From: Acidobacteriota bacterium
GTDB taxonomy: Bacteria; Acidobacteriota; UBA890; WLXD01
Direction of reading: 5' to 3'
DNA length: 64,000 bases
Assembly: GCA_965248695.1 (NCBI GenBank)
Contig: CBDFKD010000002.1
Location: 4,832,001-4,896,000 of the forward strand
Shown: one piece after another, positions 1 to 64,000 of the stretch
Layout: every line of letters begins with the position of its first letter
Position numbering within the stretch: the stretch's first letter is position 1
Notes under the pieces: model-generated
Databases searched by the model: none
The model's input: only the letters and a program-made list of their open reading frames with translations
Told to the model about the DNA's origin: nothing
Made by a program: the position numbers and the translations under genes

Positions 1-174
1 CTGCATGAGATCGAGATGTTCGATCTCGGTCTGGACTATACCCAACGGCTGGAGGGCCTCATAAGCCAGGTCGATGCCGAGGCCGTGCATGCAGCCGCGC
101 GCGAACTGCTGTTCCCCGACGCCTACGCGTTGGCGATCGCCGGGCCCTGGTCGCCGCCCACCGATGGAGCCTGA
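1..174 (+). CDS. C-terminal fragment of a probable M16-family peptidase (5' end outside window)
   Basis: Frame 1 reads LHEIEMFDLGLDYTQRLEGLISQVDAEAVHAAARELLFPDAYALAIAGP...*, resembling M16 (pitrilysin) C-termini; stop TGA 172-174. Confidence 0.6.
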   Translation: MHEIEMFDLGLDYTQRLEGLISQVDAEAVHAAARELLFPDAYALAIAGPWSPPTDGA

Positions 175-276
175 AATCGGGGCATCGGTGGCCTCGGCGG
201 CCGGCCGCGCGGCGCTGCCGACGAGAAGTCTCATCGAGTAAGGTATCCGGCGAGCAACCGAGACCCGGAGGTTCGC

Positions 277-1035
277 ATGGCCGCGCCGCTCGCCGACATC
301 GTCGCTTTCCTGGACCGGTACCTCGACATCGGAGCGATCCCCGACGCGTCGTTGAACGGCCTTCAGGTCGAGGCCGGCGTCGAGGTCGAGCGCATTGCGG
401 TAGCTGTAGACGCGGCGGCCGAGACGATCGCGTTGGCGGCCGACGCCGGCTGTCAGCTGATGATCGTCCACCACGGGCTTCTTTGGGGCGACCAGGCGCC
501 GATCAGCGGCCGCCTCGGCACCCGCGTCAGGCAGTCCTTCGCCCGCGGGGTATCGATCTACGCCGCCCACCTGCCACTCGACGTGCACCCGGAGGTGGGC
601 AACAACGCGTTGCTTGCTCGCGCCCTGGAGGCCGAGCCCGAAGCTCGCTTCGGCGACTATAACGGGCTGCAGATCGGCACCTTGGCGCGCCTGCAGGAGG
701 GGCTGCCGCTGGCCGCCCTGGCGGGTCGCCTCGCCGCCGTTGGTTGCGACGACCAGGTGATATGGGCCTTCGGCGCTGATGAGGTGAATACGATTGCCGT
801 GATTACAGGCAGCGGCTGTAGCGCGCTCGACGCAGCTGCGGCACTGAACGCCGACTGCTTCATTACCGGCGAGCCACGGCACTCTGCCTATCATGATGCC
901 TGCGAGGTCGGCCTGAACTGTATCTTCGCCGGCCACTACGCCACCGAGACGTTCGGCGTACGGGCGCTCGGTGACCTGATCGCGGCGCGCTTTGCGGTCG
1001 AGTCGCAGTGGATCGATGTTCCTACGGGTATCTGA
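277..1035 (+). CDS. Nif3-like dinuclear metal-centre protein (YbgI family)
   Basis: NGLQVE, IVHHGLLW, YAAHLPLDVHPEVGNN, ITGE and AGHYATETFG motifs; GGAGG upstream of ATG. Confidence 0.92.
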   Translation: MAAPLADIVAFLDRYLDIGAIPDASLNGLQVEAGVEVERIAVAVDAAAETIALAADAGCQLMIVHHGLLWGDQAPISGRLGTRVRQSFARGVSIYAAHLPLDVHPEVGNNALLARALEAEPEARFGDYNGLQIGTLARLQEGLPLAALAGRLAAVGCDDQVIWAFGADEVNTIAVITGSGCSALDAAAALNADCFITGEPRHSAYHDACEVGLNCIFAGHYATETFGVRALGDLIAARFAVESQWIDVPTGI

Positions 1036-1036
1036 G

Positions 1037-1921
1037 ATGAGCGACAGGGCGCGCGACGAACACGAGATCCGCCGTCTGGGGAGCGTCGACGAATACGTCG
1101 CCTGCGAGGATCTCCAGCGCCGGGCGTGGAATTTCGACGGTGACCTGGACGTTATCCCGCGCACTCAGCTGGTCGCCGCACAGGGCGCGGGCGGGATCGT
1201 GCTGGGAGCGTTCGATACGGCGGAGCGATTGGTCGGGTTCTGCTACGGGTTCCGCGGCGAGGACGCCCGGGGTCGACAGGTGCACTACTCGCACATGCTC
1301 GCGGTGGACGCGTCGATGCGCTCCAGCGGACTCGGTGCGCGCCTCAAGTGGGCCCAGCGCGAGCTGGCGCTGGAGCAGGGATTGAGGCTGATGGCCTGGA
1401 CCTTCGATCCGCTGCAGTCGCTGAACGCCTACCTCAACTTCAGCAAGCTCGGGATCATCGTCGAGAGCTACTACGAGAATCTCTACGGCGAGACCATCAG
1501 CGCCTTGCATCGAGGCTCACCGACTGACCGCCTACTGGCCAGCTGGCACCTCGAGTCAGCGCGGGTAGCAAATCGCCGGCGCGGCGAGCGTGGCGCGGCG
1601 GTGGACGAGATCGCGGCCGGCCGGGTCACCTTACCGGAGGCTTTGACGGGCGCGCCGGCGAGCCAGGGGCTTTCGATACCCGGCGCATCCGACCTCGACC
1701 TGGAAGCCGATCGGATCGCCTGTGAGATCCCGACTTCGATTCAGCAGGTCAGGGAGCTGGATCCCGAAGCGGTGTTGGCGTGGAGGATGGCAACGCGTCA
1801 GGTATTCCAGCACTATCTGAGCCGCGGCTACTACGTACGTGAGTGTGTTCGGGTGACGGCTCCGCCGCCGCGGACCCTGTTCATTCTCGAGCACGGGGAC
1901 CCCGAGGCGGCTCTCGTTTGA
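1037..1921 (+). CDS. GNAT-family acyltransferase (putative D-amino-acid N-succinyltransferase associated with NSAR)
   Basis: YSHMLAV...GLGARLKWAQR...WTFDPLQSLNAYLNFSKLG...NLYG...PTDRL signature; ATG 1037 follows the Nif3 stop. Confidence 0.8.
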   Translation: MSDRARDEHEIRRLGSVDEYVACEDLQRRAWNFDGDLDVIPRTQLVAAQGAGGIVLGAFDTAERLVGFCYGFRGEDARGRQVHYSHMLAVDASMRSSGLGARLKWAQRELALEQGLRLMAWTFDPLQSLNAYLNFSKLGIIVESYYENLYGETISALHRGSPTDRLLASWHLESARVANRRRGERGAAVDEIAAGRVTLPEALTGAPASQGLSIPGASDLDLEADRIACEIPTSIQQVRELDPEAVLAWRMATRQVFQHYLSRGYYVRECVRVTAPPPRTLFILEHGDPEAALV

Positions 1922-1949
1922 GATCGGCAGCCAGGTATCGGAGGAAGGT

Positions 1950-3077
1950 TTGAAGATCGAGGCGTTGGACCTGATTCAGATCCGGATTCCGCTCGTCGGC
2001 TGGTTCGAGATCTCACGCGGTGGCTTTGGCGAGCGCAACATCCTGCTCGTGCGGGCGCATTCGGAAGGGGCGTTCGGTTGGGGCGAGGCAGGAGCGGACC
2101 GGTTGCCCTTCTATACCTACGAGACCAACGGCACATGCCGGCATATCATCGAGGATCTGCTGGCCCCGGAGCTGTTCGATCTGGAGCTGCCGGAGGAGGG
2201 TGCGGCCATGGCCGTCGCCGCCCACATGACGAAATGGCCATGGCACCCGATGGCGAAGGCCGCCGTCGAAGAGGCCGTTTGGGACCTCGAGGCTCGCCGA
2301 CGCGGCGTGCCGGTACACCGCTTGTACGCTGGCGATCGGCCGGTCCGCGATCGCGTCATGGTCGGTATCTCACTCGGCATTCAACAGGATTTCGAGGTGC
2401 TCGCCGAGCAGATCGAATCGGCGCTTGCGCAGGGATACCGCCGCGTAAAGCTGAAGATCGCCAAGGGGATGGACGTCGAGGTCGTCGCCAAGGTGCGGGA
2501 AAGGTTCGGCGATATCCCGCTCATGGTCGATGCCAACTGTGCGTACGGGCGGGAAGACATCCCGCATATCGTCGAGCTCGACCGCTTCGGTCTGGAGATG
2601 ATCGAGCAGCCGTTCGAGTACGACGAGCTCGAGCTGCACGCCGAGCTCCAGGATCAGGTCGAGACGCCGATCTGTCTGGACGAGTCGGCCAAGACGCTGG
2701 AGGTCACCGAGCGCGCGCTGGATGCGAAGGCGGCGCGTATCATCAACATCAAGTGTTCGCGCATGGGCGGCCGGTCGGTTGGCATCGCGGCGCACGATCT
2801 GTGTGAGCGGCGGCAGATCCCGGTGTGGTGTGGCGGCATGCTCGAAGCGGGCGTCGGCAGGCTGCACAACATCGCCGTTGCCGCGCTGCCCAACTTCACG
2901 CTGTCCAACGACCTGTCAGCTTCCCGTCGGTACTGGGACCAGGACATCATCGATCCCGAGGTGGAGCTCGACGGCGATGGGCACGTGCGGGTGCCACAGG
3001 GACCGGGGATCGGTCACGAGGTCTGCGAGGAGCGCATCGAGCGCTATCTCGTCGAGCGTTGGACCCTGCGCGCCTAG
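1950..3077 (+). CDS. menC: o-succinylbenzoate synthase / N-succinylamino acid racemase (enolase superfamily)
   Basis: KLKI, MVDAN, MIEQP, LDES, INIK, VWCGGMLE and DLSASRRYW motifs; TTG start with GGAGG. Confidence 0.88.
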   Translation: MKIEALDLIQIRIPLVGWFEISRGGFGERNILLVRAHSEGAFGWGEAGADRLPFYTYETNGTCRHIIEDLLAPELFDLELPEEGAAMAVAAHMTKWPWHPMAKAAVEEAVWDLEARRRGVPVHRLYAGDRPVRDRVMVGISLGIQQDFEVLAEQIESALAQGYRRVKLKIAKGMDVEVVAKVRERFGDIPLMVDANCAYGREDIPHIVELDRFGLEMIEQPFEYDELELHAELQDQVETPICLDESAKTLEVTERALDAKAARIINIKCSRMGGRSVGIAAHDLCERRQIPVWCGGMLEAGVGRLHNIAVAALPNFTLSNDLSASRRYWDQDIIDPEVELDGDGHVRVPQGPGIGHEVCEERIERYLVERWTLRA

Positions 3078-3252
3078 CCACCCGCCGGCAGTCGTCGGGT
3101 CGAGTCTTGGCGGGTGACCCCGGTGCGTCCCGGGCGCCGAAGATGTGGAAGAATTAGAGGTCCTGCCTGCGGCCCCGCGCCGCACCCGCGGCGGTTCGAC
3201 CCGGTCATCACACGCTCCGAGCGTCGCCGCAACCAGCCAGAGGATGTCGCCC

Positions 3253-4632
3253 ATGTCCGTCGCGCCAGCGGGAATCTTCCGCGCCTACGACATCCGCGGC
3301 ATTGTCGGCGACGATGTCAACGCGGACGTGTTTCAGCGCATCGGGCGCGCCTACGGCACGCTGGTGGTCCGCAACGGCGGCTCGCGGGTCGTCGTGGGAC
3401 GCGATGGTCGCCTGTCGAGCCCGGAGCTTGCGGTGGCATTCGCCGCCGGAGTGAACGACGCCGGATGTGGGGTGCTGGACGCCGGCCTGGTGCCGACGCC
3501 GATGCTCTACTTCGGCATCCACCACCTGCAAGCGGATGGCGGCGTAGTGGTCACGGCAAGCCACAACCCGGCCGCCTACAACGGCCTCAAGCTGTGCCTC
3601 GGTACACGCACGCTGTTCGGTGACGACATCCAGGCCCTGCGAGCTGCGGTCGAAGCGGACGATGTGGACAGCGGCACCGGGAGCGTCGAGAGCATCGATC
3701 TGGTCGAGCCCTACGTCGACATGGTGAAGGAGCGCGTGCATCTCGAACGCCCGGTACGGGTCGTGATCGACGCCGGCAACGGTGTCGCCGGGATGATCGC
3801 CGCGCGCATGTACCGTGAGCTCGGCTGCGAGGTCGAGGAGATGTACTGCGATGTCGACGGCAACTTCCCCAACCATCATCCCGATCCCACCGTACCCGAG
3901 GCGGTCGAGGAGCTCGGGCGTCGTGTCGTCGACGGTGGCTTCGATCTCGGCTTGGGGTTTGATGGCGACGGGGATCGGGTCGGGGTCATCGACGAGGCCG
4001 GTGAGATCGTCTGGGGCGATCGTCTGACGATCCTGCTGGCGCGCGACATGCTGGAGCGCAACCCGGGTGCGACCGTGATCTTCGACGTCAAGTGCTCCAA
4101 GCTGCTCGGCGATGACATCGCGAGGCACGGCGGTCGACCGCTGATGTGGAAGACCGGGCACTCCTTCATCAAGCAGAAGATCCGTGAGGAGCGGGCGCTC
4201 CTGGCGGGCGAGATGAGCGGCCACCTGTTCTTCGGCGAGAACTTCTTCGGGCACGATGATGCGGTATATGCGGGCGCCAAGCTGATGGAGATCTACTCGC
4301 GGCAGGCCGGCGTTTTCTCCAGTCAACTGGATGACCTCCCCGAGGTGTTCTCGACGCCAGAGATCCGCCACCCGTCGACCGAGGAGCACAAGTTTGCGGT
4401 CTGCGAGCGCCTGCGTGACGATCTCGCCCGCGAATACGACATCGTGGCGATTGACGGCGTACGTTTGGAGCTCGATGACGGATGGGGGCTGGCACGGGCC
4501 AGCAATACGGGGCCGCAGATCATTCTTCGCTTCGAAGCACAGACGCCGGAGCGTCTCGACGAGATCCGACATCTTGTCGAGACTCGCCTCCATCGCGTGG
4601 AAGTGGAGCTGGGTGCGGTAGCGAGCGACTGA
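3253..4632 (+). CDS. manB: Phosphomannomutase/phosphoglucomutase (AlgC/ManB type)
   Basis: IFRAYDIRG, TASHNP phosphoserine loop, FDGDGDR, GEMSGH. Confidence 0.93.
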   Translation: MSVAPAGIFRAYDIRGIVGDDVNADVFQRIGRAYGTLVVRNGGSRVVVGRDGRLSSPELAVAFAAGVNDAGCGVLDAGLVPTPMLYFGIHHLQADGGVVVTASHNPAAYNGLKLCLGTRTLFGDDIQALRAAVEADDVDSGTGSVESIDLVEPYVDMVKERVHLERPVRVVIDAGNGVAGMIAARMYRELGCEVEEMYCDVDGNFPNHHPDPTVPEAVEELGRRVVDGGFDLGLGFDGDGDRVGVIDEAGEIVWGDRLTILLARDMLERNPGATVIFDVKCSKLLGDDIARHGGRPLMWKTGHSFIKQKIREERALLAGEMSGHLFFGENFFGHDDAVYAGAKLMEIYSRQAGVFSSQLDDLPEVFSTPEIRHPSTEEHKFAVCERLRDDLAREYDIVAIDGVRLELDDGWGLARASNTGPQIILRFEAQTPERLDEIRHLVETRLHRVEVELGAVASD

Positions 4633-5726
4633 TGATGGCCGACGACCACGATCCACACGCCTATGCCGTGATCATGGCTGGCGGTGGCGGCACCCGCTTC
4701 TGGCCGCTGTCGCGGCAGGACCGGCCGAAGCAGTTCTTGCCGATCGTGGGCGCCGACTCGATGTTGCGACAGACCTGGGATCGAACCGTAGCCGTGGTCG
4801 GCGATCCCGATCGCGTGCTGGTGGTCACCGCCGCGTCGTACGCCGATCTCACTGCGCAAGAGCTCCCGGAGCTACTGCCGGCCAATCTGTTGGCCGAGCC
4901 ACAGGCGCGCAACACCGCCCCGTGTCTCGCATGGAGCGCCGCGGTGCTGGCGCAGAGGGATCCCGAAGCGATCATGCTGGTCTTTCCGGCCGATCACGTC
5001 GTCGCTGATGTCGATGGCCTCCGCGACACGGCTGCCGCCGGCGCAGTGGCGGCGCGCGATGGTTACCTGGTCACTTTCGGCGTGCCCCCCAGGTACGCCG
5101 AGACCGGCTACGGCTACGTCGAGACCGGCGCGGCGCTGGAGCTGGCGGGAGGCTCGACCAAGCTGCCGATCAGCGCCGTGCTCGCGTTCAGAGAGAAGCC
5201 CGACGCCGACACCGCGGAGCGCTATGTGGCGGACGGCTCGTTCCTTTGGAACAGCGGGATGTTCGTCTGGGAAGCGCGTACGTTGCTCGCGGCGATGCGT
5301 CAGCATCTCCCCGACGCTCTGGAGGCGGCCAACGCGATGCTCGCCGCCACCACCGCTGAGAGCCGTGCAGAGGCCTACCGGGCGATGCCCGCCACCTCCA
5401 TCGACTACGGCATCATGGAGCGCGCCGACAATGTCGCGTGCGTGAAGGCGGCGTTCGACTGGTCCGACGTCGGCTCGTGGGAGGCGCTCAAGGAGCTGCT
5501 GGCAGGCGACGACCTGGGCAACGTCGTTCATGGCCAGGTGGTTGCAATCGACTCGGCAGACAATCTGGTGCATGTCTCCGACGATGTGGTGGCGCTGCTG
5601 GGAGTCGAGGGGCTCGCGGTCGTACGCGCCGGCGGCGTGTTGATGGTCGCTTCCCTGCAACGCTCCCAGCAGATCAAGGAGCTGCGCGACAAGGTAGCCG
5701 AAGCCACGCAGGACAGGTTTCTCTGA
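4632..5726 (+). CDS. manC: Mannose-1-phosphate guanylyltransferase
   Basis: IMAGGGGTRFWPLSRQDRPKQF, EPQARNTAP, FREKPD, WNSGMF, WSDVGSW; TGATG overlap with manB. Confidence 0.93.
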   Translation: MMADDHDPHAYAVIMAGGGGTRFWPLSRQDRPKQFLPIVGADSMLRQTWDRTVAVVGDPDRVLVVTAASYADLTAQELPELLPANLLAEPQARNTAPCLAWSAAVLAQRDPEAIMLVFPADHVVADVDGLRDTAAAGAVAARDGYLVTFGVPPRYAETGYGYVETGAALELAGGSTKLPISAVLAFREKPDADTAERYVADGSFLWNSGMFVWEARTLLAAMRQHLPDALEAANAMLAATTAESRAEAYRAMPATSIDYGIMERADNVACVKAAFDWSDVGSWEALKELLAGDDLGNVVHGQVVAIDSADNLVHVSDDVVALLGVEGLAVVRAGGVLMVASLQRSQQIKELRDKVAEATQDRFL

Positions 5727-5747
5727 TGTCCGACCGACGGTACATCC

Positions 5748-6971
5748 GTGCCTGAGCTGGCGCTGGTCGGCGGCGACCCGGTCCGTACGCAACCGTTCCC
5801 GCGCTCGCCCCAGGCCGGGGAGCGGGAGCGCGAGCTTCTGGGCGTGGTCTTGGATTCTGGCGACTGGGATAGCCGTCACGGGCAGTTCGTGCGGCGGTTC
5901 GAGGCCGAGTTCGCGGCCTTCCAGGGCGCCGGCTACGCGATCTGTGTGAGCAACGGCGAGGCTGCCCTACGCACGGCTCTCGATGCCATGGAGATCGAGC
6001 CCGGGTCGGAGGTCGTTGTCCCCGCCTATACGTTCGTGGCGTCGGCTACGGCCGTGCTACAGGCCGGGCTCGTGCCGGTGTTCGCCGATGTCGATCGACG
6101 CTCGTACGGTCTGGACGCGCGCGCCGTCGAATCGGTGTTGAGCGATCGGACGGCGGCGATCATGCCCGTTCATATCGGCGGTGTGCCGGCGAGCATGCGC
6201 CCGTTGCAGAGCCTGGCAGAGCGCGAGGGACTGGCCATCATCGAAGACGCGGCCCAGGCCTGGGGTTCGCGATACGACGGCGCTGGCCTGGGCACGATCG
6301 GCAAAGCCGGCGGCTTCTCCTTCCACGCCAGCAAGAACCTGACATGTGGCGAGGGCGGTGTCGTACTTACCAATGACGGAGATCTGGCGGAGCGCTGCCG
6401 GTCGGTAGCCAACAACGGCCGTGCGCCGGTAGGTGGCCGCTATACGCATGTCCGGCTCGGCGGCAACTTCCGCTTGTCAGAGTTCCAGGGCGCCGTCCTG
6501 TGCGCGGCGCTGGAACGCTACCCGGAGGAGCTCGAACGTCGCGCCGCCAACGCAGCACAGCTGCGCCAGGCCCTGCGGGAGGTCCCCGGGGTCATCTGTC
6601 AGGCGCTCCCACCAGGTACCGAGCAGTGCTCGTGGCACTTGCTCGTTGTTCGCATCGACAGCCGGGCCTTCGGCGGTGCTTCGAAGCGCGCCTGCGTGGA
6701 TGCGCTCGTCGCCGAAGGCATACCTGCGTCGGCGGGCTACGACGCTCCGGTCTACAGCCAGCCGCTCTTCGATGACACGCGTCGGGCGCCGCATCGGAGC
6801 GGCGACTGCGGTGTTGCCGAGCACGCCTGCGCGAGCGAAGCTGTGTGGGTCCGCCACACTGCGCTCCTCGGCAGCGTCGAAGACGCCTTGGACGTAGCCC
6901 GCGCCTTCGAGAAGGTTCAACGTCACGCCGCTGAGCTGGCACCAGCCGATCCGTTTCTGACGCCTCTCTGA
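5748..6971 (+). CDS. DegT/DnrJ/EryC1/StrS PLP-dependent aminotransferase
   Basis: PAYTFVASA, IIEDAAQA, FSFHASKNLTCGEGG, GGNFRLSEFQ. Confidence 0.9.
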   Translation: MPELALVGGDPVRTQPFPRSPQAGERERELLGVVLDSGDWDSRHGQFVRRFEAEFAAFQGAGYAICVSNGEAALRTALDAMEIEPGSEVVVPAYTFVASATAVLQAGLVPVFADVDRRSYGLDARAVESVLSDRTAAIMPVHIGGVPASMRPLQSLAEREGLAIIEDAAQAWGSRYDGAGLGTIGKAGGFSFHASKNLTCGEGGVVLTNDGDLAERCRSVANNGRAPVGGRYTHVRLGGNFRLSEFQGAVLCAALERYPEELERRAANAAQLRQALREVPGVICQALPPGTEQCSWHLLVVRIDSRAFGGASKRACVDALVAEGIPASAGYDAPVYSQPLFDDTRRAPHRSGDCGVAEHACASEAVWVRHTALLGSVEDALDVARAFEKVQRHAAELAPADPFLTPL

Positions 6972-7038
6972 ATCCCGCACGACGCGGCGCATATGCCATG
7001 TTGCGACGCCAAGCCCGGGCCATAGCCGAGAAATCTCC

Positions 7039-8427
7039 ATGACCGACGCGCCCACTCTGCAGAGCCTCGATTCGCTGGTGTCGTTGTGCAAGCGCCGTGG
7101 ATTCATCTTCCAGAGCAGTGAGATCTACGGCGGCCTCAACGGGTTCTGGGACTACGGTCCGCTCGGCGTCGAGCTTCGTCGCCGGGTGCTCGATCTCTGG
7201 TGGAGCCGCCTGGTCGTGCAGCGCGACGATGTCGTCGGGTTCGATGCTTCAATCATCATGCACCCGCGGGTCTGGGAGGCATCTGGCCACGTCGATTCGT
7301 TCTACGACATGATGGTGGACTGCAAGGAGTGCAACCGTCGATTTCGGCTCGACCACCTCATCCAGGCAGCCGTCGACGCCGGCGATCTCGGCAAGATCTT
7401 CCCGGGCTATGAGGGCGATACGCCTCCGTCGGACGGGTCCATCCCCAGTCGCTGCCCGGCTTGCGAAGGTGAGCTGACGGCGCCCCGTCAGTTCGGCCTG
7501 ATGTTCGAGACCCATGTCGGTGCGGCGGCCGATTCCAAGTCGGTCGCCTACCTGCGGCCGGAAACCGCCCAGGCCATCTTCGTGAACTTCCGCAACGTGC
7601 AGCTGTCGACACGCATGAAAGTGCCGTTCGGGATCGCCCAGGTCGGCAAGGCGTTTCGCAACGAGGTCACGCCGCGCAACTTCACTTTTCGCTCTCGCGA
7701 GTTCGAGCAGATGGAGATGGAGTTCTTCGTGCACGCTGAAGAGGAGCGCGAGTGGTTCGACTACTGGGTTGAGCAGCGGCATCGGTGGTACGAGGAGCTC
7801 GGTATCGGGTCGGAACGGCTGCGACTCCGAGAGCACACGTCCGACGAGCTGGCGCACTATGCGAGCTACACGACCGATGTCGAGTACCGGTTTCCCTTCG
7901 GGTGGGCCGAGCTGGAGGGCATCGCCAACCGCGGCTGTTTCGACCTGAGCCAGCATGCCGAGCACTCGGGCAAGGATCAGAGCTACTTCGATCCGGCGCG
8001 TAACGAAAAGTACGTGCCATCGGTCATCGAGACTTCCGCCGGACTCGATCGCACGGTGCTGACGGTGCTGGCGGATGCGTTTGCAGTCGACGAGATCGGT
8101 GGTCAGGAGCGCACCGTGCTGCGATTGGCTCCGCATGTGGCGCCGCGCCAGGTATCGGTGTTTCCGTTGGTCAAGAAGCTGGCACAGCCGGCGCACCAGC
8201 TGGCGGATACTCTGCGCGCGCGCTTTGGCGTCCTCTACGATGACGCCGGCAGCATCGGCAAGCGCTACCGCCGCGAGGACGAGGTGGGCACTCCCTTCTG
8301 CGTCACGGTGGACTTCGACACGCTCGAGGACAACGCCGTTACGGTGCGCGACCGCGACACCACGGAACAGGAGCGTGTCGGACTGGATGCCCTGCCGGGA
8401 TATCTCGGCGAGCGTCTCGGCGGCTAG
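7039..8427 (+). CDS. glyQS: Glycine--tRNA ligase, homodimeric (alpha2) type
   Basis: LCKRRGFIFQSSEIYGG, YLRPETAQAIF, FRNEVTPRNFTFRSREFEQME, GSIGKRYRREDEVGTP. Confidence 0.96.
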   Translation: MTDAPTLQSLDSLVSLCKRRGFIFQSSEIYGGLNGFWDYGPLGVELRRRVLDLWWSRLVVQRDDVVGFDASIIMHPRVWEASGHVDSFYDMMVDCKECNRRFRLDHLIQAAVDAGDLGKIFPGYEGDTPPSDGSIPSRCPACEGELTAPRQFGLMFETHVGAAADSKSVAYLRPETAQAIFVNFRNVQLSTRMKVPFGIAQVGKAFRNEVTPRNFTFRSREFEQMEMEFFVHAEEEREWFDYWVEQRHRWYEELGIGSERLRLREHTSDELAHYASYTTDVEYRFPFGWAELEGIANRGCFDLSQHAEHSGKDQSYFDPARNEKYVPSVIETSAGLDRTVLTVLADAFAVDEIGGQERTVLRLAPHVAPRQVSVFPLVKKLAQPAHQLADTLRARFGVLYDDAGSIGKRYRREDEVGTPFCVTVDFDTLEDNAVTVRDRDTTEQERVGLDALPGYLGERLGG

Positions 8428-8477
8428 ACAACATGCGGCAAGGCAACGTGCAACCGAATCCTGCTACGGGACGCTAG
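8424..8477. repeat. Degenerate remnant of the CTAG-ended element
   Basis: Starts at the CTAG of the glyQS stop; ends CTGCTACGGGACGCTAG (14/17 to the TIR end CTGCTACAGGCCACTAG) and contains AGGCAACGTGCA, like AGGCAACGTTCA in the TIR. Confidence 0.5.
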
Positions 8478-8517
8478 CCGACCATGCGGGCGTCACACAC
8501 CAGGAGGCGCGCTCGTC

Positions 8518-9237
8518 GTGGCGGCTCGCAAGCGTAGGCGCTCGCGCGCGCTGGCGACACAGCAGCTGGCGCTGGAGGCGTTGCACGATCGGCTCGCAGT
8601 GCTCTACGGGAAGCCGAAGCCCACACGGGCGCTGCCGCCGCTCGACGAGCTCGTCCTGACGATCCTGTCGCAGAACACTACCGATACGAACCGCGATCGC
8701 GCCTGGGAGCAGCTGCGCCAGCGCTTCCCCGATTGGGCCGGCGTGGCCGCCGCATCGCTACAAGCGCTCGAAGAGGCCCTACAACCGGGAGGATTGCAGC
8801 GCGTAAAGGCGCGGCGGATCCAGGAGACCCTGGTGCGTATCCACGACCAGCACGGAGCGTACGCTCTCGATCACCTGCGCGACATGGATCTCGAGGCGGC
8901 GCGCGCCGAGCTCAGCGACATCAAGGGCCTAGGCGCCAAGAGCGTCAACTGCATCCTGCTGTTCTCGCTGCGGCGGCAGGCGTTTCCAGTGGACACGCAC
9001 GTTTTCCGCGTCCTTCAACGGTTGGGCGTTCACCGTCAACGCGACCTCGGGCGAGCGAACGACGAGCTCCAGGATGCCGTGCCCGAGGGGGCGGCCTTTC
9101 CGCTGCACGTCAACGTCATCACTCACGGTCGCCAGGTATGCCACGCCCGGCGTCCCGAGTGCTGGCGGTGCGGGATAGAAGACCTGTGCGGCTTCGGCGA
9201 CAAGAACTTGGAGCCACCGGCCGCGACGAGACGGTAG
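8518..9237 (+). CDS. nth: Endonuclease III family HhH-GPD DNA glycosylase
   Basis: LVLTILSQNTTD, HhH IKGLGAKS, FPVDTHV, 4Fe-4S motif CHARRPECWRCGIEDLC. Confidence 0.85.
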   Translation: MAARKRRRSRALATQQLALEALHDRLAVLYGKPKPTRALPPLDELVLTILSQNTTDTNRDRAWEQLRQRFPDWAGVAAASLQALEEALQPGGLQRVKARRIQETLVRIHDQHGAYALDHLRDMDLEAARAELSDIKGLGAKSVNCILLFSLRRQAFPVDTHVFRVLQRLGVHRQRDLGRANDELQDAVPEGAAFPLHVNVITHGRQVCHARRPECWRCGIEDLCGFGDKNLEPPAATRR

Positions 9238-9307
9238 ACTGCCCGAGGTGCCGGGTGTGGCCGGCGTCACGGGGAGCCGGGGTGACCGAGCCGGCCTGGA
9301 GTATGCA

Positions 9308-10915
9308 GTGGGGACGCGGACGCAGCGGTTCTACCTGACGACACCGATCTACTACGTCAACGACGTGCCGCATCTCGGGCATGCATACACCACCATTGCC
9401 GGCGACGCCATGGCGCGCTTCATGCGCCAGCGGGGCGTCGAGGTGTTCTTCCTGACCGGCACCGACGAGCACGGTCAGAAGGTGGCGCAGGCAGCCGCTC
9501 GCCGCGACATGTCGGAACAGGCGCACTGCGACGAGCTGCATCGCAACTTCAAGGAACTCTGGGAGCGGCTCGGGATCTCGCACGATGCCTTCATCCGGAC
9601 GACCGACCCCGAGCACAAGGAGCAGGTGCGCGACGCTCTGCAGCGGCTCTACGACGACGGGCAGATCTACGAGCAGGACTACGAGGGGTGGTACGACGTC
9701 ACCCAGGAGATGTTTGTCACCGACCCCGACGAGATCGAGCGGCTGCAACAGGACGGCCGCGTCGAGCGCGTGCGCGAGTCGAACTACTTCTTTCGCATGA
9801 GCGCATACCAGCGTGCCCTCGTCGCCGCGATCGAAGGTGGATCGCTAGAGATCCATCCGCACACACGCCGTAACGAGATCCTGGGGTTCTTGCGGCAACC
9901 ACTGGGTGATCTGTCGATCTCGCGCCCCAAGTCGCGGTTGGCCTGGGGCGTCGAGCTGCCCTTCGACACGGAACACGTTTGCTACGTCTGGGTCGATGCG
10001 CTGCTGAATTACTGCACCGCGTTGCGATACCTCAACCCGGGCACGCCTGTCGAAGCCGACTACGCGCCGTTATGGCCGGCGGACTACCACCTCATCGGCA
10101 AGGACATCCTGACAACCCATTCGGTGTACTGGACAACGTTGCTGATGGCACTCGACCTGCCGCTGCCGCGCAATATCTTCGCGCACGGCTGGTGGACCGT
10201 TGAGGGGCAGAAGATGTCCAAGAGCATCGGCAACGTCATTGATCCCAATCGACTCATCGACGAGTTCGGCGCCGACGCCTTGCGTTACTACGTCCTCCGC
10301 CAGATGCCGTTCGGGCAAGATGGTGACTTCGCCGCCGCGGCGCTCGTGGAGCGCATCAACTCCGATCTGGCCAACGACCTCGGCAACCTCGCCTCACGGG
10401 TCTTGAATCTCGTGGAGAGCGACGGCGGAGCGTTCGTGGCCGATCCGAAGCACACTCCGGCGACGGAGGAGTTGCTCCGACGCTTCGAAGGCTCGGTGCC
10501 GAAGTACGAGCAGGAGTTCAGCGATTTCGGCTTCGCTGCGGCCTTGAGAACAGCCTGGGAAACGGTGCGTGCCGCCAACAAGCTGGTGCAAGAGACCGAG
10601 CCCTGGCAACTACGAAAGCAGAGGGACACGACGCCAGCGGACGGTGATCACTTCGATGCCGTGATGTTCGCGTGTGGCAGCGTATTGAAGAGCCTTGCCG
10701 CGCTGCTGTCGCCCGTTATGCCGGACACGATGGGCCGCCTCTGGGCGTCGCTTGGTGAGACCACCGAGCTCGACGAGTTCCGCTACCCGGGCTCCGAACG
10801 GCTCCTGCTCGTCGGGGGCCGGGGTGCCAGCGTTCGCCGGGGCGAGATGCTGTTTCCGCGCATCGACGCGAAGCGCGTACGCAGCTTCGCGGAGCGCGCC
10901 GCGGAGATCGACTGA
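9308..10915 (+). CDS. metG: Methionine--tRNA ligase (short form, no C-terminal tRNA-binding domain)
   Basis: FYLTTPIYYVN, HLGH, GTDEHGQK, YVWVDAL, KMSKS; GTG 9308 with GGAG upstream (ORF is open from 9248). Confidence 0.95.
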   Translation: MGTRTQRFYLTTPIYYVNDVPHLGHAYTTIAGDAMARFMRQRGVEVFFLTGTDEHGQKVAQAAARRDMSEQAHCDELHRNFKELWERLGISHDAFIRTTDPEHKEQVRDALQRLYDDGQIYEQDYEGWYDVTQEMFVTDPDEIERLQQDGRVERVRESNYFFRMSAYQRALVAAIEGGSLEIHPHTRRNEILGFLRQPLGDLSISRPKSRLAWGVELPFDTEHVCYVWVDALLNYCTALRYLNPGTPVEADYAPLWPADYHLIGKDILTTHSVYWTTLLMALDLPLPRNIFAHGWWTVEGQKMSKSIGNVIDPNRLIDEFGADALRYYVLRQMPFGQDGDFAAAALVERINSDLANDLGNLASRVLNLVESDGGAFVADPKHTPATEELLRRFEGSVPKYEQEFSDFGFAAALRTAWETVRAANKLVQETEPWQLRKQRDTTPADGDHFDAVMFACGSVLKSLAALLSPVMPDTMGRLWASLGETTELDEFRYPGSERLLLVGGRGASVRRGEMLFPRIDAKRVRSFAERAAEID

Positions 10916-10922
10916 GCTCCGC

Positions 10923-11669
10923 TCAGCCCCTCACTGCCGCGACGTGCAGGCTCTGGTCGACGTGGGCCGCTCGTCGATGCGCACGGTCGACCGATTCCTC
11001 CAGCGACCGTCCGAGTGCCAGCAGGGCCGCAAGCGCGCCCGCCGCCGTCGCAGCAGCCGCGGGACCGACCGGCTGTGGGTAGTCCAGCACCGCCGTGCGC
11101 TCGCCGTAGGCGACAAAGTCCACCGCGCGCGCGCCGTCGAGGTTGCCGCGTACCCAGGCGGCATAGGCACCGGCGTCGAGGAGCTGTTGCGCCAGGATCG
11201 CCTGGTCGTCAGTGTTCGGGCCGCCGAGCAAGAAGCTGATCTCCGGCGCCGGTAACAGCGCCACCGTCGTCTCGGGTAGAAGACTGGACACCTGTGCTTT
11301 GCGGTTCGCCGCACCTAGCGTGCTGGCCAGACCTGCGCCGGAGGCTGCCACCGGGGCGTAAACCAGGGTCTCGGGAAGCGTCCGCGCAAGACTCTGCGCT
11401 ACTGCGCGCGCCTGCCAGTAGCTCGGCAACAGGCCGATGAGCATCCCGTCGACGCGGCGACGGAATGCCTCGTCGAGCACCCGCTGCAGCGCCCTTGCCG
11501 GTATCGGATGGACGCGCGACGGCTTGCCGTCTGTTCTTTCGAGCACTCCGGTCGTGACCGGCAGAATCTCGTCCACGCCTTCGGCCGCCGCCGCATGTGC
11601 CGCGATCGATAGCCCAGTCTGACCGCGCGGGTCGAGGGCGTCGAGAACCAGGAGACGGGTCACCATCAA
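10923..11669 (-). CDS. Divergent ThiD/phosphomethylpyrimidine-kinase-like protein
   Basis: LLVLDALDPRGQTG aligns by eye with ThiD LTIAGSDPSGGAG; C-terminal LAALLALGRSLEESVDRA matches the ThiD terminal helix; catalytic HGTGC is absent. Confidence 0.6.
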   Translation of the reverse strand: MMVTRLLVLDALDPRGQTGLSIAAHAAAAEGVDEILPVTTGVLERTDGKPSRVHPIPARALQRVLDEAFRRRVDGMLIGLLPSYWQARAVAQSLARTLPETLVYAPVAASGAGLASTLGAANRKAQVSSLLPETTVALLPAPEISFLLGGPNTDDQAILAQQLLDAGAYAAWVRGNLDGARAVDFVAYGERTAVLDYPQPVGPAAAATAAGALAALLALGRSLEESVDRAHRRAAHVDQSLHVAAVRG

Positions 11670-11771
11670 GGAGGCTCGTTACAGGGATTCATCAGGTGGA
11701 GGCGGCGCAAGCAGTCGACGCCGGGAAGGTCACCACCGGTCAGGAGTGCCGGAGGCCCGCCAACGTGTCGC

Positions 11772-11782
11772 GCTATGATAGC
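11772..11782. promoter_or_regulatory. Palindromic overlapping -10-like elements (possible bidirectional promoter) between the ThiD-like gene and lolA
   Basis: GCTATGATAGC gives TATGAT on + and TG-C-TATCAT on -; lies between divergent genes. Confidence 0.4.
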
Positions 11783-11855
11783 AGCAGGGGCGAAACGGAG
11801 ACGTTCTTCAGCGACCTGCGACGGATGGCCTGCCGGTGGGCAGGTTGGAGGGCCA

Positions 11856-12575
11856 GTGAGATCGCCGATGCCTCGAAGCGTGCGGCTGCTGACGATCGTC
11901 GGCATCGTGCTCACGAGTGCCGCACATGCAGGTGCGTCAGCTCCGATCGCGCCGCCGCGTGCGAGCGCGCAGGAACGTTCGGAGCTTCCACTCGAACGCT
12001 TGCTGCGCCGGGTTCAGGAGCGCTATCGAGGGCTGCAGGACCTTCGAGCCCGATTCCGACAAATCAGCATCGCGCGACCGGGAATGCCGGCCCGCGAGGC
12101 GATGGGAACCTGGTTCGCGCGGCCACCGGGGCGGATACGGGTGGAGTACGACGCCACCGGGCGGGTGCTGGTTGCCGATGGCGAGGCGCTGTACTGGTAC
12201 CTTCCGGAGGACCGACAAGTTCAGATCCGGCCGCAGGACTCACTCGCCTCCAGCCAGACGCCGATGCTGTACTTGACCGGTGGAGGGGACCTCGTGAGCG
12301 ACTTCACCGTGGCCGGGATTGACTGGGACGAGAAGGTTGCTCCGGGCAACGTGCAGCTGCGTCTGGATCCGTTGATCGCGGACAGCTGGTACACCCACCT
12401 GATCCTGGAGGTCGAACCGGACACCGCGCTCATCGCTCGACTGGTATCGTTCGGCCTTCTCGGAGAGTCATCCGAGTTTCGTTTTCTCGAGGTCGAGACC
12501 GACGTGGGTTTGGCCGACGAGCTGTTCCAGTTCACCATTCCTGCAAATGCCGACGTCGAGCACCTCGGTAGCTGA
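11856..12575 (+). CDS. lolA: Outer-membrane lipoprotein carrier protein LolA
   Basis: Signal peptide; LRARFRQ, GTWFARPPGRIRVEY, VLVADGEALYWYLPEDRQV, FQFTIPANADV; start GTG 11856 or ATG 11868. Confidence 0.85.
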   Translation: MRSPMPRSVRLLTIVGIVLTSAAHAGASAPIAPPRASAQERSELPLERLLRRVQERYRGLQDLRARFRQISIARPGMPAREAMGTWFARPPGRIRVEYDATGRVLVADGEALYWYLPEDRQVQIRPQDSLASSQTPMLYLTGGGDLVSDFTVAGIDWDEKVAPGNVQLRLDPLIADSWYTHLILEVEPDTALIARLVSFGLLGESSEFRFLEVETDVGLADELFQFTIPANADVEHLGS

Positions 12576-12594
12576 GACACCCCCACCCACAGAG

Positions 12595-13590
12595 ATGCAA
12601 AGCGACAGCCACCCGGTCACACAGATCGCCGCCTTTCACCTAGCGAAAGATCGGCTCGAGCTCGTTGAGCGCGACATCGCCGCGCTGCGCGACTCCGACA
12701 TTCCACTGGTGCGCGACATTGCTACGTACCTGCTCGGCAACGGTGGCAAGCGCGTTCGACCGGCGATGGTGGCGTTGTGTGCTCAGGCGTGTGGATATCG
12801 CGGCAATGGGGATGTGGATTTGGGCGTGATCGTCGAGTGCATCCACACCGCTTCGCTGGTCCACGACGATATTGTCGACGGCGCTAAGGTGAGGCGGGGG
12901 CAGGAACCCGCCAATCGAGTATGGGGCAATCAGTTGGCCGTTCTGTTCGGCGATTTCCTCTACGCCAAATCGCTGGCGATGAGCGTAGCGCTCGGTAAGC
13001 TGCGCCTCGTCGAGGTGCTGACCGACGCCACCTCCCGCCTGGTTGAAGGCGAGATGCTCGATGTGATCCACAACGGTCATGCCGATCTGACGGTCGACGC
13101 CTACATGGATATCATCGATCGGAAGACCGCTTCGCTGTTTGCCGGCTGTGCGCAGGCCGCCGCGGTGCTGGCCGATTCGCCACCGGAACAGGAGGCGGCA
13201 CTTGCCGGCTACGGCCACGATGTCGGCCTGGCGTTTCAGCTTGTCGATGACTTGCTCGACTACGACGCCGATGCAGTCCGACTCGGCAAAGAGCCCGGTA
13301 CGGATCTCCGAGAGGGCAAGATGACTTATCCGCTCATCCACTTGCTGCGGGAAGGCGACGAGTCGGTGCGCAGCCTGGCGATCTCGTGTCTGGGCGACCC
13401 CGATCGCGTCGCGAGTGGTCTTGCCGAAGTGGTCGAGGGGATGCGATCCGCCGGCAGCCTGGACGCCACGTTGCACACCGCGCAGCGGTACGCCGAGCAG
13501 GCGCGCACCGCCCTTTCCGTATTGCCGCCGAGTGAAGCGCGAGACGCGCTCGCCGAGCTCCCCGACTTCATTGTTCTTCGGCGGCACTAG
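12595..13590 (+). CDS. Polyprenyl diphosphate synthase (IspB/HepT family)
   Basis: GGKRVRP, HTASLVHDDIVD (FARM), KTASLF, FQLVDDLLD (SARM), DLREGKMT. Confidence 0.92.
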   Translation: MQSDSHPVTQIAAFHLAKDRLELVERDIAALRDSDIPLVRDIATYLLGNGGKRVRPAMVALCAQACGYRGNGDVDLGVIVECIHTASLVHDDIVDGAKVRRGQEPANRVWGNQLAVLFGDFLYAKSLAMSVALGKLRLVEVLTDATSRLVEGEMLDVIHNGHADLTVDAYMDIIDRKTASLFAGCAQAAAVLADSPPEQEAALAGYGHDVGLAFQLVDDLLDYDADAVRLGKEPGTDLREGKMTYPLIHLLREGDESVRSLAISCLGDPDRVASGLAEVVEGMRSAGSLDATLHTAQRYAEQARTALSVLPPSEARDALAELPDFIVLRRH

Positions 13591-13606
13591 CGGGCCTCGC
13601 TCGGCG

Positions 13607-14395
13607 GTGCGCCGGCCGGCGCCGGGCCATCGGACGGTCGCATCTCTGCTGCTGACGGCGATTGCCGGGTGCGGGGGTGGCGCGGCGGGTCCAACGGCAA
13701 CCCCGACCGCCTTGCCACCGGCGACAGATCTCACCGTTGAGGCGTTGGCGGAGATTACCAACGGGTTTCGCGCTCGTTTGCTGCGCATCCACACGGATAT
13801 CGAGGCCTGTCACCGAGACCGTTGCGCCGGTCTGCGAGGGACGTTGTTGGTGGCGCGGAGTGGCGCGCTGGCGGCGCACTTGGCCGACGGCGGGGACAGC
13901 GTGGAGATCGCCAGCGACGGTCGTCGACTGGCGCTGCGAGTGGGGGACACTAGCGAGCCCGAGGTGCACGACGCCCTCGACTTGCCACCAGGGGCTCCTT
14001 CGCGGCCGTATCTCGCGTTGGCCCCGCTCGATCTTGCCGACGCGCTGTTGCCGCGAATCGTCGCGTCGGCAGCGGTCGATTCGGGATCAGCGGTCCTCGA
14101 GCGACGTCCCGGCGAGGTGATCCTGATGTTGCTGGCGACCGGCTCTCCGCGGTTGGTCCGACGGATCGTCTTCGACCCGGTAGCCCACGAGATTCGACGC
14201 ATCGAGCGCTTCGATGTAGGCGGCTCGTTACGTCTGGTCATCACCTACGGGGGCTGGGATCCACGACGCGGCCCGCCGGGCGGGCCCGTCAGGCTCACAT
14301 GGCCGCAGCGCGACGCCTCCCTCGACCTGGCGATTCGCTCCGTCGAGATCGAGCCTCCGGTCGATCAGACGTCGTTCCGGCTGCGAACTCCGTAG
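13607..14395 (+). CDS. Hypothetical lipoprotein, possibly LolA/LolB-like fold
   Basis: GTG 13607, basic N-region, LLLTAIAG-C lipobox; beta-rich C-terminus ending SVEIEPPVDQTSFRL. Confidence 0.6.
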   Translation: MRRPAPGHRTVASLLLTAIAGCGGGAAGPTATPTALPPATDLTVEALAEITNGFRARLLRIHTDIEACHRDRCAGLRGTLLVARSGALAAHLADGGDSVEIASDGRRLALRVGDTSEPEVHDALDLPPGAPSRPYLALAPLDLADALLPRIVASAAVDSGSAVLERRPGEVILMLLATGSPRLVRRIVFDPVAHEIRRIERFDVGGSLRLVITYGGWDPRRGPPGGPVRLTWPQRDASLDLAIRSVEIEPPVDQTSFRLRTP

Positions 14396-14401
14396 CGCTT
14401 G

Positions 14402-14418
14402 CTGCTACAGGCCACTAG
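14402..14418 (+). repeat. CTAG-ended repeat copy
   Basis: CTGCTACAGGCCACTAG is the exact reverse complement of the first 17 bp of the 51272 element; its CTA is the stop of the 14415-15152 gene. Confidence 0.85.
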
Positions 14419-15152
14419 AGTCCGGGGAGTTGTAGCAGCGCGGCGATGATGGCGGCGCAGACCAGGTCGTATTGCCACGATCCACGCGGCCAATTCAGGA
14501 AGATCCAGCGACCCAGAGAGCCCCAGACCTCGAGGCCTTGCGGAGCTTGTTCGTCTCCGGCGGTGCCTTGGTGTCGCTGGCGCAGAACCCGGTAGGCGTG
14601 CAGCAGACGTTGGACGGTGGTCAACCACGTCAGGAAGGCGAGCAGCGTCACCGCCTGCGCCAGTCGTCCGATGAACAGCCCGAGCATCAGCAGCACCAGG
14701 CGCTCGCCGCGCTCGGTGAACCCGACGCGACACTCGGGGATTACGTTCTCGGCGCGCGCGCGCGTATAGGAAACGCCCAACGAACCGCCCAGCGACACGG
14801 CGCTGAGCACCACGTAGAGGGGCTCGCCGAGCATATGAAAGTGGTAGACGACGCCGATGTGAACGAGCGTGTCGGAGGCTCGATCGACAACCGAGTCGAG
14901 CACGCCACCGAATTCGGAGGTGGTGCCATAGGCGCGCGCCACGGCTCCGTCGATGAGGTCGAGTGTGCCGCCGACCACGATCCATCCGGCAGCCGCGAAG
15001 GGTCGACCCTGGGCCAGGTTCCAGGCGGCGATCGTCATCGGAATCAGCGACGAGAGCGTCAGGACGTTCGGTGGTATCCCGACGCCTCCGATCACCGACG
15101 CGAGGGCGCCCTTGACCACCGTCCCGCCGCGTCCGAGTCCCTCGCTGATCAT
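14415..15152 (-). CDS. CDP-alcohol phosphatidyltransferase (PgsA/PI-phosphate synthase family)
   Basis: PPNVLT; DLIDGAVARAYGTTSEFGGVLDSVVDR CAP motif; VSYTRARAE; GFTERGER. Confidence 0.9.
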   Translation of the reverse strand: MISEGLGRGGTVVKGALASVIGGVGIPPNVLTLSSLIPMTIAAWNLAQGRPFAAAGWIVVGGTLDLIDGAVARAYGTTSEFGGVLDSVVDRASDTLVHIGVVYHFHMLGEPLYVVLSAVSLGGSLGVSYTRARAENVIPECRVGFTERGERLVLLMLGLFIGRLAQAVTLLAFLTWLTTVQRLLHAYRVLRQRHQGTAGDEQAPQGLEVWGSLGRWIFLNWPRGSWQYDLVCAAIIAALLQLPGL

Positions 15153-15322
15153 GTCATCCTAGTGCGCCGCGCGGATTGTCAGGCGGGCGGTTTCTCCGGA
15201 CCGACGCGGTGGTGGCGTCATCGTCGATCGTCCGTCGTCGGCGCTGCGAAGCGCGGCTACGATAGGCCGGTGCCCTGAAAGCTGTCAAGAACGGCCAGCT
15301 GGCCACGACGAGCAACGCTGAC

Positions 15323-16255
15323 ATGTCATCGGTAGTGATCATCGCCAACCCGACCGCAGGTGGTGGCCGAGCGGGCCGCGCCGTTGAGCGGCTACGCCCG
15401 CGCCTGAGCGAGTGGGCTCCCGGGTGTCAGCTGATCCTCACAACGGGCCGGGGGCACGCTGCGACGCTGGCCGAGCAGGCGCAACGCGAGGGGGCGGCAG
15501 TCGTGGTTGTTGCCGGCGGCGACGGCACGTTTCATGAAGCGGTCAACGGTTTGCTTGCCGTCGATGCCGGTCCGACGCCTGATCTTGCATGCTTGCCGTT
15601 GGGCACGGGCCGCGATCTGGCCAGGTCCTTCGACATCGCGGATCCGCTCGCTGTGCTCGACGTGCCCTTGGCGCGCCTCGAGCGCCGGCTGCTGGACGTC
15701 GGTGTCGCGCAGCTCATGGGCGGTCCCGAGGGTGGCGGCGAGCGCCCCGTAAAGGTCTATTTCGTCAACCATGTCAACGCTGGGCTGGGCGCGTGGACGG
15801 CGGCGCGCGTCAGCGGCTCGGCGGGGTTGCGCCGAGTGGGCAAGGCAGCGTACGTGCTGGCCGCCGCCCCCCGAGTCGTTGGCGGCGCGCGTACCGATTT
15901 CGCATGGGTCAGTGAATCGGGCCGCGGCCGTGGCCCGCTGCTCAACGTCTCGATCTGCAACGGGCCATCGTTCGGCGGCGGCATGCGCCCGTGTCCGAAC
16001 GCTCGGCATGACGACGGCTGGCTTCACATGGCGCTGATCGATGCCATCCCGGTTTCCAGGATCCCGCGCCTGATGTACAGGGCGGCGCGCGGCGTCGACC
16101 TCGTTGATCCCGCCATCTGCGTCGTTCGCGGGCGGTCCTTCAGGCTCGAGGGCAAAGCGCTCGTGGAGACTGACGGCGAAGTGTCGGGGCGACTACCTGG
16201 ACGCTTCTCGGTGTTGCCCGGAGCGTTGACGCTGCGAGTTCCACCGCCGGATTGA
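15323..16255 (+). CDS. Diacylglycerol/lipid kinase (YegS/DgkB family)
   Basis: IANPTAGGG, AGGDGTFHEAVNG, LPLGTGRD, NGPSFGGG, ETDGE. Confidence 0.88.
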   Translation: MSSVVIIANPTAGGGRAGRAVERLRPRLSEWAPGCQLILTTGRGHAATLAEQAQREGAAVVVVAGGDGTFHEAVNGLLAVDAGPTPDLACLPLGTGRDLARSFDIADPLAVLDVPLARLERRLLDVGVAQLMGGPEGGGERPVKVYFVNHVNAGLGAWTAARVSGSAGLRRVGKAAYVLAAAPRVVGGARTDFAWVSESGRGRGPLLNVSICNGPSFGGGMRPCPNARHDDGWLHMALIDAIPVSRIPRLMYRAARGVDLVDPAICVVRGRSFRLEGKALVETDGEVSGRLPGRFSVLPGALTLRVPPPD

Positions 16256-16332
16256 GAGGCCTGGGGCGGCGGTGTACCGTCGTTCCGACCCTAGTACTAG
16301 CGCCGCCACGTGACCGCACACCGGGAGAGGCT

Positions 16333-18823
<2,491 letters not shown>

Positions 18824-18829
18824 GCGCGC

Positions 18830-19657
18830 ATGGGCGCGGTGACGCTCGGCGATGGCGTGGTCTTCGGCGACGGTGAGCTCGGGCTGATCGCCGGTCCCTG
18901 CGTGATCGAGAGCCGGGACCACTGCCTCCGTATGGCCGAAGCCGTTGCCGAGATTAGCCGCCGGGCGCGGTTGCCGTGCGTGTTCAAGGCCTCCTACTAC
19001 AAGGCCAATCGCACGTCGGTGTCGACTTACCGTGGCCCCGGTGCTGACGAGGGGCTGCGCATTCTCGCGGACGTTCGCGACGCTGTCGGCCTGCCGGTCC
19101 TGACGGACGTGCACGAACCGGCGCAGGCAGCTGCTGCGGCGGAGTGTGTCGACGTCTTGCAGATTCCGGCCTTCCTGTGCCGCCAGACAGACCTGATTCT
19201 GGCGGCTGCCGCAACCGGCCGGCCGGTCAACCTGAAGAAGGGACAATTTCTGGCGCCGTGGGACATGGGTCAGGTGGTCGAGAAGGCGGCCTCTACCGGC
19301 AACGAAGCGTTGCTGGTCACCGAGCGCGGCACGTCGTTCGGCTACAACAATCTCGTCGTCGACTTCAAGGGCCTGCGTTTTCTCGCCGGATTCGGCTATC
19401 CGGTCGTGCTCGACGTTACCCATAGCCTGCAGCTGCCCGCCGGCCAGGGGGAAAGCACCGGCGGACAGCCCGAGTTCGCCGAGCCGCTCGCAGCCGCAGG
19501 TGTGGCTGCTGGAGTCGATGTCCTGTTCATCGAGGTGCACGACGATCCGCCCGCGGCGCTCAGCGACGCCAGCACCCAGCTGCCGCTAGAACGCCTCGAA
19601 CCGCTGATCGAGAAGCTCATCAGGATCCGAGCCGCGACTTCCGCCACGGCCGACTAA
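18830..19657 (+). CDS. kdsA: KDO-8-phosphate synthase
   Basis: IAGPCVIES, KANRTS, LTDVHE, QIPAFLCRQTD, KKGQF, TERG, FIEVH. Confidence 0.96.
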   Translation: MGAVTLGDGVVFGDGELGLIAGPCVIESRDHCLRMAEAVAEISRRARLPCVFKASYYKANRTSVSTYRGPGADEGLRILADVRDAVGLPVLTDVHEPAQAAAAAECVDVLQIPAFLCRQTDLILAAAATGRPVNLKKGQFLAPWDMGQVVEKAASTGNEALLVTERGTSFGYNNLVVDFKGLRFLAGFGYPVVLDVTHSLQLPAGQGESTGGQPEFAEPLAAAGVAAGVDVLFIEVHDDPPAALSDASTQLPLERLEPLIEKLIRIRAATSATAD

Positions 19658-19667
19658 GGCGAGGGAA

Positions 19668-20660
19668 ATGGCCGCCGAACGAACCGATACAGCTCGCCGC
19701 CGCGCCGGGTTGGAGATGGCGCGCGAGGTCCTGCAAACCGAGGCGCAGGCACTGCAGAAGCTCGCCGAGCGCCTCGACGAGGAAGCGCTGGGGCAGGCGT
19801 TGGATCGGCTGCGTGCCTGCGACGCCCGTATCGTCTGCTCGGGGATGGGCAAGTCGGGCATTATCGCCAGGAAGCTGGCCGCGACACTTGCCTCGACCGG
19901 GAGCCCGGCGTTCTTCCTGCACCCGGCCGAGGCTGGGCACGGCGACCTGGGCATGCTGGTCGACGGCGACGTGTTCTTCGCGCTCAGTCACAGTGGCGAC
20001 ACCGGCGAGATCGTTGCGTTGTTGCCGGCGATCCGGCGCTTGAAAGTGGAATTGATCGCCATGGTCGGCGATATCGATTCGACCATCGCGCGCGAGGCGG
20101 ACGTCGTCTTACACGTCGACGTCGATGTGGAGGCATGTCCACTAGGGCTCGCCCCGACCGCGTCGACCACTGCCGCTCTAGCGCTCGGCGACGCGTTGGC
20201 GATGGCCCTCCTGAAGGAGCGCGGGTTCGGGGCCGAGGAGTTCGCCCGCTTCCACCCGAAGGGATCTCTGGGGCGTCGACTGCTACGCGTGCGCACTGTG
20301 ATGCACACCGGTGATCAGGTGCCGCGCGTTGGTGAGACCGCTTCGCTTGCGGAGGCGATCGAGCAGATGACCGCCAAGGGTCTGGGGATGACGCTGGTAG
20401 AGTCGGTCGACGGTAAGTTCGCCGGCATCATCACCGATGGAGACATTCGCCGGCTCGCCCAGAGCGGTATCGACACCGACCAGTCGGCGCGCAGCTGCAT
20501 GACGCCAGATCCGGTGTTCGTCGCCGCCGACGCGCTGGCGACGGAGGCGTTGCGGTTGCTCGAGGAGAGCCGCATCACTGTGCTGATCGTCGATGATGGC
20601 GATCGACGCGCCCTCGGCGTCGTCCATCTGCACGATCTGTGGCGAACGCAGATGGTCTAA
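19668..20660 (+). CDS. kdsD: Arabinose-5-phosphate isomerase (KpsF/GutQ; SIS + CBS domains)
   Basis: GMGKSG, STGSPAFFLHPAEAGHGDLG, EACPLGLAPTAST, FHPKGSLG, TDGDIRR. Confidence 0.95.
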   Translation: MAAERTDTARRRAGLEMAREVLQTEAQALQKLAERLDEEALGQALDRLRACDARIVCSGMGKSGIIARKLAATLASTGSPAFFLHPAEAGHGDLGMLVDGDVFFALSHSGDTGEIVALLPAIRRLKVELIAMVGDIDSTIAREADVVLHVDVDVEACPLGLAPTASTTAALALGDALAMALLKERGFGAEEFARFHPKGSLGRRLLRVRTVMHTGDQVPRVGETASLAEAIEQMTAKGLGMTLVESVDGKFAGIITDGDIRRLAQSGIDTDQSARSCMTPDPVFVAADALATEALRLLEESRITVLIVDDGDRRALGVVHLHDLWRTQMV

Positions 20661-20740
20661 TCCCCTGTTACAGGCCACTAATGATCCCGCCGCGAGTCCT
20701 ATCTGCGGCCCTATCGATTCCCCTTGTTGCAGGCCACTAG
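20657..20740 (+). repeat. Two tandem copies of the CTAG-ended repeat between kdsD and kdsC
   Basis: TCCCCTGTTACAGGCCACTAA (20661-20681) and TCCCCTTGTTGCAGGCCACTAG (20719-20740). Confidence 0.85.
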
Positions 20741-20753
20741 AAGGCTGCGAGAA

Positions 20754-21332
20754 ATGCAGCGACTCTCCAGATCGGACTACGAAGATCGTTTGCGGCGGCT
20801 GCGGCTGTTGATTACCGATGTTGACGGGGTGCTCACCGACGGATCGATCGTCTATGCGGGTGCCGACAGCGAGGCCAAAGTGTTCAACGTTCGCGACGGC
20901 AGCGCGGTGAAGATTGCCTCGGTGATCGATCTCCGGATCGCGGTGGTGACGGCGCGCGAGTCGGCCGCCGTCGGTCGGCGGTTCTCCGAGCTGCCGGTTT
21001 TCGAGCTGCGCCAGGGCGCTTTCGACAAGGTCGGCGCCTGCCTGGAGATGCAGGCGAAGCTCGGGCTGGAAGCGTCGCAGGTGGCCTTTCTGGGGGACGA
21101 CCTGGTTGACCTTGCCGTCATGCGCCACGTGGGAACAGGAATCGCGGTCGCCGACGCGCACCCGCGTATTCTCGAGGCCGCCGACCGGGTCACAGCCGCG
21201 CTCGGCGGACGGGGCGCCCTCCGCGAGGTGGTCGACGACGTGGTGGTCGCGCGAGATCTCTGGGACAGCGTCGAGAACGACTATCTGCGCCGTCAGTCGG
21301 TTGCGCCGGCAGACGAGCCGGATGCACCGTGA
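20754..21332 (+). CDS. kdsC: KDO-8-phosphate phosphatase (HAD family)
   Basis: ITDVDGVLTDG, FNVRDG, FLGDDLVD, GGRGALRE. Confidence 0.93.
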   Translation: MQRLSRSDYEDRLRRLRLLITDVDGVLTDGSIVYAGADSEAKVFNVRDGSAVKIASVIDLRIAVVTARESAAVGRRFSELPVFELRQGAFDKVGACLEMQAKLGLEASQVAFLGDDLVDLAVMRHVGTGIAVADAHPRILEAADRVTAALGGRGALREVVDDVVVARDLWDSVENDYLRRQSVAPADEPDAP

Positions 21333-21370
21333 GCCGGTGAGATCGGACCCATGTCCGGGGGCTACGACGC

Positions 21371-22543
21371 ATGCAGGGTGACTGGCCGCTGACACTCGGC
21401 GCTGCACTGGCCCTACTGGCTGTCGGCGCACTGTTGGGTGAGCTGTGGGCACGATTGCGCGCTCCGGGCATGCCGTTGCCAAGTCCGCGGGCGCGGCCGC
21501 ACTATTTGCTCGGCCTCAACTTCCTGGTTTCGCACCAGCCCGATCAGGCGATCCGTGAGCTGTCTCAGGCTGTGCGACAGGAGACCGAAGCACTCGAGGC
21601 GTACCTCGCGCTCGGCAACCTGTTGCGGGAAAGCGGGCAGTCGGAGCGCGCTATCGACGTTCATCGCAGCCTGCTACACCGGCCGAACCAGTCTCGGTGG
21701 GAGCACACACAGGTGCTGTTCTCGCTGGCGATGGACTTCAAGCGCGCCGGGCTGATCGACCGGGCCGCCAGCACTTTCCAGGAAGTCGTTACGGCGGAGC
21801 CTGACAACCTTGCGGCATTGATGGCGCTACAGCAGATCGCCGAGGAGAGCGGTCGCTGGGAGGAGGCGCAACACTTCCAGCAGCGCATCCAGACCGTGTC
21901 ACGCGGCGCTGAGCCCGATCTCGGTCCGGCGCTGCAGACGGAGTGGGGCCGGGCGGTCAGCGGCCACGATCCGGCATCGGCAGCGGGCCATTTTCGCGCT
22001 GCCCTCGATCTGCGTCCGGACTACGCCCCGGCGCGTATCGGCCTCGCCACCTGCCTGCTGGACGAGGGCAAGGCAGCAGCGGCCCGCGACCACCTGGAGC
22101 AGGCGATTCATACGGGCCCGCCGTGGGCGCTTGCGGCGATGGCCGTCCTGAGGCGTACTTGCGAGGCGCTCGGCGACGAGGGGGTTCTGGAGGCGTCGTG
22201 CAACACGATCCTCGAACGCGACCCTCGCGCCTGGCGGGCGTGGCTCGAGATCGCGCGCCTGCGAACCGATCGGGGCGAGTTCACGGCGGCGCGCGAGGCG
22301 CTGCGTGAGGCGCTTGCCGAGCGTCCGGGCTCGCTCGCGGTGCAGCGTCAGCTATGGGAGTTGTTGCGCTTGGAAGGGGAGGGGATCGACCAGTTCGTCG
22401 AACTGCTCGATGAGGCTCTCGACGATGCCCGTTTGCTCGATCCGTACGTATGCTTCCGGTGTCAGTTCAAGAGCGCTGAGCTGTTCGCGCGCTGCCCGCA
22501 CTGTCACGCATGGGAGACGATGGGCGAGGAGCGGCAGGATTGA
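21371..22543 (+). CDS. lapB: LPS assembly protein B-like (TM + TPR + rubredoxin)
   Basis: N-terminal TM, YLLGLNFLVSHQPDQAI, YLALGNLLRESGQSERAIDVH, C-terminal CFRC...CPHC. Confidence 0.88.
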   Translation: MQGDWPLTLGAALALLAVGALLGELWARLRAPGMPLPSPRARPHYLLGLNFLVSHQPDQAIRELSQAVRQETEALEAYLALGNLLRESGQSERAIDVHRSLLHRPNQSRWEHTQVLFSLAMDFKRAGLIDRAASTFQEVVTAEPDNLAALMALQQIAEESGRWEEAQHFQQRIQTVSRGAEPDLGPALQTEWGRAVSGHDPASAAGHFRAALDLRPDYAPARIGLATCLLDEGKAAAARDHLEQAIHTGPPWALAAMAVLRRTCEALGDEGVLEASCNTILERDPRAWRAWLEIARLRTDRGEFTAAREALREALAERPGSLAVQRQLWELLRLEGEGIDQFVELLDEALDDARLLDPYVCFRCQFKSAELFARCPHCHAWETMGEERQD

Positions 22544-22554
22544 GCAACGCGCCA

Positions 22555-22929
22555 ATGTTCGCCGTGCGTGTCGAGACGCGATTCCGGGCTCGCCATCGCA
22601 TCGGGCCCGGAGGGGAAGAGATCGCCGAGCACGAGCACGACTGGCGGGTCGCGGTGCAGGCCTCATCCGCAGAACTGGATCAGATATCGATCGTCGTCGA
22701 CTTCCGCAAGCTGCGCGACCAGACAGAGACGATCCTTGGTCCGCTCCGCGGCACCGTGCTCGAGGAACACGCCGAGCTCGGAGCCTCGGCGGCGACCGCC
22801 GAGGCAGTGGCGCGCTGGCTGTTGCTGGCGCTGACGCGCGAGAACCAGGGCGAGGCGTATCGCATTACCTCGGTCGAGGTCGGATGCGATGCCGGCGTCG
22901 AGTACATTCTCAACGCACCGGCAGGCTGA
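22555..22929 (+). CDS. 6-pyruvoyl-tetrahydropterin synthase/QueD-family T-fold protein
   Basis: FRARH, HEHDWRV (HxH), IVVDFRKL, ATAEAVARW. Confidence 0.75.
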   Translation: MFAVRVETRFRARHRIGPGGEEIAEHEHDWRVAVQASSAELDQISIVVDFRKLRDQTETILGPLRGTVLEEHAELGASAATAEAVARWLLLALTRENQGEAYRITSVEVGCDAGVEYILNAPAG

Positions 22930-23548
22930 TGCCGGCGGCGACGTTGTCGAGATCAGCTCTCAGTGTGCCGAGAAGCTCTTGTACACGAGCTGCCGTAGCC
23001 TCGAGATCTCCGCTGTTGTCGATCGTGTAGTCGGCAACCGCCGCCTTCTCGATCTCGGGCATCTGTGCTGCGATCCGGCGACGTACGTCATCCTCGGCCA
23101 GCCCGCGCCCGGCTAGCCGCTTCACTCGCGTCTCGACCGGGGCCAGGACTACGACCAGGCGCTGGTAGCGCGCCGTTCCTCCCGTCTCGACCAGCAACGC
23201 CGCCTCGGTGACGGCGATTCCGCGCTCGACGCGCCAGTCGGCGATGCGTTCACTCTCGAGACCTGGGATACGAGGATGAATGATCGCCTCCAGCCGACGA
23301 CGGGCGATCTCGTCGGCGAACACGATGCTTGCCAGCGCCGCACGGTCGATCGCTCCATCGGCGGCGCGGACGCCGGCCCCGAACAGCGCCACCACCTGGT
23401 CGTTGACGTCGGTACCGGGTGTGAGCAGGTCGCGCACCAACTGGTCAGCATCGATGAGGAGGCAGCCGCCGGCCTCCAGCATCGTTCCGACGGTGCTCTT
23501 GCCGGCGCCGATGTTGCCGGTCAGCCCGACCTTCAGGATGGCCCTCAC
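22910..23548 (-). CDS. coaE: Dephospho-CoA kinase
   Basis: VGLTGNIGAGKST, IDAD, IDRAALASIVF, LEAIIHP, AALLVE, IDNSG. Confidence 0.95.
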   Translation of the reverse strand: MRAILKVGLTGNIGAGKSTVGTMLEAGGCLLIDADQLVRDLLTPGTDVNDQVVALFGAGVRAADGAIDRAALASIVFADEIARRRLEAIIHPRIPGLESERIADWRVERGIAVTEAALLVETGGTARYQRLVVVLAPVETRVKRLAGRGLAEDDVRRRIAAQMPEIEKAAVADYTIDNSGDLEATAARVQELLGTLRADLDNVAAGISLPVR

Positions 23549-23553
23549 GGCCG

Positions 23554-23564
23554 GTTGCAGGCCA

Positions 23565-23568
<4 letters not shown>
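23554..23568 (+). repeat. CTAG-ended repeat copy
   Basis: GTTGCAGGCCACTAG; its CTA is the folD stop codon. Confidence 0.85.
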
Positions 23569-24485
<917 letters not shown>

Positions 24486-24530
24486 GAACGTGCTCCTCGG
24501 GGTTGCAAGGTACCCCGATAGATGTTGGGG

Positions 24531-24554
24531 CTAGAGGCTGCGACAGGCCACTAG
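24531..24554 (+). repeat. CTAG-ended repeat, near-palindromic short form
   Basis: CTAGAGGCTG-CGA-CAGGCCACTAG; the final CTA is the stop of the last BMC-P gene. Confidence 0.85.
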
Positions 24555-24823
24555 GAGCCCCAGTCGATTTGATCGATGATTCCGACGATCGCGGCGTTCG
24601 CGGGCGCCAGGTCGATTCCCATCGCCTGGCTTGCGGAGCGTCCCTCGATGACCACGAGGACCGTCTCGCCGGCTCCGGCGCCGACGCTGTCGACGGCCAA
24701 GAGCTCGGCGCCCGACTCGTCTCCGCCGCGCGCCAGCGGCTGCACCAGCAGCAGCTTGCTGCCGTGGAACTTGGCGTGTTTCTGCGTCGACACGACGTTG
24801 CCGACCACCCGCGCCACGATCAT
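24551..24823 (-). CDS. Microcompartment vertex pentamer (BMC-P, EutN/CcmL family) no. 3
   Basis: MIVARVVGNVVSTQK, KLLLVQP, AVDSVGAGAGETV, AIVGIID. Confidence 0.93.
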   Translation of the reverse strand: MIVARVVGNVVSTQKHAKFHGSKLLLVQPLARGGDESGAELLAVDSVGAGAGETVLVVIEGRSASQAMGIDLAPANAAIVGIIDQIDWGS

Positions 24824-25089
24824 GGGGCGTACGACACGGTATCGACGATACCTACGATCGACACATCTGCCGGCACCGAAGCCGGTAGGAAAGCAAAGGA
24901 TGCCTCGCGGCCGGTGACGTAGAACACGGTTTCGCCGACCCCCGACCCGACCGCGTCGACCGCCACCATGGGCCGTCCGTGGGGTGCTCCCTGCGGCGTT
25001 ATCGGCTGTACCAGGAGCAGCTTCGTGCCGCGCAGAGTGTCGTCCTTGACGGTACAGACAACCGTGCCGATTACCCGCGCCATGTCCAT
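24820..25089 (-). CDS. Microcompartment vertex pentamer (BMC-P, EutN/CcmL family) no. 2
   Basis: MARVIGTVVCTVK, KLLLVQP, AVDAVGSGVGETV, GREA, IVGIVD. Confidence 0.93.
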   Translation of the reverse strand: MDMARVIGTVVCTVKDDTLRGTKLLLVQPITPQGAPHGRPMVAVDAVGSGVGETVFYVTGREASFAFLPASVPADVSIVGIVDTVSYAP

Positions 25090-25120
25090 CGAGCGGCCTC
25101 GTGTCCTGTCGCGCTAGTGG

Positions 25121-25396
25121 CTAGCTGCCGTCGTCGACGTGCGCCTCGTCGACGATACCGACGATGGCAGTGTCGACCGGGCAGTTGGCGAGCCCTTCAG
25201 CCATGCGGGCGGATGACCCGCGAACGCACAGCACGGTCTCACGATACCCGGCATCGACCGTGTCCAGGGCGACGTGATAGCCGTCTTCGTCGTTACCGTC
25301 GGGGTCGACCGGGACAACGATCAGGAGTCGACTCCCCGCGAGCTTCGGGTCCTTGCAGGTCGCTACCACCGTGCCTGTCACGCGCGCAAGAAACAC
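25121..25396 (-). CDS. Microcompartment vertex pentamer (BMC-P, EutN/CcmL family) no. 1
   Basis: MFLARVTGTVVATCK, ALDTVDAG, GSSAR, PVDTAIVGIVD. Confidence 0.93.
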   Translation of the reverse strand: MFLARVTGTVVATCKDPKLAGSRLLIVVPVDPDGNDEDGYHVALDTVDAGYRETVLCVRGSSARMAEGLANCPVDTAIVGIVDEAHVDDGS

Positions 25397-25416
25397 GACG
25401 TCTTCTCTCCGATCCC

Positions 25417-25707
25417 TCAGTCACTCTTGCCGATCGGCAAGCAGTCCTCGAGGCTGGTGTGCGGACGCGGGATCACGTGAACCGAAATCAGCTCACCCAC
25501 GCGTCGAGCAGCAGCGGCTCCGGCGTCGGTGGCAGATTTTACCGCCGCGACATCGCCGCGGACGATCGCTGTCACTAGCCCGCCACCGACTTTCTCGTAG
25601 CCGATCACCGTCACCTTGGCTGCTTTTACCATCGCATCGGATGCCTCGACCATTCCGACGAAGCCCCGGGTCTCGATCATTCCGAGGGCCTCTCCGTAAT
25701 CTCCCAT
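25417..25707 (-). CDS. Microcompartment shell hexamer (BMC-H, EutM/PduA family)
   Basis: [36 protein letters not shown]; GAGGAG RBS. Confidence 0.96.
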
Positions 25708-25751
25708 CGACTGCTTCTCCTCATGCGGGCCGCTTGCCGAGACGGCGGGTT

Positions 25752-26516
25752 TCAGTGGATCGCGCGTAGCGCGTCGGCGATCAGACCGACCAGTTCATCC
25801 TGAGTCAGCGTAATGGTGCCCGATTCATCGGTTGAGGGGTAGCAGATCGCCGGAACGGGCGATCCACCTGCAGCCTCGCGCAAGGCCGACAGCTCATCGA
25901 TCTGCGCTCGACTGAAGTGACGCGGCCCCCCGAGTAGATGGGCGACCAGCGCGATCTGCGCGAAGTGTTCCAGCTGCACCATGCGTTCCTCGGCCTCCTC
26001 CAGCGAGGTGCCGACGGCGACGGCTCCATGGTTGGCCAGCAACACGACATTGAAGTCCCGGATCGGTCCTCGCACCGAATCAGCCAACTCGGGCGTTGAT
26101 GGTCTTCCGTAGGGCGCCACCGGTACACAGCCGAGGAAGGTAATGACCTCGGCGAGCGCCGCCGGCGGTTGCTTGCCGGCGACCGCGTAGCCGGTGGCGA
26201 TCGGCGGGTGCGCGTGCACCACGGCCTGCGCTTCAGGCCGCTCCGCATAGATCGCCAGGTGCAGCTTCAGCTCCGACGACGGGGCACCGCCGCTCAGAGG
26301 TTCTCCGGCGAGGTCGACAAGGACGAGCTCGGTGTCCCGCAATCGTCCCTTGTGCGCTCCCGTGGCGGTGGTCAGCAATCGATCCGGCCCGATCCGGACG
26401 CTGAGGTTGCCTTCGTAGGACGCCAGGATACGGCGCTCGTAGAGCCGTCGCCCGGCCGCCACGATGGCTGCCGCGACGTCGGCTTGGCTGGACAACGGGG
26501 CACCGGTCTCGGGCAC
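25752..26516 (-). CDS. Class II aldolase/adducin-family protein with C-terminal encapsulation-peptide-like helix
   Basis: [28 protein letters not shown] (Zn-binding His); tail [20 protein letters not shown]. Confidence 0.92.
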
Positions 26517-26649
26517 GGGTCCTCGTGGAGGGCGGGGCTGTCGGAGTTTTTCTGACCCACGACACTAACAGGTCGCGTTTGCCTGCGATCGGGGGAGCGA
26601 CTACCGTTGCGCGCCGGGAGATCACCCGCAATCACCGGACCCGCAATCC

Positions 26650-27684
26650 ATGTCCCGTCGCCTCCAGCTTGTCGTCGTCTCACTGCTCGCAGTCGTTCTC
26701 GTCTGGCTGTTTCTGCGGCAAGCCGACCTGCGGCAGGTATGGAGCGCGTTGCGCAATATCGATGCGGTTTGGTTGCTGGCGTCGCTCGGGGCGATCCTCC
26801 TGACCGTACTGCCGCGCGCCTGGCGCTGGCGGCAGCTGCTGTCACCGCTCGGGACCGTCGCCATGCGGCCGCTGGTCGACTGCACGCTCATGGGTTGGAC
26901 GGTCACCGTCGTCCTGCCCGGGAGACTGGGCGAGATCGTTCGTCCGGCGCTGCTGGCACGGCGGACACCGATTCGCGTCAGCGCCGCGATCGGATCCGTC
27001 GTATTGGAGCGTCTCTTCGATGTCGTCGCGGTGGTGCTGTACTTGGGAATCTACCTGGCTGTGTTCCCCCCGCCCCCGCGTCTCGAGGGCGACGGCGCCG
27101 CGGTGTTCGAGGTGATGCGTCTGATCGGCACCCTGGGTCTCGCGGGTGTCGTGTTGGCCGGAGTGGTCGCGGTAGCCGCGAGCCGCAGCGTGAAGCTGCA
27201 CGACGGCATCGACAACCTGGCGGCGTCGTGGTTGCCGGCAAAGGCAGCGTCGATTGTGGATTCCTTTCTCGACGGCATGTCGGGCCTGAAGAGTCCCTGG
27301 CTGGTGGTGCGCATCATCGGTAGCTCGATGCTGCTGTGGGGCATCATCCATCTGATGTACGTGGTGCAGTTCTGGGCCTTCGGTATCGATCTGCCAGCCT
27401 ACGCTTCCATTCCCCTCGTGGCCCTGCTGGTCGTGGGTGTGATCGTACCCACCCCGGCCGCCGTTGGCGCGTTCCACAAGGCGGCGCAGATAGGGTTGGT
27501 GACCCTCTTCGGGATCGACAACGACGTGGCGGTCGCCTATGCGATCGTCAGCCATACGGTGGGTTTCCTGCCGCTCGGCCTCCTTGGGGCGCTATTGCTC
27601 GTGCGCGAGGGATTGACGCTGGGCGCGCTGCGGCGCATTGGGGAAGCGTCGGCGGCGCCGGCCGGAGAGGACCGGGCGCTATAA
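26650..27684 (+). CDS. UPF0104 / lysylphosphatidylglycerol-synthase-TM family membrane protein (putative flippase)
   Basis: Multiple TM segments; RAWRWRQLL, LPGRLGEIVR, VVLERLFD, PTPAAVGAF. Confidence 0.85.
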   Translation: MSRRLQLVVVSLLAVVLVWLFLRQADLRQVWSALRNIDAVWLLASLGAILLTVLPRAWRWRQLLSPLGTVAMRPLVDCTLMGWTVTVVLPGRLGEIVRPALLARRTPIRVSAAIGSVVLERLFDVVAVVLYLGIYLAVFPPPPRLEGDGAAVFEVMRLIGTLGLAGVVLAGVVAVAASRSVKLHDGIDNLAASWLPAKAASIVDSFLDGMSGLKSPWLVVRIIGSSMLLWGIIHLMYVVQFWAFGIDLPAYASIPLVALLVVGVIVPTPAAVGAFHKAAQIGLVTLFGIDNDVAVAYAIVSHTVGFLPLGLLGALLLVREGLTLGALRRIGEASAAPAGEDRAL

Positions 27685-27756
27685 TCCGCCCGACGCTCAC
27701 GATGCGGCGATCCGCGCCGCGTCCATCTGCCCTGCTGTCGGCTTCACGGATTGACG

Positions 27757-28215
27757 ATGAAGTGCCCCTACTGCGGTCACAACAAGGACAAGGTGGTGGA
27801 CTCGCGCGAGGTGCGCGAGGGCAACGTCATACGGCGCCGTCGGGAGTGTTTGGAATGCAGCCGGCGCATGACGACGTATGAGCAGATCGAGGCCGTACCC
27901 ATCGTCGTGGTCAAGAAGGACGGCAGCCGGGAGCGCTTTGATCGGAACAAGTTGCTGTCGGGCATCATGCGAGCGTGTGAGAAGCGCCCGGTGCCCGTGC
28001 AAGAGCTGGAGGCCATCTGCGACCAGGTCGAGACCCGGGCGCAGGAGGGGAGCGGCCGCGAGATCGACTGTCGGGAGATCGGCGAGTTGGTAATGGACCG
28101 CCTCAGAAACCTGGATGAGATCGCTTACGTTCGGTTCGCTTCGGTCTACCGCCAATTCAGGGATGTCAATGCGTTCATGGAGGAGCTCAAGTCCCTCCTC
28201 GACCAGCAAACCTGA
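27757..28215 (+). CDS. nrdR: Transcriptional repressor NrdR
   Basis: [24 protein letters not shown]-cone, [12 protein letters not shown]; TATAAT at 27680-27685 upstream. Confidence 0.97.
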
Positions 28216-28225
28216 GGCGCGCCGC

Positions 28226-29443
28226 GTCGACTGGCGAAGCCTGGCGCGCCTGCTTGCCGAGGATCCGCTCAGCCGCCTGGCGACGCTTGCCCCCGAGGCG
28301 GCGAACGTGGCGCTGGTCGGAGGGGCTGTCCGCGACACCTTGCTCGGGCGAGCCCCAACTGACCTCGACCTGGTAGTGGAGCAGGGCTTCGACCGCTATC
28401 TCGATGCGATCGAGCTGGCGCGCGGCGCCCGGCCGTCGGATATCGGAGATACGTTCCAGCACACGCACCGCTTCCGCTGGAAGGGTGTGCAAGTCGACAT
28501 CGCCCGCGCCCAGGGCAGCCTCGATGAGGACCTGGGTCGGCGCGATTTCAGCGTCAACGCGCTGGCCCTGCCGCTGGGCCGTGGCCGCGATCCGGAATCC
28601 TCGCTGGTCGATCCGTATGGCGGCCTGGCGGATCTGATCGCCGGGCGCTTGCGGGAGACGACGCCAGGTGTGTTGACGTCGGACCCACTGCGCGCCCTTC
28701 GAGCCGTTCGCTATGCCGCGGAGCTGCCCGGGTTCGGCATCGAGGCGGCGACCGCAGCGGCCATCTCCGCAACCGCCCAGCGGTTGACCGAGGTGGCACC
28801 GGAGCGCGTTCAGACGGAGTGGAGCTTGAACCTCGGCTCGCCCGGATGGCGCCGGGCCTTGCGTATCGGTAGCGATCTGGGCGTCTGCGGACCCAGCCTC
28901 GGCGAGCTTTCCACCAGCACGGCCGTCGATGCCTGGGCGTTGGCAGAGTCCGAGCTCGGTCTCGATGCGCCGCAGCTGCGCGGGCGGTTGGGGGCATTGA
29001 TTCTCGATATGGCCGCGGGGGCCAGCGTCGAGGCAGTGGTGGCCCGTCTGCTAGACGGTCGGTGGCCGCCGGCACAGGTTCAGAGCGCCGATCGAGTGGC
29101 TCGCTGGGCGAGCACTTGTGCTGGTGCCACGCCCGCCCAGCTGGCGACCTGGGCACTGCGTGATCCTGGCGCGGCTGCCGACGCAAGCGCACTCGCGTCG
29201 CGCCTCGACCCCGCCTCCCCGGCCGACGAGCTGCGGCGCGACGCGCAGCGCTCCGAGGAGGCGCGCTGGGTCACTGGCGACGACCTGATCGCGTGGGGCA
29301 TGCCCGCGGGACCGCCGATGGGCCGCCTGCTCCGCGACCTGGCGCTCGGGCAGATCACGCGGCGGTGGCCGGCGGCTGCGGATGCCCGGGAATGGGCGCG
29401 CGGGCAGCTGGAACAGGGCCGCCAGGGCCGGGGCGCCAGGTGA
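28226..29443 (+). CDS. Class II tRNA nucleotidyltransferase (probably CC-adding); start codon uncertain
   Basis: LVGGAVRD, DLD, EDLGRRDFSVNALA, DPYGGLADL, DPLRALRAVRY; no canonical start right after nrdR (GTC at 28226 behind GAGG; ORF is open from 28115). Confidence 0.8.
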   Translation, partial: VDWRSLARLLAEDPLSRLATLAPEAANVALVGGAVRDTLLGRAPTDLDLVVEQGFDRYLDAIELARGARPSDIGDTFQHTHRFRWKGVQVDIARAQGSLDEDLGRRDFSVNALALPLGRGRDPESSLVDPYGGLADLIAGRLRETTPGVLTSDPLRALRAVRYAAELPGFGIEAATAAAISATAQRLTEVAPERVQTEWSLNLGSPGWRRALRIGSDLGVCGPSLGELSTSTAVDAWALAESELGLDAPQLRGRLGALILDMAAGASVEAVVARLLDGRWPPAQVQSADRVARWASTCAGATPAQLATWALRDPGAAADASALASRLDPASPADELRRDAQRSEEARWVTGDDLIAWGMPAGPPMGRLLRDLALGQITRRWPAAADAREWARGQLEQGRQGRGAR

Positions 29444-30465
29444 GCGGGCAGCGCGCGGACCGTATCGGCGAGCTCGCGCTCGTTGAGCGCATCCGCTCGG
29501 CGCTCGATGTGCCGATCCCGGGGCTCGAAGTGGGGCCGGGCGACGATGCGGCAGTGATCGACATGCCATCGCGACGCCTGGTGTTGACAACGGATCGTCA
29601 GACGGAAGGCACGCACTTTCGCCGCTCGTGGCTGTCGCCCAGGGCGCTGGGTCGTCGGGCGCTCGCCGTTTGTGTGAGCGATCTCGCTGCGATGGGCGCC
29701 ACACCGGCGTGGGCGTTATGCGCTCTCGAGCTTCCGGGCAATCTCGAGGTCGACTGGATCGACGAGCTTGTTGGCGGTCTGCGGGACGGCGGACGCGAGC
29801 TCGGATGCCCCACGATCGGCGGTGACGTTACCGTCACGGCGCGTCGGGTCGGGCTGTGTCTGTGCGCCGGCGGGACGCTTGCTGACGGCGTGGCGCCGCT
29901 CCTGCGAGATCGGGCCAGGGCCGGGGATGACTGCTGGTTGATCGGCCACGTCGGGATGGCCGCTGCCGGTCGATTGCTGCTCGAGGGTGGCCTTACCGAG
30001 CCGCTCGATTCGTTGGCGCGCCGCGCCGTCGATGCGTATCGGTCTCCTACACCGCCGCTGGCGTTCAGCAGCCACGTAGCGGCATATCGGCTCGTCGGTG
30101 CGATGATGGATGTCAGCGACGGTCTGGGTCTCGATCTGACCCGAATGTGCAAAGCGTCCGAGGTCGGCGTGGTGCTGGACGGTGACGCCCTGGTGGAGCC
30201 TGATGTGCTCGAACTGGCGAGCCGAGTCGGCAGCTCGCCCCTCGAGCTGGCCACTGGCGGAGGAGACGACTACGCCCTCATCTGCTCTGTGGGTGCGGGC
30301 GACCAGGCAGCGCTCGCTGCCGCCTCGGAGAGCTTCGAGCTGGAGGCCCGGTGCATCGGCGAGTTCGTCAGCGCCGCCGAAGGAATGACGGTCTGTGTCG
30401 GCGCCGCCAGAGAGCCTCTGAGGCAGTCCGGCTGGGACCCGTTCAGCGGCGGTGGGCCGACGTGA
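29440..30465 (+). CDS. thiL: Thiamine-monophosphate kinase
   Basis: GELALVE, GPGDDAA, EGTHF, VSDLAAMGATP, IGGD, MDVSDGL, GGDDYAL. Confidence 0.94.
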   Translation: MSGQRADRIGELALVERIRSALDVPIPGLEVGPGDDAAVIDMPSRRLVLTTDRQTEGTHFRRSWLSPRALGRRALAVCVSDLAAMGATPAWALCALELPGNLEVDWIDELVGGLRDGGRELGCPTIGGDVTVTARRVGLCLCAGGTLADGVAPLLRDRARAGDDCWLIGHVGMAAAGRLLLEGGLTEPLDSLARRAVDAYRSPTPPLAFSSHVAAYRLVGAMMDVSDGLGLDLTRMCKASEVGVVLDGDALVEPDVLELASRVGSSPLELATGGGDDYALICSVGAGDQAALAAASESFELEARCIGEFVSAAEGMTVCVGAAREPLRQSGWDPFSGGGPT

Positions 30466-31580
30466 TCTCTTTCGCCGTCGAACACCAGGACGCCGCCTCA
30501 TCGGCACGCACCGGTCGGCTACGAACCCCGCACGGTAGCGTGGCGACACCGGCGTTCATGCCAGTGGGAACGTACGGTGCGGTCAAAGGCATGCCCGCCG
30601 AGCAGCTAGAGAGCCTCGGCGTGCAGATCGTGTTGGCCAACGCCTACCACCTCTGGGAGCGACCCGGTGCCGAGATTATCCATGAGGTGGGGGGCCTGCA
30701 TCGATTCATGGGATGGACGGCACCGATACTCACGGACAGCGGCGGTTACCAGGTGATGTCGCTGGCCGATCGGCGCCGCATAGACGATGACGGGGTTACC
30801 TTCCGGTCACCGCTGGACGGACAGTACCGACGGCTTACGCCGGAGCTCGTGGTCGAGATCCAGGCGCTGCTGGGCGTCGACGTGGCGATGGTGCTCGACG
30901 AGTGCATCGCCAGCCCGTCAGAGCACGCCGAGGCGGCCCGCGCTGTTCGCCGCAGTCAGCTGTGGGCCGAGCGCAGTCGGCCGCTCGCGTCGGCGCTGCC
31001 TGGCGGGTTATTCGGTATCGTTCAGGGAGGCATTTATGCCGAGCTGCGCGAGGCCCACGCGCATGCGCTCGTGGCGCTGGAGTTCGACGGGTATGCCATC
31101 GGAGGGCTCGCGGTCGGCGAGTCGAAGCCGCAGACCTGGACGGCGCTCAGCGCCGCCACCAGCGTGTTGCCGGTCGACAGGCCGCGTTACGTCATGGGTA
31201 TGGGGACCCCTGACGATCTGGTCGAAGCGGTGGCGCATGGCGTCGACCTGTTCGATTGCGTCATGCCCACCCGCCACGCGCGCAACGGCGTGGCGTTCAC
31301 CAGTGATGGCGTCGTGACGGTGCGCCACGCACGCCACGCGAACGATGACGGGCCGCTCGACGCTGCATGCAAGTGTCCAACCTGTGAGCGGTATACGCGC
31401 GCCTATCTGCGCCACTTGAAGTTGCGTCGGGAGATGCTCGGGGGCGTGCTGATGACGATCCACAACCTATGGCACTACCTTGACACCATGAGGCGCATCC
31501 GGCACGCTATCGCCTCCGGCGCGTTCGCGGAAATGCGCGCCGCGACGTCGTGTTGCGGCCGCTCGAACGGCGACGGTTAG
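30462..31580 (+). CDS. tgt: Queuine tRNA-ribosyltransferase
   Basis: TPAFMPVGT, LTDSGGYQV, FGIVQGG, YAIGGLAVGE, DCVMPTR, Zn site CKCPTC...H. Confidence 0.97.
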   Translation: MISFAVEHQDAASSARTGRLRTPHGSVATPAFMPVGTYGAVKGMPAEQLESLGVQIVLANAYHLWERPGAEIIHEVGGLHRFMGWTAPILTDSGGYQVMSLADRRRIDDDGVTFRSPLDGQYRRLTPELVVEIQALLGVDVAMVLDECIASPSEHAEAARAVRRSQLWAERSRPLASALPGGLFGIVQGGIYAELREAHAHALVALEFDGYAIGGLAVGESKPQTWTALSAATSVLPVDRPRYVMGMGTPDDLVEAVAHGVDLFDCVMPTRHARNGVAFTSDGVVTVRHARHANDDGPLDAACKCPTCERYTRAYLRHLKLRREMLGGVLMTIHNLWHYLDTMRRIRHAIASGAFAEMRAATSCCGRSNGDG

Positions 31581-31668
31581 CGCCCGTTTCGAGACGCCGA
31601 CCCCCACGCCTGGCCGGAGGTCATTCCGGCTCTCCACGGGAGAGAGTTCGCTGCCTTCCCTACTGCTG

Positions 31669-31953
31669 ATGGCCACCGCGCCGGGTCAGAATCCGATCAC
31701 CGGCCTGATCCCCTTCGTTGCGATGGTGCTCATCTTCTACTTCCTGTTGATCGCTCCCGTGCGCAAGCGTCAGCGCCAACACGACGAGCTCCTGAGCAAC
31801 CTGAAGAACGGAGACAAGGTGGTTACCAACGGCGGCATCTACGGCACCGTGGTGGGCATCCAGGACGACCGTTTCCGGCTCAAGATCGCCGACCAGGTAA
31901 AGATCGACGTCACCAAGCAGAGCATTACGGGCCTTGCCGAGGGCTCGGACTAG
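31669..31953 (+). CDS. yajC: Preprotein translocase subunit YajC
   Basis: TM IFYFLLIAP, LKNGDKVVTNGGIYGTV; between tgt and secD. Confidence 0.93.
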   Translation: MATAPGQNPITGLIPFVAMVLIFYFLLIAPVRKRQRQHDELLSNLKNGDKVVTNGGIYGTVVGIQDDRFRLKIADQVKIDVTKQSITGLAEGSD

Positions 31954-31974
31954 TCCTCGGTTACAGGCCACTAG
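31950..31974 (+). repeat. CTAG-ended repeat, 25-bp form with decayed left arm
   Basis: CTAGTCCTCGG-TTA-CAGGCCACTAG; the first CTAG contains the yajC stop. Confidence 0.85.
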
Positions 31975-32001
31975 GCTCACGATTCCCTGGAGGGGCAGAG
32001 G

Positions 32002-33540
32002 ATGCAAGAGTTACGCGTGAAGGTGATCGCGATCGTAGCGATCACGGGGATGTTCGCGTTCCTTGCTTTCACCGAGGACACCAAGCTCGGTCTTGATCTG
32101 AGCGGCGGCATTCAGCTGTTGCTGCAGGTCGACACCGATGAGGCCGTTCAGGCCGAGATTCGCGACAACCTCGAGTCGCTCGGCCGAGTGTTCACCGACG
32201 AGGCGGTGTCGGTGGACTCGTCCACCGCCGACGAACTGGTCGGCGCCACCATCCGCGCCTCCAGCGATGGCGATGCTGATCGAGTGGTGGAGCTGCTGGC
32301 GGAGTACTTCCCCAACACTTACAGCGTCTCCCGGAGCCAGCAGACGGTCACGTTGAGGCTGGTTACGGCCGCCGCGACGTCTGTTCGTGATGGCGCTGTC
32401 CGGCAGGCGTTGCAGACGATCCGCAATCGCGTCGACGAATACGGCGTCAGCGAGCCGGTGATTCAGCGCAAGGGCCTGACAGGCGACACCCTGCTGGTAC
32501 AGCTGCCCGGCGTGGAGAACCCCGAGCGCGTCAAGGCGCTGTTGCGCAACACGGCGTTGCTCGAGCTGAAGTTGGTGGTAATGGGACCGGCGCTCACCAG
32601 GCAGGAGCTCATCACCGCCAGCGGAGGGGCAGTGGCCGCCACCGCGGAGATCCTGGCCGCCAGGCCGGAAGACCAGGCTCCGGCGGGCTTTTACGTCGTG
32701 CAGCGGGATCCGGTAGTCACCGGCCGTGACCTCAGGACCGCCCGGATGGGCCAGGACGAGCTCAGCCTGCCGGCGGTCAATTTCACCCTCAACGCCGATG
32801 GAGGGCGCACCTTCGCCGACTTCACCAGCGCCAACATCGGTCGCCAGCTGGCGATCGTGCTCGACAACGAGATCTATTCGGCCCCGGTGATCGAAGGCCG
32901 CATCGCCGGCAACGGCCAGATCAAGGGGAGCTTCTCGGTTGCCGAAGCGGAAGATCTTGCCCTCGTTCTGCGTTCCGGTGCGCTACCGGCCTCGATCCGC
33001 TATCTCGAAGAGCGCTCGGTAGGGCCGTCGTTGGGCCGAGACTCGATCAATCGCGGCGTTCTTTCGGCCGGCATAGGGTTCGCGATCGTGGTTGCGTTCA
33101 TGCTGGTGTACTACCGCGGCGCAGGCATCAACGCCGTAGTGGCGCTGGCGCTCAACCTGATCGTGGTGATGGGCGTGATGAACGCCCTCGGGGCGGCGCT
33201 GACGCTTCCCGGGATCGCCGGCATGATCCTGCTGATCGGAATGGCCGTTGACGCCAACGTGTTGATCTTCGAGCGTATTCGCGAGGAGCTCGATATCGGC
33301 AAGACGGTGCGAGCATCGATCGACTCCGGATTCGCCAAGGCTTTCTCGGCCATCGTCGACGCGAACATCACGACGCTGGTGGCGGCGGTGTTCCTCTTCC
33401 AGTTCGGCACCGGCCCGGTGCAGGGCTTTGCGGTGACCATTTCGATCGGCATCCTCGCGTCGATGTTCACTTCGATCTTCGTGTCGAGGGTGCTCTTCGA
33501 CATCTGGACTCGCCAGCGCCCGCGGGCGCTCAGCATCTAG
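32002..33540 (+). CDS. secD: Protein translocase subunit SecD
   Basis: LGLDLSGG, IRNRVDEYGVSEP, LVQLPG, LRSGALP, TLPGIAG, GMAVDANVLIFERIREE, DANITT. Confidence 0.97.
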   Translation: MQELRVKVIAIVAITGMFAFLAFTEDTKLGLDLSGGIQLLLQVDTDEAVQAEIRDNLESLGRVFTDEAVSVDSSTADELVGATIRASSDGDADRVVELLAEYFPNTYSVSRSQQTVTLRLVTAAATSVRDGAVRQALQTIRNRVDEYGVSEPVIQRKGLTGDTLLVQLPGVENPERVKALLRNTALLELKLVVMGPALTRQELITASGGAVAATAEILAARPEDQAPAGFYVVQRDPVVTGRDLRTARMGQDELSLPAVNFTLNADGGRTFADFTSANIGRQLAIVLDNEIYSAPVIEGRIAGNGQIKGSFSVAEAEDLALVLRSGALPASIRYLEERSVGPSLGRDSINRGVLSAGIGFAIVVAFMLVYYRGAGINAVVALALNLIVVMGVMNALGAALTLPGIAGMILLIGMAVDANVLIFERIREELDIGKTVRASIDSGFAKAFSAIVDANITTLVAAVFLFQFGTGPVQGFAVTISIGILASMFTSIFVSRVLFDIWTRQRPRALSI

Positions 33541-33548
33541 CGGCCCCC

Positions 33549-34706
33549 ATGCGGTTACTCGCCAAGACGAGCATCGACTTTCTCGGAATGCGCCACAAGG
33601 CGCTGGTGCTGTCCGTCGTGCTGATCGGTATCGGGGCGGCGGCGTTCTTCGTCCGTGGCTCAGTCCTGGGAATCGATTTCGCCGGTGGATCGCAGATCGT
33701 CGCGAAGTTCGCCCAGCCGCCGGATCTGAACGCCCTGCGCAACTCGCTGGCGAGCTCCGGACTGGCAGATGCAACGATTCAGGAGTTCGAAGAGGGCTCG
33801 AACGAGATCCTGGTCCGTACTCCCAGGATCGAGGAGGGCGAGCCACTCGACGTGTCGGTGGCGGCGGTTACCGCCGCCTTTCGTGCGCTTGACGGGGACG
33901 CGGAGTCGGAGCACGACCTCAACATGATCGCCCGCGATCAGCTGCTCGAATTGTTGCTGGCGAGCAATCCGCTGCAGCTCGATCTCACGGCAGAGCTGGA
34001 GAGTGCCCGCGATACCTATCAGGCGCAGGTTCAGCTGGTACTGGACGCCAAACGGATCGTCGGCCTGTTTACCGAGTGGGATCAGCTGGCTGCGGCGGGA
34101 CTCGTGGACTCGGTGTTCGAGAGCCTGCAGTCGAGCGCTCGGCTGGGTGGTTTCACGATCCTGGACAGTGAATCCGTCAGCCCTCAGGTAGGCGACGATC
34201 TACGGCGCCGGACGATCCAGGCGGTCATCTGGGCGCTGTTCGGGATGCTTGCCTACATCAGCTATCGATTCGAGTTCAAGTTCGGCATAGCGGCCGTCGT
34301 TGCGTTGCTTCACGACGTTCTCCTGGTCCTGGGAGCGTTCGTGATTGCCGGGCGAGAGTTCAACTTGCCCGTGGTGGCCGCCTTTCTCACGATCGTCGGC
34401 TATTCGCTCAACGACACGGTGGTCGTGTTTGATCGGGTGCGGGAAAACGGCACCGTGCTGCGGCGGACCTCGCTCTACGAGCGATTCAACATCAGCCTGA
34501 ACCAGACGCTATCGAGGACGGTGCTCACGTCGACGACGACGCTGATCGTGGTCGCAACGCTCTTCCTCTACGGCGGTCCGGTCATCAACGACTTCTCGTT
34601 CGCCCTGCTCGTGGGTGTGCTGGTAGGTACGTACTCGTCGCTCTTCGTCGCCAGCCCGGTGGTCTACGAGTGGCAGGCGCGCGAACAGGCCCGACGTAGA
34701 CGCTGA
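33549..34706 (+). CDS. secF: Protein translocase subunit SecF (with periplasmic insertion)
   Basis: LGIDFAGG, ALLHD, GYSLNDTVVVFDRVREN, NQTLSRT, GTYSSLFVA. Confidence 0.95.
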   Translation: MRLLAKTSIDFLGMRHKALVLSVVLIGIGAAAFFVRGSVLGIDFAGGSQIVAKFAQPPDLNALRNSLASSGLADATIQEFEEGSNEILVRTPRIEEGEPLDVSVAAVTAAFRALDGDAESEHDLNMIARDQLLELLLASNPLQLDLTAELESARDTYQAQVQLVLDAKRIVGLFTEWDQLAAAGLVDSVFESLQSSARLGGFTILDSESVSPQVGDDLRRRTIQAVIWALFGMLAYISYRFEFKFGIAAVVALLHDVLLVLGAFVIAGREFNLPVVAAFLTIVGYSLNDTVVVFDRVRENGTVLRRTSLYERFNISLNQTLSRTVLTSTTTLIVVATLFLYGGPVINDFSFALLVGVLVGTYSSLFVASPVVYEWQAREQARRRR

Positions 34707-34737
34707 CCCGGGTCTTCGCCGATTGGCGCTGCGCGGG

Positions 34738-34746
34738 TGTTATTCT
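34738..34746 (+). promoter_or_regulatory. Putative extended -10 promoter for rel
   Basis: TG-T-TATTCT about 70 bp upstream of the rel start. Confidence 0.3.
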
Positions 34747-34814
34747 GACGCCGCGGCGCCTCTCCTGGGCGCCGCGACTTGTCCATAGGCGCCGCGTGCG
34801 CTCCCCCAGCTCCG

Positions 34815-37013
34815 ATGCCGATGTCCACCCGTAGTGCACCTGGAGTGCCCGACCGGGCCGCTAGCTTCGACGGTTTGATGGCGCAGCTGGCTGCGCAACA
34901 CCTGCCCGAAGAGCTCAATGTCATCCGCCGCGCGCACGAGTTCGCGGTCGCAGCGCATGGAAGCCAGTCGCGCCGCTCCGGTGAGCCGTACGTCAATCAC
35001 ACCGTGGCCACGGCCAGCATCCTGGCGGAGCTGCACCTCGACGCCAACACGATCGCCGTAGCCCTGCTGCACGATGTGCTCGAGGACACGGACGTTACCC
35101 GAGACGAGCTGGCGCAGGACTTCGGCGACGAGGTCGCGAAACTGGTCGAAGGCGTCACCAAGATCGGGCAGATCGAGTTCACCTCGAAAGCGCAGGAGCA
35201 GGCCTACAACTACCGCAAGCTCTTGCTCGCCATGGTCGAGGACGCCCGGGTGCTGCTGGTCAAGCTCGCCGACCGGCTCCACAACATGCGCACGCTGAAA
35301 TGGTTGGGCACGGATGCTCGCCGCCGCATCGCGCGCGAGACCAGTGAGATCTACGCGCCGCTGGCTCACCGGCTGGGGATGGGACGGATCCAGGCGGAGC
35401 TCGAGGATCTGGCCTTCGAGCATCTGGAAACCGAGGCCTTCGAGCGTCTCGGCAAGCTCGTCGAGGGACGCACGCGTGCCGGCAAGGACTTCACCGATCG
35501 CGTCCGGGCGGAGATCGAGCAGGCGCTCGCTGAGCACGATCTCCCCTGCCGCGTCACGCACCGCATCAAGGGCTTGTACAGCCTGCACCGTAAGATGCGA
35601 GGCCGTGATCTCGACTTCGACCAGGTGTTCGATCTGATCGCTTTCCGAATCATCACTGACACCGTTCGAAGCTGCTACGCAGCCCTGGGCATCATGCACA
35701 ACCAATGGAACCCCCTGCCGGGGCGTTTCAAGGATTTCATTGCCATGCCGAAGCGCAACATGTATCAGTCGATTCACACCACGGTGATGGATCGCGGCCG
35801 ACCGTTCGAGGTGCAGATACGAACCGAGGAGATGCACCGGGTCGCCGAGGACGGGATCGCCGCCCACTGGCTGTACAAGGAGGGTCTGGACGCTGCCTCC
35901 GAGGAGACCCAACCATTGGCCTGGCTGCGCCAGCTGGTGGAGTCGCAAGGCGAGGTCTCCGATCCCGGCGAGTTCCTTTCCTCGCTGAAGCTCAATCTGT
36001 ACCCCGACGAGGTGTACGTGTTCACGCCCGACGGTGACGTCAAGGGTTTGCCCCGCGGGGCGACGCCGATCGACTTCGCGTACATGATCCATACCGAGGT
36101 CGGCCAGCACTGCACCGGCGCCAAGATCAACGGCAAGCTGGCGCCGTTGCGTCAGCAGTTGCGCAACGGTGACATCGTGGAGATCACCACGGCGCAGGAC
36201 GCGACGCCGAGTCAAGACTGGCTCAACATCGTGGAGACCTCGCGGGCGCGCAATCGGATCCGCAACTGGCTCAACAAGCAGCAGCGCGCGCGCAGCCTCG
36301 AGCTCGGCAAGAAGATCCTCGAGAAGGAGCTCCGCAAGTACGGCCTGCGCATCAAGAAGCTGATGGCGGACGGCACGCTTGAACGAATTGGCGCCCATTT
36401 CGGTGCTGCCAGCGCGGAGGATCTGCTCGTCGCAGTGAGTTTTGGCAAGGCCGCCCCGAGGACGTTGATCGAAAAGATCCTGCCGCCCGACAAGATGGAG
36501 GCGAGACCTGCCCAGGAGCCGTCACGGCTGCGCCGGATGGTGGATCGCGCGCTCGGCTGGAGCGCTCAGGACGCCATTCAGGTCAAGGGAATGGACGACA
36601 TCATGGTGTATCGAGCCCGTTGTTGTGGGCCGGTACCGGGCGAGGCGATCGTCGGCTACGTGACGCGCGGCAAGGGCGTCTCCGTCCATTCCACGACTTG
36701 CGGGAACATCGCACGCCTGCTGGAGACGGAAGATCGTCGGATTGATGTCGTCTGGAGGGGACAGGAGGGCGCCGTGCTCCCTGTACGGTTGCGCGTCGAG
36801 TTCGATGACCGACCGGGCCTGTTTGCGGCGCTGACATCCAAGATCGCCGAGGGCGGCGCCAACATCCGGCATATCGAGTCGAAGGTCGAGGCCTATACGG
36901 GCCGCGTCGATCTGATCCTCGACGTCACCGACAGCCAGCATCTGCGTACGCTTGTCACCGCAATCGAGATCATCGAGGGTGTCAGGTCCGTACATCGCGG
37001 TCGCGTGCCCTGA
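34815..37013 (+). CDS. rel: Bifunctional (p)ppGpp synthetase/hydrolase (long RSH)
   Basis: RRSGEPY, LLHDVLED (intact HD), KLADRLHNMRTL, YQSIHTT, EVQIRT, TGS, CC and ACT domains; start 34815 or 34821. Confidence 0.96.
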   Translation: MPMSTRSAPGVPDRAASFDGLMAQLAAQHLPEELNVIRRAHEFAVAAHGSQSRRSGEPYVNHTVATASILAELHLDANTIAVALLHDVLEDTDVTRDELAQDFGDEVAKLVEGVTKIGQIEFTSKAQEQAYNYRKLLLAMVEDARVLLVKLADRLHNMRTLKWLGTDARRRIARETSEIYAPLAHRLGMGRIQAELEDLAFEHLETEAFERLGKLVEGRTRAGKDFTDRVRAEIEQALAEHDLPCRVTHRIKGLYSLHRKMRGRDLDFDQVFDLIAFRIITDTVRSCYAALGIMHNQWNPLPGRFKDFIAMPKRNMYQSIHTTVMDRGRPFEVQIRTEEMHRVAEDGIAAHWLYKEGLDAASEETQPLAWLRQLVESQGEVSDPGEFLSSLKLNLYPDEVYVFTPDGDVKGLPRGATPIDFAYMIHTEVGQHCTGAKINGKLAPLRQQLRNGDIVEITTAQDATPSQDWLNIVETSRARNRIRNWLNKQQRARSLELGKKILEKELRKYGLRIKKLMADGTLERIGAHFGAASAEDLLVAVSFGKAAPRTLIEKILPPDKMEARPAQEPSRLRRMVDRALGWSAQDAIQVKGMDDIMVYRARCCGPVPGEAIVGYVTRGKGVSVHSTTCGNIARLLETEDRRIDVVWRGQEGAVLPVRLRVEFDDRPGLFAALTSKIAEGGANIRHIESKVEAYTGRVDLILDVTDSQHLRTLVTAIEIIEGVRSVHRGRVP

Positions 37014-37018
37014 CGACG

Positions 37019-37042
37019 CTAGTGACCTGTCGCAGGCCACTG
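37019..37042. repeat. CTAG-ended repeat, best-preserved short palindrome
   Basis: CTAGTGACCTG-TCG-CAGGCCACTG; arms AGTG(A)CCTG and CAGG(C)CACT pair with one mismatch. Confidence 0.85.
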
Positions 37043-37083
37043 CAATACTCTCCGCTCACCATAAACCGCTTACGGAGGTCCGC

Positions 37084-37476
37084 TTGGGTCATCGTGTGAT
37101 TCATACCGACAGCGCCCCGGGTGCTCTGGGTCCATACTCGCAAGCGACCGAGATCGATCTGAGTGCCGGTCGTTTGATCTTCCTTTCCGGTCAGGTTCCC
37201 ATCGATCCGGCCACTGATGACGTTGTCGATGGCTCGGTCAGCGACCAGGTGCACCGCGTCATGGCCAACCTGGCAGCAGTACTGGAAGCGGCCGGGAGTG
37301 GGTTCGACCGCGTCGTCAAGACCACCATCTTTCTCAAAGACATGGGTGATTTCGCCGCCGTCAATGCGGTCTACGGCGAGTACTTCACCGAAGCACCGCC
37401 GGCGCGCGCCACGGTTGAGGTCTCACGACTTCCCAAAGACGTGCGAGTCGAGATCGAGGCGATCGCCACCGCCTGA
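37084..37476 (+). CDS. ridA: RidA/YjgF enamine-imine deaminase
   Basis: APGALGPYSQA, SGQVP, VVKTTIFL, PPARATVEV, LPKDVRVEIE; TTG start with GGAGG. Confidence 0.93.
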   Translation: MGHRVIHTDSAPGALGPYSQATEIDLSAGRLIFLSGQVPIDPATDDVVDGSVSDQVHRVMANLAAVLEAAGSGFDRVVKTTIFLKDMGDFAAVNAVYGEYFTEAPPARATVEVSRLPKDVRVEIEAIATA

Positions 37477-37647
37477 CTGCCGCCGCGCTCCGCAGCCGAA
37501 GCGAATCAGGGAGTCCGAATCGGCGCGGCCTGTGACCGTCTAATCCGGTGAGGTGAGTCGGTTAACACACCCGCCGTGGGGACGAGTCTCGGACTGTGTA
37601 CGTTTGCGTCCTGCTGTGCACGCGGGCGCAAAACTTCCTGGCGGCGC

Positions 37648-37677
37648 TTGACACTACCCACCGCCGACCATTACAAA
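37648..37677 (+). promoter_or_regulatory. Putative sigma70 promoter of the pil operon
   Basis: Exact TTGACA at 37648-37653 and TACAAA at 37672-37677 (18-bp spacer), about 50 bp before pilM. Confidence 0.5.
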
Positions 37678-37724
37678 TATGGACGGGCGAAAGGCAAGCC
37701 GGGTCCGTTCTGGGGTGGGAATTC

Positions 37725-38867
37725 ATGTTCCTAAGCCGGACCCGACAGATTGTAGGGCTCGATATAGGCTCGCACGCGGTCAAGTTGGTCGCGGTGCGCG
37801 GTGTCAAGGGCGACCTGCCCTTCGAGCTCACTCATTTTGCGACCGCCGAACTTCCCAGCGAAGCGGTCGTGGATGGTGCGATCGTCCGACAAGACGCCGT
37901 CGCCGAGACCATCGCCGAGCTTTTCGACCAGCACAAGATCCGTACCCGCTACGTCGCCGCATCGGTATCGGGCAACGCCGTGATCGTGCGGCGCGTAACC
38001 ATGCCGCGCCAGGATCACGACGCGTTGCGAGACTCCTTGGCCTACGAGGCCGAGGAGTACATCCCCTTCGAACTCGACGATGTCGATCTGGACTTCTCGG
38101 TCCTCGACGAGGATGAAGAGAAGAACACGATGGACGTCGTCCTCGTGGCGGCGAAGCGCGAGCGGGTAGACGAGCACGTCGCAGCCATCGAGGCCTCCAA
38201 GCGAACCGCCACGGTGATGGATATCGACGCCTTCGCGGTGCAGAACGCCTTCGAGTTCAGCTATCCGGAGCGCCAGTTCGAGGACGTGGCGATCCTGAAT
38301 CTCGGTGCGTCGGTGATCAACATGGCGGTGCTGGAGAGCGGCAGGCCGGCATTCTGGCGCGACATCGCCGTGGGAATGAACCAATACACCGCGGCGCTAC
38401 AGAGTCAGTTCATGCTCGATCCGTTCGATGCTGAGGAAGTCCTACGGCGCGTCAGTCGCCGCAACGCCGCCGGGGGACCGCAGGAAGGGGACCGTGGCCT
38501 GGCAGAGTGGAGTGACGACGACGAGACGGGCTCGGAGTTGCAGGATGCCGCAACTGACCCCCGCGTCCTGGAGGTTATCGGCCAGATCTCGGAGCAGGTC
38601 ATCACCGAGATTCGAAAGACCTTCGACTTCTACCAGACACAGTCCCTCCACGAGCATTTCGACGCCATCTTTCTGGCCGGCGGTGGCGCCCATATCGCCG
38701 ATCTGGCCACTCGTCTCGAAGAACGGCTCGGCTGGCCCGTCGAGCAGTTCGATCCGATGCGCCGTATCTCGATCCCGGACACCGGTTTCGATCCCGAGTA
38801 CGTCTGGGAGACGGGTCCCGAATCGACAGTGGCGCTGGGACTGGCGCTACGCGGCGTGACGGAGTGA
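37725..38867 (+). CDS. pilM: Type IV pilus assembly protein PilM
   Basis: VGLDIGSHAVK, YIPF, VVLVAAK, IDAFAVQNA, IFLAGGGA, VALGLALR. Confidence 0.95.
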   Translation: MFLSRTRQIVGLDIGSHAVKLVAVRGVKGDLPFELTHFATAELPSEAVVDGAIVRQDAVAETIAELFDQHKIRTRYVAASVSGNAVIVRRVTMPRQDHDALRDSLAYEAEEYIPFELDDVDLDFSVLDEDEEKNTMDVVLVAAKRERVDEHVAAIEASKRTATVMDIDAFAVQNAFEFSYPERQFEDVAILNLGASVINMAVLESGRPAFWRDIAVGMNQYTAALQSQFMLDPFDAEEVLRRVSRRNAAGGPQEGDRGLAEWSDDDETGSELQDAATDPRVLEVIGQISEQVITEIRKTFDFYQTQSLHEHFDAIFLAGGGAHIADLATRLEERLGWPVEQFDPMRRISIPDTGFDPEYVWETGPESTVALGLALRGVTE

Positions 38868-38874
38868 TCGGCCG

Positions 38875-39490
38875 ATGATCCGTATCAACCTACTGGGTCC
38901 CGAGGCCGGCAAGAAGGGCAAGGGTCTTGGTGCCATCCGCCTTCCGGATCTTTCCGTTGGCGCCACCCAAGGTGGAATTGCGGCGATGTTCATCGTCGTC
39001 CTGGTCGGCATCGCGCTCGCCCTGGTGGATGCAGGGCAATAAGCTCAGCCGGCTGCGCGTCGAGCTCGCCCTCGCCCAGGCGGAGCGTGCCCGCGTCCAG
39101 GAGGTTGCGGACCAGGTGAATGCACTGCAATCGCGCACCGACCTGTTGCAGCAAAAGCTCGAGGTCATCGTTGAGCTCAAGGCCAACCAGACAGGGCCAG
39201 TCATGCTGCTCGACGAGATCAGTCGGTTGGTGACCGATGGTCTGTGGTTGACCAGCCTCGATCTTGCTAGCGGCGACGTCACCCTGCGCGGAGCGGCCTT
39301 GTCCGACAGCCCGGTGGCCGATTTTCTTACCAGCCTGCAGACCTCTCAGTACTTCGAGCAAGTACGGCTGCGCACACTGAATGACTCCGGCGAGACGGTG
39401 CGCTTTTAGATAACGCTCGCCTTCCGGGCGAACAACGCGACGGTCGAGCCGGAGACCACGGTGACCGCCGGTGCGGGAGGTCTTCACTGA
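38875..39490 (+). pseudogene. pilN: PilN, interrupted by a frameshift and an in-frame TAG (real lesions or sequencing errors)
   Basis: MIRINLL PilN N-terminus at 38875 stops at 39042; removing one C at 39020-39022 joins it to WWMQGNKLSRL...LWLTSL; TAG at 39407-39409, after which the frame runs on to a TGA overlapping the pilO ATG. Confidence 0.85.
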
Positions 39491-40092
39491 TGGCGTTGTC
39501 TCTCAATGACCTGCCGCCGAAACAACAATGGATTGCATCGGCTGGGCTCTGCCTGCTGCTGGTCGGGATCTACTACATGCAGTTCTGGCGCGCTTCGTCT
39601 CGCCAGATCACGCAGACAACGGATGAGATCACCCGGCTCAGCGCCGAGGTCGAACAGATGCAGGCGGTTGCCGGAAGTCTGCCCGAGCTTAGGGCGGAGC
39701 TCTCGGGCCTCGATCGTAGGTTGACGGTCCTGGCCCATATCCTGCCGGAAGAGTACGAGACCGCCGACTTGCTGCGCGGCGTCGGCACGCTTGCGGCGCA
39801 GTCGAATCTGCACATCCGCGATCTCGAGTTTCGCGATCCGGTGCCCTACGAGTTCTATGCGGAATCGCCCATCGAGCTCGAGCTCACCGGCACTTACCAC
39901 GATCTGGCGCGGTTCTTCGATCGCATCGGCAAGTTCGCCCGCATCATCAATGTCGACGAGGTCGCTATCTCAGCGCTCGATTCCACCGATGCGTCCGTCG
40001 AAGCAACCGTGACGGCGATGACCTTCATCTTCATGGAGGACGAGTTCGACGGTCTCGGCGACGACGACTTCGAGGAGCTCTTGGCGCAATGA
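39490..40092 (+). CDS. pilO: Type IV pilus assembly protein PilO
   Basis: TM, coiled coil, ILPEEYE, FYAESPIELELTGTYHDLARFFDRIGKFARIINV. Confidence 0.93.
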   Translation: MALSLNDLPPKQQWIASAGLCLLLVGIYYMQFWRASSRQITQTTDEITRLSAEVEQMQAVAGSLPELRAELSGLDRRLTVLAHILPEEYETADLLRGVGTLAAQSNLHIRDLEFRDPVPYEFYAESPIELELTGTYHDLARFFDRIGKFARIINVDEVAISALDSTDASVEATVTAMTFIFMEDEFDGLGDDDFEELLAQ

Positions 40093-40779
40093 GCCTCCAA
40101 CGTGGGTCCTGGCGATGGAATGCCGGTCTGGCGCTGACCGTTCTGATGCTGGCGCAGGGCAGTTTCGTCTTTGCCGCTCGACTGCGGGCCCCATCCGGCG
40201 AACGGCAACCAGCGGCCCGAGGCTCAACAGGGGCCTCCGGCCGACCTGCAGGAGGTCGCACAAGTCCACGACGACGCCACGGCTGATGTGGTCGCTGCGC
40301 CGCAGCCCGAAGTGTTGATCGATCCGAGCGATCTGCCGGTGATGAATGACGACATGACCGACGACGAGCAGCTGGCGCTGCAGCTCGTCGAGGAAATCCT
40401 GGCGGAACAGAAGATGCTCCTGAGCGGCCAGAACTTCGTCTACAACCCGCGCGGTCGGCGCGATCCGTTCCGTAGCCTCCTGCTGTTGCGCCAGCGCGAG
40501 CTTACCGCCCCGACGCAGCGGCCCCCTGGTTTGCCGGGATTCATGATCGGCGAGATCGAGATCTCCGCACTGGCGCGATTTCAGGGCCGCTGGCACGCGA
40601 TGCTGGTCGGACTCGACCGGCGATCGTATTTCGCCGAGGTCGGCACGCAGTTATACGACGGCCGGATCGTGGCGATCAGCGAGCGCGAAATGATCTTCGA
40701 GCAAGAAGTGGAGGATCTGCTGGGAGCGCGCAGCACCCGTCAGGTGGTCAAGCGACTGGTCAACGACGAGGAACAGTAG
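40089..40779 (+). CDS. pilP: PilP-like pilus assembly protein, apparently frameshifted after its signal peptide
   Basis: FVYNPRGRRDPFRS and VGTQLYDGRIVAI motifs are in the 40171 frame; the signal-peptide-like N-terminus (ATG 40089, overlapping the pilO stop) is in another frame. Confidence 0.7.
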
Positions 40780-40784
40780 GAGCC

Positions 40785-42257
40785 ATGCGCCGAAACGTTC
40801 CCCACGAAGAACGACGACCATGGCGCCAGCTGCGGCGCCTGGCCGTAGTCCTGTCGATCTCTCTCGGGTTCCTGCTGGTCCCGGTCGCCGACGCGCTGTC
40901 GCAGCTGGAGGTCATTGCCGAGCAGGCAGACCTCGCGTCGGCAGAGCAACGGATCGACGCCGGCCAGCTTCCCACCGAATCGGACATTCTCGAGCTCGGC
41001 ACGCTGCAGGGCGTGCCGATCAGCATCAACTTCGTCGATACAGACATCCGAGACGTGGCGCGGTTCTTCTCCAATCTCACCGGCCTCAACGTAGTCGTCG
41101 ATCCCGACGTGCAGGGCCCGGTTACGGTCAGCTTCTTCGATGTCGCCTGGGACACGGCGTTCAACGCCATCCTGCGCTCGCATCGTCTCGGCTTCAATGT
41201 CGAGGAGAACATCGTCCGCGTTTCGTCCCTTGGCCGGTTGGCCGACGAAGCCGAGGACCGCGCACGGCTCGCCAACCAGGCAGAGCTGGCATCCCCCCTC
41301 CAAGTGCACACCAAGCGCTTGTCCTATGCCACCGGCGCCAACCTCGTTCCCATCGTCGAGGCGCAGCTGTCGCAGCGCGGCGAGGTCATCGTGGACGTCC
41401 GTACTAATACCTTGATCATCAAGGACACGGCTGAATCGATCGCAGCCGTGCTCGACCTGGTGGGCACCCTCGACGTCGCGGCACCGCAGGTGCTGATCGA
41501 ATCCCGAATAGTAGAAACCACCAAGGAATTCGGTCGCGAGCTGGGGATCCAGTGGGGCTTCAGCGGCGTCGCCGACGCTCAGCACGGCAACACGACCGGG
41601 CTCGTGTTCCCCAACAATCTCGGGATTCAAGGGCTCAACAACCCGCTCACCGCTACCCAGCAGGTCGGAACGGGCGGAGTGCCCTTCGCGGTGAATCTGC
41701 CGGCGCAGAACGCCACCAGCGGTGTTGCGCTGACGATGGGGAACATCCTCGACACCTTCCGGCTCGACGTGGCGCTCTCGGCCATGGAAGAAGAGGGCCG
41801 CGGCAAGATCATCTCGTCACCGAAGGTCACCGCACAGGACAACATCCGCGCCTCGATCGAGAGCGGTCGCCGCATTCCAGTTCAGACGCTGATCGACAAC
41901 ACGGCATCGATCACCTTCATCAACGCCAACCTGCAGCTGGAAGTCACGCCGCAGATCACCTCCGAGCAGACCATCATGCTCGACATCGTGGTGGACAAGA
42001 GCGAGCCGGACTTCGGGAACGCGGTTCTCGGGATTCCGACGATCTTCACGCGTCGCGCCGAGACCAAGCTGCTGGTGCGCGACGGCGGTACCACGGTCAT
42101 TGGCGGCATCTTCCAGATGACGTCGACAGAGCAGGAGGCCCGAGTGCCGTTCTTCCATCGGATCCCGCTGCTGGGGTCGCTGTTCAAGAGTCGCAAGACC
42201 GAACAAACCAACAATGAGCTACTGATCTTCATCACGCCCCGGATCCTGGAGCAGTGA
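40785..42257 (+). CDS. pilQ: Type IV pilus secretin PilQ (short form)
   Basis: ISINFVDTDIRDV, VDVRTNTLII, PQVLIESRIVE, LEVTPQIT, GGTTVIGGIF, IPLLGSLFK, ELLIFITPRI. Confidence 0.95.
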   Translation: MRRNVPHEERRPWRQLRRLAVVLSISLGFLLVPVADALSQLEVIAEQADLASAEQRIDAGQLPTESDILELGTLQGVPISINFVDTDIRDVARFFSNLTGLNVVVDPDVQGPVTVSFFDVAWDTAFNAILRSHRLGFNVEENIVRVSSLGRLADEAEDRARLANQAELASPLQVHTKRLSYATGANLVPIVEAQLSQRGEVIVDVRTNTLIIKDTAESIAAVLDLVGTLDVAAPQVLIESRIVETTKEFGRELGIQWGFSGVADAQHGNTTGLVFPNNLGIQGLNNPLTATQQVGTGGVPFAVNLPAQNATSGVALTMGNILDTFRLDVALSAMEEEGRGKIISSPKVTAQDNIRASIESGRRIPVQTLIDNTASITFINANLQLEVTPQITSEQTIMLDIVVDKSEPDFGNAVLGIPTIFTRRAETKLLVRDGGTTVIGGIFQMTSTEQEARVPFFHRIPLLGSLFKSRKTEQTNNELLIFITPRILEQ

Positions 42258-42859
42258 CGATGACTCGACAGAGCAGGCGACGGGCGTTCGCCGCCAGCGT
42301 GCTGTGCGGCCTGGTGATGACCCTTTCTGCGTGCGGCACCACCGGTGGCCTGCAGAACACGTCGGCACCGGTCACCTTGATCGTCTCGTCCCTGCTCGCC
42401 AGCAACACGCCGTTCGGCGACATCCTTAGCACCGACGGCACCCTCCCCGTCGACTCGGTCAGCGTCTCCTTGATCGCCCGCATGAAGAACCCGACGGATG
42501 CCACCCAGCCCGCGCTTCAGGACATCCTTCTGGAGCGCTATGAGGTGACCTTCAGTCGCACCGATGGCGGAGCGGCAACGCCGCCGGGGTTCCAGCGGGC
42601 CATGGCGGCCAAGGTCCGCGTGACGCCGCACGGTTCGCCGACGGAGACGATCACCGCCGTCTCGCTGGTGCTCGTACCGTCGACCCACAAGAGCCAGCCG
42701 CCACTGTCCCATCTGATCCTACCGGGATTCGAGCCCGACACCGGCTTCGTAAATATTCAGGCAACCGCCACGGTCCGATTCTTCGGCAAGACCATCGCCG
42801 GCGACGCCGTACAGGCGGAAGCGGCGATTGGTCTCAACTTCGCCGATTTTGCTGACTGA
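42254..42859 (+). CDS. Hypothetical lipoprotein
   Basis: RRR basic N-region, hydrophobic stretch, LSA-C lipobox; overlaps the pilQ stop. Confidence 0.75.
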   Translation: MTMTRQSRRRAFAASVLCGLVMTLSACGTTGGLQNTSAPVTLIVSSLLASNTPFGDILSTDGTLPVDSVSVSLIARMKNPTDATQPALQDILLERYEVTFSRTDGGAATPPGFQRAMAAKVRVTPHGSPTETITAVSLVLVPSTHKSQPPLSHLILPGFEPDTGFVNIQATATVRFFGKTIAGDAVQAEAAIGLNFADFAD

Positions 42860-42876
42860 GGAGCTTTGACGACGCC

Positions 42877-44598
42877 ATGAGACGCGCATTCCTGCTCGGT
42901 CGATCACGACCCGTCGTAGTGCTGTCGATCGGTCTCATGGCTCTCGCCGCGTTTTCGTTGGCGTGCAAGACCAACGCCCCGACGGCTCCAACGGCTCCGG
43001 GAGATCTCACCGGTAATACGAACAACACCGCAGGGACGTTCTCCGGCGTGATCACCATCGCCGGCGGCGGCGTCGGCTCCGCCGATGGCCTGAGTGATCT
43101 CGTCATCAATGTGCGCGTGCGCGACGCTAGCGGCAACCCAGTGAACAACGGCACCCCGGTCAACGTCGCTGTCGACATCGGCACCATCCGGGTGTTCGGG
43201 GCGGATCCGGCCACCGCGGCCAGCTCCGTCCGGGCAGCGACGTTCGAGGGCAACGTATCGTTCGCCGTGCGCAGCACGGTTACCGGTTCCGGAACGGTTA
43301 CCGCTTGGATCGCCGATGTCACCTCCGTTCTGGGCGTCACTTTCGACCGTGTGCCCCTGGAGGCGATCGTCGACCTGATCTTCCGTGGAGGCGGTGGCGA
43401 CTCGACCAGCGTCCGCGGCGTAGCACCCACCGATTTCACCCTCGTCGGGAAGGCAAAGGATACTGCCGGCCTCGCGCTTGCCGGTATCGAGGTCGTCTTC
43501 CGCATCATCGAAGACCTGACCGTAGGCGCCGGGCACGGAGCCGCCTTCTTCGGCAGCCCGAATCAGACCTCCACCGACTCTGCCGGCGAAGCCTTCGCCA
43601 GCTTGTTCGTACAGGGTGAGGGGTCCGTCACACTCACGGCCGATGTTCTCGACCCGGTCAGTGGCCGCGTTCTCTTCACGTCGAATCAGGTGACGGCGAT
43701 CGCTACCGCCTCGCAGGAAAATACCGCCCTCACGCTGAGATTCGACGACGGTACGACGTCCAACTCCGCCGCCCCGGATGCCGGCAGCGGAATGACGGTT
43801 ACAGTAACCGATCGGGACTCGGGGTCCGTTCTCAGCGGTCGCCTGGTTCGCTGGGCAATCGTCGAGGACAGCACCATTGCCCGCAGTCTGAGGGCGAACT
43901 TCTCGGACACGACGCCGGGTCGCACGAATACCCTCGGCCAGGCGTTCAACACGCTCTTTGGGCACGAGCCCGACGCGATCATCGTGGTCGAGGCGCAGCT
44001 GCTCGACGACAGCAGCTTCGCCGTGCAAGCGGTCTCGAACCAGATCACGATGCAGATTACCGGCGGGGACCCGTTCGCTAGCTTCGTCTTCTCGCCCGAT
44101 GATCCGATCATCGGCGATGTGGTGACCTTCGATGCGGCCTCGTCCCTGGACCCGGGCGGTTCGATCGTCGAGTACCGTTGGGACTGGGGCGACGGTACGA
44201 GCATCGAGCTCGAGTCCGACTCAACCGCTGAGCACATCTTCACGGTGGCGGGAACCTACACCGTGACGCTGACGATCAGGGACAACCTGGGCGCCATCTC
44301 GGTAGCGACCGACACGGTGACCGTCACCGGTACGGCCCCGGCAGCCAGCTTCGTCTTCTCTCCGAGTAGTCCGACGGCGGGCGCGTCGGTGACCTTCGAC
44401 GCGTCCTCGTCGGTCGATCCGGGCGGTGTGATCGTAGAGTATCGGTGGGACTGGGGCGATGGCACGAGTCCCACCCTCGACAATGATCCGATCAGCGACC
44501 ACGCCTTCGCAGTTGCGGGCAGCTACACGGTGACGCTCAAGATCACCGACAACGTCGGTGCGACCTCGACGACGACACTGACGGTGACCGTCAGCTGA
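42877..44598 (+). CDS. Lipoprotein with Ig-like (Big-1-like) repeats and two C-terminal PKD domains
   Basis: SLA-C lipobox; VRDASGNPVNNGTPV Ig-like motif; two repeats ASFVFSP..VTFDA.SS.DPGG.IVEYRWDWGDGT..H.F..AG.YTVTL.I.DN.GA. Confidence 0.85.
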   Translation: MRRAFLLGRSRPVVVLSIGLMALAAFSLACKTNAPTAPTAPGDLTGNTNNTAGTFSGVITIAGGGVGSADGLSDLVINVRVRDASGNPVNNGTPVNVAVDIGTIRVFGADPATAASSVRAATFEGNVSFAVRSTVTGSGTVTAWIADVTSVLGVTFDRVPLEAIVDLIFRGGGGDSTSVRGVAPTDFTLVGKAKDTAGLALAGIEVVFRIIEDLTVGAGHGAAFFGSPNQTSTDSAGEAFASLFVQGEGSVTLTADVLDPVSGRVLFTSNQVTAIATASQENTALTLRFDDGTTSNSAAPDAGSGMTVTVTDRDSGSVLSGRLVRWAIVEDSTIARSLRANFSDTTPGRTNTLGQAFNTLFGHEPDAIIVVEAQLLDDSSFAVQAVSNQITMQITGGDPFASFVFSPDDPIIGDVVTFDAASSLDPGGSIVEYRWDWGDGTSIELESDSTAEHIFTVAGTYTVTLTIRDNLGAISVATDTVTVTGTAPAASFVFSPSSPTAGASVTFDASSSVDPGGVIVEYRWDWGDGTSPTLDNDPISDHAFAVAGSYTVTLKITDNVGATSTTTLTVTVS

Positions 44599-44609
44599 CG
44601 CGTACGGAC

Positions 44610-45686
44610 ATGTCGGCTGCGCGCCACCGGCGTCTCCTCGCCCGGCTGGAAGCCGAGGAATTCGCCGCGTTCCTGTGTACCGACCGCGCCAACGTGCGCT
44701 ATCTCACCGGCTTCAGCGGCTCCAACGGATGGCTGTTCGTGGCACCGTCCGCAACGACGCTGCTGACCGACGCCCGTTACCGTGACCAGGCGAACGACGA
44801 GACCGACGAGTGCGATGTTGTCATCGCGACGACTGGTCTCAGCGCTGCCCTGACCGAGCCTCTCAGGAGCGTCAGCGGGCCGGTCGCGTTCGAGTCGACG
44901 GACGTCACGGTGGCGGTGTGGGAGGAGCTCCGCCGTACCCACGAGCACGTCGAATGGAAGAGCTCTGACAATCTGGTGGAGCAGCTTCGGGCACGCAAGG
45001 AGGAGGCGGAGGTGCAAGCCATCCGCAAGGCGCTGGAAATCGCCGAAGCGGCTCTCGAGTCCACCGTGGCGGGCTTGCGTGTAGGAACTTCCGAGATCGG
45101 GCTGGCCGCCGCCCTGGAGCATGCCTGCCGGTCGGGCGGAGCCGAGCGCATGGCCTTCGACACGATCGTCGCTGCCGGTTCTCGTGGCGCACTGCCTCAC
45201 GCTCGCCCCTCCGAGCGGACGCTTCAGGTTGGCGAGCTCTTGGTCGTTGACATGGGCTGCGTGGTAGCGGGCTACGCCAGCGATATCACCCGGGCGGTAT
45301 TTCTGGGCAACCGACTCCCTCCGCCCTGGGACGGCGTACACGAAAGTCTGGAGGCAGCGCGCGCAGCGGCGCTTGCGGCCATGCGATCTGGAGTGCCTGC
45401 TCGGCAGGCGGACGCTGCCGCACGCGAGGCACTCACGGCCCGCGACCTGGGCGACGCGTTCGTCCATTCGCTGGGCCACGGAGTCGGGCTGCATGTGCAC
45501 GAGGCGCCGCGTCTGGCACAGCGGAGCGACGAGACGCTGGCGGCCGGGAACGTGGTAACGGTCGAGCCGGGCGTGTACCTGCCGGGCGAGGGTGGCATGC
45601 GGCTCGAGGACATGGTCCTGGTTACCGAGACCGGCGTAGAAGTCCTGAATCGACTCCCCGCCGCGCCGCTATTCGCGCCGCTGTAG
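44610..45686 (+). CDS. Xaa-Pro aminopeptidase (M24B)
   Basis: YLTGFSGS, TDARY, GALPHA, DMG..YASDITR, HSLGHGVGL.VHE, TVEPG, RLED. Confidence 0.93.
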   Translation: MSAARHRRLLARLEAEEFAAFLCTDRANVRYLTGFSGSNGWLFVAPSATTLLTDARYRDQANDETDECDVVIATTGLSAALTEPLRSVSGPVAFESTDVTVAVWEELRRTHEHVEWKSSDNLVEQLRARKEEAEVQAIRKALEIAEAALESTVAGLRVGTSEIGLAAALEHACRSGGAERMAFDTIVAAGSRGALPHARPSERTLQVGELLVVDMGCVVAGYASDITRAVFLGNRLPPPWDGVHESLEAARAAALAAMRSGVPARQADAAAREALTARDLGDAFVHSLGHGVGLHVHEAPRLAQRSDETLAAGNVVTVEPGVYLPGEGGMRLEDMVLVTETGVEVLNRLPAAPLFAPL

Positions 45687-45758
45687 TGGCGGCGTCCGCG
45701 TGTGAACGGGCACCGCACCGGTGGTACCCTGGGGTCCGCTTTTTACCGGAGATAGCCA

Positions 45759-46217
45759 TTGGACACGGATCGGATACAGGAGCTCGTTGACCTGATGGTC
45801 AAGAATGACCTGGCCGAGCTCCAGATCGAGCAGCATGGGGTCAACTTGCGCATCCGACGCCCGGAACCGCACGTCGTCGCGGCTGCCCCGATGGCAACGG
45901 GGGCGGTCATGCTGGCACCCGCAGCAGACGCGACCGACGCTGCCGGTGGCGTCGACGCGGCTCCGGAACACGGCGGCGCACACGTGATTCGGTCACCGAT
46001 GGTTGGGACTCTCTACCTGGCACCGGAGCCGGGGGCCGATTCGTTCGTGCAGGTCGGCGACACTGTCGAAGAAGGGCAGACGCTGTGCATCGTCGAAGCA
46101 ATGAAGCTGATGAACGAGATCACCGCCGATGTTGGCGGGGAGATCGTTGCCGTGTTGCACGAGAACGGGCAGCCGGTCGAGTACGGTCAGGAGATCTTCG
46201 CCGTCCGGCCAGACTGA
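45759..46217 (+). CDS. accB: Acetyl-CoA carboxylase biotin carboxyl carrier protein
   Basis: [17 protein letters not shown] biotinyl-lysine motif, VEYGQ. Confidence 0.96.
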
Positions 46218-46256
46218 TCCAGCCCTGCCCATCTGCGGCGCCGTGGGAATGCTTCG

Positions 46257-47612
46257 ATGATCAGATCCGTCTTGATTGCCAACCGTGGCGAGATCGCGCT
46301 GCGGATTATCTGGGCCTGTCGCGAGCTCGGTATCAGCCCGGCGGCGGTGTATTCGGAGGCCGATCGGGACTCGTTGCACGTGAAGTTCGCCGATGAGGAC
46401 ATCTGTATCGGCCCGGGTCCGGCGTCGGAGTCGTATCTGAACGTCGCCTCGGTGATTGCCGCGGCGGAGGCTCTCCATGTCGATGCCATCCACCCGGGCT
46501 ACGGATTCCTGTCGGAAAACGCGCACTTCGCCGAGGTGTGTGAGACGTGTGGGTTCAAGTTCGTCGGGCCGCGGCCGGAGCACATTCGCCGTATGGGCGA
46601 CAAGGCAGAGGCCAAGCGGCTGATGCTCGAGGCGGGCCTGCCCATGCTGCCCGGCAGCGATGGTCCGGTGGCGGGGCGCGAAGCGGCCCGTGAAATTGCC
46701 GAGGCCATCGGCTATCCGGTGCTTTTCAAGGCGGCCGCGGGCGGTGGAGGTCGCGGCATGCGCATCGTGCTGCGGGCCGAGGACCTGGGGCACGCCTTCC
46801 AGGCGGCTTCGCGGGAGGCCGAGGCGGCGTTTGGCAACGGTGAAATGTACATGGAGAAGTACCTGGCGCGGCCGCGCCACGTGGAGGTCCAGCTGCTGGG
46901 GGACACCCACGGGAACCTCGTGCACCTCGGTGAGCGAGAGTGCAGCGTGCAGCGGAAGTACCAGAAGATCGTGGAGGAGACGCCCACGGCGGCGTTGAGC
47001 CCGGAGCAGCGCGAGACGATCCTCGCCGACGCAATGCGCGGGGCGGCGGCGCTCCAGTACGTGTCTGCCGGGACCATGGAGTTCCTCGTCGACGGCGACG
47101 GCAATCACTACTTCATGGAGATGAATACCCGCATCCAGGTCGAGCATCCGATCACCGAGGCGGTGACGCTCGTGGATTTGGTCAAGGAGCAGATCCGTAT
47201 CGCCGCCGGTCTGCCGATGCAGTACACCCAGGACGACATCGAGTTCCGGGGGCACAGCATGGAATGTCGCATCAACGCCGAGGACCCGGAGACGCTGACA
47301 CCGAGCCCCGGTCAGATCACTGCGTTCAACGTCCCCAAGGGGCCCGGCGTACGCGTTGATACAGCGGCACACGAGGACTACTACGTCTCGCCGTTCTACG
47401 ACTCGATGCTCGCCAAGGTGATCGTCCACGGGCGCGATCGGAGCGAGGCACTGGCACGCATGCGCCGCTGCCTGGAGCTCATGATCGTCGAGGGGATCAA
47501 GACCAACATCCCGCTGTTGCGTCGGGTGCTGGACCATCCTGGATTCATCGCCGGTGACTACGACACCCATCTCATCGACGAGATTCTGCCCGGGGCCGGG
47601 CCGCAGACCTGA
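46257..47612 (+). CDS. accC: Biotin carboxylase
   Basis: [50 protein letters not shown]. Confidence 0.97.
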
Positions 47613-47618
47613 ACGGCG

Positions 47619-48329
47619 ATGCCGCTGCCCTGGAATCCGCCGCGTGTTCCGCCGGTGCTGCCGATCTTCGATCCTGCCATCGCGCGCTGGCCGCTGTCTC
47701 CGACCCTGGAGGCCCTCGCCGAGGCCGGCGCTGAGTGGGTGCAGTACCGCGACAAGCGCGCTTCCGAGGCGGAGTTCTTCGCCGCTTCCCAGGAGGCGGA
47801 ACGACTGTGTCACTCGCTCGGCATGTACCTGATCCTCAACGACCGCGTCGTGGTCGCGGCAGCGCTCATGGGCGTCGGCGCGCATGTCGGGCAGTCCGAC
47901 ATGACGGTCGAAAAGGCTCGCCGGCTCTTGCCCGACGAGTGTCTTGGTCTGTCGACCGATTCCGACGATGAGTTGCGGGCAGGCAACCGGTCAGCGGCCG
48001 ACTATCTGGCGGTCGGCCCGATCTTCGCCACTGGCAGCAAGACGGACGCCGGGGAGGCCGTCGGTCTGCCGTACCTACGCTCCGCGCGTCGACTGACCGA
48101 TCGACCGCTGCTGGCGATCGGTGGAATCGATGCGGCGAACGCCGAAGAGGCCGTTGCTGCCGGCGCCGACTGCGTCGCGGTACTGTCGGCGGCGGTCGCG
48201 GTAGAGGACCCGGTGACCGCGCTGCGCGCCATCCTGTCGGGCGCTGCCCGGGGTCTGCGCGATCGCCTCGACGCCACCGACGGCGGACGTGCAGCGGGCA
48301 CCGTTGGCTCCGGACCGTCGGCCGACTAA
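47619..48329 (+). CDS. thiE: Thiamine-phosphate synthase
   Basis: VQYRDK, ILNDR, AHVGQSD, GLST, DYLAVGPIFATGSK, AIGGI. Confidence 0.92.
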   Translation: MPLPWNPPRVPPVLPIFDPAIARWPLSPTLEALAEAGAEWVQYRDKRASEAEFFAASQEAERLCHSLGMYLILNDRVVVAAALMGVGAHVGQSDMTVEKARRLLPDECLGLSTDSDDELRAGNRSAADYLAVGPIFATGSKTDAGEAVGLPYLRSARRLTDRPLLAIGGIDAANAEEAVAAGADCVAVLSAAVAVEDPVTALRAILSGAARGLRDRLDATDGGRAAGTVGSGPSAD

Positions 48330-49486
48330 CCCTCGAGCGGTCGTAGAATCGAGCGCGCGATGATGTGGCGCTGGATCTCGCTGGTGCCGTCCCAGATGCG
48401 GTCCAGGCGCGCGTCGCGCCAGAAGCGCTCGATCGGCATCTCCTTCATGACGCCCATGCCGCCGTAGATCTGCACCGCGTGGTCGGTGACCATGGCCAGC
48501 ATCTCGCTGGCGTAGAGCTTGGACATCGCTGCGTCCTGCGAGGTCATGGTGCCCTGGGTGCACTTCCAGGCCGCCTTGAGCGTCAGTAGGTCGGCGGCCT
48601 CGATCTGGGCCGCCATGTCGGCGATCTTGAAGCCCGTTCCCTGGAACTGACCGATGGGCTTGCCGAACTGCGTCCGCGTTGCAGCCCACTCGGACGCCAT
48701 CTCGAACACTCGCTTCGCTCTGCCGACGCATAGGGCGCCCATCGATAGCCGCGCCGGCTCCAGCCATACGCCCGCGAGCTTGAACCCCTCGCCGGGCGCA
48801 CCCAGCATTTGGCTTCCCGGGACCCGGCAGTCATCGAAGAACAGCTCCGCATGATCGTAGCCGCGGTGCGAGACACAACTGCCGCCATAGCCCCAGGTGA
48901 ATCCGGACGTCCCCTTGTCGACCAGAAACGTGGAGATCTCGTTGCGCGGCCCGCGGGGCGTCTCGTCTACCCCGGTAACCGCGAACAGGATCACGTAGTC
49001 AGCGCGCATCCCGAAGCTGATATAGATCTTCGAGCCATTGATGACGTAGTCGTCGCCGTCCTTGGTCGCGGTAGTCTGCATGCCGCGAAGATCCGACCCG
49101 GCGGCCGGCTCGGTCATCGCCAGGCAATCGAGACGCTCACCGCGCACGGTGGGTTTCAGGTAGGTCTCGATCTGCTCGTCGGTGCCCGCCTGCAAGATGT
49201 TGCTTGGTCGATGGACGATGTACTGCAGCGCATAGGAGGCCCACCCGAGCTCGCGCTCCAGCAGCGTAAAGGACAGTGGGTCGAGCCCGCCACCGCCGTG
49301 TTTCTCGGGAATGTCGGCGGCGTACAGCCCCTGCTCGATCGCCCGCTGCTTGATCTGGTCATACAGCTCGTCAGGTACCGCATCTTGCTCTTCGACGAGG
49401 TCCTCGTGCGGCAGCAATTCGCGCTGCACGAACTCACGTGTTGCCTCGATGATCAGCTCTTGTTCGTCAGTCAGTGTGAAGTCCAT
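48326..49486 (-). CDS. Acyl-CoA dehydrogenase
   Basis: AMTEPAAGSD, INGSKIYIS, RTQFGKPIGQFQ, AVQIYGGMG, RDARLDRIWDGTSEIQR. Confidence 0.94.
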   Translation of the reverse strand: MDFTLTDEQELIIEATREFVQRELLPHEDLVEEQDAVPDELYDQIKQRAIEQGLYAADIPEKHGGGGLDPLSFTLLERELGWASYALQYIVHRPSNILQAGTDEQIETYLKPTVRGERLDCLAMTEPAAGSDLRGMQTTATKDGDDYVINGSKIYISFGMRADYVILFAVTGVDETPRGPRNEISTFLVDKGTSGFTWGYGGSCVSHRGYDHAELFFDDCRVPGSQMLGAPGEGFKLAGVWLEPARLSMGALCVGRAKRVFEMASEWAATRTQFGKPIGQFQGTGFKIADMAAQIEAADLLTLKAAWKCTQGTMTSQDAAMSKLYASEMLAMVTDHAVQIYGGMGVMKEMPIERFWRDARLDRIWDGTSEIQRHIIARSILRPLEG

Positions 49487-49659
49487 GTGGCCTCTTTCGC
49501 GTCGAACCGTCCCTTGCCCGGGCTGCTAGCGGCAGGATAGCCGATGGACCGGCGGGGGAGGTGCCGAACCGGCGGTGGCCGTTCGTGATCCGGACCTCGC
49601 GACTCGCGCGGCCGCAATCGATCGGTGCCTCGCAGCGATTGATGTCGACTGGCTCTGTA

Positions 49660-49665
49660 TATAAT
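49660..49665 (+). promoter_or_regulatory. Consensus -10 hexamer directly before the NSS transporter (possible leaderless transcript)
   Basis: TATAAT ends 8 nt before ATG 49674; no Shine-Dalgarno between them. Confidence 0.45.
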
Positions 49666-49673
49666 CGCTCGCC

Positions 49674-51149
49674 ATGAAGGCACCTGAGCAGTTCACCTCG
49701 CGGTTCGGCCTGCTGGTAGCCGCCATCGGCATGGCGGTCGGCACGGGCAATATCTGGCGCTTCCCCCGCGTCGCGGCGCTGAACGGCGGCGGCGAGTTCC
49801 TCATTCCATGGCTGTTGTTCCTGCTGCTGTGGTCGATCCCTCTGCTGATGGTCGAGTCGGCGATGGGTCGGCAGGCGCAGAAGGGGACGATCGGTGCGTT
49901 CGGCCGGCTGGTGGGACGCAACGCCACTTGGCTGGGCAGCTTCATCGGCTTCTGTTCGATGGCGATCATGTGCTACTACGCCGTGGTCGCCGGGTGGTGT
50001 TTCAAGTATCTGTACGGCGCGCTCACCGGCAGCGTGATGCGCCAGGGCGGTAGTGCGTACTGGGAGGCGTTTCAGGCATCGCCGGTCGAGGCGATCCTGT
50101 TCCAGCTCATCGCCATCGGCTGTGCCGGAGCCGTCGTGTACCGGGGTGTGGTGGCCGGCATCGAGCGCGCTTGCAAGGTGATGATCCCGCTGCTGTTCCT
50201 GCTCTTGCTCGGCGGCGCGGTCCGCGCGATGACGCTGCCCGGGGCGAGCGGTGGCCTGAACTTTCTGTTCAACCCCGACTTCAGCGCGCTGCTCGACTAC
50301 CGGATCTGGCTCGAAGGCCTGACGCAGTCGGCATGGTCGACCGGGGCGGGGTACGGCTTGCTGCTCACGTACTCCATTTACACCAGCCATCGCGACGACA
50401 TCGTGATGAACTCCCTGACCATCGGCTTCGGCAACAACGCCGCCTCGCTGCTGGCCGGAATCATGGTGATCTGTTCGGTGTTTGCACTGGCGCCCGCCGA
50501 CCCGAGCAATCCGCCCGCCGAGGAGCTGCTGCAGCTCGGAGGACCGGGCAACACGGCGTTGAGCTTCCTGTGGATCCCGGAGCTGTTTCAGCAGATGCCG
50601 TTCGGACAGGTCTCGCTGGCGCTTTTCTTCCTGGCGCTGGCGGTGGCGGCGGTGTCGTCGCTGGTGGCCATGATCGAGATGTCGTCGCGACTGTTCGTCG
50701 ATGCCGGTCTCAGCCGCAATCGAGCCGTGATCTTCGTCACCCTGGGTGGATTTCTGTTCGGTCTGCCGTCGGCACTGAGCACGGAGTTCCTGGTCAACCA
50801 GGACAACGTCTGGGGCATTGGCTTGATGGTGTCCGGCTTCCTGTTTGCCGTCGCGGTCAATCGGTATGGCGCGGCGCGTTTCCGGCGCGAGCTCATCAAG
50901 CCGGCACGGAACGACTTGCCGGTCGGCAGATGGTTCGATGTCCTGCTGCGCTGGGTAGTGCCGGCGCAGTTCCTGATCCTGATCTCCTGGTGGTTGTACC
51001 AGGCAGCGGTCAGCGAGCCGGAATGGTGGAATCCGATCTCCTCGTTCAGCCTCGGAACCTGCTTGTTGCAATGGGGGGTGGTGTTTGCGGTCTTCTGGCT
51101 GCTGAATGATCGCATCGCCGCCGCGACGTTGGATCCTGAAGAACCCTAG
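49674..51149 (+). CDS. Sodium-dependent transporter, NSS/SNF family
   Basis: FTSRFG, GMAVGTGNIWRFP, NGGGEFLIP; many TM segments. Confidence 0.94.
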   Translation: MKAPEQFTSRFGLLVAAIGMAVGTGNIWRFPRVAALNGGGEFLIPWLLFLLLWSIPLLMVESAMGRQAQKGTIGAFGRLVGRNATWLGSFIGFCSMAIMCYYAVVAGWCFKYLYGALTGSVMRQGGSAYWEAFQASPVEAILFQLIAIGCAGAVVYRGVVAGIERACKVMIPLLFLLLLGGAVRAMTLPGASGGLNFLFNPDFSALLDYRIWLEGLTQSAWSTGAGYGLLLTYSIYTSHRDDIVMNSLTIGFGNNAASLLAGIMVICSVFALAPADPSNPPAEELLQLGGPGNTALSFLWIPELFQQMPFGQVSLALFFLALAVAAVSSLVAMIEMSSRLFVDAGLSRNRAVIFVTLGGFLFGLPSALSTEFLVNQDNVWGIGLMVSGFLFAVAVNRYGAARFRRELIKPARNDLPVGRWFDVLLRWVVPAQFLILISWWLYQAAVSEPEWWNPISSFSLGTCLLQWGVVFAVFWLLNDRIAAATLDPEEP

Positions 51150-51161
51150 CCGCGGAGCTCG

Positions 51162-51275
51162 ATGATGGATGCAGGCGCGATCGTCATGATGCTGTTCGTT
51201 CTGGGCTTCATCTGGGGCGGGTTCGGGCTGCTGCTGTTGCGGTCGATGCGGATCGATCGGGACCGTGGTGACTAG
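51162..51275 (+). CDS. MetS-like small subunit of an NSS transporter (37 aa, absent from the ORF track)
   Basis: MMDAGAIVMMLFVLGFIWGGFGLLLLRSMRIDRDRGD*; single TM with AIxMM...WGG pattern; GGAG upstream; directly follows the NSS gene. Confidence 0.8.
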   Translation: MMDAGAIVMMLFVLGFIWGGFGLLLLRSMRIDRDRGD

Positions 51276-51822
51276 TGGCCTGTAGCAGATGAACGTTGCC
51301 TATCGTGGTGGCGAAATGGGCTCGGATGCCAGGCGCGACGACGAGACGATGTTGGCCCATCTTCGAGGAGGAGCAACGCCGCAGACGGGCCGATTTCACC
51401 GCCATCCTACGGACAGATCGGCAGTTGCGGGCGATATCGGCGTTGCACCTCGTCGACGATGCCCAGCAGGCCGTGGTGAGAGTGTGATGGGTCTGGCAAG
51501 TGGGACTTACGGGCGAGGGCAAGGATCGACGACGAGGCGATGCTGGCGTCATCGTGCAGGAGGAGAGACGCCGTCATCGCCCGTAACTCCCACTTGCCCG
51601 AAGGGTTATGCCGCCAAGGGTGCATCTCCAGCGTTGCCGCCCCTGGATGATGCGCACAGGCATCACCAGCGGCGCGGCGCCTTGGATCTGCGCCCTTGGC
51701 GGCACAACCAGACCCATCACACTCTCACCACGGCCTGCTCACATCGCCGTCCTCGCCGCGCCTTGATCTCACCCGCAAATCCCATCTGCGATAGGCAACG
51801 TTCATCTGTTACAGGCCACTAG
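51272..51822. mobile_element. 551-bp non-autonomous MITE-like element with 34-bp TIRs and nested internal inverted repeats
   Basis: 51272-51305 CTAGTGGCCTGTAGCAGATGAACGTTGCCTATCG vs reverse complement of 51789-51822: 33/34 identical; perfect 32-bp internal IR 51465-51496/51708-51739; no transposase-like ORF. Confidence 0.85.
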
Positions 51823-51833
51823 GGGCCTGTAGC
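51819..51833 (-). repeat. Additional TIR-like arm sharing the terminal CTAG of the element
   Basis: CTAGGGGCCTGTAGC, 14/15 to the left TIR start. Confidence 0.7.
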
Positions 51834-51850
51834 GTGGACTGAAGGTTTCC

Positions 51851-53152
51851 GTGAATCGCTGGAATCTCGAGCCCACGGCGAAGCTGCACGGCCGGATCGT
51901 GGTGCCCGGCGACAAGTCGATCGCCCACCGCGCCCTGATGCTGGCGGCGGTGGCGGCTGGTACGACCGAGATCGACGGGGTGCCGCGCGGTGAAGATGTA
52001 CGTTCGACGGCCGCGTGCTTGCGGCACCTCGGGATCGACGTCGACGATGCTCACCCCGACGGCGCGACGCGAGTCCGCGGAGCCGGGATCGACGGCCTCA
52101 GGGAGGCTTCGGCCGCGCTCCCGTGCGGCAACAGTGGCACCGCCATGCGGTTGCTCGCCGGGCTGGTTGCCGGCTGCTCGTTCCGTACGATCCTCGACGG
52201 CGACCGGTCGCTGCGCAGCCGACCCATGGAGCGTATCGCGGAGCCCTTGCGGGCGATGGGCGCGACCGTTACCACGCGCGATGGTGGTCGGCCACCGATC
52301 ACGGTCGCGGGAACTCAGCTGCGGGCGGTTACGTATCGGACGCCGGTGCCCTCAGCGCAAGTGAAATCGTGCGTCTTGCTTGCCGCCCTGCGCGCCGACG
52401 GTGACACCGTGGTGCACGAGGAGCGCCCGTCGCGGGATCACACCGAGCGCATGTTGGCATCGATGGGGGCGCAGATTGCCGGCGGGGCGGCGGACGGTGG
52501 CGTGACACTGCGGCCGCGGCCGCAGCTCCGGCCGCTGAGAGGCCGCGTACCAGGTGACGTTTCGTCGGCGGCGTACTGGGTTGCGGCGGCCGGCGTTGCC
52601 GATCGCGCCGAGCTGGAGCTGCCGGGTGTCGGCATCAACCCGACCCGTTCGGCGGTGCTCGACGTACTCCGCGATTGGGGTGCCGACATCGACATCGAGC
52701 CAGGGGCGGACTGGCACGGAGAACCGTGCGCGACGATTCGGGCGCGAGGCGGGGCGACGCTGCGAGGCGGAGCCATCGACGGCCGCTCAGTGACCGCTCT
52801 GATCGACGAGTTGCCGCTGCTGGCCCTCCTCGGACCGCTGACCCGCGAGGGCGTTGAGATCCGCGGCGCGGCGGAGCTAAGGGTCAAGGAGAGCGACCGC
52901 ATTGCGGCGGTGTGTGCGGCGCTACGTGCACTCGGCGTCGAGGTTGACGAGTTTCCTGACGGCCTGGCCGTGCGGGGCCGTCAGGGCCTGACCGGTGGCA
53001 GCGTCGACGCCTGTGGTGATCATCGCATCGCGCTCGCGACCGCGGCGGTATCCGGCGCGGCGAGCGGCCCCGTCCAGGTCGTTGGCGCCGACGCGGCAGC
53101 GGTGTCGTACCCGGGCTTCCGCGAGCAGCTCGAATCGGCGAGTCGGCGGTGA
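51851..53152 (+). CDS. aroA: EPSP synthase (class II)
   Basis: VPGDKSIAHRA, CGNSGTAMRL, RPMERI, SAQVKS, RDHTERML, ELRVKESDRI, DHRIA. Confidence 0.96.
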   Translation: MNRWNLEPTAKLHGRIVVPGDKSIAHRALMLAAVAAGTTEIDGVPRGEDVRSTAACLRHLGIDVDDAHPDGATRVRGAGIDGLREASAALPCGNSGTAMRLLAGLVAGCSFRTILDGDRSLRSRPMERIAEPLRAMGATVTTRDGGRPPITVAGTQLRAVTYRTPVPSAQVKSCVLLAALRADGDTVVHEERPSRDHTERMLASMGAQIAGGAADGGVTLRPRPQLRPLRGRVPGDVSSAAYWVAAAGVADRAELELPGVGINPTRSAVLDVLRDWGADIDIEPGADWHGEPCATIRARGGATLRGGAIDGRSVTALIDELPLLALLGPLTREGVEIRGAAELRVKESDRIAAVCAALRALGVEVDEFPDGLAVRGRQGLTGGSVDACGDHRIALATAAVSGAASGPVQVVGADAAAVSYPGFREQLESASRR

Positions 53153-53709
53153 CCCTCGACCCCACGGCTCACCTAGCGCCGCTGGATTGCGTCGCGGGCG
53201 ACAAGCTCCAGGTCCATCTGGTGGGCTTCATGGGATGCGGCAAGAGCACCGTGGGTTCGCTGCTCGCCCGACGGTTGCTGTGGAACTTCCTCGATCTCGA
53301 TGCGCTGATCGTGAGGCACGTCGGTCGGCCGATCGCGGAGATCTTCGCGCAGGACGGCGAAGACAGCTTCCGCCTGGCGGAGACTTTCGTCCTCCGCCAG
53401 GCGGTGCAGAAGCCTCGTACGGTGGTTGCCCTGGGTGGTGGGGCGTACGTGGCGGACGAGAACCGCGAGCTGTCGATTCGCAGCGCTGCGTCGGTATGGC
53501 TCCGGTGTGACTTCGGCGAGCTTCGACGCCGGGTCGATGCGGCCGGCGATCGGGCCCCGGGGGCACGGCCGCTGTGGGGCGATCCGGAGGAGGCCCGCGC
53601 GTTGCTCGCGCGCCGTGAGCCGGTCTACGCCGAGGCAGACTGGATCGTGGACTCAGACGTGCCGCCCGACGATGTGGCGGCCAACATCGAGGCGTTGCTA
53701 CGCGCCTGA
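53149..53709 (+). CDS. aroK: Shikimate kinase
   Basis: LVGFMGCGKSTVG, DLD, GEDSFR, ALGGG, RPL. Confidence 0.93.
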   Translation: MTLDPTAHLAPLDCVAGDKLQVHLVGFMGCGKSTVGSLLARRLLWNFLDLDALIVRHVGRPIAEIFAQDGEDSFRLAETFVLRQAVQKPRTVVALGGGAYVADENRELSIRSAASVWLRCDFGELRRRVDAAGDRAPGARPLWGDPEEARALLARREPVYAEADWIVDSDVPPDDVAANIEALLRA

Positions 53710-53710
53710 T

Positions 53711-55168
53711 TCAGTAGGACTTGGCGAACAGCGCCACGTGCTTTGCAGGCTCGCCGCTGTAGAAGCACGGGCCGCTGGGTTCCTCATCCAGCAACAAGCA
53801 GCGAATGGTCGCCGAGGTCTCGTCTTTGATGCGGGCTTCGAGCTCGGGGTCGCCGCACCAGTTGACTTTCAGGAATCCACGCCGGCCGGACATGATCTCG
53901 CGGAAGGCATCGTAGTCTTCGACGATGTGGGTGTTGTCGGCGGTGAACCTGCGAGCCGACTCCAACATCGAAGTCTGAACTTCGTCCAGCAACGTGGCGG
54001 CGGTCGAGGGCGCATGATCCACGGGTACGAAGCTCTTCTCTCTCGTGTCGCGACGAACCAGGACGGTTTGCCCCTTGGCGACATCGCGCGGCCCGACCTC
54101 GGCGCGGAGCGGCACCCCGCGCATCTCCCACTCGTTGTATTTCCAACCCGGCGTGTGCTCGTCGCGGTCGTCCAGATACACTCGCAGCCCGGCGGTGACC
54201 AGTAGATCGCGCAGCGCCGCGGCCGCCGGTAGCACCTCCTCTTCGTAGTTGCCTGCCCGGATCGGGACGATCACGACGTGGTAGGGAGCCACCCGTGGCG
54301 GCAGCTGCAGCCCGTTGTCGTCGCCGTGCGTCATGATGAGCGCGCCGATCGTTCGGGTGGTCATGCCCCATGAGGTACTCCAGGCGTATTGCAGCTCCTG
54401 GTTCTGATCCTCGAACCGGATGTCGAACGCCTTGGCGAAGCTCTGGCCCAGGTTGTGCGAGGTGCCGGCCTGCAGGGCGCGCCCGTCCGACATCAACGCC
54501 TCGACCGTGTACGTGCGATCGGCGCCGGCGAACTTCTCGCGGTCGGTCTTGATGCCCGGTATCGCAGGGATGGCGAGATCCTCCTCCAGGAAGGCGCGGT
54601 AGACGCCCAGCATCTTCAGCGTCTCCTCCTGGGCCTCCTCTTCGGTTGCGTGAGCAGTATGGCCTTCTTGCCAAAGGAACTCGGTCGTCCGCAGAAAGAA
54701 CCGTGTGACCTTCTCCCAACGCACCACGTTGGCCCATTGATTGATCAGCACCGGCAGATCACGCCAGGATTGCACCCACTTGCTGTACATACTGCAGATG
54801 ATTGCCTCAGAGGTGGGTCGGATTGCCAGGCGCTCTTCGAGCTCGTCGTCGCCTCCGTGAGTCACCCAGGCGACCTCGGGCGCGAAGCCCTCCACGTGCT
54901 CGGCCTCCTTCTTGAGGAGGCTCTCGGGGATGAGGAGGGGAAAGTAGGCGTTTTGGTGCCCTGTCGCCTTGATGCGCGCGTCGAGCAGATCGCGAGCGTT
55001 CTCCCACAGGGCGTAGCCGTAGGGGCGAATGACCATGCAACCCTTCACCGGGGTGTAGTCGGCGAGCTCGGCGCGACGTACGACGTCCGTGTACCAGCGG
55101 GAGAAGTCCTTGGACTTCGGCGTGATCTCGGTCACGAACGAGTCGTCAGCGGTTCGATCTTTGGCCAT
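53711..55168 (-). CDS. proS: Proline--tRNA ligase (archaeal/eukaryote-like type, no INS editing domain)
   Basis: WYTDVV, VKGCMVIRPYG, HVEGFAPE, RPTSE, QWANVVRWE, EFLWQEGH, QAGTSHNLG; ends FAKSY. Confidence 0.97.
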   Translation of the reverse strand: MAKDRTADDSFVTEITPKSKDFSRWYTDVVRRAELADYTPVKGCMVIRPYGYALWENARDLLDARIKATGHQNAYFPLLIPESLLKKEAEHVEGFAPEVAWVTHGGDDELEERLAIRPTSEAIICSMYSKWVQSWRDLPVLINQWANVVRWEKVTRFFLRTTEFLWQEGHTAHATEEEAQEETLKMLGVYRAFLEEDLAIPAIPGIKTDREKFAGADRTYTVEALMSDGRALQAGTSHNLGQSFAKAFDIRFEDQNQELQYAWSTSWGMTTRTIGALIMTHGDDNGLQLPPRVAPYHVVIVPIRAGNYEEEVLPAAAALRDLLVTAGLRVYLDDRDEHTPGWKYNEWEMRGVPLRAEVGPRDVAKGQTVLVRRDTREKSFVPVDHAPSTAATLLDEVQTSMLESARRFTADNTHIVEDYDAFREIMSGRRGFLKVNWCGDPELEARIKDETSATIRCLLLDEEPSGPCFYSGEPAKHVALFAKSY

Positions 55169-55432
55169 GCTTCGGAATGCCTGCGTGGGAGAGGGGGTCT
55201 GGGGCGGCGGAACGGCAAGCTAGCACGCACCTCCGAGGCGCGCAAACGTCGCCGAGGACGGCGAAAACGCCTGTCGTAAGGGGCTTTCACGGCCCTCGGG
55301 TGGACGGCATCGGCGCCGCCGGCGGGGGCCTGCCGCGGGGCCGGGAAATCGCCGTCCGTTGGCCGTCTCCTGGTAGCGGGCGCGGTGAGGTCACGGCGTC
55401 TGCGAAGCGAAACAGCAACTCGGGGGGAAAGC

Positions 55433-55801
55433 ATGATCTTCGGATTGGTTGGCTTGGCCGCGATCGCGATCGCGGCTCCGACTACGGCGCTGGGCATCGA
55501 CCTGCTGCCGCCGGCGCTCGACAGGTCGGCTGCCTGGCAACAGGCCGATACGCAGCACCTTGGTCGGCATCAAGAGGTGCCGGCGGAACCGGTTGACGTG
55601 AACCGCGCCGATGAGGAGCAGCTACAAACGGTTCCGGGAATCGGTCCTGCAACGGCGCGGCGGATCATCGACTGGCGTACCGAACACGGCTCGTTTGAGC
55701 GACTCGAGGACCTGCTCAATGTTCGCGGTATCGGCGTCACGACGTTGGAGAAGCTGCGTCCCTACGTGACGGTCGGCGCGAAGGACACGTCGCGGGCGTG
55801 A
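55433..55801 (+). CDS. comEA: ComEA-family helix-hairpin-helix DNA-binding protein
   Basis: Signal peptide; VDVNRADEEQLQTVPGIGPATARRII, LLNVRGIG..TLEKLRPYV. Confidence 0.9.
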   Translation: MIFGLVGLAAIAIAAPTTALGIDLLPPALDRSAAWQQADTQHLGRHQEVPAEPVDVNRADEEQLQTVPGIGPATARRIIDWRTEHGSFERLEDLLNVRGIGVTTLEKLRPYVTVGAKDTSRA

Positions 55802-56394
55802 GACCGGATCGCGCTCGTCGCAATGCCGGCAGCTCGATCATCGAGGCGGTGGTCGTGTTGGCGGTGTTCGGGATCGTCGTGCAGGCGGTGGCGCCAGCGT
55901 TCGTGCGCTGGCGCCAAGCGCGTCGCCTGGAAGCCGCGGCCGAGGAGTTGGTGCTCTTCGCGGCGGGGCTGCGGACGGCCGCGGCCGCCGCAGGAGCCTC
56001 CCGTGGCTTGGCGTTCGACGCCGACGGCGGCGCGGTCGAGTGGACGCCGGTCGCCGACGGCGATGGCGACGGTCTCCGCCGCGCCGATCTGCGGGCGGGG
56101 CGCGATGTCGTCATCGGCCCGTCGCGCGACGTGACCGCCAACTATCCCGGCGTGATCGCCGGTCTACCGCCGGGTGTGCGCACACCGAGCGGTGGAACGC
56201 CGCCCGCTGATGGTGTTGCCTTCGGACGCGGCGACCTGTTGTCGCTTTCCGCCGACGGCACCGCCACGTCCGGCAGCCTCTACCTGCACAACCGGTTCGG
56301 TGACGCGGTTGCCGTTCGAGTGTACGGTGGCACGGCGCGCTTTTCGATTTGGCGCCGCCGAGCCGAAGACCGGGTCTGGCGCCGGCGCTGGTAG
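55798..56394 (+). CDS. FimT/GspH-like minor pilin
   Basis: RRNAG|SSIIEAVVVLAVFGIV prepilin-like N-terminus with E5; GTATSGSLYL; GTGA overlap with comEA. Confidence 0.7.
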   Translation: MRPDRARRNAGSSIIEAVVVLAVFGIVVQAVAPAFVRWRQARRLEAAAEELVLFAAGLRTAAAAAGASRGLAFDADGGAVEWTPVADGDGDGLRRADLRAGRDVVIGPSRDVTANYPGVIAGLPPGVRTPSGGTPPADGVAFGRGDLLSLSADGTATSGSLYLHNRFGDAVAVRVYGGTARFSIWRRRAEDRVWRRRW

Positions 56395-56543
56395 CCGTTT
56401 CGCGCCGCCGGGGGCGCCCCAGCCTGGCGTTGCCAGTCCGGTGCCCAGAGGCCGACCAGCGGCCCGCAGCTATGGTAGCGTCATTCGTTGCGTTATCGCC
56501 GGGCGCCGTAGAGACCCACTCTCCGGGTCGTAGAGGACGTGCA

Positions 56544-57638
56544 TTGTCGGAGCCGTTGAGAACACCGTTACACGCCTGGCACGTCCGGCGCGGTGGGCGA
56601 ATGGTCGACTTCGCCGGCTGGCACATGCCGGTGCAGTTCAGTGGGCTGGTGGAGGAGCATATTGCCGTCCGGGAGCGCGCCGGCCTGTTCGATGTCAGCC
56701 ACATGGGCGAGATTCGACTCCGCGGCCGCGATGCGCTCGACAACGTGCAGAGATTGACCACCAACGACGCCGCTGCACTCCAGATCGGTCAGGCGCACTA
56801 CACCGCAATGACGCGCGAATCAGGCGGCATGGTGGACGACCTGCTGGTGTACCGAATGGCCGAGGACGACTACTTCCTGGTCGTCAATGCGGGCACCAAG
56901 GACAAGGACTATGCCTGGATCGAAGGCCATCTGGAAGGCGAGGTCGAGGCGGTCGATGAAAGCTCGCAATGGGCCCAGCTGGCGCTGCAAGGGCCACGAA
57001 GCGAGGCCATATTGGCGCGAGTCGTCGACGCGGACCTCCCGTCGATTCGCTATTACCGGTTCGCGATGGCGGAGGTTGGTGGCAACGCAGCGATCGTCTC
57101 GCGCACCGGCTATACGGGAGAGGATGGATTCGAGATCTATGTCGCACCGCAGAGGGCGGAAACACTGGCCGACGACCTGATGCAGGCCGGCGCGGAGGAC
57201 GGCATCGTGCCGGTTGGGCTCGGTGCCCGCGACACGCTGCGTCTCGAGGCGGGCATGCTGCTGTACGGCAGCGATATGGACGATTCGCGGACACCGGTGG
57301 AAGCCGGTATCGGCTGGGTGGTGAAGCCGGACAAGGGTGATTTCGTCGGCCGCCGGGTGCTGGTCGAACAACTCGCTGCGGGCACCGTCGAACGCGTCGT
57401 CGGCCTGGAGATCCCTGCCCGAGGGATCCCGCGGCACGGCTACCCGGTGCTCAACGCCGCCGGCGATTCGATCGGCGTCGTGACCTCGGGCACTTTCAGC
57501 CCGACACTGCGGAAGGGGATCGGCTTCGCCAGCGTCACGTCGGAGCATGCCAGCATCGGTGCCGAGGTGGCGGTCGAGATTCGTGGTCGGGCGACCCCGG
57601 CCACCGTGGTGAAGATCCCTTTTTACCGAAGACAGTAG
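56544..57638 (+). CDS. gcvT: Glycine cleavage system aminomethyltransferase T
   Basis: LRTPLH, FAGWHMPVQF, FDVSHMGE, LQGP, RTGYTGEDGFE, GLGARDTLRLEAG; TTG 56544 with GAGGA. Confidence 0.97.
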   Translation: MSEPLRTPLHAWHVRRGGRMVDFAGWHMPVQFSGLVEEHIAVRERAGLFDVSHMGEIRLRGRDALDNVQRLTTNDAAALQIGQAHYTAMTRESGGMVDDLLVYRMAEDDYFLVVNAGTKDKDYAWIEGHLEGEVEAVDESSQWAQLALQGPRSEAILARVVDADLPSIRYYRFAMAEVGGNAAIVSRTGYTGEDGFEIYVAPQRAETLADDLMQAGAEDGIVPVGLGARDTLRLEAGMLLYGSDMDDSRTPVEAGIGWVVKPDKGDFVGRRVLVEQLAAGTVERVVGLEIPARGIPRHGYPVLNAAGDSIGVVTSGTFSPTLRKGIGFASVTSEHASIGAEVAVEIRGRATPATVVKIPFYRRQ

Positions 57639-57703
57639 ACCCGTTTCCGCCAGCGGGAAGCGAGCTCGGTCCCGCTGGCTAAACTGGCTGAAAGGATACG
57701 CCC

Positions 57704-58087
57704 ATGGCCGATTATCCGGACACGCACAGGTACAGCACGGATCACGAGTGGATCTCTATCGACGGTGATGTCGGCACCGTCGGGATTACCCACCACGCCC
57801 AGGACGAGCTTGGTGACGTTGTGTTCGTCGAGCTGCCAGAACCGGGCGCGACGTTTGCTCAGGGTGCAGTGTTCGGCATCATCGAATCGGTAAAGGCGGT
57901 ATCCGATCTGTACGCGCCGACAGCCGGTGAGGTGGTCGAGATCAACGAAGTCCTTGTCGACGCCCCCGAGGCCGTCAACGACGATCCGCACGGGGCCGGT
58001 TGGATGATACGGATCCGGCTCGACGATCCATCGTCGGTCGAGTCGCTTATGAGTAGCGCCGACTACCAGCAGCATATCGAGGCGTAG
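57704..58087 (+). CDS. gcvH: Glycine cleavage system H protein
   Basis: YSTDHEW, GITHHAQDELGDVV, IESVKAVSD lipoyl-lysine. Confidence 0.97.
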   Translation: MADYPDTHRYSTDHEWISIDGDVGTVGITHHAQDELGDVVFVELPEPGATFAQGAVFGIIESVKAVSDLYAPTAGEVVEINEVLVDAPEAVNDDPHGAGWMIRIRLDDPSSVESLMSSADYQQHIEA

Positions 58088-58088
58088 C

Positions 58089-59486
58089 GTGAGCGAGACG
58101 TCGCGGGGTGCGGGGCCTGACACTCGCAACGATGTCGGCGGCGGTGGACGCTACCTGTCACTCGGCCGATCGGATCGGGAATCGATGCTGGCGACGATCG
58201 GGATCGAGCACGTCGACGAGCTATTCGCCGATATTCCGACCAGCGTACGTTTCCAGGGAATGCTCGGTCTCGAGCCGGCGCTATCGGAGCTCGAGCTCGT
58301 CGAGCATCTCGAGGAGCTGGCGGCGGCCAACGCGCCGGATGGTCGGCTCCTGAGCTTCCTCGGCGCCGGTTGTAATCCGCACTTCGTTCCCACCCATGTC
58401 GACGCGTTGATCCAGCGCCAGGAATTCCTCACCGCCTATACGCCCTACCAGGCCGAGGTCGGGCAGGGCACCCTGCAAGCGATCTTCGAGTTCCAGAGTC
58501 TCGTCTGCCTGTTGACCGGCATGGACGTTTGCAACGCGTCGGTCTACGACGGCGCCAGCGCTGTTGCCGAGGCAGTGCTGATGGCGCGTCGACTAACGCG
58601 CCGAGGGGGCAGAGTTCTGCTGTCGGAAGGCGTACATCCGGCGTGCCGGGCGGTGGCCCGGACCTACGCCAGGTACCTTGACGACATCGAGTTCGAGGTG
58701 CTGCCGCTCGACGAGCAGGGCCGTACCGTCGTCAGCGACGTCGATGACGATGTGTTCGCCGTGGTGCTGCAGCAACCGAATTTCTTTGGCGTCGTCGAGG
58801 ACCTGCGGCGCGCTGGTGAGCGAGCTGCGGCGGGCGGCGCCAAGTTCGTCGTCAGTACCACCGAGCCGGTGGCATTTGGCTTGGCGATCCCGCCCGCACA
58901 AGCCGGGGCGGACCTTGTCGTCGGTGACCTGCAGAGCTTCGGCAACGGGATGAATTTCGGCGGACCGCTGGTGGGCTTCATGGCATGTCTCGATGCTGAC
59001 AAGCGCAATCTTCCCGGGCGGCTCGCTGGCCGTACCGTCGATGCCGATGGCAAGGAGGGGTATGTCCTCACCCTGTCGACTCGCGAACAGCACATCCGAC
59101 GTGCCCGCGCGACTTCCAACATCTGCACCAACGAGGCGCTCTGTGCGCTGGCCGCCTGCATCCACATGTGCAGCCTGGGGCGCCGCGGGATCACCGACCT
59201 GGCGCAGAACAACCTCGCCAAGGCGACATACGCGCGTGCCCAGCTGGCGGCTCGCGGTGTGCCGACGGTGTACGACGGTCCGCATTTCAACGAGATCGTC
59301 GTGCGCGTAGGCGGTGATGCGGTCGAGGTGGTCGATCGGTGCCTGGCACGCGACGTGATTCCGGGGGTGGCGCTAGGTCGCTTCGACGCCGGACGGGCGG
59401 ACCAGCTGCTCATCTGCGTGACGGAGGTGCACCGCAGGTCGGCGATCGATCGCCTGGCAGACGTCTTGGCCGAGGCGGTGGCATGA
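58089..59486 (+). CDS. gcvPA: Glycine dehydrogenase subunit 1
   Basis: FLGAG, EFLTAYTPYQAE, NASVYDG, GGP, TREQHIRRARATSNICTN. Confidence 0.96.
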   Translation: MSETSRGAGPDTRNDVGGGGRYLSLGRSDRESMLATIGIEHVDELFADIPTSVRFQGMLGLEPALSELELVEHLEELAAANAPDGRLLSFLGAGCNPHFVPTHVDALIQRQEFLTAYTPYQAEVGQGTLQAIFEFQSLVCLLTGMDVCNASVYDGASAVAEAVLMARRLTRRGGRVLLSEGVHPACRAVARTYARYLDDIEFEVLPLDEQGRTVVSDVDDDVFAVVLQQPNFFGVVEDLRRAGERAAAGGAKFVVSTTEPVAFGLAIPPAQAGADLVVGDLQSFGNGMNFGGPLVGFMACLDADKRNLPGRLAGRTVDADGKEGYVLTLSTREQHIRRARATSNICTNEALCALAACIHMCSLGRRGITDLAQNNLAKATYARAQLAARGVPTVYDGPHFNEIVVRVGGDAVEVVDRCLARDVIPGVALGRFDAGRADQLLICVTEVHRRSAIDRLADVLAEAVA

Positions 59487-61009
59487 ACGGCGACGCGACC
59501 GGTTACGACAGCCGGCAGGGGCAGCTCAAACAGGAGCCGCCGATATTCGAACGAGGTGGTGAGGGCCGGGTCGGCTATTCGCTGCCCGCGCTTGACGTAC
59601 CCCGGGTCGATGCGGCGGAAGCGTGGGGCGCGGATCTCGTGCGGGATGCGGTAGACGGGTTCCCCGAGGTTTCCGAGGTGGATGTCGTGCGACACTTCAC
59701 CCGCATCTCGCAGCACAACTACGGCATCGATCTGGGTCTGCACCCACTCGGGTCGTGCACGATGAAATACAACCCGAAGCTGCACGAGCGCGTCGCACGG
59801 CTGCGCGGCTTCGCGGCAGCGCACCCCTACATGCCAGAGGCCGCTTCGCAGGGTGCCCTGGAGCTCATGTGGCGCCTGGAGCGCATCCTTTCGGAGATTA
59901 CCGGACTGCCGCATGTCTCCATGCAGCCGGCAGCGGGCGCTCAGGGCGAGCTTACCGGGATCATGATGATCGCCGCGTACCACCAGAAGCGCGGCGAGGC
60001 GCGGCGCAAGGTACTCATTCCCGATTCGGCGCATGGCACCAACCCGGCCACGGCGAGCCTGTGCGGATTCGATCCCGTCGAGATCCCCAGCAACGAGCGC
60101 GGCACGATCGATCTGGAGGCGTTGCGAGCAGCAGTGGGCGAAGACACTGCGGCTCTGATGTTGACCAATCCGAACACCATGGGGCTGTTCGAGGATCGCA
60201 TCGACGAGATCGCCGACATCGTCCACGCCTCGGGCGGCCTGATCTACTGCGACGGGGCCAACCTGAATGCCATTCTCGGCAAGACGCGACCCGGAGACTT
60301 CGGCGCCGACGTGTTCCACATCAACATGCACAAGACGTTCACCACCCCACACGGTGGTGGCGGCCCGGGCTGTGGCCCGGTGGCGATGTCGGAGTGTCTC
60401 GAGCCCTACCGGCCGCGACCGGTGGTGGTGCGCAACGAAGACGGCAGCTATCGATTCGACGATGACCGCCCTGACAGCATGGGGAAGATCCACGGCTTCT
60501 ACGGCAACTTTGCGATGATGGTGCGCGGCTACGCCTACATCCGGGCGCACGGAGCAGCTGGCCTCCGTCAGATCGCCGAGGACGCCGTCCTCTCGGCCAA
60601 CTATCTGAAGGAGCGTCTCAAGGGGGAGTACGAGTTGCCTCAGGATCGCGCCTGCATGCACGAGGTGGTGTTCTCCGACCGGCGTCAAGAAGAGCACGGT
60701 GTGACCGCGATGGACATCTGCAAGCGGTTGATGGACTACGGCTTCCACCCGCCGACGGTCTATTTCCCGCTGGTGGTGCCCGGAGCGCTGATGATCGAGC
60801 CCACCGAGACGGTGTCCTCGCAAGAGCTCGACGGGTTCGCGGACGCCATGCTCTCGATTGCCCGAGAGGCGCGTGATGACGCGGAGCTGGTGAAGGGCGC
60901 TCCGCACACCACGTACCATCGACGGCTCGACGAAACGCGGGCCGCTCGACAACCCGTACTGCGCTGGAAGCCACAACCGGAGCCCGCGGACGAAAGCGAG
61001 TCGGCTTGA
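59483..61009 (+). CDS. gcvPB: Glycine dehydrogenase subunit 2
   Basis: PLGSCTMKYNP, SAHGTNPA, TNPNT, HKTFTTPHGGGGPG, MIEPTE; ATGA overlap. Confidence 0.96.
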   Translation: MNGDATGYDSRQGQLKQEPPIFERGGEGRVGYSLPALDVPRVDAAEAWGADLVRDAVDGFPEVSEVDVVRHFTRISQHNYGIDLGLHPLGSCTMKYNPKLHERVARLRGFAAAHPYMPEAASQGALELMWRLERILSEITGLPHVSMQPAAGAQGELTGIMMIAAYHQKRGEARRKVLIPDSAHGTNPATASLCGFDPVEIPSNERGTIDLEALRAAVGEDTAALMLTNPNTMGLFEDRIDEIADIVHASGGLIYCDGANLNAILGKTRPGDFGADVFHINMHKTFTTPHGGGGPGCGPVAMSECLEPYRPRPVVVRNEDGSYRFDDDRPDSMGKIHGFYGNFAMMVRGYAYIRAHGAAGLRQIAEDAVLSANYLKERLKGEYELPQDRACMHEVVFSDRRQEEHGVTAMDICKRLMDYGFHPPTVYFPLVVPGALMIEPTETVSSQELDGFADAMLSIAREARDDAELVKGAPHTTYHRRLDETRAARQPVLRWKPQPEPADESESA

Positions 61010-61013
61010 GCCG

Positions 61014-61715
61014 GTGAGCGGCCTGCGCACGATCGGCGTGCTGGGCGGTATGGGGCCTGCCGCCACAGCGTACTTCTTCCAACAGCTTGTTGACCGGGTC
61101 GGTGCCGGGTGCGATCAGGAGCATCCCCCATGTATGGTCTACAACGCAACGCAGGTGCCCGACCGCACCGCGCACCTAACGGGTAGCGGGGAAGATCCGA
61201 CCGCAGCACTACGGCAGGCGACCCAGACCCTCGAGCGCGCCGGCGCCGCCTTCATTGCGGTTCCGTGCAACTCGGCGCACGCTTATCTTCCCGCGATCCA
61301 GGATGCTGTCGACATCGAGGTGTTGGACATGATCGGGCTGACCGCTTCTCGTGCCGCGGCGACGCTACCGTCCGGCGGCTCTGTCGGTGTGCTGGCGGCC
61401 ACCGGGACAATCGAGTTGGGCTTGTACGATCGCGCCCTGCAAGCGCACGGTGTGAGCGCTGTGCGACCGCAGCCGCATACTCAGGTCGGTGTCATGGCAG
61501 CGATCCGCGCCGTCAAGAGCGGTGGGTCCGAGGCGCGGCAAAAGCTCGATCCGGCGATCGATGAGCTCGTCGGCAGCGGCGCCGAGCTCCTGGTTCTCGG
61601 GTGTACCGAACTACCCCTGGTGGATCTCGGGCAGCTGCAAGTGTCGGTGCTCGACGCCACCGAGGTTCTCCTGCTGGAGTCGCTGCGGCGTGCCGGCGTG
61701 ACGCTGCGAAGCTGA
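61014..61715 (+). CDS. PLP-independent amino-acid racemase (Asp/Glu racemase, RacX/YgeA-like)
   Basis: IGVLGGMGPAAT, PDRT, PCNSAH and LGCTELP catalytic cysteines. Confidence 0.92.
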   Translation: MSGLRTIGVLGGMGPAATAYFFQQLVDRVGAGCDQEHPPCMVYNATQVPDRTAHLTGSGEDPTAALRQATQTLERAGAAFIAVPCNSAHAYLPAIQDAVDIEVLDMIGLTASRAAATLPSGGSVGVLAATGTIELGLYDRALQAHGVSAVRPQPHTQVGVMAAIRAVKSGGSEARQKLDPAIDELVGSGAELLVLGCTELPLVDLGQLQVSVLDATEVLLLESLRRAGVTLRS

Positions 61716-61719
61716 GCCG

Positions 61720-62829
61720 ATGAGCGAGGCCCGCCGCGTCAGCGTTGAGCTCGATGGCGATCGTGCCTACGAAGTTGCCGTGGGCAGCGGATTGACCTCC
61801 ACTGCCGGCCAGCTTCTGCAAGCGACGGTCGAGCCTGGCGCCCTCGCGGTGGTGGTTGTCGACCAGGCGGTCGCAACCCTTCACGGCGATCGAATGCGGG
61901 CGGCGCTGACGGCAGCGCAGGTGCACTTCGTCGAGCTAGCGGTGCCGAGCGGTGAGAGCTCGAAGACACGTGAGGTAGCAGCGGCGTTGCAAGACGACGC
62001 CATCGACGCGGGCGCCGACCGGCGATCTGCAGTCCTGGCGTTCGGCGGCGGTGTCGTCGGTGATCTCGCCGGCTACGTTGCCGCGACGCTGTATCGGGGC
62101 ATCGCCTACGTTCAGGTGCCGACCACGCTCTTGGCCATGGTGGACAGCTCCGTCGGCGGTAAGACCGGCGTCGATACGGCGGCGGGCAAGAACCTGATCG
62201 GAGCATTCTGGCAGCCGCGCGCGGTGCTCGCCGACATCGACTTGTTACAGACTTTGCCGGACGTCGAGGTGCAAGCTGGTCTTGCCGAGGTGATCAAGTA
62301 CGGCGTGATCCTGGATGAACAGTTGTTCGTGGATCTCGAGGACGGGCTGTTGGAATCCTGCCTCGCGAAGGTTCCGGAAGCGCTGACGCTGGTTGTCGAG
62401 CGCTGTGTGCGCCTCAAGGCTGAGGTCGTAGTTGCAGATGAGAGGGAGGGCAACCGTCGTCAGATCCTGAACTTCGGTCACACCGTGGCGCACGGCGTGG
62501 AGTCGTCGCTGGATTACTCGCTGCGGCACGGTGAGGCCGTGGCCATCGGCATGGTGGCGGAAGCGAGGCTGGCAGAGAAGTTGCTCGGAGCCGCGGCCGG
62601 TCTTTCGGAGCGCATCGCTTCGCTGTGCGCGCGCACCCGGTTGCCCGTCGCGCTGCCGGCGGGGTGCTCGCCGGCAGATGTGCTCGCCGGGGCTCGCCAC
62701 GACAAGAAGTCCAGGGACGGCGTGCTCTACTGTGCGCTTGCCGAGGACATCGGGCGCATGGCTGAGCGCGATGGGCTCTGGGCCGTCGAGGTCAGCGATC
62801 GCGCCCTGCTCGACGCGCTGATTGGCTAG
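61720..62829 (+). CDS. aroB: 3-dehydroquinate synthase
   Basis: GESSK, GGGVVGDLAGY, PTTLLAMVDSSVGGKTG, KNLIGAF, LNFGHT, HGEAV. Confidence 0.96.
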   Translation: MSEARRVSVELDGDRAYEVAVGSGLTSTAGQLLQATVEPGALAVVVVDQAVATLHGDRMRAALTAAQVHFVELAVPSGESSKTREVAAALQDDAIDAGADRRSAVLAFGGGVVGDLAGYVAATLYRGIAYVQVPTTLLAMVDSSVGGKTGVDTAAGKNLIGAFWQPRAVLADIDLLQTLPDVEVQAGLAEVIKYGVILDEQLFVDLEDGLLESCLAKVPEALTLVVERCVRLKAEVVVADEREGNRRQILNFGHTVAHGVESSLDYSLRHGEAVAIGMVAEARLAEKLLGAAAGLSERIASLCARTRLPVALPAGCSPADVLAGARHDKKSRDGVLYCALAEDIGRMAERDGLWAVEVSDRALLDALIG

Positions 62830-62842
62830 AGCTATGTAGTAG

Positions 62843-63841
62843 CTACGGCTCTGTGGCCGAGGCGCGCGGCGGTCCGCCGGTCGGCAGCGCGCTGGCGTTG
62901 CGTAGTTGCTCGCGGAACCAGGGCAGAGTCAACTCGAGCCCGGCCTGTAGGTCTATCTCGGGCTCCCACCGGAGCTCACTGGTGGCGCGCGTGACGTCCG
63001 GTCGGCGCACCTTGGGATCGTCGATCGGCAGCTCGTCGAAGATGATGCGGCTGTCGGTGCCGCTCATCGCGATCACCAGCTCGGCGATCTCCAGAATCGT
63101 CACCTCGTTTGGGTTGCCGATATTCACTGGCGTGCTGATGTCGGAGCGCAGCAAGGTCAGCAAGCCGCGAACGGTGTCGTCGACGAAGCAGAAGGATCGC
63201 GTCTGCGCCCCGTCGCCGTACACGGTGAGGTCCTCCCCGGTAAGGGCCTGCATGATGAAGTTGGGCACGGCGCGACCATCGTCGACCCGCATCCTCGGGC
63301 CGTAAGTGTTGAAGATACGGGCGATGCGGGTATCGACTCCGTGGCTACGGTGGTAGGCCATCGTCATGGCCTCGGCGAATCGTTTGGCCTCGTCGTAGAC
63401 ACCCCGTGGCCCGATGGGATTTACATGTCCCCAGTAGGTTTCCGGCTGCGGGTTCACCTGCGGATCGCCGTAAACCTCAGACGTGGAGGCCAGCATGAAG
63501 CGAGCGCCTTTGTTGCGTGCCACGCCGAGGGCCTTGTGAGTTCCCAGCGCTCCGACCTTGAGGGTGTGGATCGGGTACTTGAGGTAGTCGGCCGGCGAGG
63601 CTGGCGAGGCGAAGTGCAGTACGTAGTCGAGCGGCTCATCGACGAAGACGTAGTTGGTGACGTCGTGCTCGATGAACAGGAAGTCGCGATTCGCGAAACG
63701 TGCCACGTTCGACGCCGAGCCGGTCAGCAGATTGTCCATGACGATCACACGGCAGCCTTCGTCCAGGAGGCTGGAGGCAAGGTGTGAGCCGATGAAACCG
63801 GCGCCGCCGGTAATCAATACGCTCTTCGCGCGATCAGTCAT
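62843..63841 (-). CDS. UDP-glucuronate decarboxylase (UXS)-family NAD-dependent SDR
   Basis: [54 protein letters not shown]. Confidence 0.93.
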
Positions 63842-63894
63842 CTAGTGTCCGGTAGGAGAGGTTCGTCGCACGTCGCCGGGTTGCAGGCCACTAG
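63842..63894. repeat. 53-bp internally deleted remnant of the CTAG-ended element
   Basis: Left 28 bp match the left TIR at 21/28; right end GTTGCAGGCCACTAG, whose CTA is the stop of the sugar-transferase gene. Confidence 0.8.
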
Positions 63895-64000
63895 TACGCG
63901 TGCTCGTGCGCCATGCCGTTGGCAACGGTCATCCACAGGATCTTGAGATCCAGCGACAGCGACCAATTCTCGATGTAGTACAGATCGTATTCGATGCGTT
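63891..64000 (-). CDS. C-terminus of an undecaprenyl-phosphate sugar-1-phosphate transferase (WcaJ/WbaP family; 5' part outside window)
   Basis: RIEYDLYYIENWSLSLDLKILWMT...AY*. Confidence 0.88.
   Translation of the reverse strand, partial: RIEYDLYYIENWSLSLDLKILWMTVANGMAHEHAY

Follow-up and report, generated by a model that had tools for sequence, protein, structure and literature searches.

A 15-mer, GYBRCAGGCCACTAG, recurs through a 64,000-nt stretch of an Acidobacteriota genome (the window, hereafter), nearly always in the same orientation. This raises the question of what the motif is and why its copies point one way. The original prediction counted nine copies on the plus strand for one exact copy on the minus strand, and our recount gave the same 9:1 ratio. 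The sequence CAGGCCACT has 10 matches in the window, whereas 0.46 are expected and none of 100 shuffles gave 10. Nine are on the plus strand (14408, 20671, 20730, 23558, 24544, 31964, 37033, 51812, and 63884) and one on the minus strand (51274). When up to 2 mismatches are allowed, the 15-mer has 14 matches for 1.13 expected. These include minus-strand matches at 37019 and 51819, both previously reported as variants, and matches at 25098 (minus) and 48678 (plus). The latter looks like a chance occurrence and falls in coding sequence conserved in three relatives. The Rfam models of known structured RNA families had no match in the window at the gathering score. The copies were also said to be always intergenic or at a gene end, and this holds with the gene positions that we obtained from crude GC3-based gene calls. 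The terminal CTA of the motif is the reverse-strand TAG stop for the minus-strand genes at 14415, 23565, 24551, and 63891, and the left CTAG at 31950 contains the TAG stop of yajC.

The motif is a MITE tip, mostly left in deletion remnants

The motif forms the outermost part of the terminal inverted repeats that bound a non-autonomous MITE of the IS630/Tc1-mariner type, which confirms its earlier reading as a transposon end. The element has ~278 bp, with terminal inverted repeats of ~33 nt and no coding frame, and there are variants of ~190, 290, and 551 bp. It inserts at the TA of CTAG, a site for which it has a strong preference, and duplicates that TA. In this genome (G000, 5.76 Mb, 96% complete), ~60% of the 175 copies are conserved over at least 58 nt on the inner side of the motif, and conservation ends abruptly after CACTAG. 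There are 28 minus/plus motif pairs, mostly 264-278 bp apart and flanked by NTA...TAN, and nhmmer identified 24 full-length copies in addition to partial ones. The element starts with G and finishes with C, so that an insertion restores CTAG on either side. TAG stop codons can therefore be hit without harm, and this accounts for the location of the copies between genes or at their ends.

The search of G000 for PF13358 transposases found none, and no matching autonomous element was found in the genome. A related genus carries a 1205-bp IS with a 370-aa PF13358 frame, whose ends read TA followed by GTCTCCTGTAACAG and whose CTAG flank is the same as that of the MITE. Its copies are 99.4% identical across exactly the 1205-bp span. 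Its end and the MITE tip agree in 12 of 14 bases, and we found no element whose ends are identical to those of the MITE. RUP of Streptococcus pneumoniae and Nezha of cyanobacteria are MITEs derived from IS630/Tc1-mariner insertion sequences. The present element is likewise small, non-coding, and multi-copy, has ~33-nt terminal inverted repeats, inserts at TA with duplication, and has a tip resembling that of an IS630-family element, here in a related genus. It differs in the lack of a matching autonomous element in the genome and in its strong preference for CTAG. ISY100, an IS630-family element whose transposase has been studied, targets and duplicates TA (PMC2170065). The entries listed by our literature searches contained no description of the present MITE family. 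The motif itself, an IS630-type MITE tip of an Acidobacteriota genome, is ordinary; elements of ~100-155 bp with the same 20-nt tip were found in several phyla, in MAGs or genomes.

Most copies in the window are not whole elements but deletion remnants of 18-57 bp with one tip kept; eight copies are such leftovers (Table 1).

Table 1. Copies of the MITE tip in the window and the state of their orthologous sites in relatives (G001 to G004)
Feature	Position	Strand	Description	Orthologous site
One-ended MITE remnant	14393..14418	+	21 nt between TA and terminal TA; right end ...CTACAGGCCAC alone kept; terminal CTA serves as stop codon for a CDP-alcohol phosphatidyltransferase gene (14415-15152, minus strand)	Full MITE, ~300 bp, in G003
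One-ended 19-nt remnant, CTA...TAA flanks	20657..20681	+	Matches the last ~19 nt of repeat variant ...GATTCCCCTGTTACAGGCCAC; no palindrome	Intergenic spot different in each relative examined
One-ended ~57-nt remnant, right end of second MITE subfamily	20682..20740	+	Match to ...CCCATCTGCGGCGCTATCGATTCCCCTGTTACAGGCCACTAG; in tandem with 20657..20681	
Short one-ended remnant	23549..23568	+	Terminal CTA provides the stop codon of a minus-strand folD-like gene (23565-24485)	Remnant absent in G003, G002, G004, G001
18-nt insert plus duplicated TA	24531..24554	+	Inside ancestral GGGGCTA.G..CCCC site; right arm perfect; terminal CTA is the stop of an EutN-like gene (24551-24823, minus strand)	Empty in four relatives
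19-nt insert plus duplicated TA	31950..31974	+	yajC/secD intergenic	Empty CTAG in G003 and G001; CTAAG in G004; other 20-nt insert, same orientation, in G002
Two-armed 19-nt mini-palindrome	37019..37043	.	GTGACCTGT-C-GCAGGCCAC; after relA/spoT-like gene	
Complete 551-bp composite MITE	51272..51822	.	Both ends present; second-family MITE (ends GCAGGCCGTGG...CCACGGCCTGC) nested at ~51464-51739	Just a 19-nt mini in G003; empty TAG site in G002 and G004
Older one-armed remnant, 1 mismatch	51819..51833	-	Abuts the 551-bp MITE; sole window remnant with opposite orientation	
Internally deleted remnant, both tips kept	63842..63894	.	47 nt between flanking TAs; terminal CTA gives the stop of a gene on the minus strand extending past the window end	~190-bp MITE in G003; empty site in G002 and G004

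The orthologous sites reveal the mobility of the element, as presence or absence at 14408, 51272, and 63884 varies among G000, G003, G002, and G004. Where G000 has remnants at 14408 and 63884, the same sites of G003 hold a full or partial MITE, and the reverse occurs at 51272. The comparison of filled and empty sites at 31950 and 24531 shows the TA duplication. Remnant sites are lineage-specific, with no conservation across relatives: just 1 of the 47 remnants of G002 and 8 of the 45 of G003 coincide with an arm of G000. The copies had been described as having an intact right arm and a decayed left arm. For several copies, the supposed decay of the left arm is not due to mutation. At 20657, what was taken for a decayed left arm is the right repeat continuing inward, and at 24531 and 31950 the whole insert consists of just 18-19 nt plus the duplicated TA, at sites that are empty in close relatives. 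The argument that such one-sidedness is unlike neutral decay remains valid: where a relative of 83-87% identity has an empty site, the kept arm has 12/12 matching bases and the other side is unrecognisable.

Orientation of the remnants relative to GC skew

An orientation switch with the sign of the skew, which the original prediction proposed to look for genome-wide, was found for one-ended copies but not for all copies together. Over the genome, the strand count of the 9-mer is balanced (89 plus, 86 minus), whereas there are 19 plus to 10 minus one-ended copies in the segment of rising skew (3.58-5.35 Mb) and 14 plus to 33 minus elsewhere (Fisher p = 0.004). The 0-0.5 Mb bin goes against the trend, with 6 plus to 3 minus one-ended copies at negative skew. 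The direction, origin, and terminus of replication are taken here solely from GC skew and gene-strand bias; dnaA is at 2.24 Mb, 1.3 Mb apart from the cumulative skew minimum at 3.58 Mb, and the skew-defined arms are very unequal (~1.8 and 4.0 Mb). Positive GC skew and plus-strand gene bias both reach their chromosomal maximum in the region of the window, which is why nearly all of its remnants are co-oriented.

We scored whether the kept tip, reading ...CAGGCCACTAG, was on the G-rich, presumed leading, strand. With classification thresholds that we set ourselves, this was the case for 51 of the 76 one-ended arms of G000 (p = 0.004). The fraction was 46/70 when the window was left out (p = 0.012, within a range of 0.012 to 0.04), and 32/44 for the exact 11-mer alone. 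Two relatives gave similar results: 35/47 in G002 (p = 0.001) and, under the unchanged rule, 32/45 in G003 (p = 0.007), or 27/37 without the sites common to G000. The polarity is thus 67-74% across the three genomes, and the pooled count is 118/168 (p = 1.6e-7). This is a correlation, in which ~70% of one-ended remnants keep the tip 5'-...CAGGCCACTAG-3' on the G-rich strand.

Two-ended arms, which served as a control, are unbiased in G000 (49/94) and G003 (24/50) but biased in G002 (24/35, p = 0.04). When one arm was exact and the other inexact, the counts were 10/26 in G000 and 16/23 in G002, and the 24 full MITEs show no relation between orientation and skew (4:5 and 6:9). The second MITE family shows a weaker bias under a strict definition (30/44 in G000; 56/88 pooled, p = 0.014), which was not reproduced in G002 (17/31 with the strict rule, 23/44 with the loose one). 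Concerning gene context in G000 and G002, one-ended arms are leading in 31 of 46 convergent or divergent contexts, in 28 of 31 cases beside lagging-strand genes, and in just 20 of 35 beside leading-strand genes. Transcription does not account for the polarity.

Possible origins of the polarity

We regard it as probable that the copies are MITE tips, that those with one tip are deletion remnants, and that their polarity results from hairpin deletion in lagging-strand synthesis. A strand of the MITE would fold into a very stable hairpin (-95.7 kcal/mol vs -51.4 +/- 4.4 for shuffles, z = -10.1). The polymerase copying the lagging-strand template would enter at the origin-distal side, replicate that arm first, then stall and slip to a microhomology at or past the other end of the MITE. 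This would delete the interior and the origin-side arm, and keep the end that faces away from the likely origin. An additional, weaker constraint may be that deletions must spare the stop codon of a gene ending in the terminal CTAG. Two products are common, a 19-nt mini, GTGGCCTGT(A/T)ACAGGCCAC, and an 8-nt one, GTGGCCAC; both would be expected if slippage occurred between CTGT.ACAG and GGCC, the palindromic sub-motifs that the arms contain. We infer replication slippage as the cause of the polarity, and the motif looks like a scar of DNA copying rather than a chromosomal signal.

Known deletion processes offer points of comparison. In the nearly precise excision of Tn10, the sequence between short repeats located within the inverted ends is deleted, and a small palindrome stays behind. 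Similarly, in the two-armed 19-nt and 8-nt minis, the two tips are joined at short sequences common to both arms, but remnants are here mostly one-armed and located at natural chromosomal sites, not in laboratory revertants. In work on E. coli by Trinh and Sinden in Nature in 1991, hairpin-mediated deletion of engineered plasmid inserts reportedly showed a lagging-strand preference. The direction of the bias that we observe fits hairpin deletion on the lagging-strand template, as does the fold of the MITE (z = -10); unlike in that work, our evidence is a GC-skew correlation across three wild genomes, for which hairpin deletion is a candidate mechanism. To our knowledge, the lagging-strand bias of hairpin deletion is known just from engineered constructs. 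If our results are general, the ~70% retention would be a natural genome-wide trace of it, and remnants could mark past fork direction where the origin is uncertain, as in G000.

It is rather unlikely that the one-ended remnants were made by the transposase instead of replication. In such aberrant, one-ended excision, the enzyme would cut normally at one end and inside the repeat at the other, and Ku/LigD end joining would then leave 0-2 nt of one end and 17-23 nt of the other. The duplicated TA does form the exact boundary of many remnants, in which only G or GT of the lost end survives, and end joining after excision is possible since Ku is present in the genome (C2:374041). However, such excision offers no reason for the link with GC skew, the genome lacks a PF13358 transposase, the classical short footprint CTAGTACTAG is unenriched (1 occurrence), and the common minis are joined at palindromic microhomologies.

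We find it improbable that there is no real polarity, and that the 9:1 of the window and the genome-wide trend reflect chance plus analysis choices. This would fit the balanced overall strand ratio (89:86), the modest signal of G000 once the window is removed, the misbehaviour in G002 of one control (two-ended arms) and one replicate (the second family), and the existence of strand biases of both signs among random 12-mers. Yet, the unchanged rule gave the same direction in G003, the pooled data deviate strongly from parity, and only 7 of the 76 one-ended arms, split 3:4, are within called genes. Furthermore, the motif is A-/C-rich, so base composition would predict the opposite direction.

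Selection at gene ends alone, with the arm beside the stop codon being kept because its deletion would harm the gene, is very improbable as the explanation. The terminal CTAG of 27 of the 84 solo arms does carry the TAG stop of the neighbouring gene, and in tandem gene contexts the motif is opposite to the gene strand in 24/37 cases (G000). But since most genes are on the leading strand, the motif would be predicted on the lagging one by this effect alone, and the symmetric contexts mentioned above are still mostly leading. We give equally little credence to the idea, close to the original prediction, that the polar retention is more than a scar. The single tip would then be a candidate directional binding site for a transposase-derived or host protein, tolerated or useful on the leading strand alone, and remnants in the opposite orientation may have been purged. 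In a milder version of this idea, one-ended MITE remnants would be a fossil record of fork direction throughout bacteria.

The proposal that a transposon end was domesticated as a polar chromosomal signal (KOPS/Chi/Ter-like) found no support and seems to us extremely improbable. Such signals have very strong polarity, high density along the arms, and an orientation that switches with the replication arm. One-ended remnants do switch with the sign of the GC skew, and there is a local excess of copies in the window (6 one-ended arms vs 0.84 expected, Poisson p = 2.5e-4) that hairpin deletion does not account for. Their polarity and density are nevertheless much lower, with a bias of just ~70% among 76 one-ended arms per 5.76 Mb. 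It is confined to deletion remnants, as two-ended copies with the same motif are unbiased in G000 (49/94), and a second family with a different end sequence behaves similarly. In addition, orthologous sites are empty or differently filled between species, and the remnants have no known binding protein. Biased gene conversion, which would keep one arm uniform while the other decays, has practically no chance of being correct: the kept arm is often perfect and the other side looks degenerate, but empty orthologous sites indicate recent inserts of 18-21 nt, several "decayed arms" are the inner part of the same repeat, and conversion is not needed because the missing arm was deleted rather than mutated.

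The remnants also resemble REP/BIME, which are short intergenic palindromes at gene ends, associated with RAYT transposases and with some replication-related strand bias. The units described here are instead the tips of an element that measures 278 bp, has 33-nt repeats, and duplicates TA, and a search of G000 for Y1 (IS200-like) transposases (PF01797) had no match. For annotation, this is a warning against reading every short "palindrome" at a gene end as a regulatory or chromosomal signal, since such sequences can be scars of transposons.

The element behind the motif

The window contains 10 occurrences of the 9-mer CAGGCCACT, part of the 15-mer GYBRCAGGCCACTAG, with 9 on the plus strand and 1 on the minus strand, at the coordinates given in the original prediction; 0.46 occurrences are expected and 10 were reached in 0 of 100 shuffles. 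Matches to the 15-mer with at most 2 mismatches number 14 (1.13 expected) and include the minus-strand variants reported at 37019 and 51819. The proposed count per strand across the whole source genome (5.89 Mb, 65% G+C, two contigs, C1 and C2) gave 175 copies of the 9-mer, 89 on the plus strand and 86 on the minus strand, which is balanced for all copies taken together. The window corresponds to C2:4832001-4896000. A second run of plus-strand matches (11:0) lies in C2:250000-500000, where the skew is negative; about six of these lack TAG and resemble chance coding matches.

In a motif-anchored alignment of all copies in the source genome, at least 58 nt inward are conserved in about 60% of them, and conservation ends directly after CACTAG. 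There are 28 minus/plus pairs of motifs 100-3000 bp apart, the majority at 264-278 bp and some at about 175, about 197, and about 550 bp; two wider pairs look coincidental. The pairs delimit an element whose terminal inverted repeats measure ~33 nt; its flank is CTAG, TTAG, GTAG, or CTAA, with TA as the invariant part, and nhmmer with a model built from 19 copies found 24 full-length copies and many partial ones. The motif is therefore the tip of a MITE, a 278-bp repeat without a coding frame. The single-strand fold of one copy, taken from the congener G002, has -95.7 kcal/mol versus -51.4 +/- 4.4 for shuffles (z = -10.1); the consensus MITE was folded separately.

Since the element begins with G and finishes with C, CTAG is rebuilt at both ends. 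The TAG stop of the neighbouring gene lies inside the terminal CTAG for 27 of the 84 solo arms of the source genome. Gene calls there come from a crude GC3 filter instead of a gene finder; 1343 of the 3478 end in TAG, and 602 of these stops are CTAG, so that MITEs have many harmless landing sites.

A second family of MITEs, about 270 bp long, has ends reading TA followed by GCAGGCCGTGGTGGAAGTGTGG... (also given as TA followed by GCAGGCCGTGGTGGAAGTGTGGCGGGCCTGG...). It is represented in the source genome by about 90 two-ended arms (for example C2:410704-410913) and by 33-bp minis (CTAGCAGGCC...GGCCTGCTAG). One copy is nested in the window's MITE at 51464-51739, and this composite recurs at three other places (C2:733546, 4669338, and 5094743).

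Orientation of the one-ended remnants

An arm was classed as two-ended if an inverted partner lies within 700 nt and as one-ended, the deletion leftover of a MITE, if not, and its strand was compared with the sign of the GC skew. Before counting, arms less than 705 nt from the end of a locus were dropped, as were contexts repeated in overlapping loci. The sample of G002 comprises 58 stretches of 20 kb with local skew, and that of the congener G003 comprises 120 11-mer matches, 20 of them covered only via 16-mer matches. Two congeners were left out of the statistics: G001 as too fragmented and G004 as apparently a very near relative of G002, with which it is letter-for-letter identical in the intervals that were compared, at two orthologous sites.

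The suggestion that orientation follows the skew holds for one-ended arms but fails, in the source genome, for all copies and for two-ended arms. One-ended arms in the rising-skew part of this genome (3.58-5.35 Mb) are 19 plus and 10 minus, versus 14 plus and 33 minus elsewhere (Fisher p = 0.004), and two-ended arms are 22:19 and 26:27, respectively. For its 24 full MITEs, orientation shows no relation to skew. Of the 47 remnants in G002, just one coincides with a remnant of the source genome.

Arms whose kept tip lies on the G-rich strand (G000, source genome; G002 and G003, congeners)
Set	On G-rich strand	p
G000 one-ended	51/76	0.004
G000 one-ended, without the window	46/70	0.012
G000 one-ended, exact 11-mer only	32/44	0.004
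G000 one-ended, outside called genes	48/69	0.002
G000 two-ended	49/94	not significant
G002 one-ended	35/47	0.001
G003 one-ended, rule unchanged	32/45	0.007
G003 one-ended, minus 8 sites shared with G000	27/37	0.008
G003 one-ended, on the skew map of G000	31/44	0.01
G003 two-ended	24/50	not significant
One-ended, three genomes pooled	118/168 (70%)	1.6e-7
Convergent neighbours, G000 + G002	21/31	
Divergent neighbours, G000 + G002	10/15	
Tandem, leading-strand genes, G000 + G002	20/35	
Tandem, lagging-strand genes, G000 + G002	28/31	

These counts, a correlation with GC skew, indicate that the bias in the window reflects a replication-linked polarity of deletion remnants, which is real but moderate. 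The bias holds between convergent and between divergent genes; hence the skew effect remains in symmetric gene contexts. On top of it there appears to be a second effect, by which the arm beside the stop codon of the upstream gene tends to survive. A literature search turned up no earlier report of replication-polar MITE remnants.

Where the plus strand has positive skew, the fork would move rightward and the plus strand would be the lagging-strand template. The polymerase making an Okazaki fragment would then meet the folded MITE from the right and copy the right arm first; if it then slipped to microhomology located at the left boundary or past it, the right tip would be retained. The orientation expected from such slippage is the one observed. 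Two-armed minis may result from slippage between the palindromic sub-motifs CTGT.ACAG and GGCC, common to both arms. Trinh and Sinden reportedly saw in 1991 that hairpin deletion prefers the lagging strand in E. coli constructs; the remnant polarity agrees with this preference, the mechanism here being one that we infer.

The main rival explanation is that aberrant cutting by a transposase, followed by end joining, produced the remnants. Ku is indeed present in the source genome, but this process predicts no link with skew; classical short excision footprints are not enriched in that genome. The domesticated polar signal initially proposed (KOPS/Chi/Ter-like) is not supported: polarity and density are low, the sites are unconserved across species, and two-ended copies bearing this motif are unbiased in the source genome. 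Integron attC sites, brought to mind by imperfect palindromes at gene ends in a single orientation, were rejected given the spacing of several kb and the identity of the motif as the end of a 278-bp repeat, as were REP/RAYT (Y1 transposase not found in the source genome) and a structured RNA (no Rfam match within the window).

Several results go against the replication-linked polarity. The two-ended control of G002 is itself biased (24/35 on the G-rich strand), and where one arm is exact and the other inexact, the counts are 10/26 in the source genome and 16/23 in G002. In the 0-0.5 Mb bin of the source genome, one-ended arms are 6 plus and 3 minus, opposite to the general trend. Random 12-mers have coding-driven strand biases of either sign (strand counts of 42:17 for the reversed motif and 177:225 for 12 shuffles pooled), yet called genes contain only 7 of the source genome's 76 one-ended arms, split 3:4. 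The second MITE family follows the direction of the first there (43/65 under the loose rule, 30/44 under the strict one) and in 9/13 cases in G003; the G002 sample failed to reproduce this (23/44 loose, 17/31 strict), and the pooled strict count is 56/88 (p = 0.014).

The G-rich strand also holds the gene excess. In the source genome dnaA lies at 2.24 Mb (C2:2242231) and the minimum of the cumulative GC skew at about 3.58 Mb, ~1.3 Mb apart, so that "leading strand" here means the G-rich strand. This mismatch could stem from a recent rearrangement, from an origin located elsewhere than at dnaA, or from a fault in the assembly. The skew arms are very unequal, with about 1.8 Mb for the rising arm and 4.0 Mb for the falling one. 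Kb-scale segments of C1 (127 kb) recur at C2:5.21-5.24 Mb and 2.776-2.784 Mb with 95-99.96% identity and include frames that weakly match a Bac_DnaA-type ATPase (C1:21895, C2:5236567, C2:2777217); they may represent a mobile element that was integrated or duplicated.

Transposon family and spread

An autonomous partner within the source genome was sought and rejected: PF13358 (DDE_3) has 0 matches, a scan of end pairs 0.7-3.5 kb apart gave nothing convincing, and self-comparison revealed only abundant elements with unrelated ends. This insertion-sequence-rich genome carries an IS3-like 1260-bp element (>40 copies, nearly all 100% identical; for example C2:55544-56803), an IS256-like 1404-bp element (about 18 copies; for example C2:105817-107220), and an IS3-like 1367-bp element (about 6 copies; for example C2:103715-105081). 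PF13358 matches occur in 7 of 30 relatives. In a related genus, a 1205-bp element has a 370-aa frame matching PF13358, and two copies are 99.4% identical over exactly its span. Its end reads TA followed by GTCTCCTGTAACAG, that of the MITE TA followed by GTGGCCTGTAACAG, and the CTAG flank is common to both. ISY100, a studied IS630-family element, targets TA for insertion and duplicates it (PMC2170065). On these ends, the CTAG flank, and the TA duplication, we file the MITE as probably of IS630/Tc1-mariner type.

The genus carries the 16-mer tip in 4/4 genomes, and other members of the order have it sporadically (9/31 genomes). The 20-mer tip was found in records titled Acidobacteriota and Terriglobia, and also in Longimicrobiales, Gemmatimonadales, Candidatus Binatus, Tahibacter soli, Acidimicrobiia, and a betaproteobacterial MAG. 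Where both ends fell inside the retrieved stretch, the element in these other-phylum records measures about 100-155 bp (loci L014, L024, L026, L063, and L076, from Longimicrobiales, Tahibacter soli, Acidimicrobiia, and Gemmatimonadales), which suggests a spread of one transposase lineage between phyla.

Copies in the window and at orthologous sites

Rather than an island, the window covers core genome, with synteny in four congeners; it encodes CDP-alcohol phosphatidyltransferase, SIS/CBS isomerase, HAD hydrolase, FolD, EutN, YajC, SecD, RelA/SpoT, PilM, and an epimerase.

Window sites and their state in the congeners
Site	Window	Congeners
14408		G003: full MITE
23558		four relatives: insert missing
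24531	18 nt + duplicated TA	four relatives: site undisrupted
31950	19 nt + duplicated TA	G003, G001: plain CTAG; G004: CTAAG
51272-51822	551-bp composite	G003: 19-nt mini; G002, G004: empty
63884		G003: MITE of about 190 bp; G002, G004: empty

The description of left arms as decayed stands only in part, as several are actually the inner part of the same repeat, for example at 20657, where ATCCCCTGTTACAGGCCAC matches a variant of it. Remnants in the source genome form a size series of 6, 8, 17-23, 40-60, and 100-200 nt, and the spacing from one CTAG to the next has maxima at 8 and 21 (17 cases at each, versus about 3.3 expected per spacing). The window holds 6 one-ended arms versus 0.84 expected, a local excess; orthologous regions in relatives are likewise rich in these elements. 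CTAG density was rejected as its source, the 46 CTAGs of the window ranking 55th of 91 bins.

Scars left by several TA-inserting elements seem to accumulate at CTAG sites in this genus. At the orthologue of window 37019-37043, G004 (locus L101) has three different adjacent 16-17-bp palindromes, each between CTAG or TTAG, and in G002 this site is occupied by a 33-bp second-family mini. At window 25098-25125, a 2-mismatch arm on the minus strand is followed by CTAGTGGCTAG, possibly a remnant of very small size (TA + GTGGC + TA); near the matching place, G002 carries a full MITE (G002:C8:232631-232908).

Follow-up and report, generated by a model that had tools for sequence, protein, structure and literature searches.

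Between a transporter operon and aroA lies an element of 551 bp, at 51272..51822 of the window, by which we mean the whole stretch of 64,000 nucleotides analysed (C2:4832001-4896000 of a host genome of 5.89 Mb in 2 contigs). The features of the locus are collected in Table 1. An earlier note on this DNA, made from the sequence alone, had taken the left CTAG of the element to supply the stop codon of the small subunit gene of the NSS transporter upstream. The TAG stop is indeed there, and the subunit remains a candidate, since its match to the methionine/alanine importer small subunit is weak (E 0.001, and 19.2 bits where the curated cut-off is 26.2). The sole long ORF of the element, 51289-51822 (177 aa), spans both of the parts described below and matched no Pfam family; as the note had said of what it called a chance frame, it stops on the right-hand TAG.

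Table 1. The composite element, its parts and its neighbours, in window coordinates
Feature	Position	Strand	Basis or remark
SNF/NSS-family transporter gene, upstream	49674..51149	+	SNF family, E 2.1e-52
ORF of 37 codons, candidate gene for the small transporter subunit	51162..51275	+	TAG stop in left CTAG
Whole composite A::B, a family-A MITE with a nested family-B MITE	51272..51822	.	~20 copies of 277-290 bp share element positions 1-194 and 465/471-551; other copies, 275 bp long, share 194-468
Family-A left TIR	51272..51305	+	Inverted-repeat search; 1 of 22 outer nt differs from the right end of the autonomous IS
Left copy of duplicated target TA	51273..51274	.	Within CTAG 51272-51275; TAG is the stop of the small ORF
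Family-A hairpin arm 1	51306..51404	.	Consensus structure of 23 copies, columns 35-133
Family-A hairpin arm 2, 5' half, up to the apical loop holding B	51414..51464	.	Copy alignment and consensus structure
Nested family-B MITE, subfamily B2, 275 bp	51465..51739	+
Family-B left TIR	51465..51496	+	32/32 against right TIR
Family-B hairpin arm 1	51492..51601	.	Inverted pairs and consensus helices 2-7
Family-B hairpin arm 2	51604..51709	.	Inverted pairs and consensus helices 8-9
Family-B right TIR	51708..51739	-
Family-A hairpin arm 2, 3' half	51740..51788	.	Copy alignment and consensus structure
Family-A right TIR	51789..51822	-	Last six codons and TAG read SSVTGH*, as the C-terminus of the IS transposase
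Right copy of duplicated target TA	51820..51821	.	Within CTAG 51819-51822
11-nt remnant resembling a family-A end	51823..51833	+	Abuts right CTAG; direct repeat, 94%; lines up with the beginning of the closest relative's scar at this site
aroA (EPSP synthase)	51851..53152	+	GTG start 29 nt downstream of the element

Used as a query against its own genome, the element splits. Its two outer parts go to one set of loci and its middle to another (positions in Table 1), and we call the two repeat families A and B. Pairing of end motifs across the host genome gives 71 end matches for family A, which form 28 pairs and 15 solo ends, and 121 for family B, which form 41 pairs, 27 of them 273-278 bp long; the genome-wide totals are 123 A ends and 135 B ends. 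The A pairs fall into a few length classes: 14 at 277-278 bp, 4 at 289-290, 4 at 551-566 and 1 at 263, and then short ones, 3 at 189-190 bp and 2 at 126-129 bp. An alignment shows each of the four long copies to be family A interrupted at a single point by family B, and the 263-bp copy is an A::B composite with internal deletions. None of the 15 solo A ends of the host genome has a transposase next to it; all are copies that were truncated or that deletions reduced to remnants. The 551-bp element is a family-A MITE of ~278 bp that carries a family-B MITE of 275 bp in the apical loop of its arm 2. Matches to it are present in 21 of the 41 related genomes searched, the host genome being counted.

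Each family alone has a terminal stem and two arms of ~100 nt. The inverted-repeat search recovers the pairings listed in the earlier note: the 34-bp terminal repeats bounded by CTAG (33/34; 51272-51305/51789-51822 are 97% complementary), the perfect 32-nt inverted repeat 51465-51496/51708-51739, and the two arms inside it, now delimited as 51492-51516/51577-51601 (92%) and 51604-51630/51683-51709 (85%). The remaining two pairings of the note correspond to parts of the family-A consensus structure of 23 copies, 51306-51324/51386-51404 to arm 1 and about 51414-51438/51765-51788 to the lower stem of arm 2. What did not survive is the idea that all of these belong to a single element with an unusually elaborate cargo, because the multi-arm shape is that of a B MITE nested in a loop of an A MITE. 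The same search also gives a further inverted pair, 51358-51381/51438-51461, and in the minimum-energy fold of the single sequence the two A stems of the consensus are replaced by an alternative pairing.

The ends of both families abut TA. This is so for 108 of the 123 A ends (outer base C in 92, T in 12 and G in 4) and for 116 of the 135 B ends (C in 109, T in 4, G in 3). For IS630-family elements, Tenzen and Ohtsubo reportedly found, in 1991, that TA within CTAG is preferred. Of the 9 flanks of paired A copies that are not CTAG, 7 deviate in the outermost base alone, in which case the two tetramers of a copy are unlike: a left TTAG or GTAG is mostly accompanied by a right CTAG, and in the copy whose right tetramer is CTAA the left one is CTAG. 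This agrees with a duplication of 2 bp, TA, with NTAN as target and CTAG strongly preferred, and not with one of 4 bp. CTAG is depleted in the host genome (4485 sites, observed/expected 0.236), and ~200 of these sites are MITE ends. The TAG of a long open frame adjoins 59 of 108 ends for family A and 49 of 114 for family B, versus 2234 of 8771 strand-sites for the other CTAGs.

At the orthologous site of three genomes of the same genus, the TAG of the small ORF runs straight into the aroA leader, the element being absent. Such empty sites in relatives have the tetramer ATAG or CTAG, and the closest relative (92% flank identity) has at this site a ~30-bp scar with both A ends. Since the small ORF has its TAG stop also in relatives without the element, the stop codon is ancestral and the insertion regenerates it rather than creating it, the first G of the element restoring the TAG. 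The remnant next to the right CTAG, which aligns with the start of the relative's scar, indicates that the site had been hit before and that the composite entered the regenerated CTAG later.

Is there a transposase to go with these ends? A profile search of both contigs of the host genome gave no match to DDE_3. Using tblastn with three IS630-type transposases, we find one IS630 relic in that genome, at C2:4223077-4223235, made of a degenerate A-type end, a stretch of 31 residues with 61% identity to positions 222-252 of the transposase, and 43 nt with 93% identity; this A-type relic was all that the search found in the host genome. In the order, DDE_3 matches are present in 8 of 26 genomes. 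The IS630 elements of the order that we examined end in CTAGT..CCTG..CAG or in other CTAGT motifs, and the three types with CTAGT..CCTG..CAG ends agree with the A end in 12-14 of its outer 16 nt.

A scan of a genome collection with the 20-nt A end returned at least 84 stretches. Among the matches listed, most lie in MAGs of Acidobacteriota, and others in Binatota, Gemmatimonadota, Proteobacteria (including the cultured Tahibacter soli) and Acidimicrobiia. Outside the Acidobacteriota, the A-type ends flank MITEs of 111-169 bp with unrelated interiors, and at some contig ends an A-type end lies on the 3' part of a transposase gene, which reads through the repeat to the terminal TAG. A DDE_3 search of five genomes of these phyla that have the A end gave only a fragment of 25 positions at a contig start, the IS not being assembled.

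The IS itself is found in metagenomes. A scan with an IS-specific end of 29 nt returned 38 stretches, of which 8 were examined. Locus L204:412-1529 is a full IS of 1118 bp, with an intact ORF of 355 aa whose stop codon is the terminal TAG. Its product has matches to Pfam DDE_3 (E 1.6e-24), to HTH_32/23/29, and to the NCBIfam model 'IS630 family transposase' (NF033545, 248 bits, cut-off 100). Two further loci (L216 and L227) have the full-length IS with shortened frames, two (L208 and L233) are mini-remnants of 63 bp, and three (L223, L232 and L234) are partial copies. The family-A consensus agrees with the L204 IS in 22 of 22 nt at the right end and 16 of 17 nt at the left, and nothing else matches; the final codons of ORF 51289-51822 are shared with the end of the IS transposase. 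As the match is limited to the terminal 22 nt and 17 nt, the interior of A is not a deleted transposase. We found the IS with A-type ends in no Acidobacteriota genome searched; it occurs in metagenome contigs and as copies cut by contig ends in MAGs of other phyla. Because the transposase has been lost from the host genome, the copies in that genome are most likely immobile fossils.

For family B, no autonomous element with B-type ends was present among the IS630 loci examined in relatives. The second IS630 type of a related genome was considered as the B partner and rejected, as its ends differ. We also rejected locus L116, where an A end is followed by an ORF, as a partner IS; its ORFs, which we take to be IS256-like, are short and broken and were judged unrelated. 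On every point that can be tested, family A is an IS630-derived MITE, and so is family B in all except an identified partner IS.

Behind their different ends, the two families have a two-hairpin core in common, which is unrelated to the IS. Positions 39-190 of the A consensus align with positions 241-89 of the B consensus at 72.7% over 154 nt, and 94 of the 96 core regions in the host genome carry A or B ends. For the evaluation of covariation in family B we used an alignment of 40 copies from 8 genomes (29 from the host genome and 11 from seven others of the order), in which 98.2% of the cells are paired. Changes on both sides occur in 34 of 83 pairs; shuffles give 18.9 +/- 1.4, with 0 of 500 as high, and slid controls give 3-9. 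Much of the covariation separates two subfamilies, so that the independent events are few, and the shuffle control ignores relatedness. The internal arms of B have both-side changes in 25 of 54 pairs. In family A (23 copies) the number is 19 of 94 pairs, mostly in the terminal repeat. Judged from the aligned copies, the stems of B covary across genera.

The four arm apices, two of A and two of B, have the same layout: GATG, a short loop, and CATC, where the loop holds CTAG in many copies. In all six composites examined (4 in the host genome and 1 in each of two sister genomes) B sits at the apex of A arm 2, in three as B2 forward, in two as B2 reverse and in one as B1 forward. At three further loci, B or fragments of B ends lie in the arm-apex CTAG of another B. 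For 6 of ~45 B insertions to fall into the ~36 loop sites among 4485 CTAGs, a rough binomial calculation gives P ~2e-6. The arm loops with CTAG are recurrent landing sites, which give rise to both A::B and B-in-B nests.

The junctions of the nested B are less regular than its site. On its left flank all six composites have A instead of TA, and the right flank in the 551-bp copy is TC. The left junction could come from common descent, or from the persistence of those copies that have lost the ability to excise. We infer a TA duplication for the nested B from the stand-alone B copies and from the A copies that have CCCTAG in the loop; the junctions themselves yield no consistent scheme for a target duplication of nested B or for an excision footprint in the non-composite A loops.

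In the host genome, every composite has a non-composite A of its own as the nearest match of its A part (92-96%), the A parts of the composites agree with one another at 85-92%, and the B parts of three of them are 95-97% alike. The pattern points to B having nested more than once, to recombination among the copies or to B having been lost. A sister genome has six composites of 552-559 bp at different sites, all with the same orientation and junction. Similarity among the A parts is 93-97.5% (the five with intact ends) and among the B parts 94-99% (all six). The shared orientation and junction, together with the like divergence of the A and B parts, fit amplification as one unit.

A fold of this strength could be taken as evidence for RNA. 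With RNA parameters the + strand folds at -366.5 kcal/mol (z -20.2) and the - strand at -367 kcal/mol (z -19.8); with DNA parameters the element folds at -209.1 kcal/mol (z -20.9), and in each case 0 of 100 shuffles is as good. One explanation is that the element acts as RNA, either as a non-coding RNA with a structure of its own or in cis, as a regulatory leader (of aroA, for example) or a trailer (which might stabilise the transporter operon at its 3' end), and that the repeats are paralogous RNA genes. The very stable fold and the compensatory changes in the stems agree with it, as do the frequent position of the ends next to the TAG of long open frames and a mild strand preference of family A (consensus energy -134.6 versus -115.8, with 101 G-U-type versus 70 A-C-type cells over the union of pairs). 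Against it stand the two strands of family B, which show no bias (-139.3 versus -146.3 kcal/mol, with 38 G-U-type versus 36 A-C-type cells over shared pairs), an Rfam scan of 50500-52500 on both strands with 0 matches at E up to 1, and scans of 51000-52000 for sigma-70 promoters and intrinsic terminators that returned none. These three results favour a DNA palindrome over a strand-specific RNA. Moreover, the copies lie in both orientations at unrelated loci, and the element is absent from the orthologous site in the three same-genus genomes. We regard the RNA explanation as very improbable. Among 15 sequencing runs listed with matching sequence, none is RNA.

One could also keep the element whole, as a single 551-bp MITE family with one native multi-arm cargo. 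The six composites of the sister genome, with their shared orientation and junction and about equal divergence in both parts, behave there as one mobile unit, and the host genome does have four full-length copies. But the inner 275 bp has perfect 32-bp ends of its own and stands alone in 27 copies of 273-278 bp with flanks CTA...TAG, the outer part occurs without the inner in 18 copies of 277-290 bp, and at the same site the inner part is found in both orientations and as two subfamilies, all of which contradicts a single family and makes it very improbable. The third explanation changes the enzyme, and has a REP/REPIN-like repeat spread by a RAYT (an IS200/IS605-type tyrosine transposase), or an IS5-type MITE with a 4-bp YTAR duplication. 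The modules are palindromic hairpins after stop codons, and CTAG, TTAG and CTAA flanks agree with YTAR. However, the host genome has no match to Y1_Tnp (PF01797), the terminal repeats are long (32-34 bp) with TA flanks and have ends identical to those of an IS630-family IS, and the non-CTAG flanks, in which mostly the outermost base differs and the tetramers disagree, are unlike a 4-bp duplication. We find this last explanation barely credible.

The 551-bp element is, very probably, a Russian-doll composite of two non-autonomous MITEs of IS630/Tc1-mariner type. Family A has 34-bp ends whose outer 22 bp are those of the 1118-bp IS630-family IS, and family B, with its different 32-bp ends, occupies a CTAG at the apex of A arm 2, where it interrupts the TA. 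In the proposed mechanism both families would move, or have moved, by cut-and-paste into TA, preferably in CTAG, presumably catalysed in trans. As an element starts with G and ends with C, each insertion regenerates CTAG at both ends, so that a TAG stop codon that is hit survives. The stems of the core have kept their pairing by compensatory change, and the CTAGs in its loops offer landing pads for further copies. Since an insertion into a loop spares the ends and stems of the element that receives it, the composite could still be mobilised as a unit.

Of what the earlier note had suggested looking for, the following was found: dispersed copies (the 28 A and 41 B pairs), empty sites (in three same-genus genomes), TA flanks mostly within CTAG, an IS sharing the terminal repeat (the 1118-bp IS630-family element of the metagenome contigs), folding of both strands (z about -20 each), and covariation, the internal hairpins being conserved with compensatory changes. 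Its view of a transposase-less MITE of the IS630 kind is supported by the terminal repeats, the TA targets, the lack of a transposase gene, and the IS with the same ends. It was right that the cargo is not a deleted transposase, given that only the terminal 22 nt match the IS. For a cargo of structured RNA we see no sign of strand specificity, with B folding equally on both strands and Rfam empty.

Among known systems, IS630 of Shigella sonnei and ISY100, bacterial relatives of Tc1/mariner, have terminal inverted repeats and a single DDE transposase with N-terminal helix-turn-helix domains, and ISY100 of Synechocystis inserts by cut-and-paste into TA with TA duplication (PMC2170065). Unlike them, the 551-bp element has no transposase, its interior is unrelated to the IS, and its cognate IS is only a relic in the host genome. 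In IS870 of Agrobacterium vitis, the large ORF gets its stop codon only through insertion into a CTAG target (Fournier et al. 1993, cited in PMC13630536). Like IS870, the 1118-bp IS ends its 355-aa ORF on the terminal TAG, and the MITE keeps the last six codons; the likeness is one of design only.

The bacterial MITEs of IS630 type include the Correia elements and RUP. MITEEc1_IS630 is named in PMC11602168. Like such MITEs (MITEEc1, Correia, RUP), families A and B are small and non-coding, occur in many copies, have ends that in family A are those of an IS, and target TA; they also often lie between genes and are able to fold. They differ from them in that A and B have different ends on one conserved two-hairpin core that is not from an IS, in that the stems covary, and in that the CTAG loops are recurrently nested.

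IS1397 and other REP-targeting ISs insert into the loop of a repeated palindromic hairpin. They belong to other IS families and their targets are host REPs, whereas the target hairpin here belongs to a MITE of the same general type. Nested elements, in which one TE lies inside another, are described more widely, in prokaryotes too (PMC3852290; PMC5172404). Such 'Russian doll' TEs are frequent among plant MITEs, and TE pipelines for prokaryotes make provision for them; unlike these, the A::B nesting is specific to one site, a hairpin loop of the elements' own core, and the composite has been amplified in a sister genome. Searches of the literature on IS630 MITEs, nested bacterial MITEs and MITEs of Acidobacteria returned, in the text accessible to them, no description of families A or B.

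The element is an ordinary kind of mobile DNA, and what we add to it is the nested structure, the autonomous relative of A, the relic, the loop hot spot and the amplification as a unit. The partner IS of family A is identified, and like IS870 it borrows a stop codon from its target. The same 20-nt ends are found on MITEs with unrelated interiors in several phyla, and a conserved, covarying core that is not from an IS stands behind two kinds of ends. Its hairpin loops serve as repeated landing sites, with nested elements that remain able to amplify. If folding of the hairpins were needed for mobilisation or for the choice of target, a structural layer would be added to IS630/Tc1-mariner transposition.

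We can go one step further, to a reading that we put forward tentatively and would sooner doubt than believe. The two-hairpin core, a palindromic module of ~200 nt with no transposase kin, may be the real unit of selection. It would have captured the ends of at least two IS630-type transposons, its stems would be kept paired across genera by compensatory change, and it would display CTAG, the target that the transposases prefer, in its loops so that copies nest and yet travel as larger units. If this were true, the folding of the DNA, as a cruciform or as single-strand hairpins that join the ends and expose the loop targets, would belong to the way in which the elements are recognised and moved. 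The literature searched, in its accessible text, gives no description of such a role of DNA folding for IS630/Tc1-mariner elements.

For annotation, the 551-bp gap between the transporter operon and aroA is debris of mobile elements and not a gene or an RNA locus. Contigs from four public runs of one sample span both junctions of the element with no differences. These contigs also have 'skips' of 276-288 bases, which we considered as excision at the locus and rejected; they are other, non-composite copies.

The 20-nt end of the family-A MITEs is found well away from the source genome. It also bounds MITEs of 111-169 bp with unrelated interiors at four loci (L126, L136, L175 and L188), whose hosts are Longimicrobiales, Tahibacter soli, Acidimicrobiia and Gemmatimonadales records. 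Such a distribution suggests that a single IS lineage spread across phyla and gave rise to several MITE families. Of the autonomous IS630-family element, the source genome itself carries a decayed relic beyond the window, in which a degenerate A-type end is followed by 31 residues with 61% identity to residues 222-252 of the transposase, and in which 43 nt have 93% identity to the IS. In a Terriglobia MAG (L116), short and broken ORFs adjoin a solo A end, and their N-terminus appears IS256-like.

Family-B MITEs can stand directly against an IS. In a related genome, where DDE_3 has 43 matches, a family-B MITE adjoins the IS end in all six loci of one IS630-type element (L042, L049, L052, L055, L057 and L059), with one CTAG common to the IS end and the abutting MITE, and at L057 there are family-B MITEs on both sides. 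The terminal CTAGs regenerated by insertion seem to be reused as targets.

Decayed copies are numerous. Family A has left many mini-remnants in which one end is complete and the other is down to a few bases; these retain their CTAG bounds and are present in both the source genome and metagenome contigs. A fifth copy derived from the composite (family B nested in family A) still has its two A ends; of B it keeps the right end and a portion of arm 1. In the closest relative, the orthologous site (L061) has a scar of about 30 bp directly 3′ of the stop of the small ORF. The scar includes 12 nt from the left end of A and about 7 nt from its right end, and a second TAG follows; it has the look of either a copy with an internal deletion or a footprint of excision.

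Coordinates of relics, remnants and adjoining ORFs (C2, source-genome contig that holds the window)
Feature	Location	Size
Relic of autonomous IS	C2:4223077-4223235	
Composite-derived copy	C2:3472823-3473085	263 bp
Family-A mini-remnants	C2:1404183, 2084176, 3716781 and others; metagenome contigs L208, L233	44-63 bp
ORFs beside solo A end	L116:1746-3059	

Across the whole source genome, 59 of the 108 A ends and 49 of the 114 B ends coincide with the TAG that closes an open frame of 100 codons or more, compared with 2234 of 8771 other CTAG strand-sites, counts that are rough since at 65% G+C chance ORFs are long. CTAG is strongly depleted genome-wide (observed/expected 0.236), as are TTAA (0.105), CTAA and TTAG, and MITE ends make up about 200 of the 4485 CTAGs.
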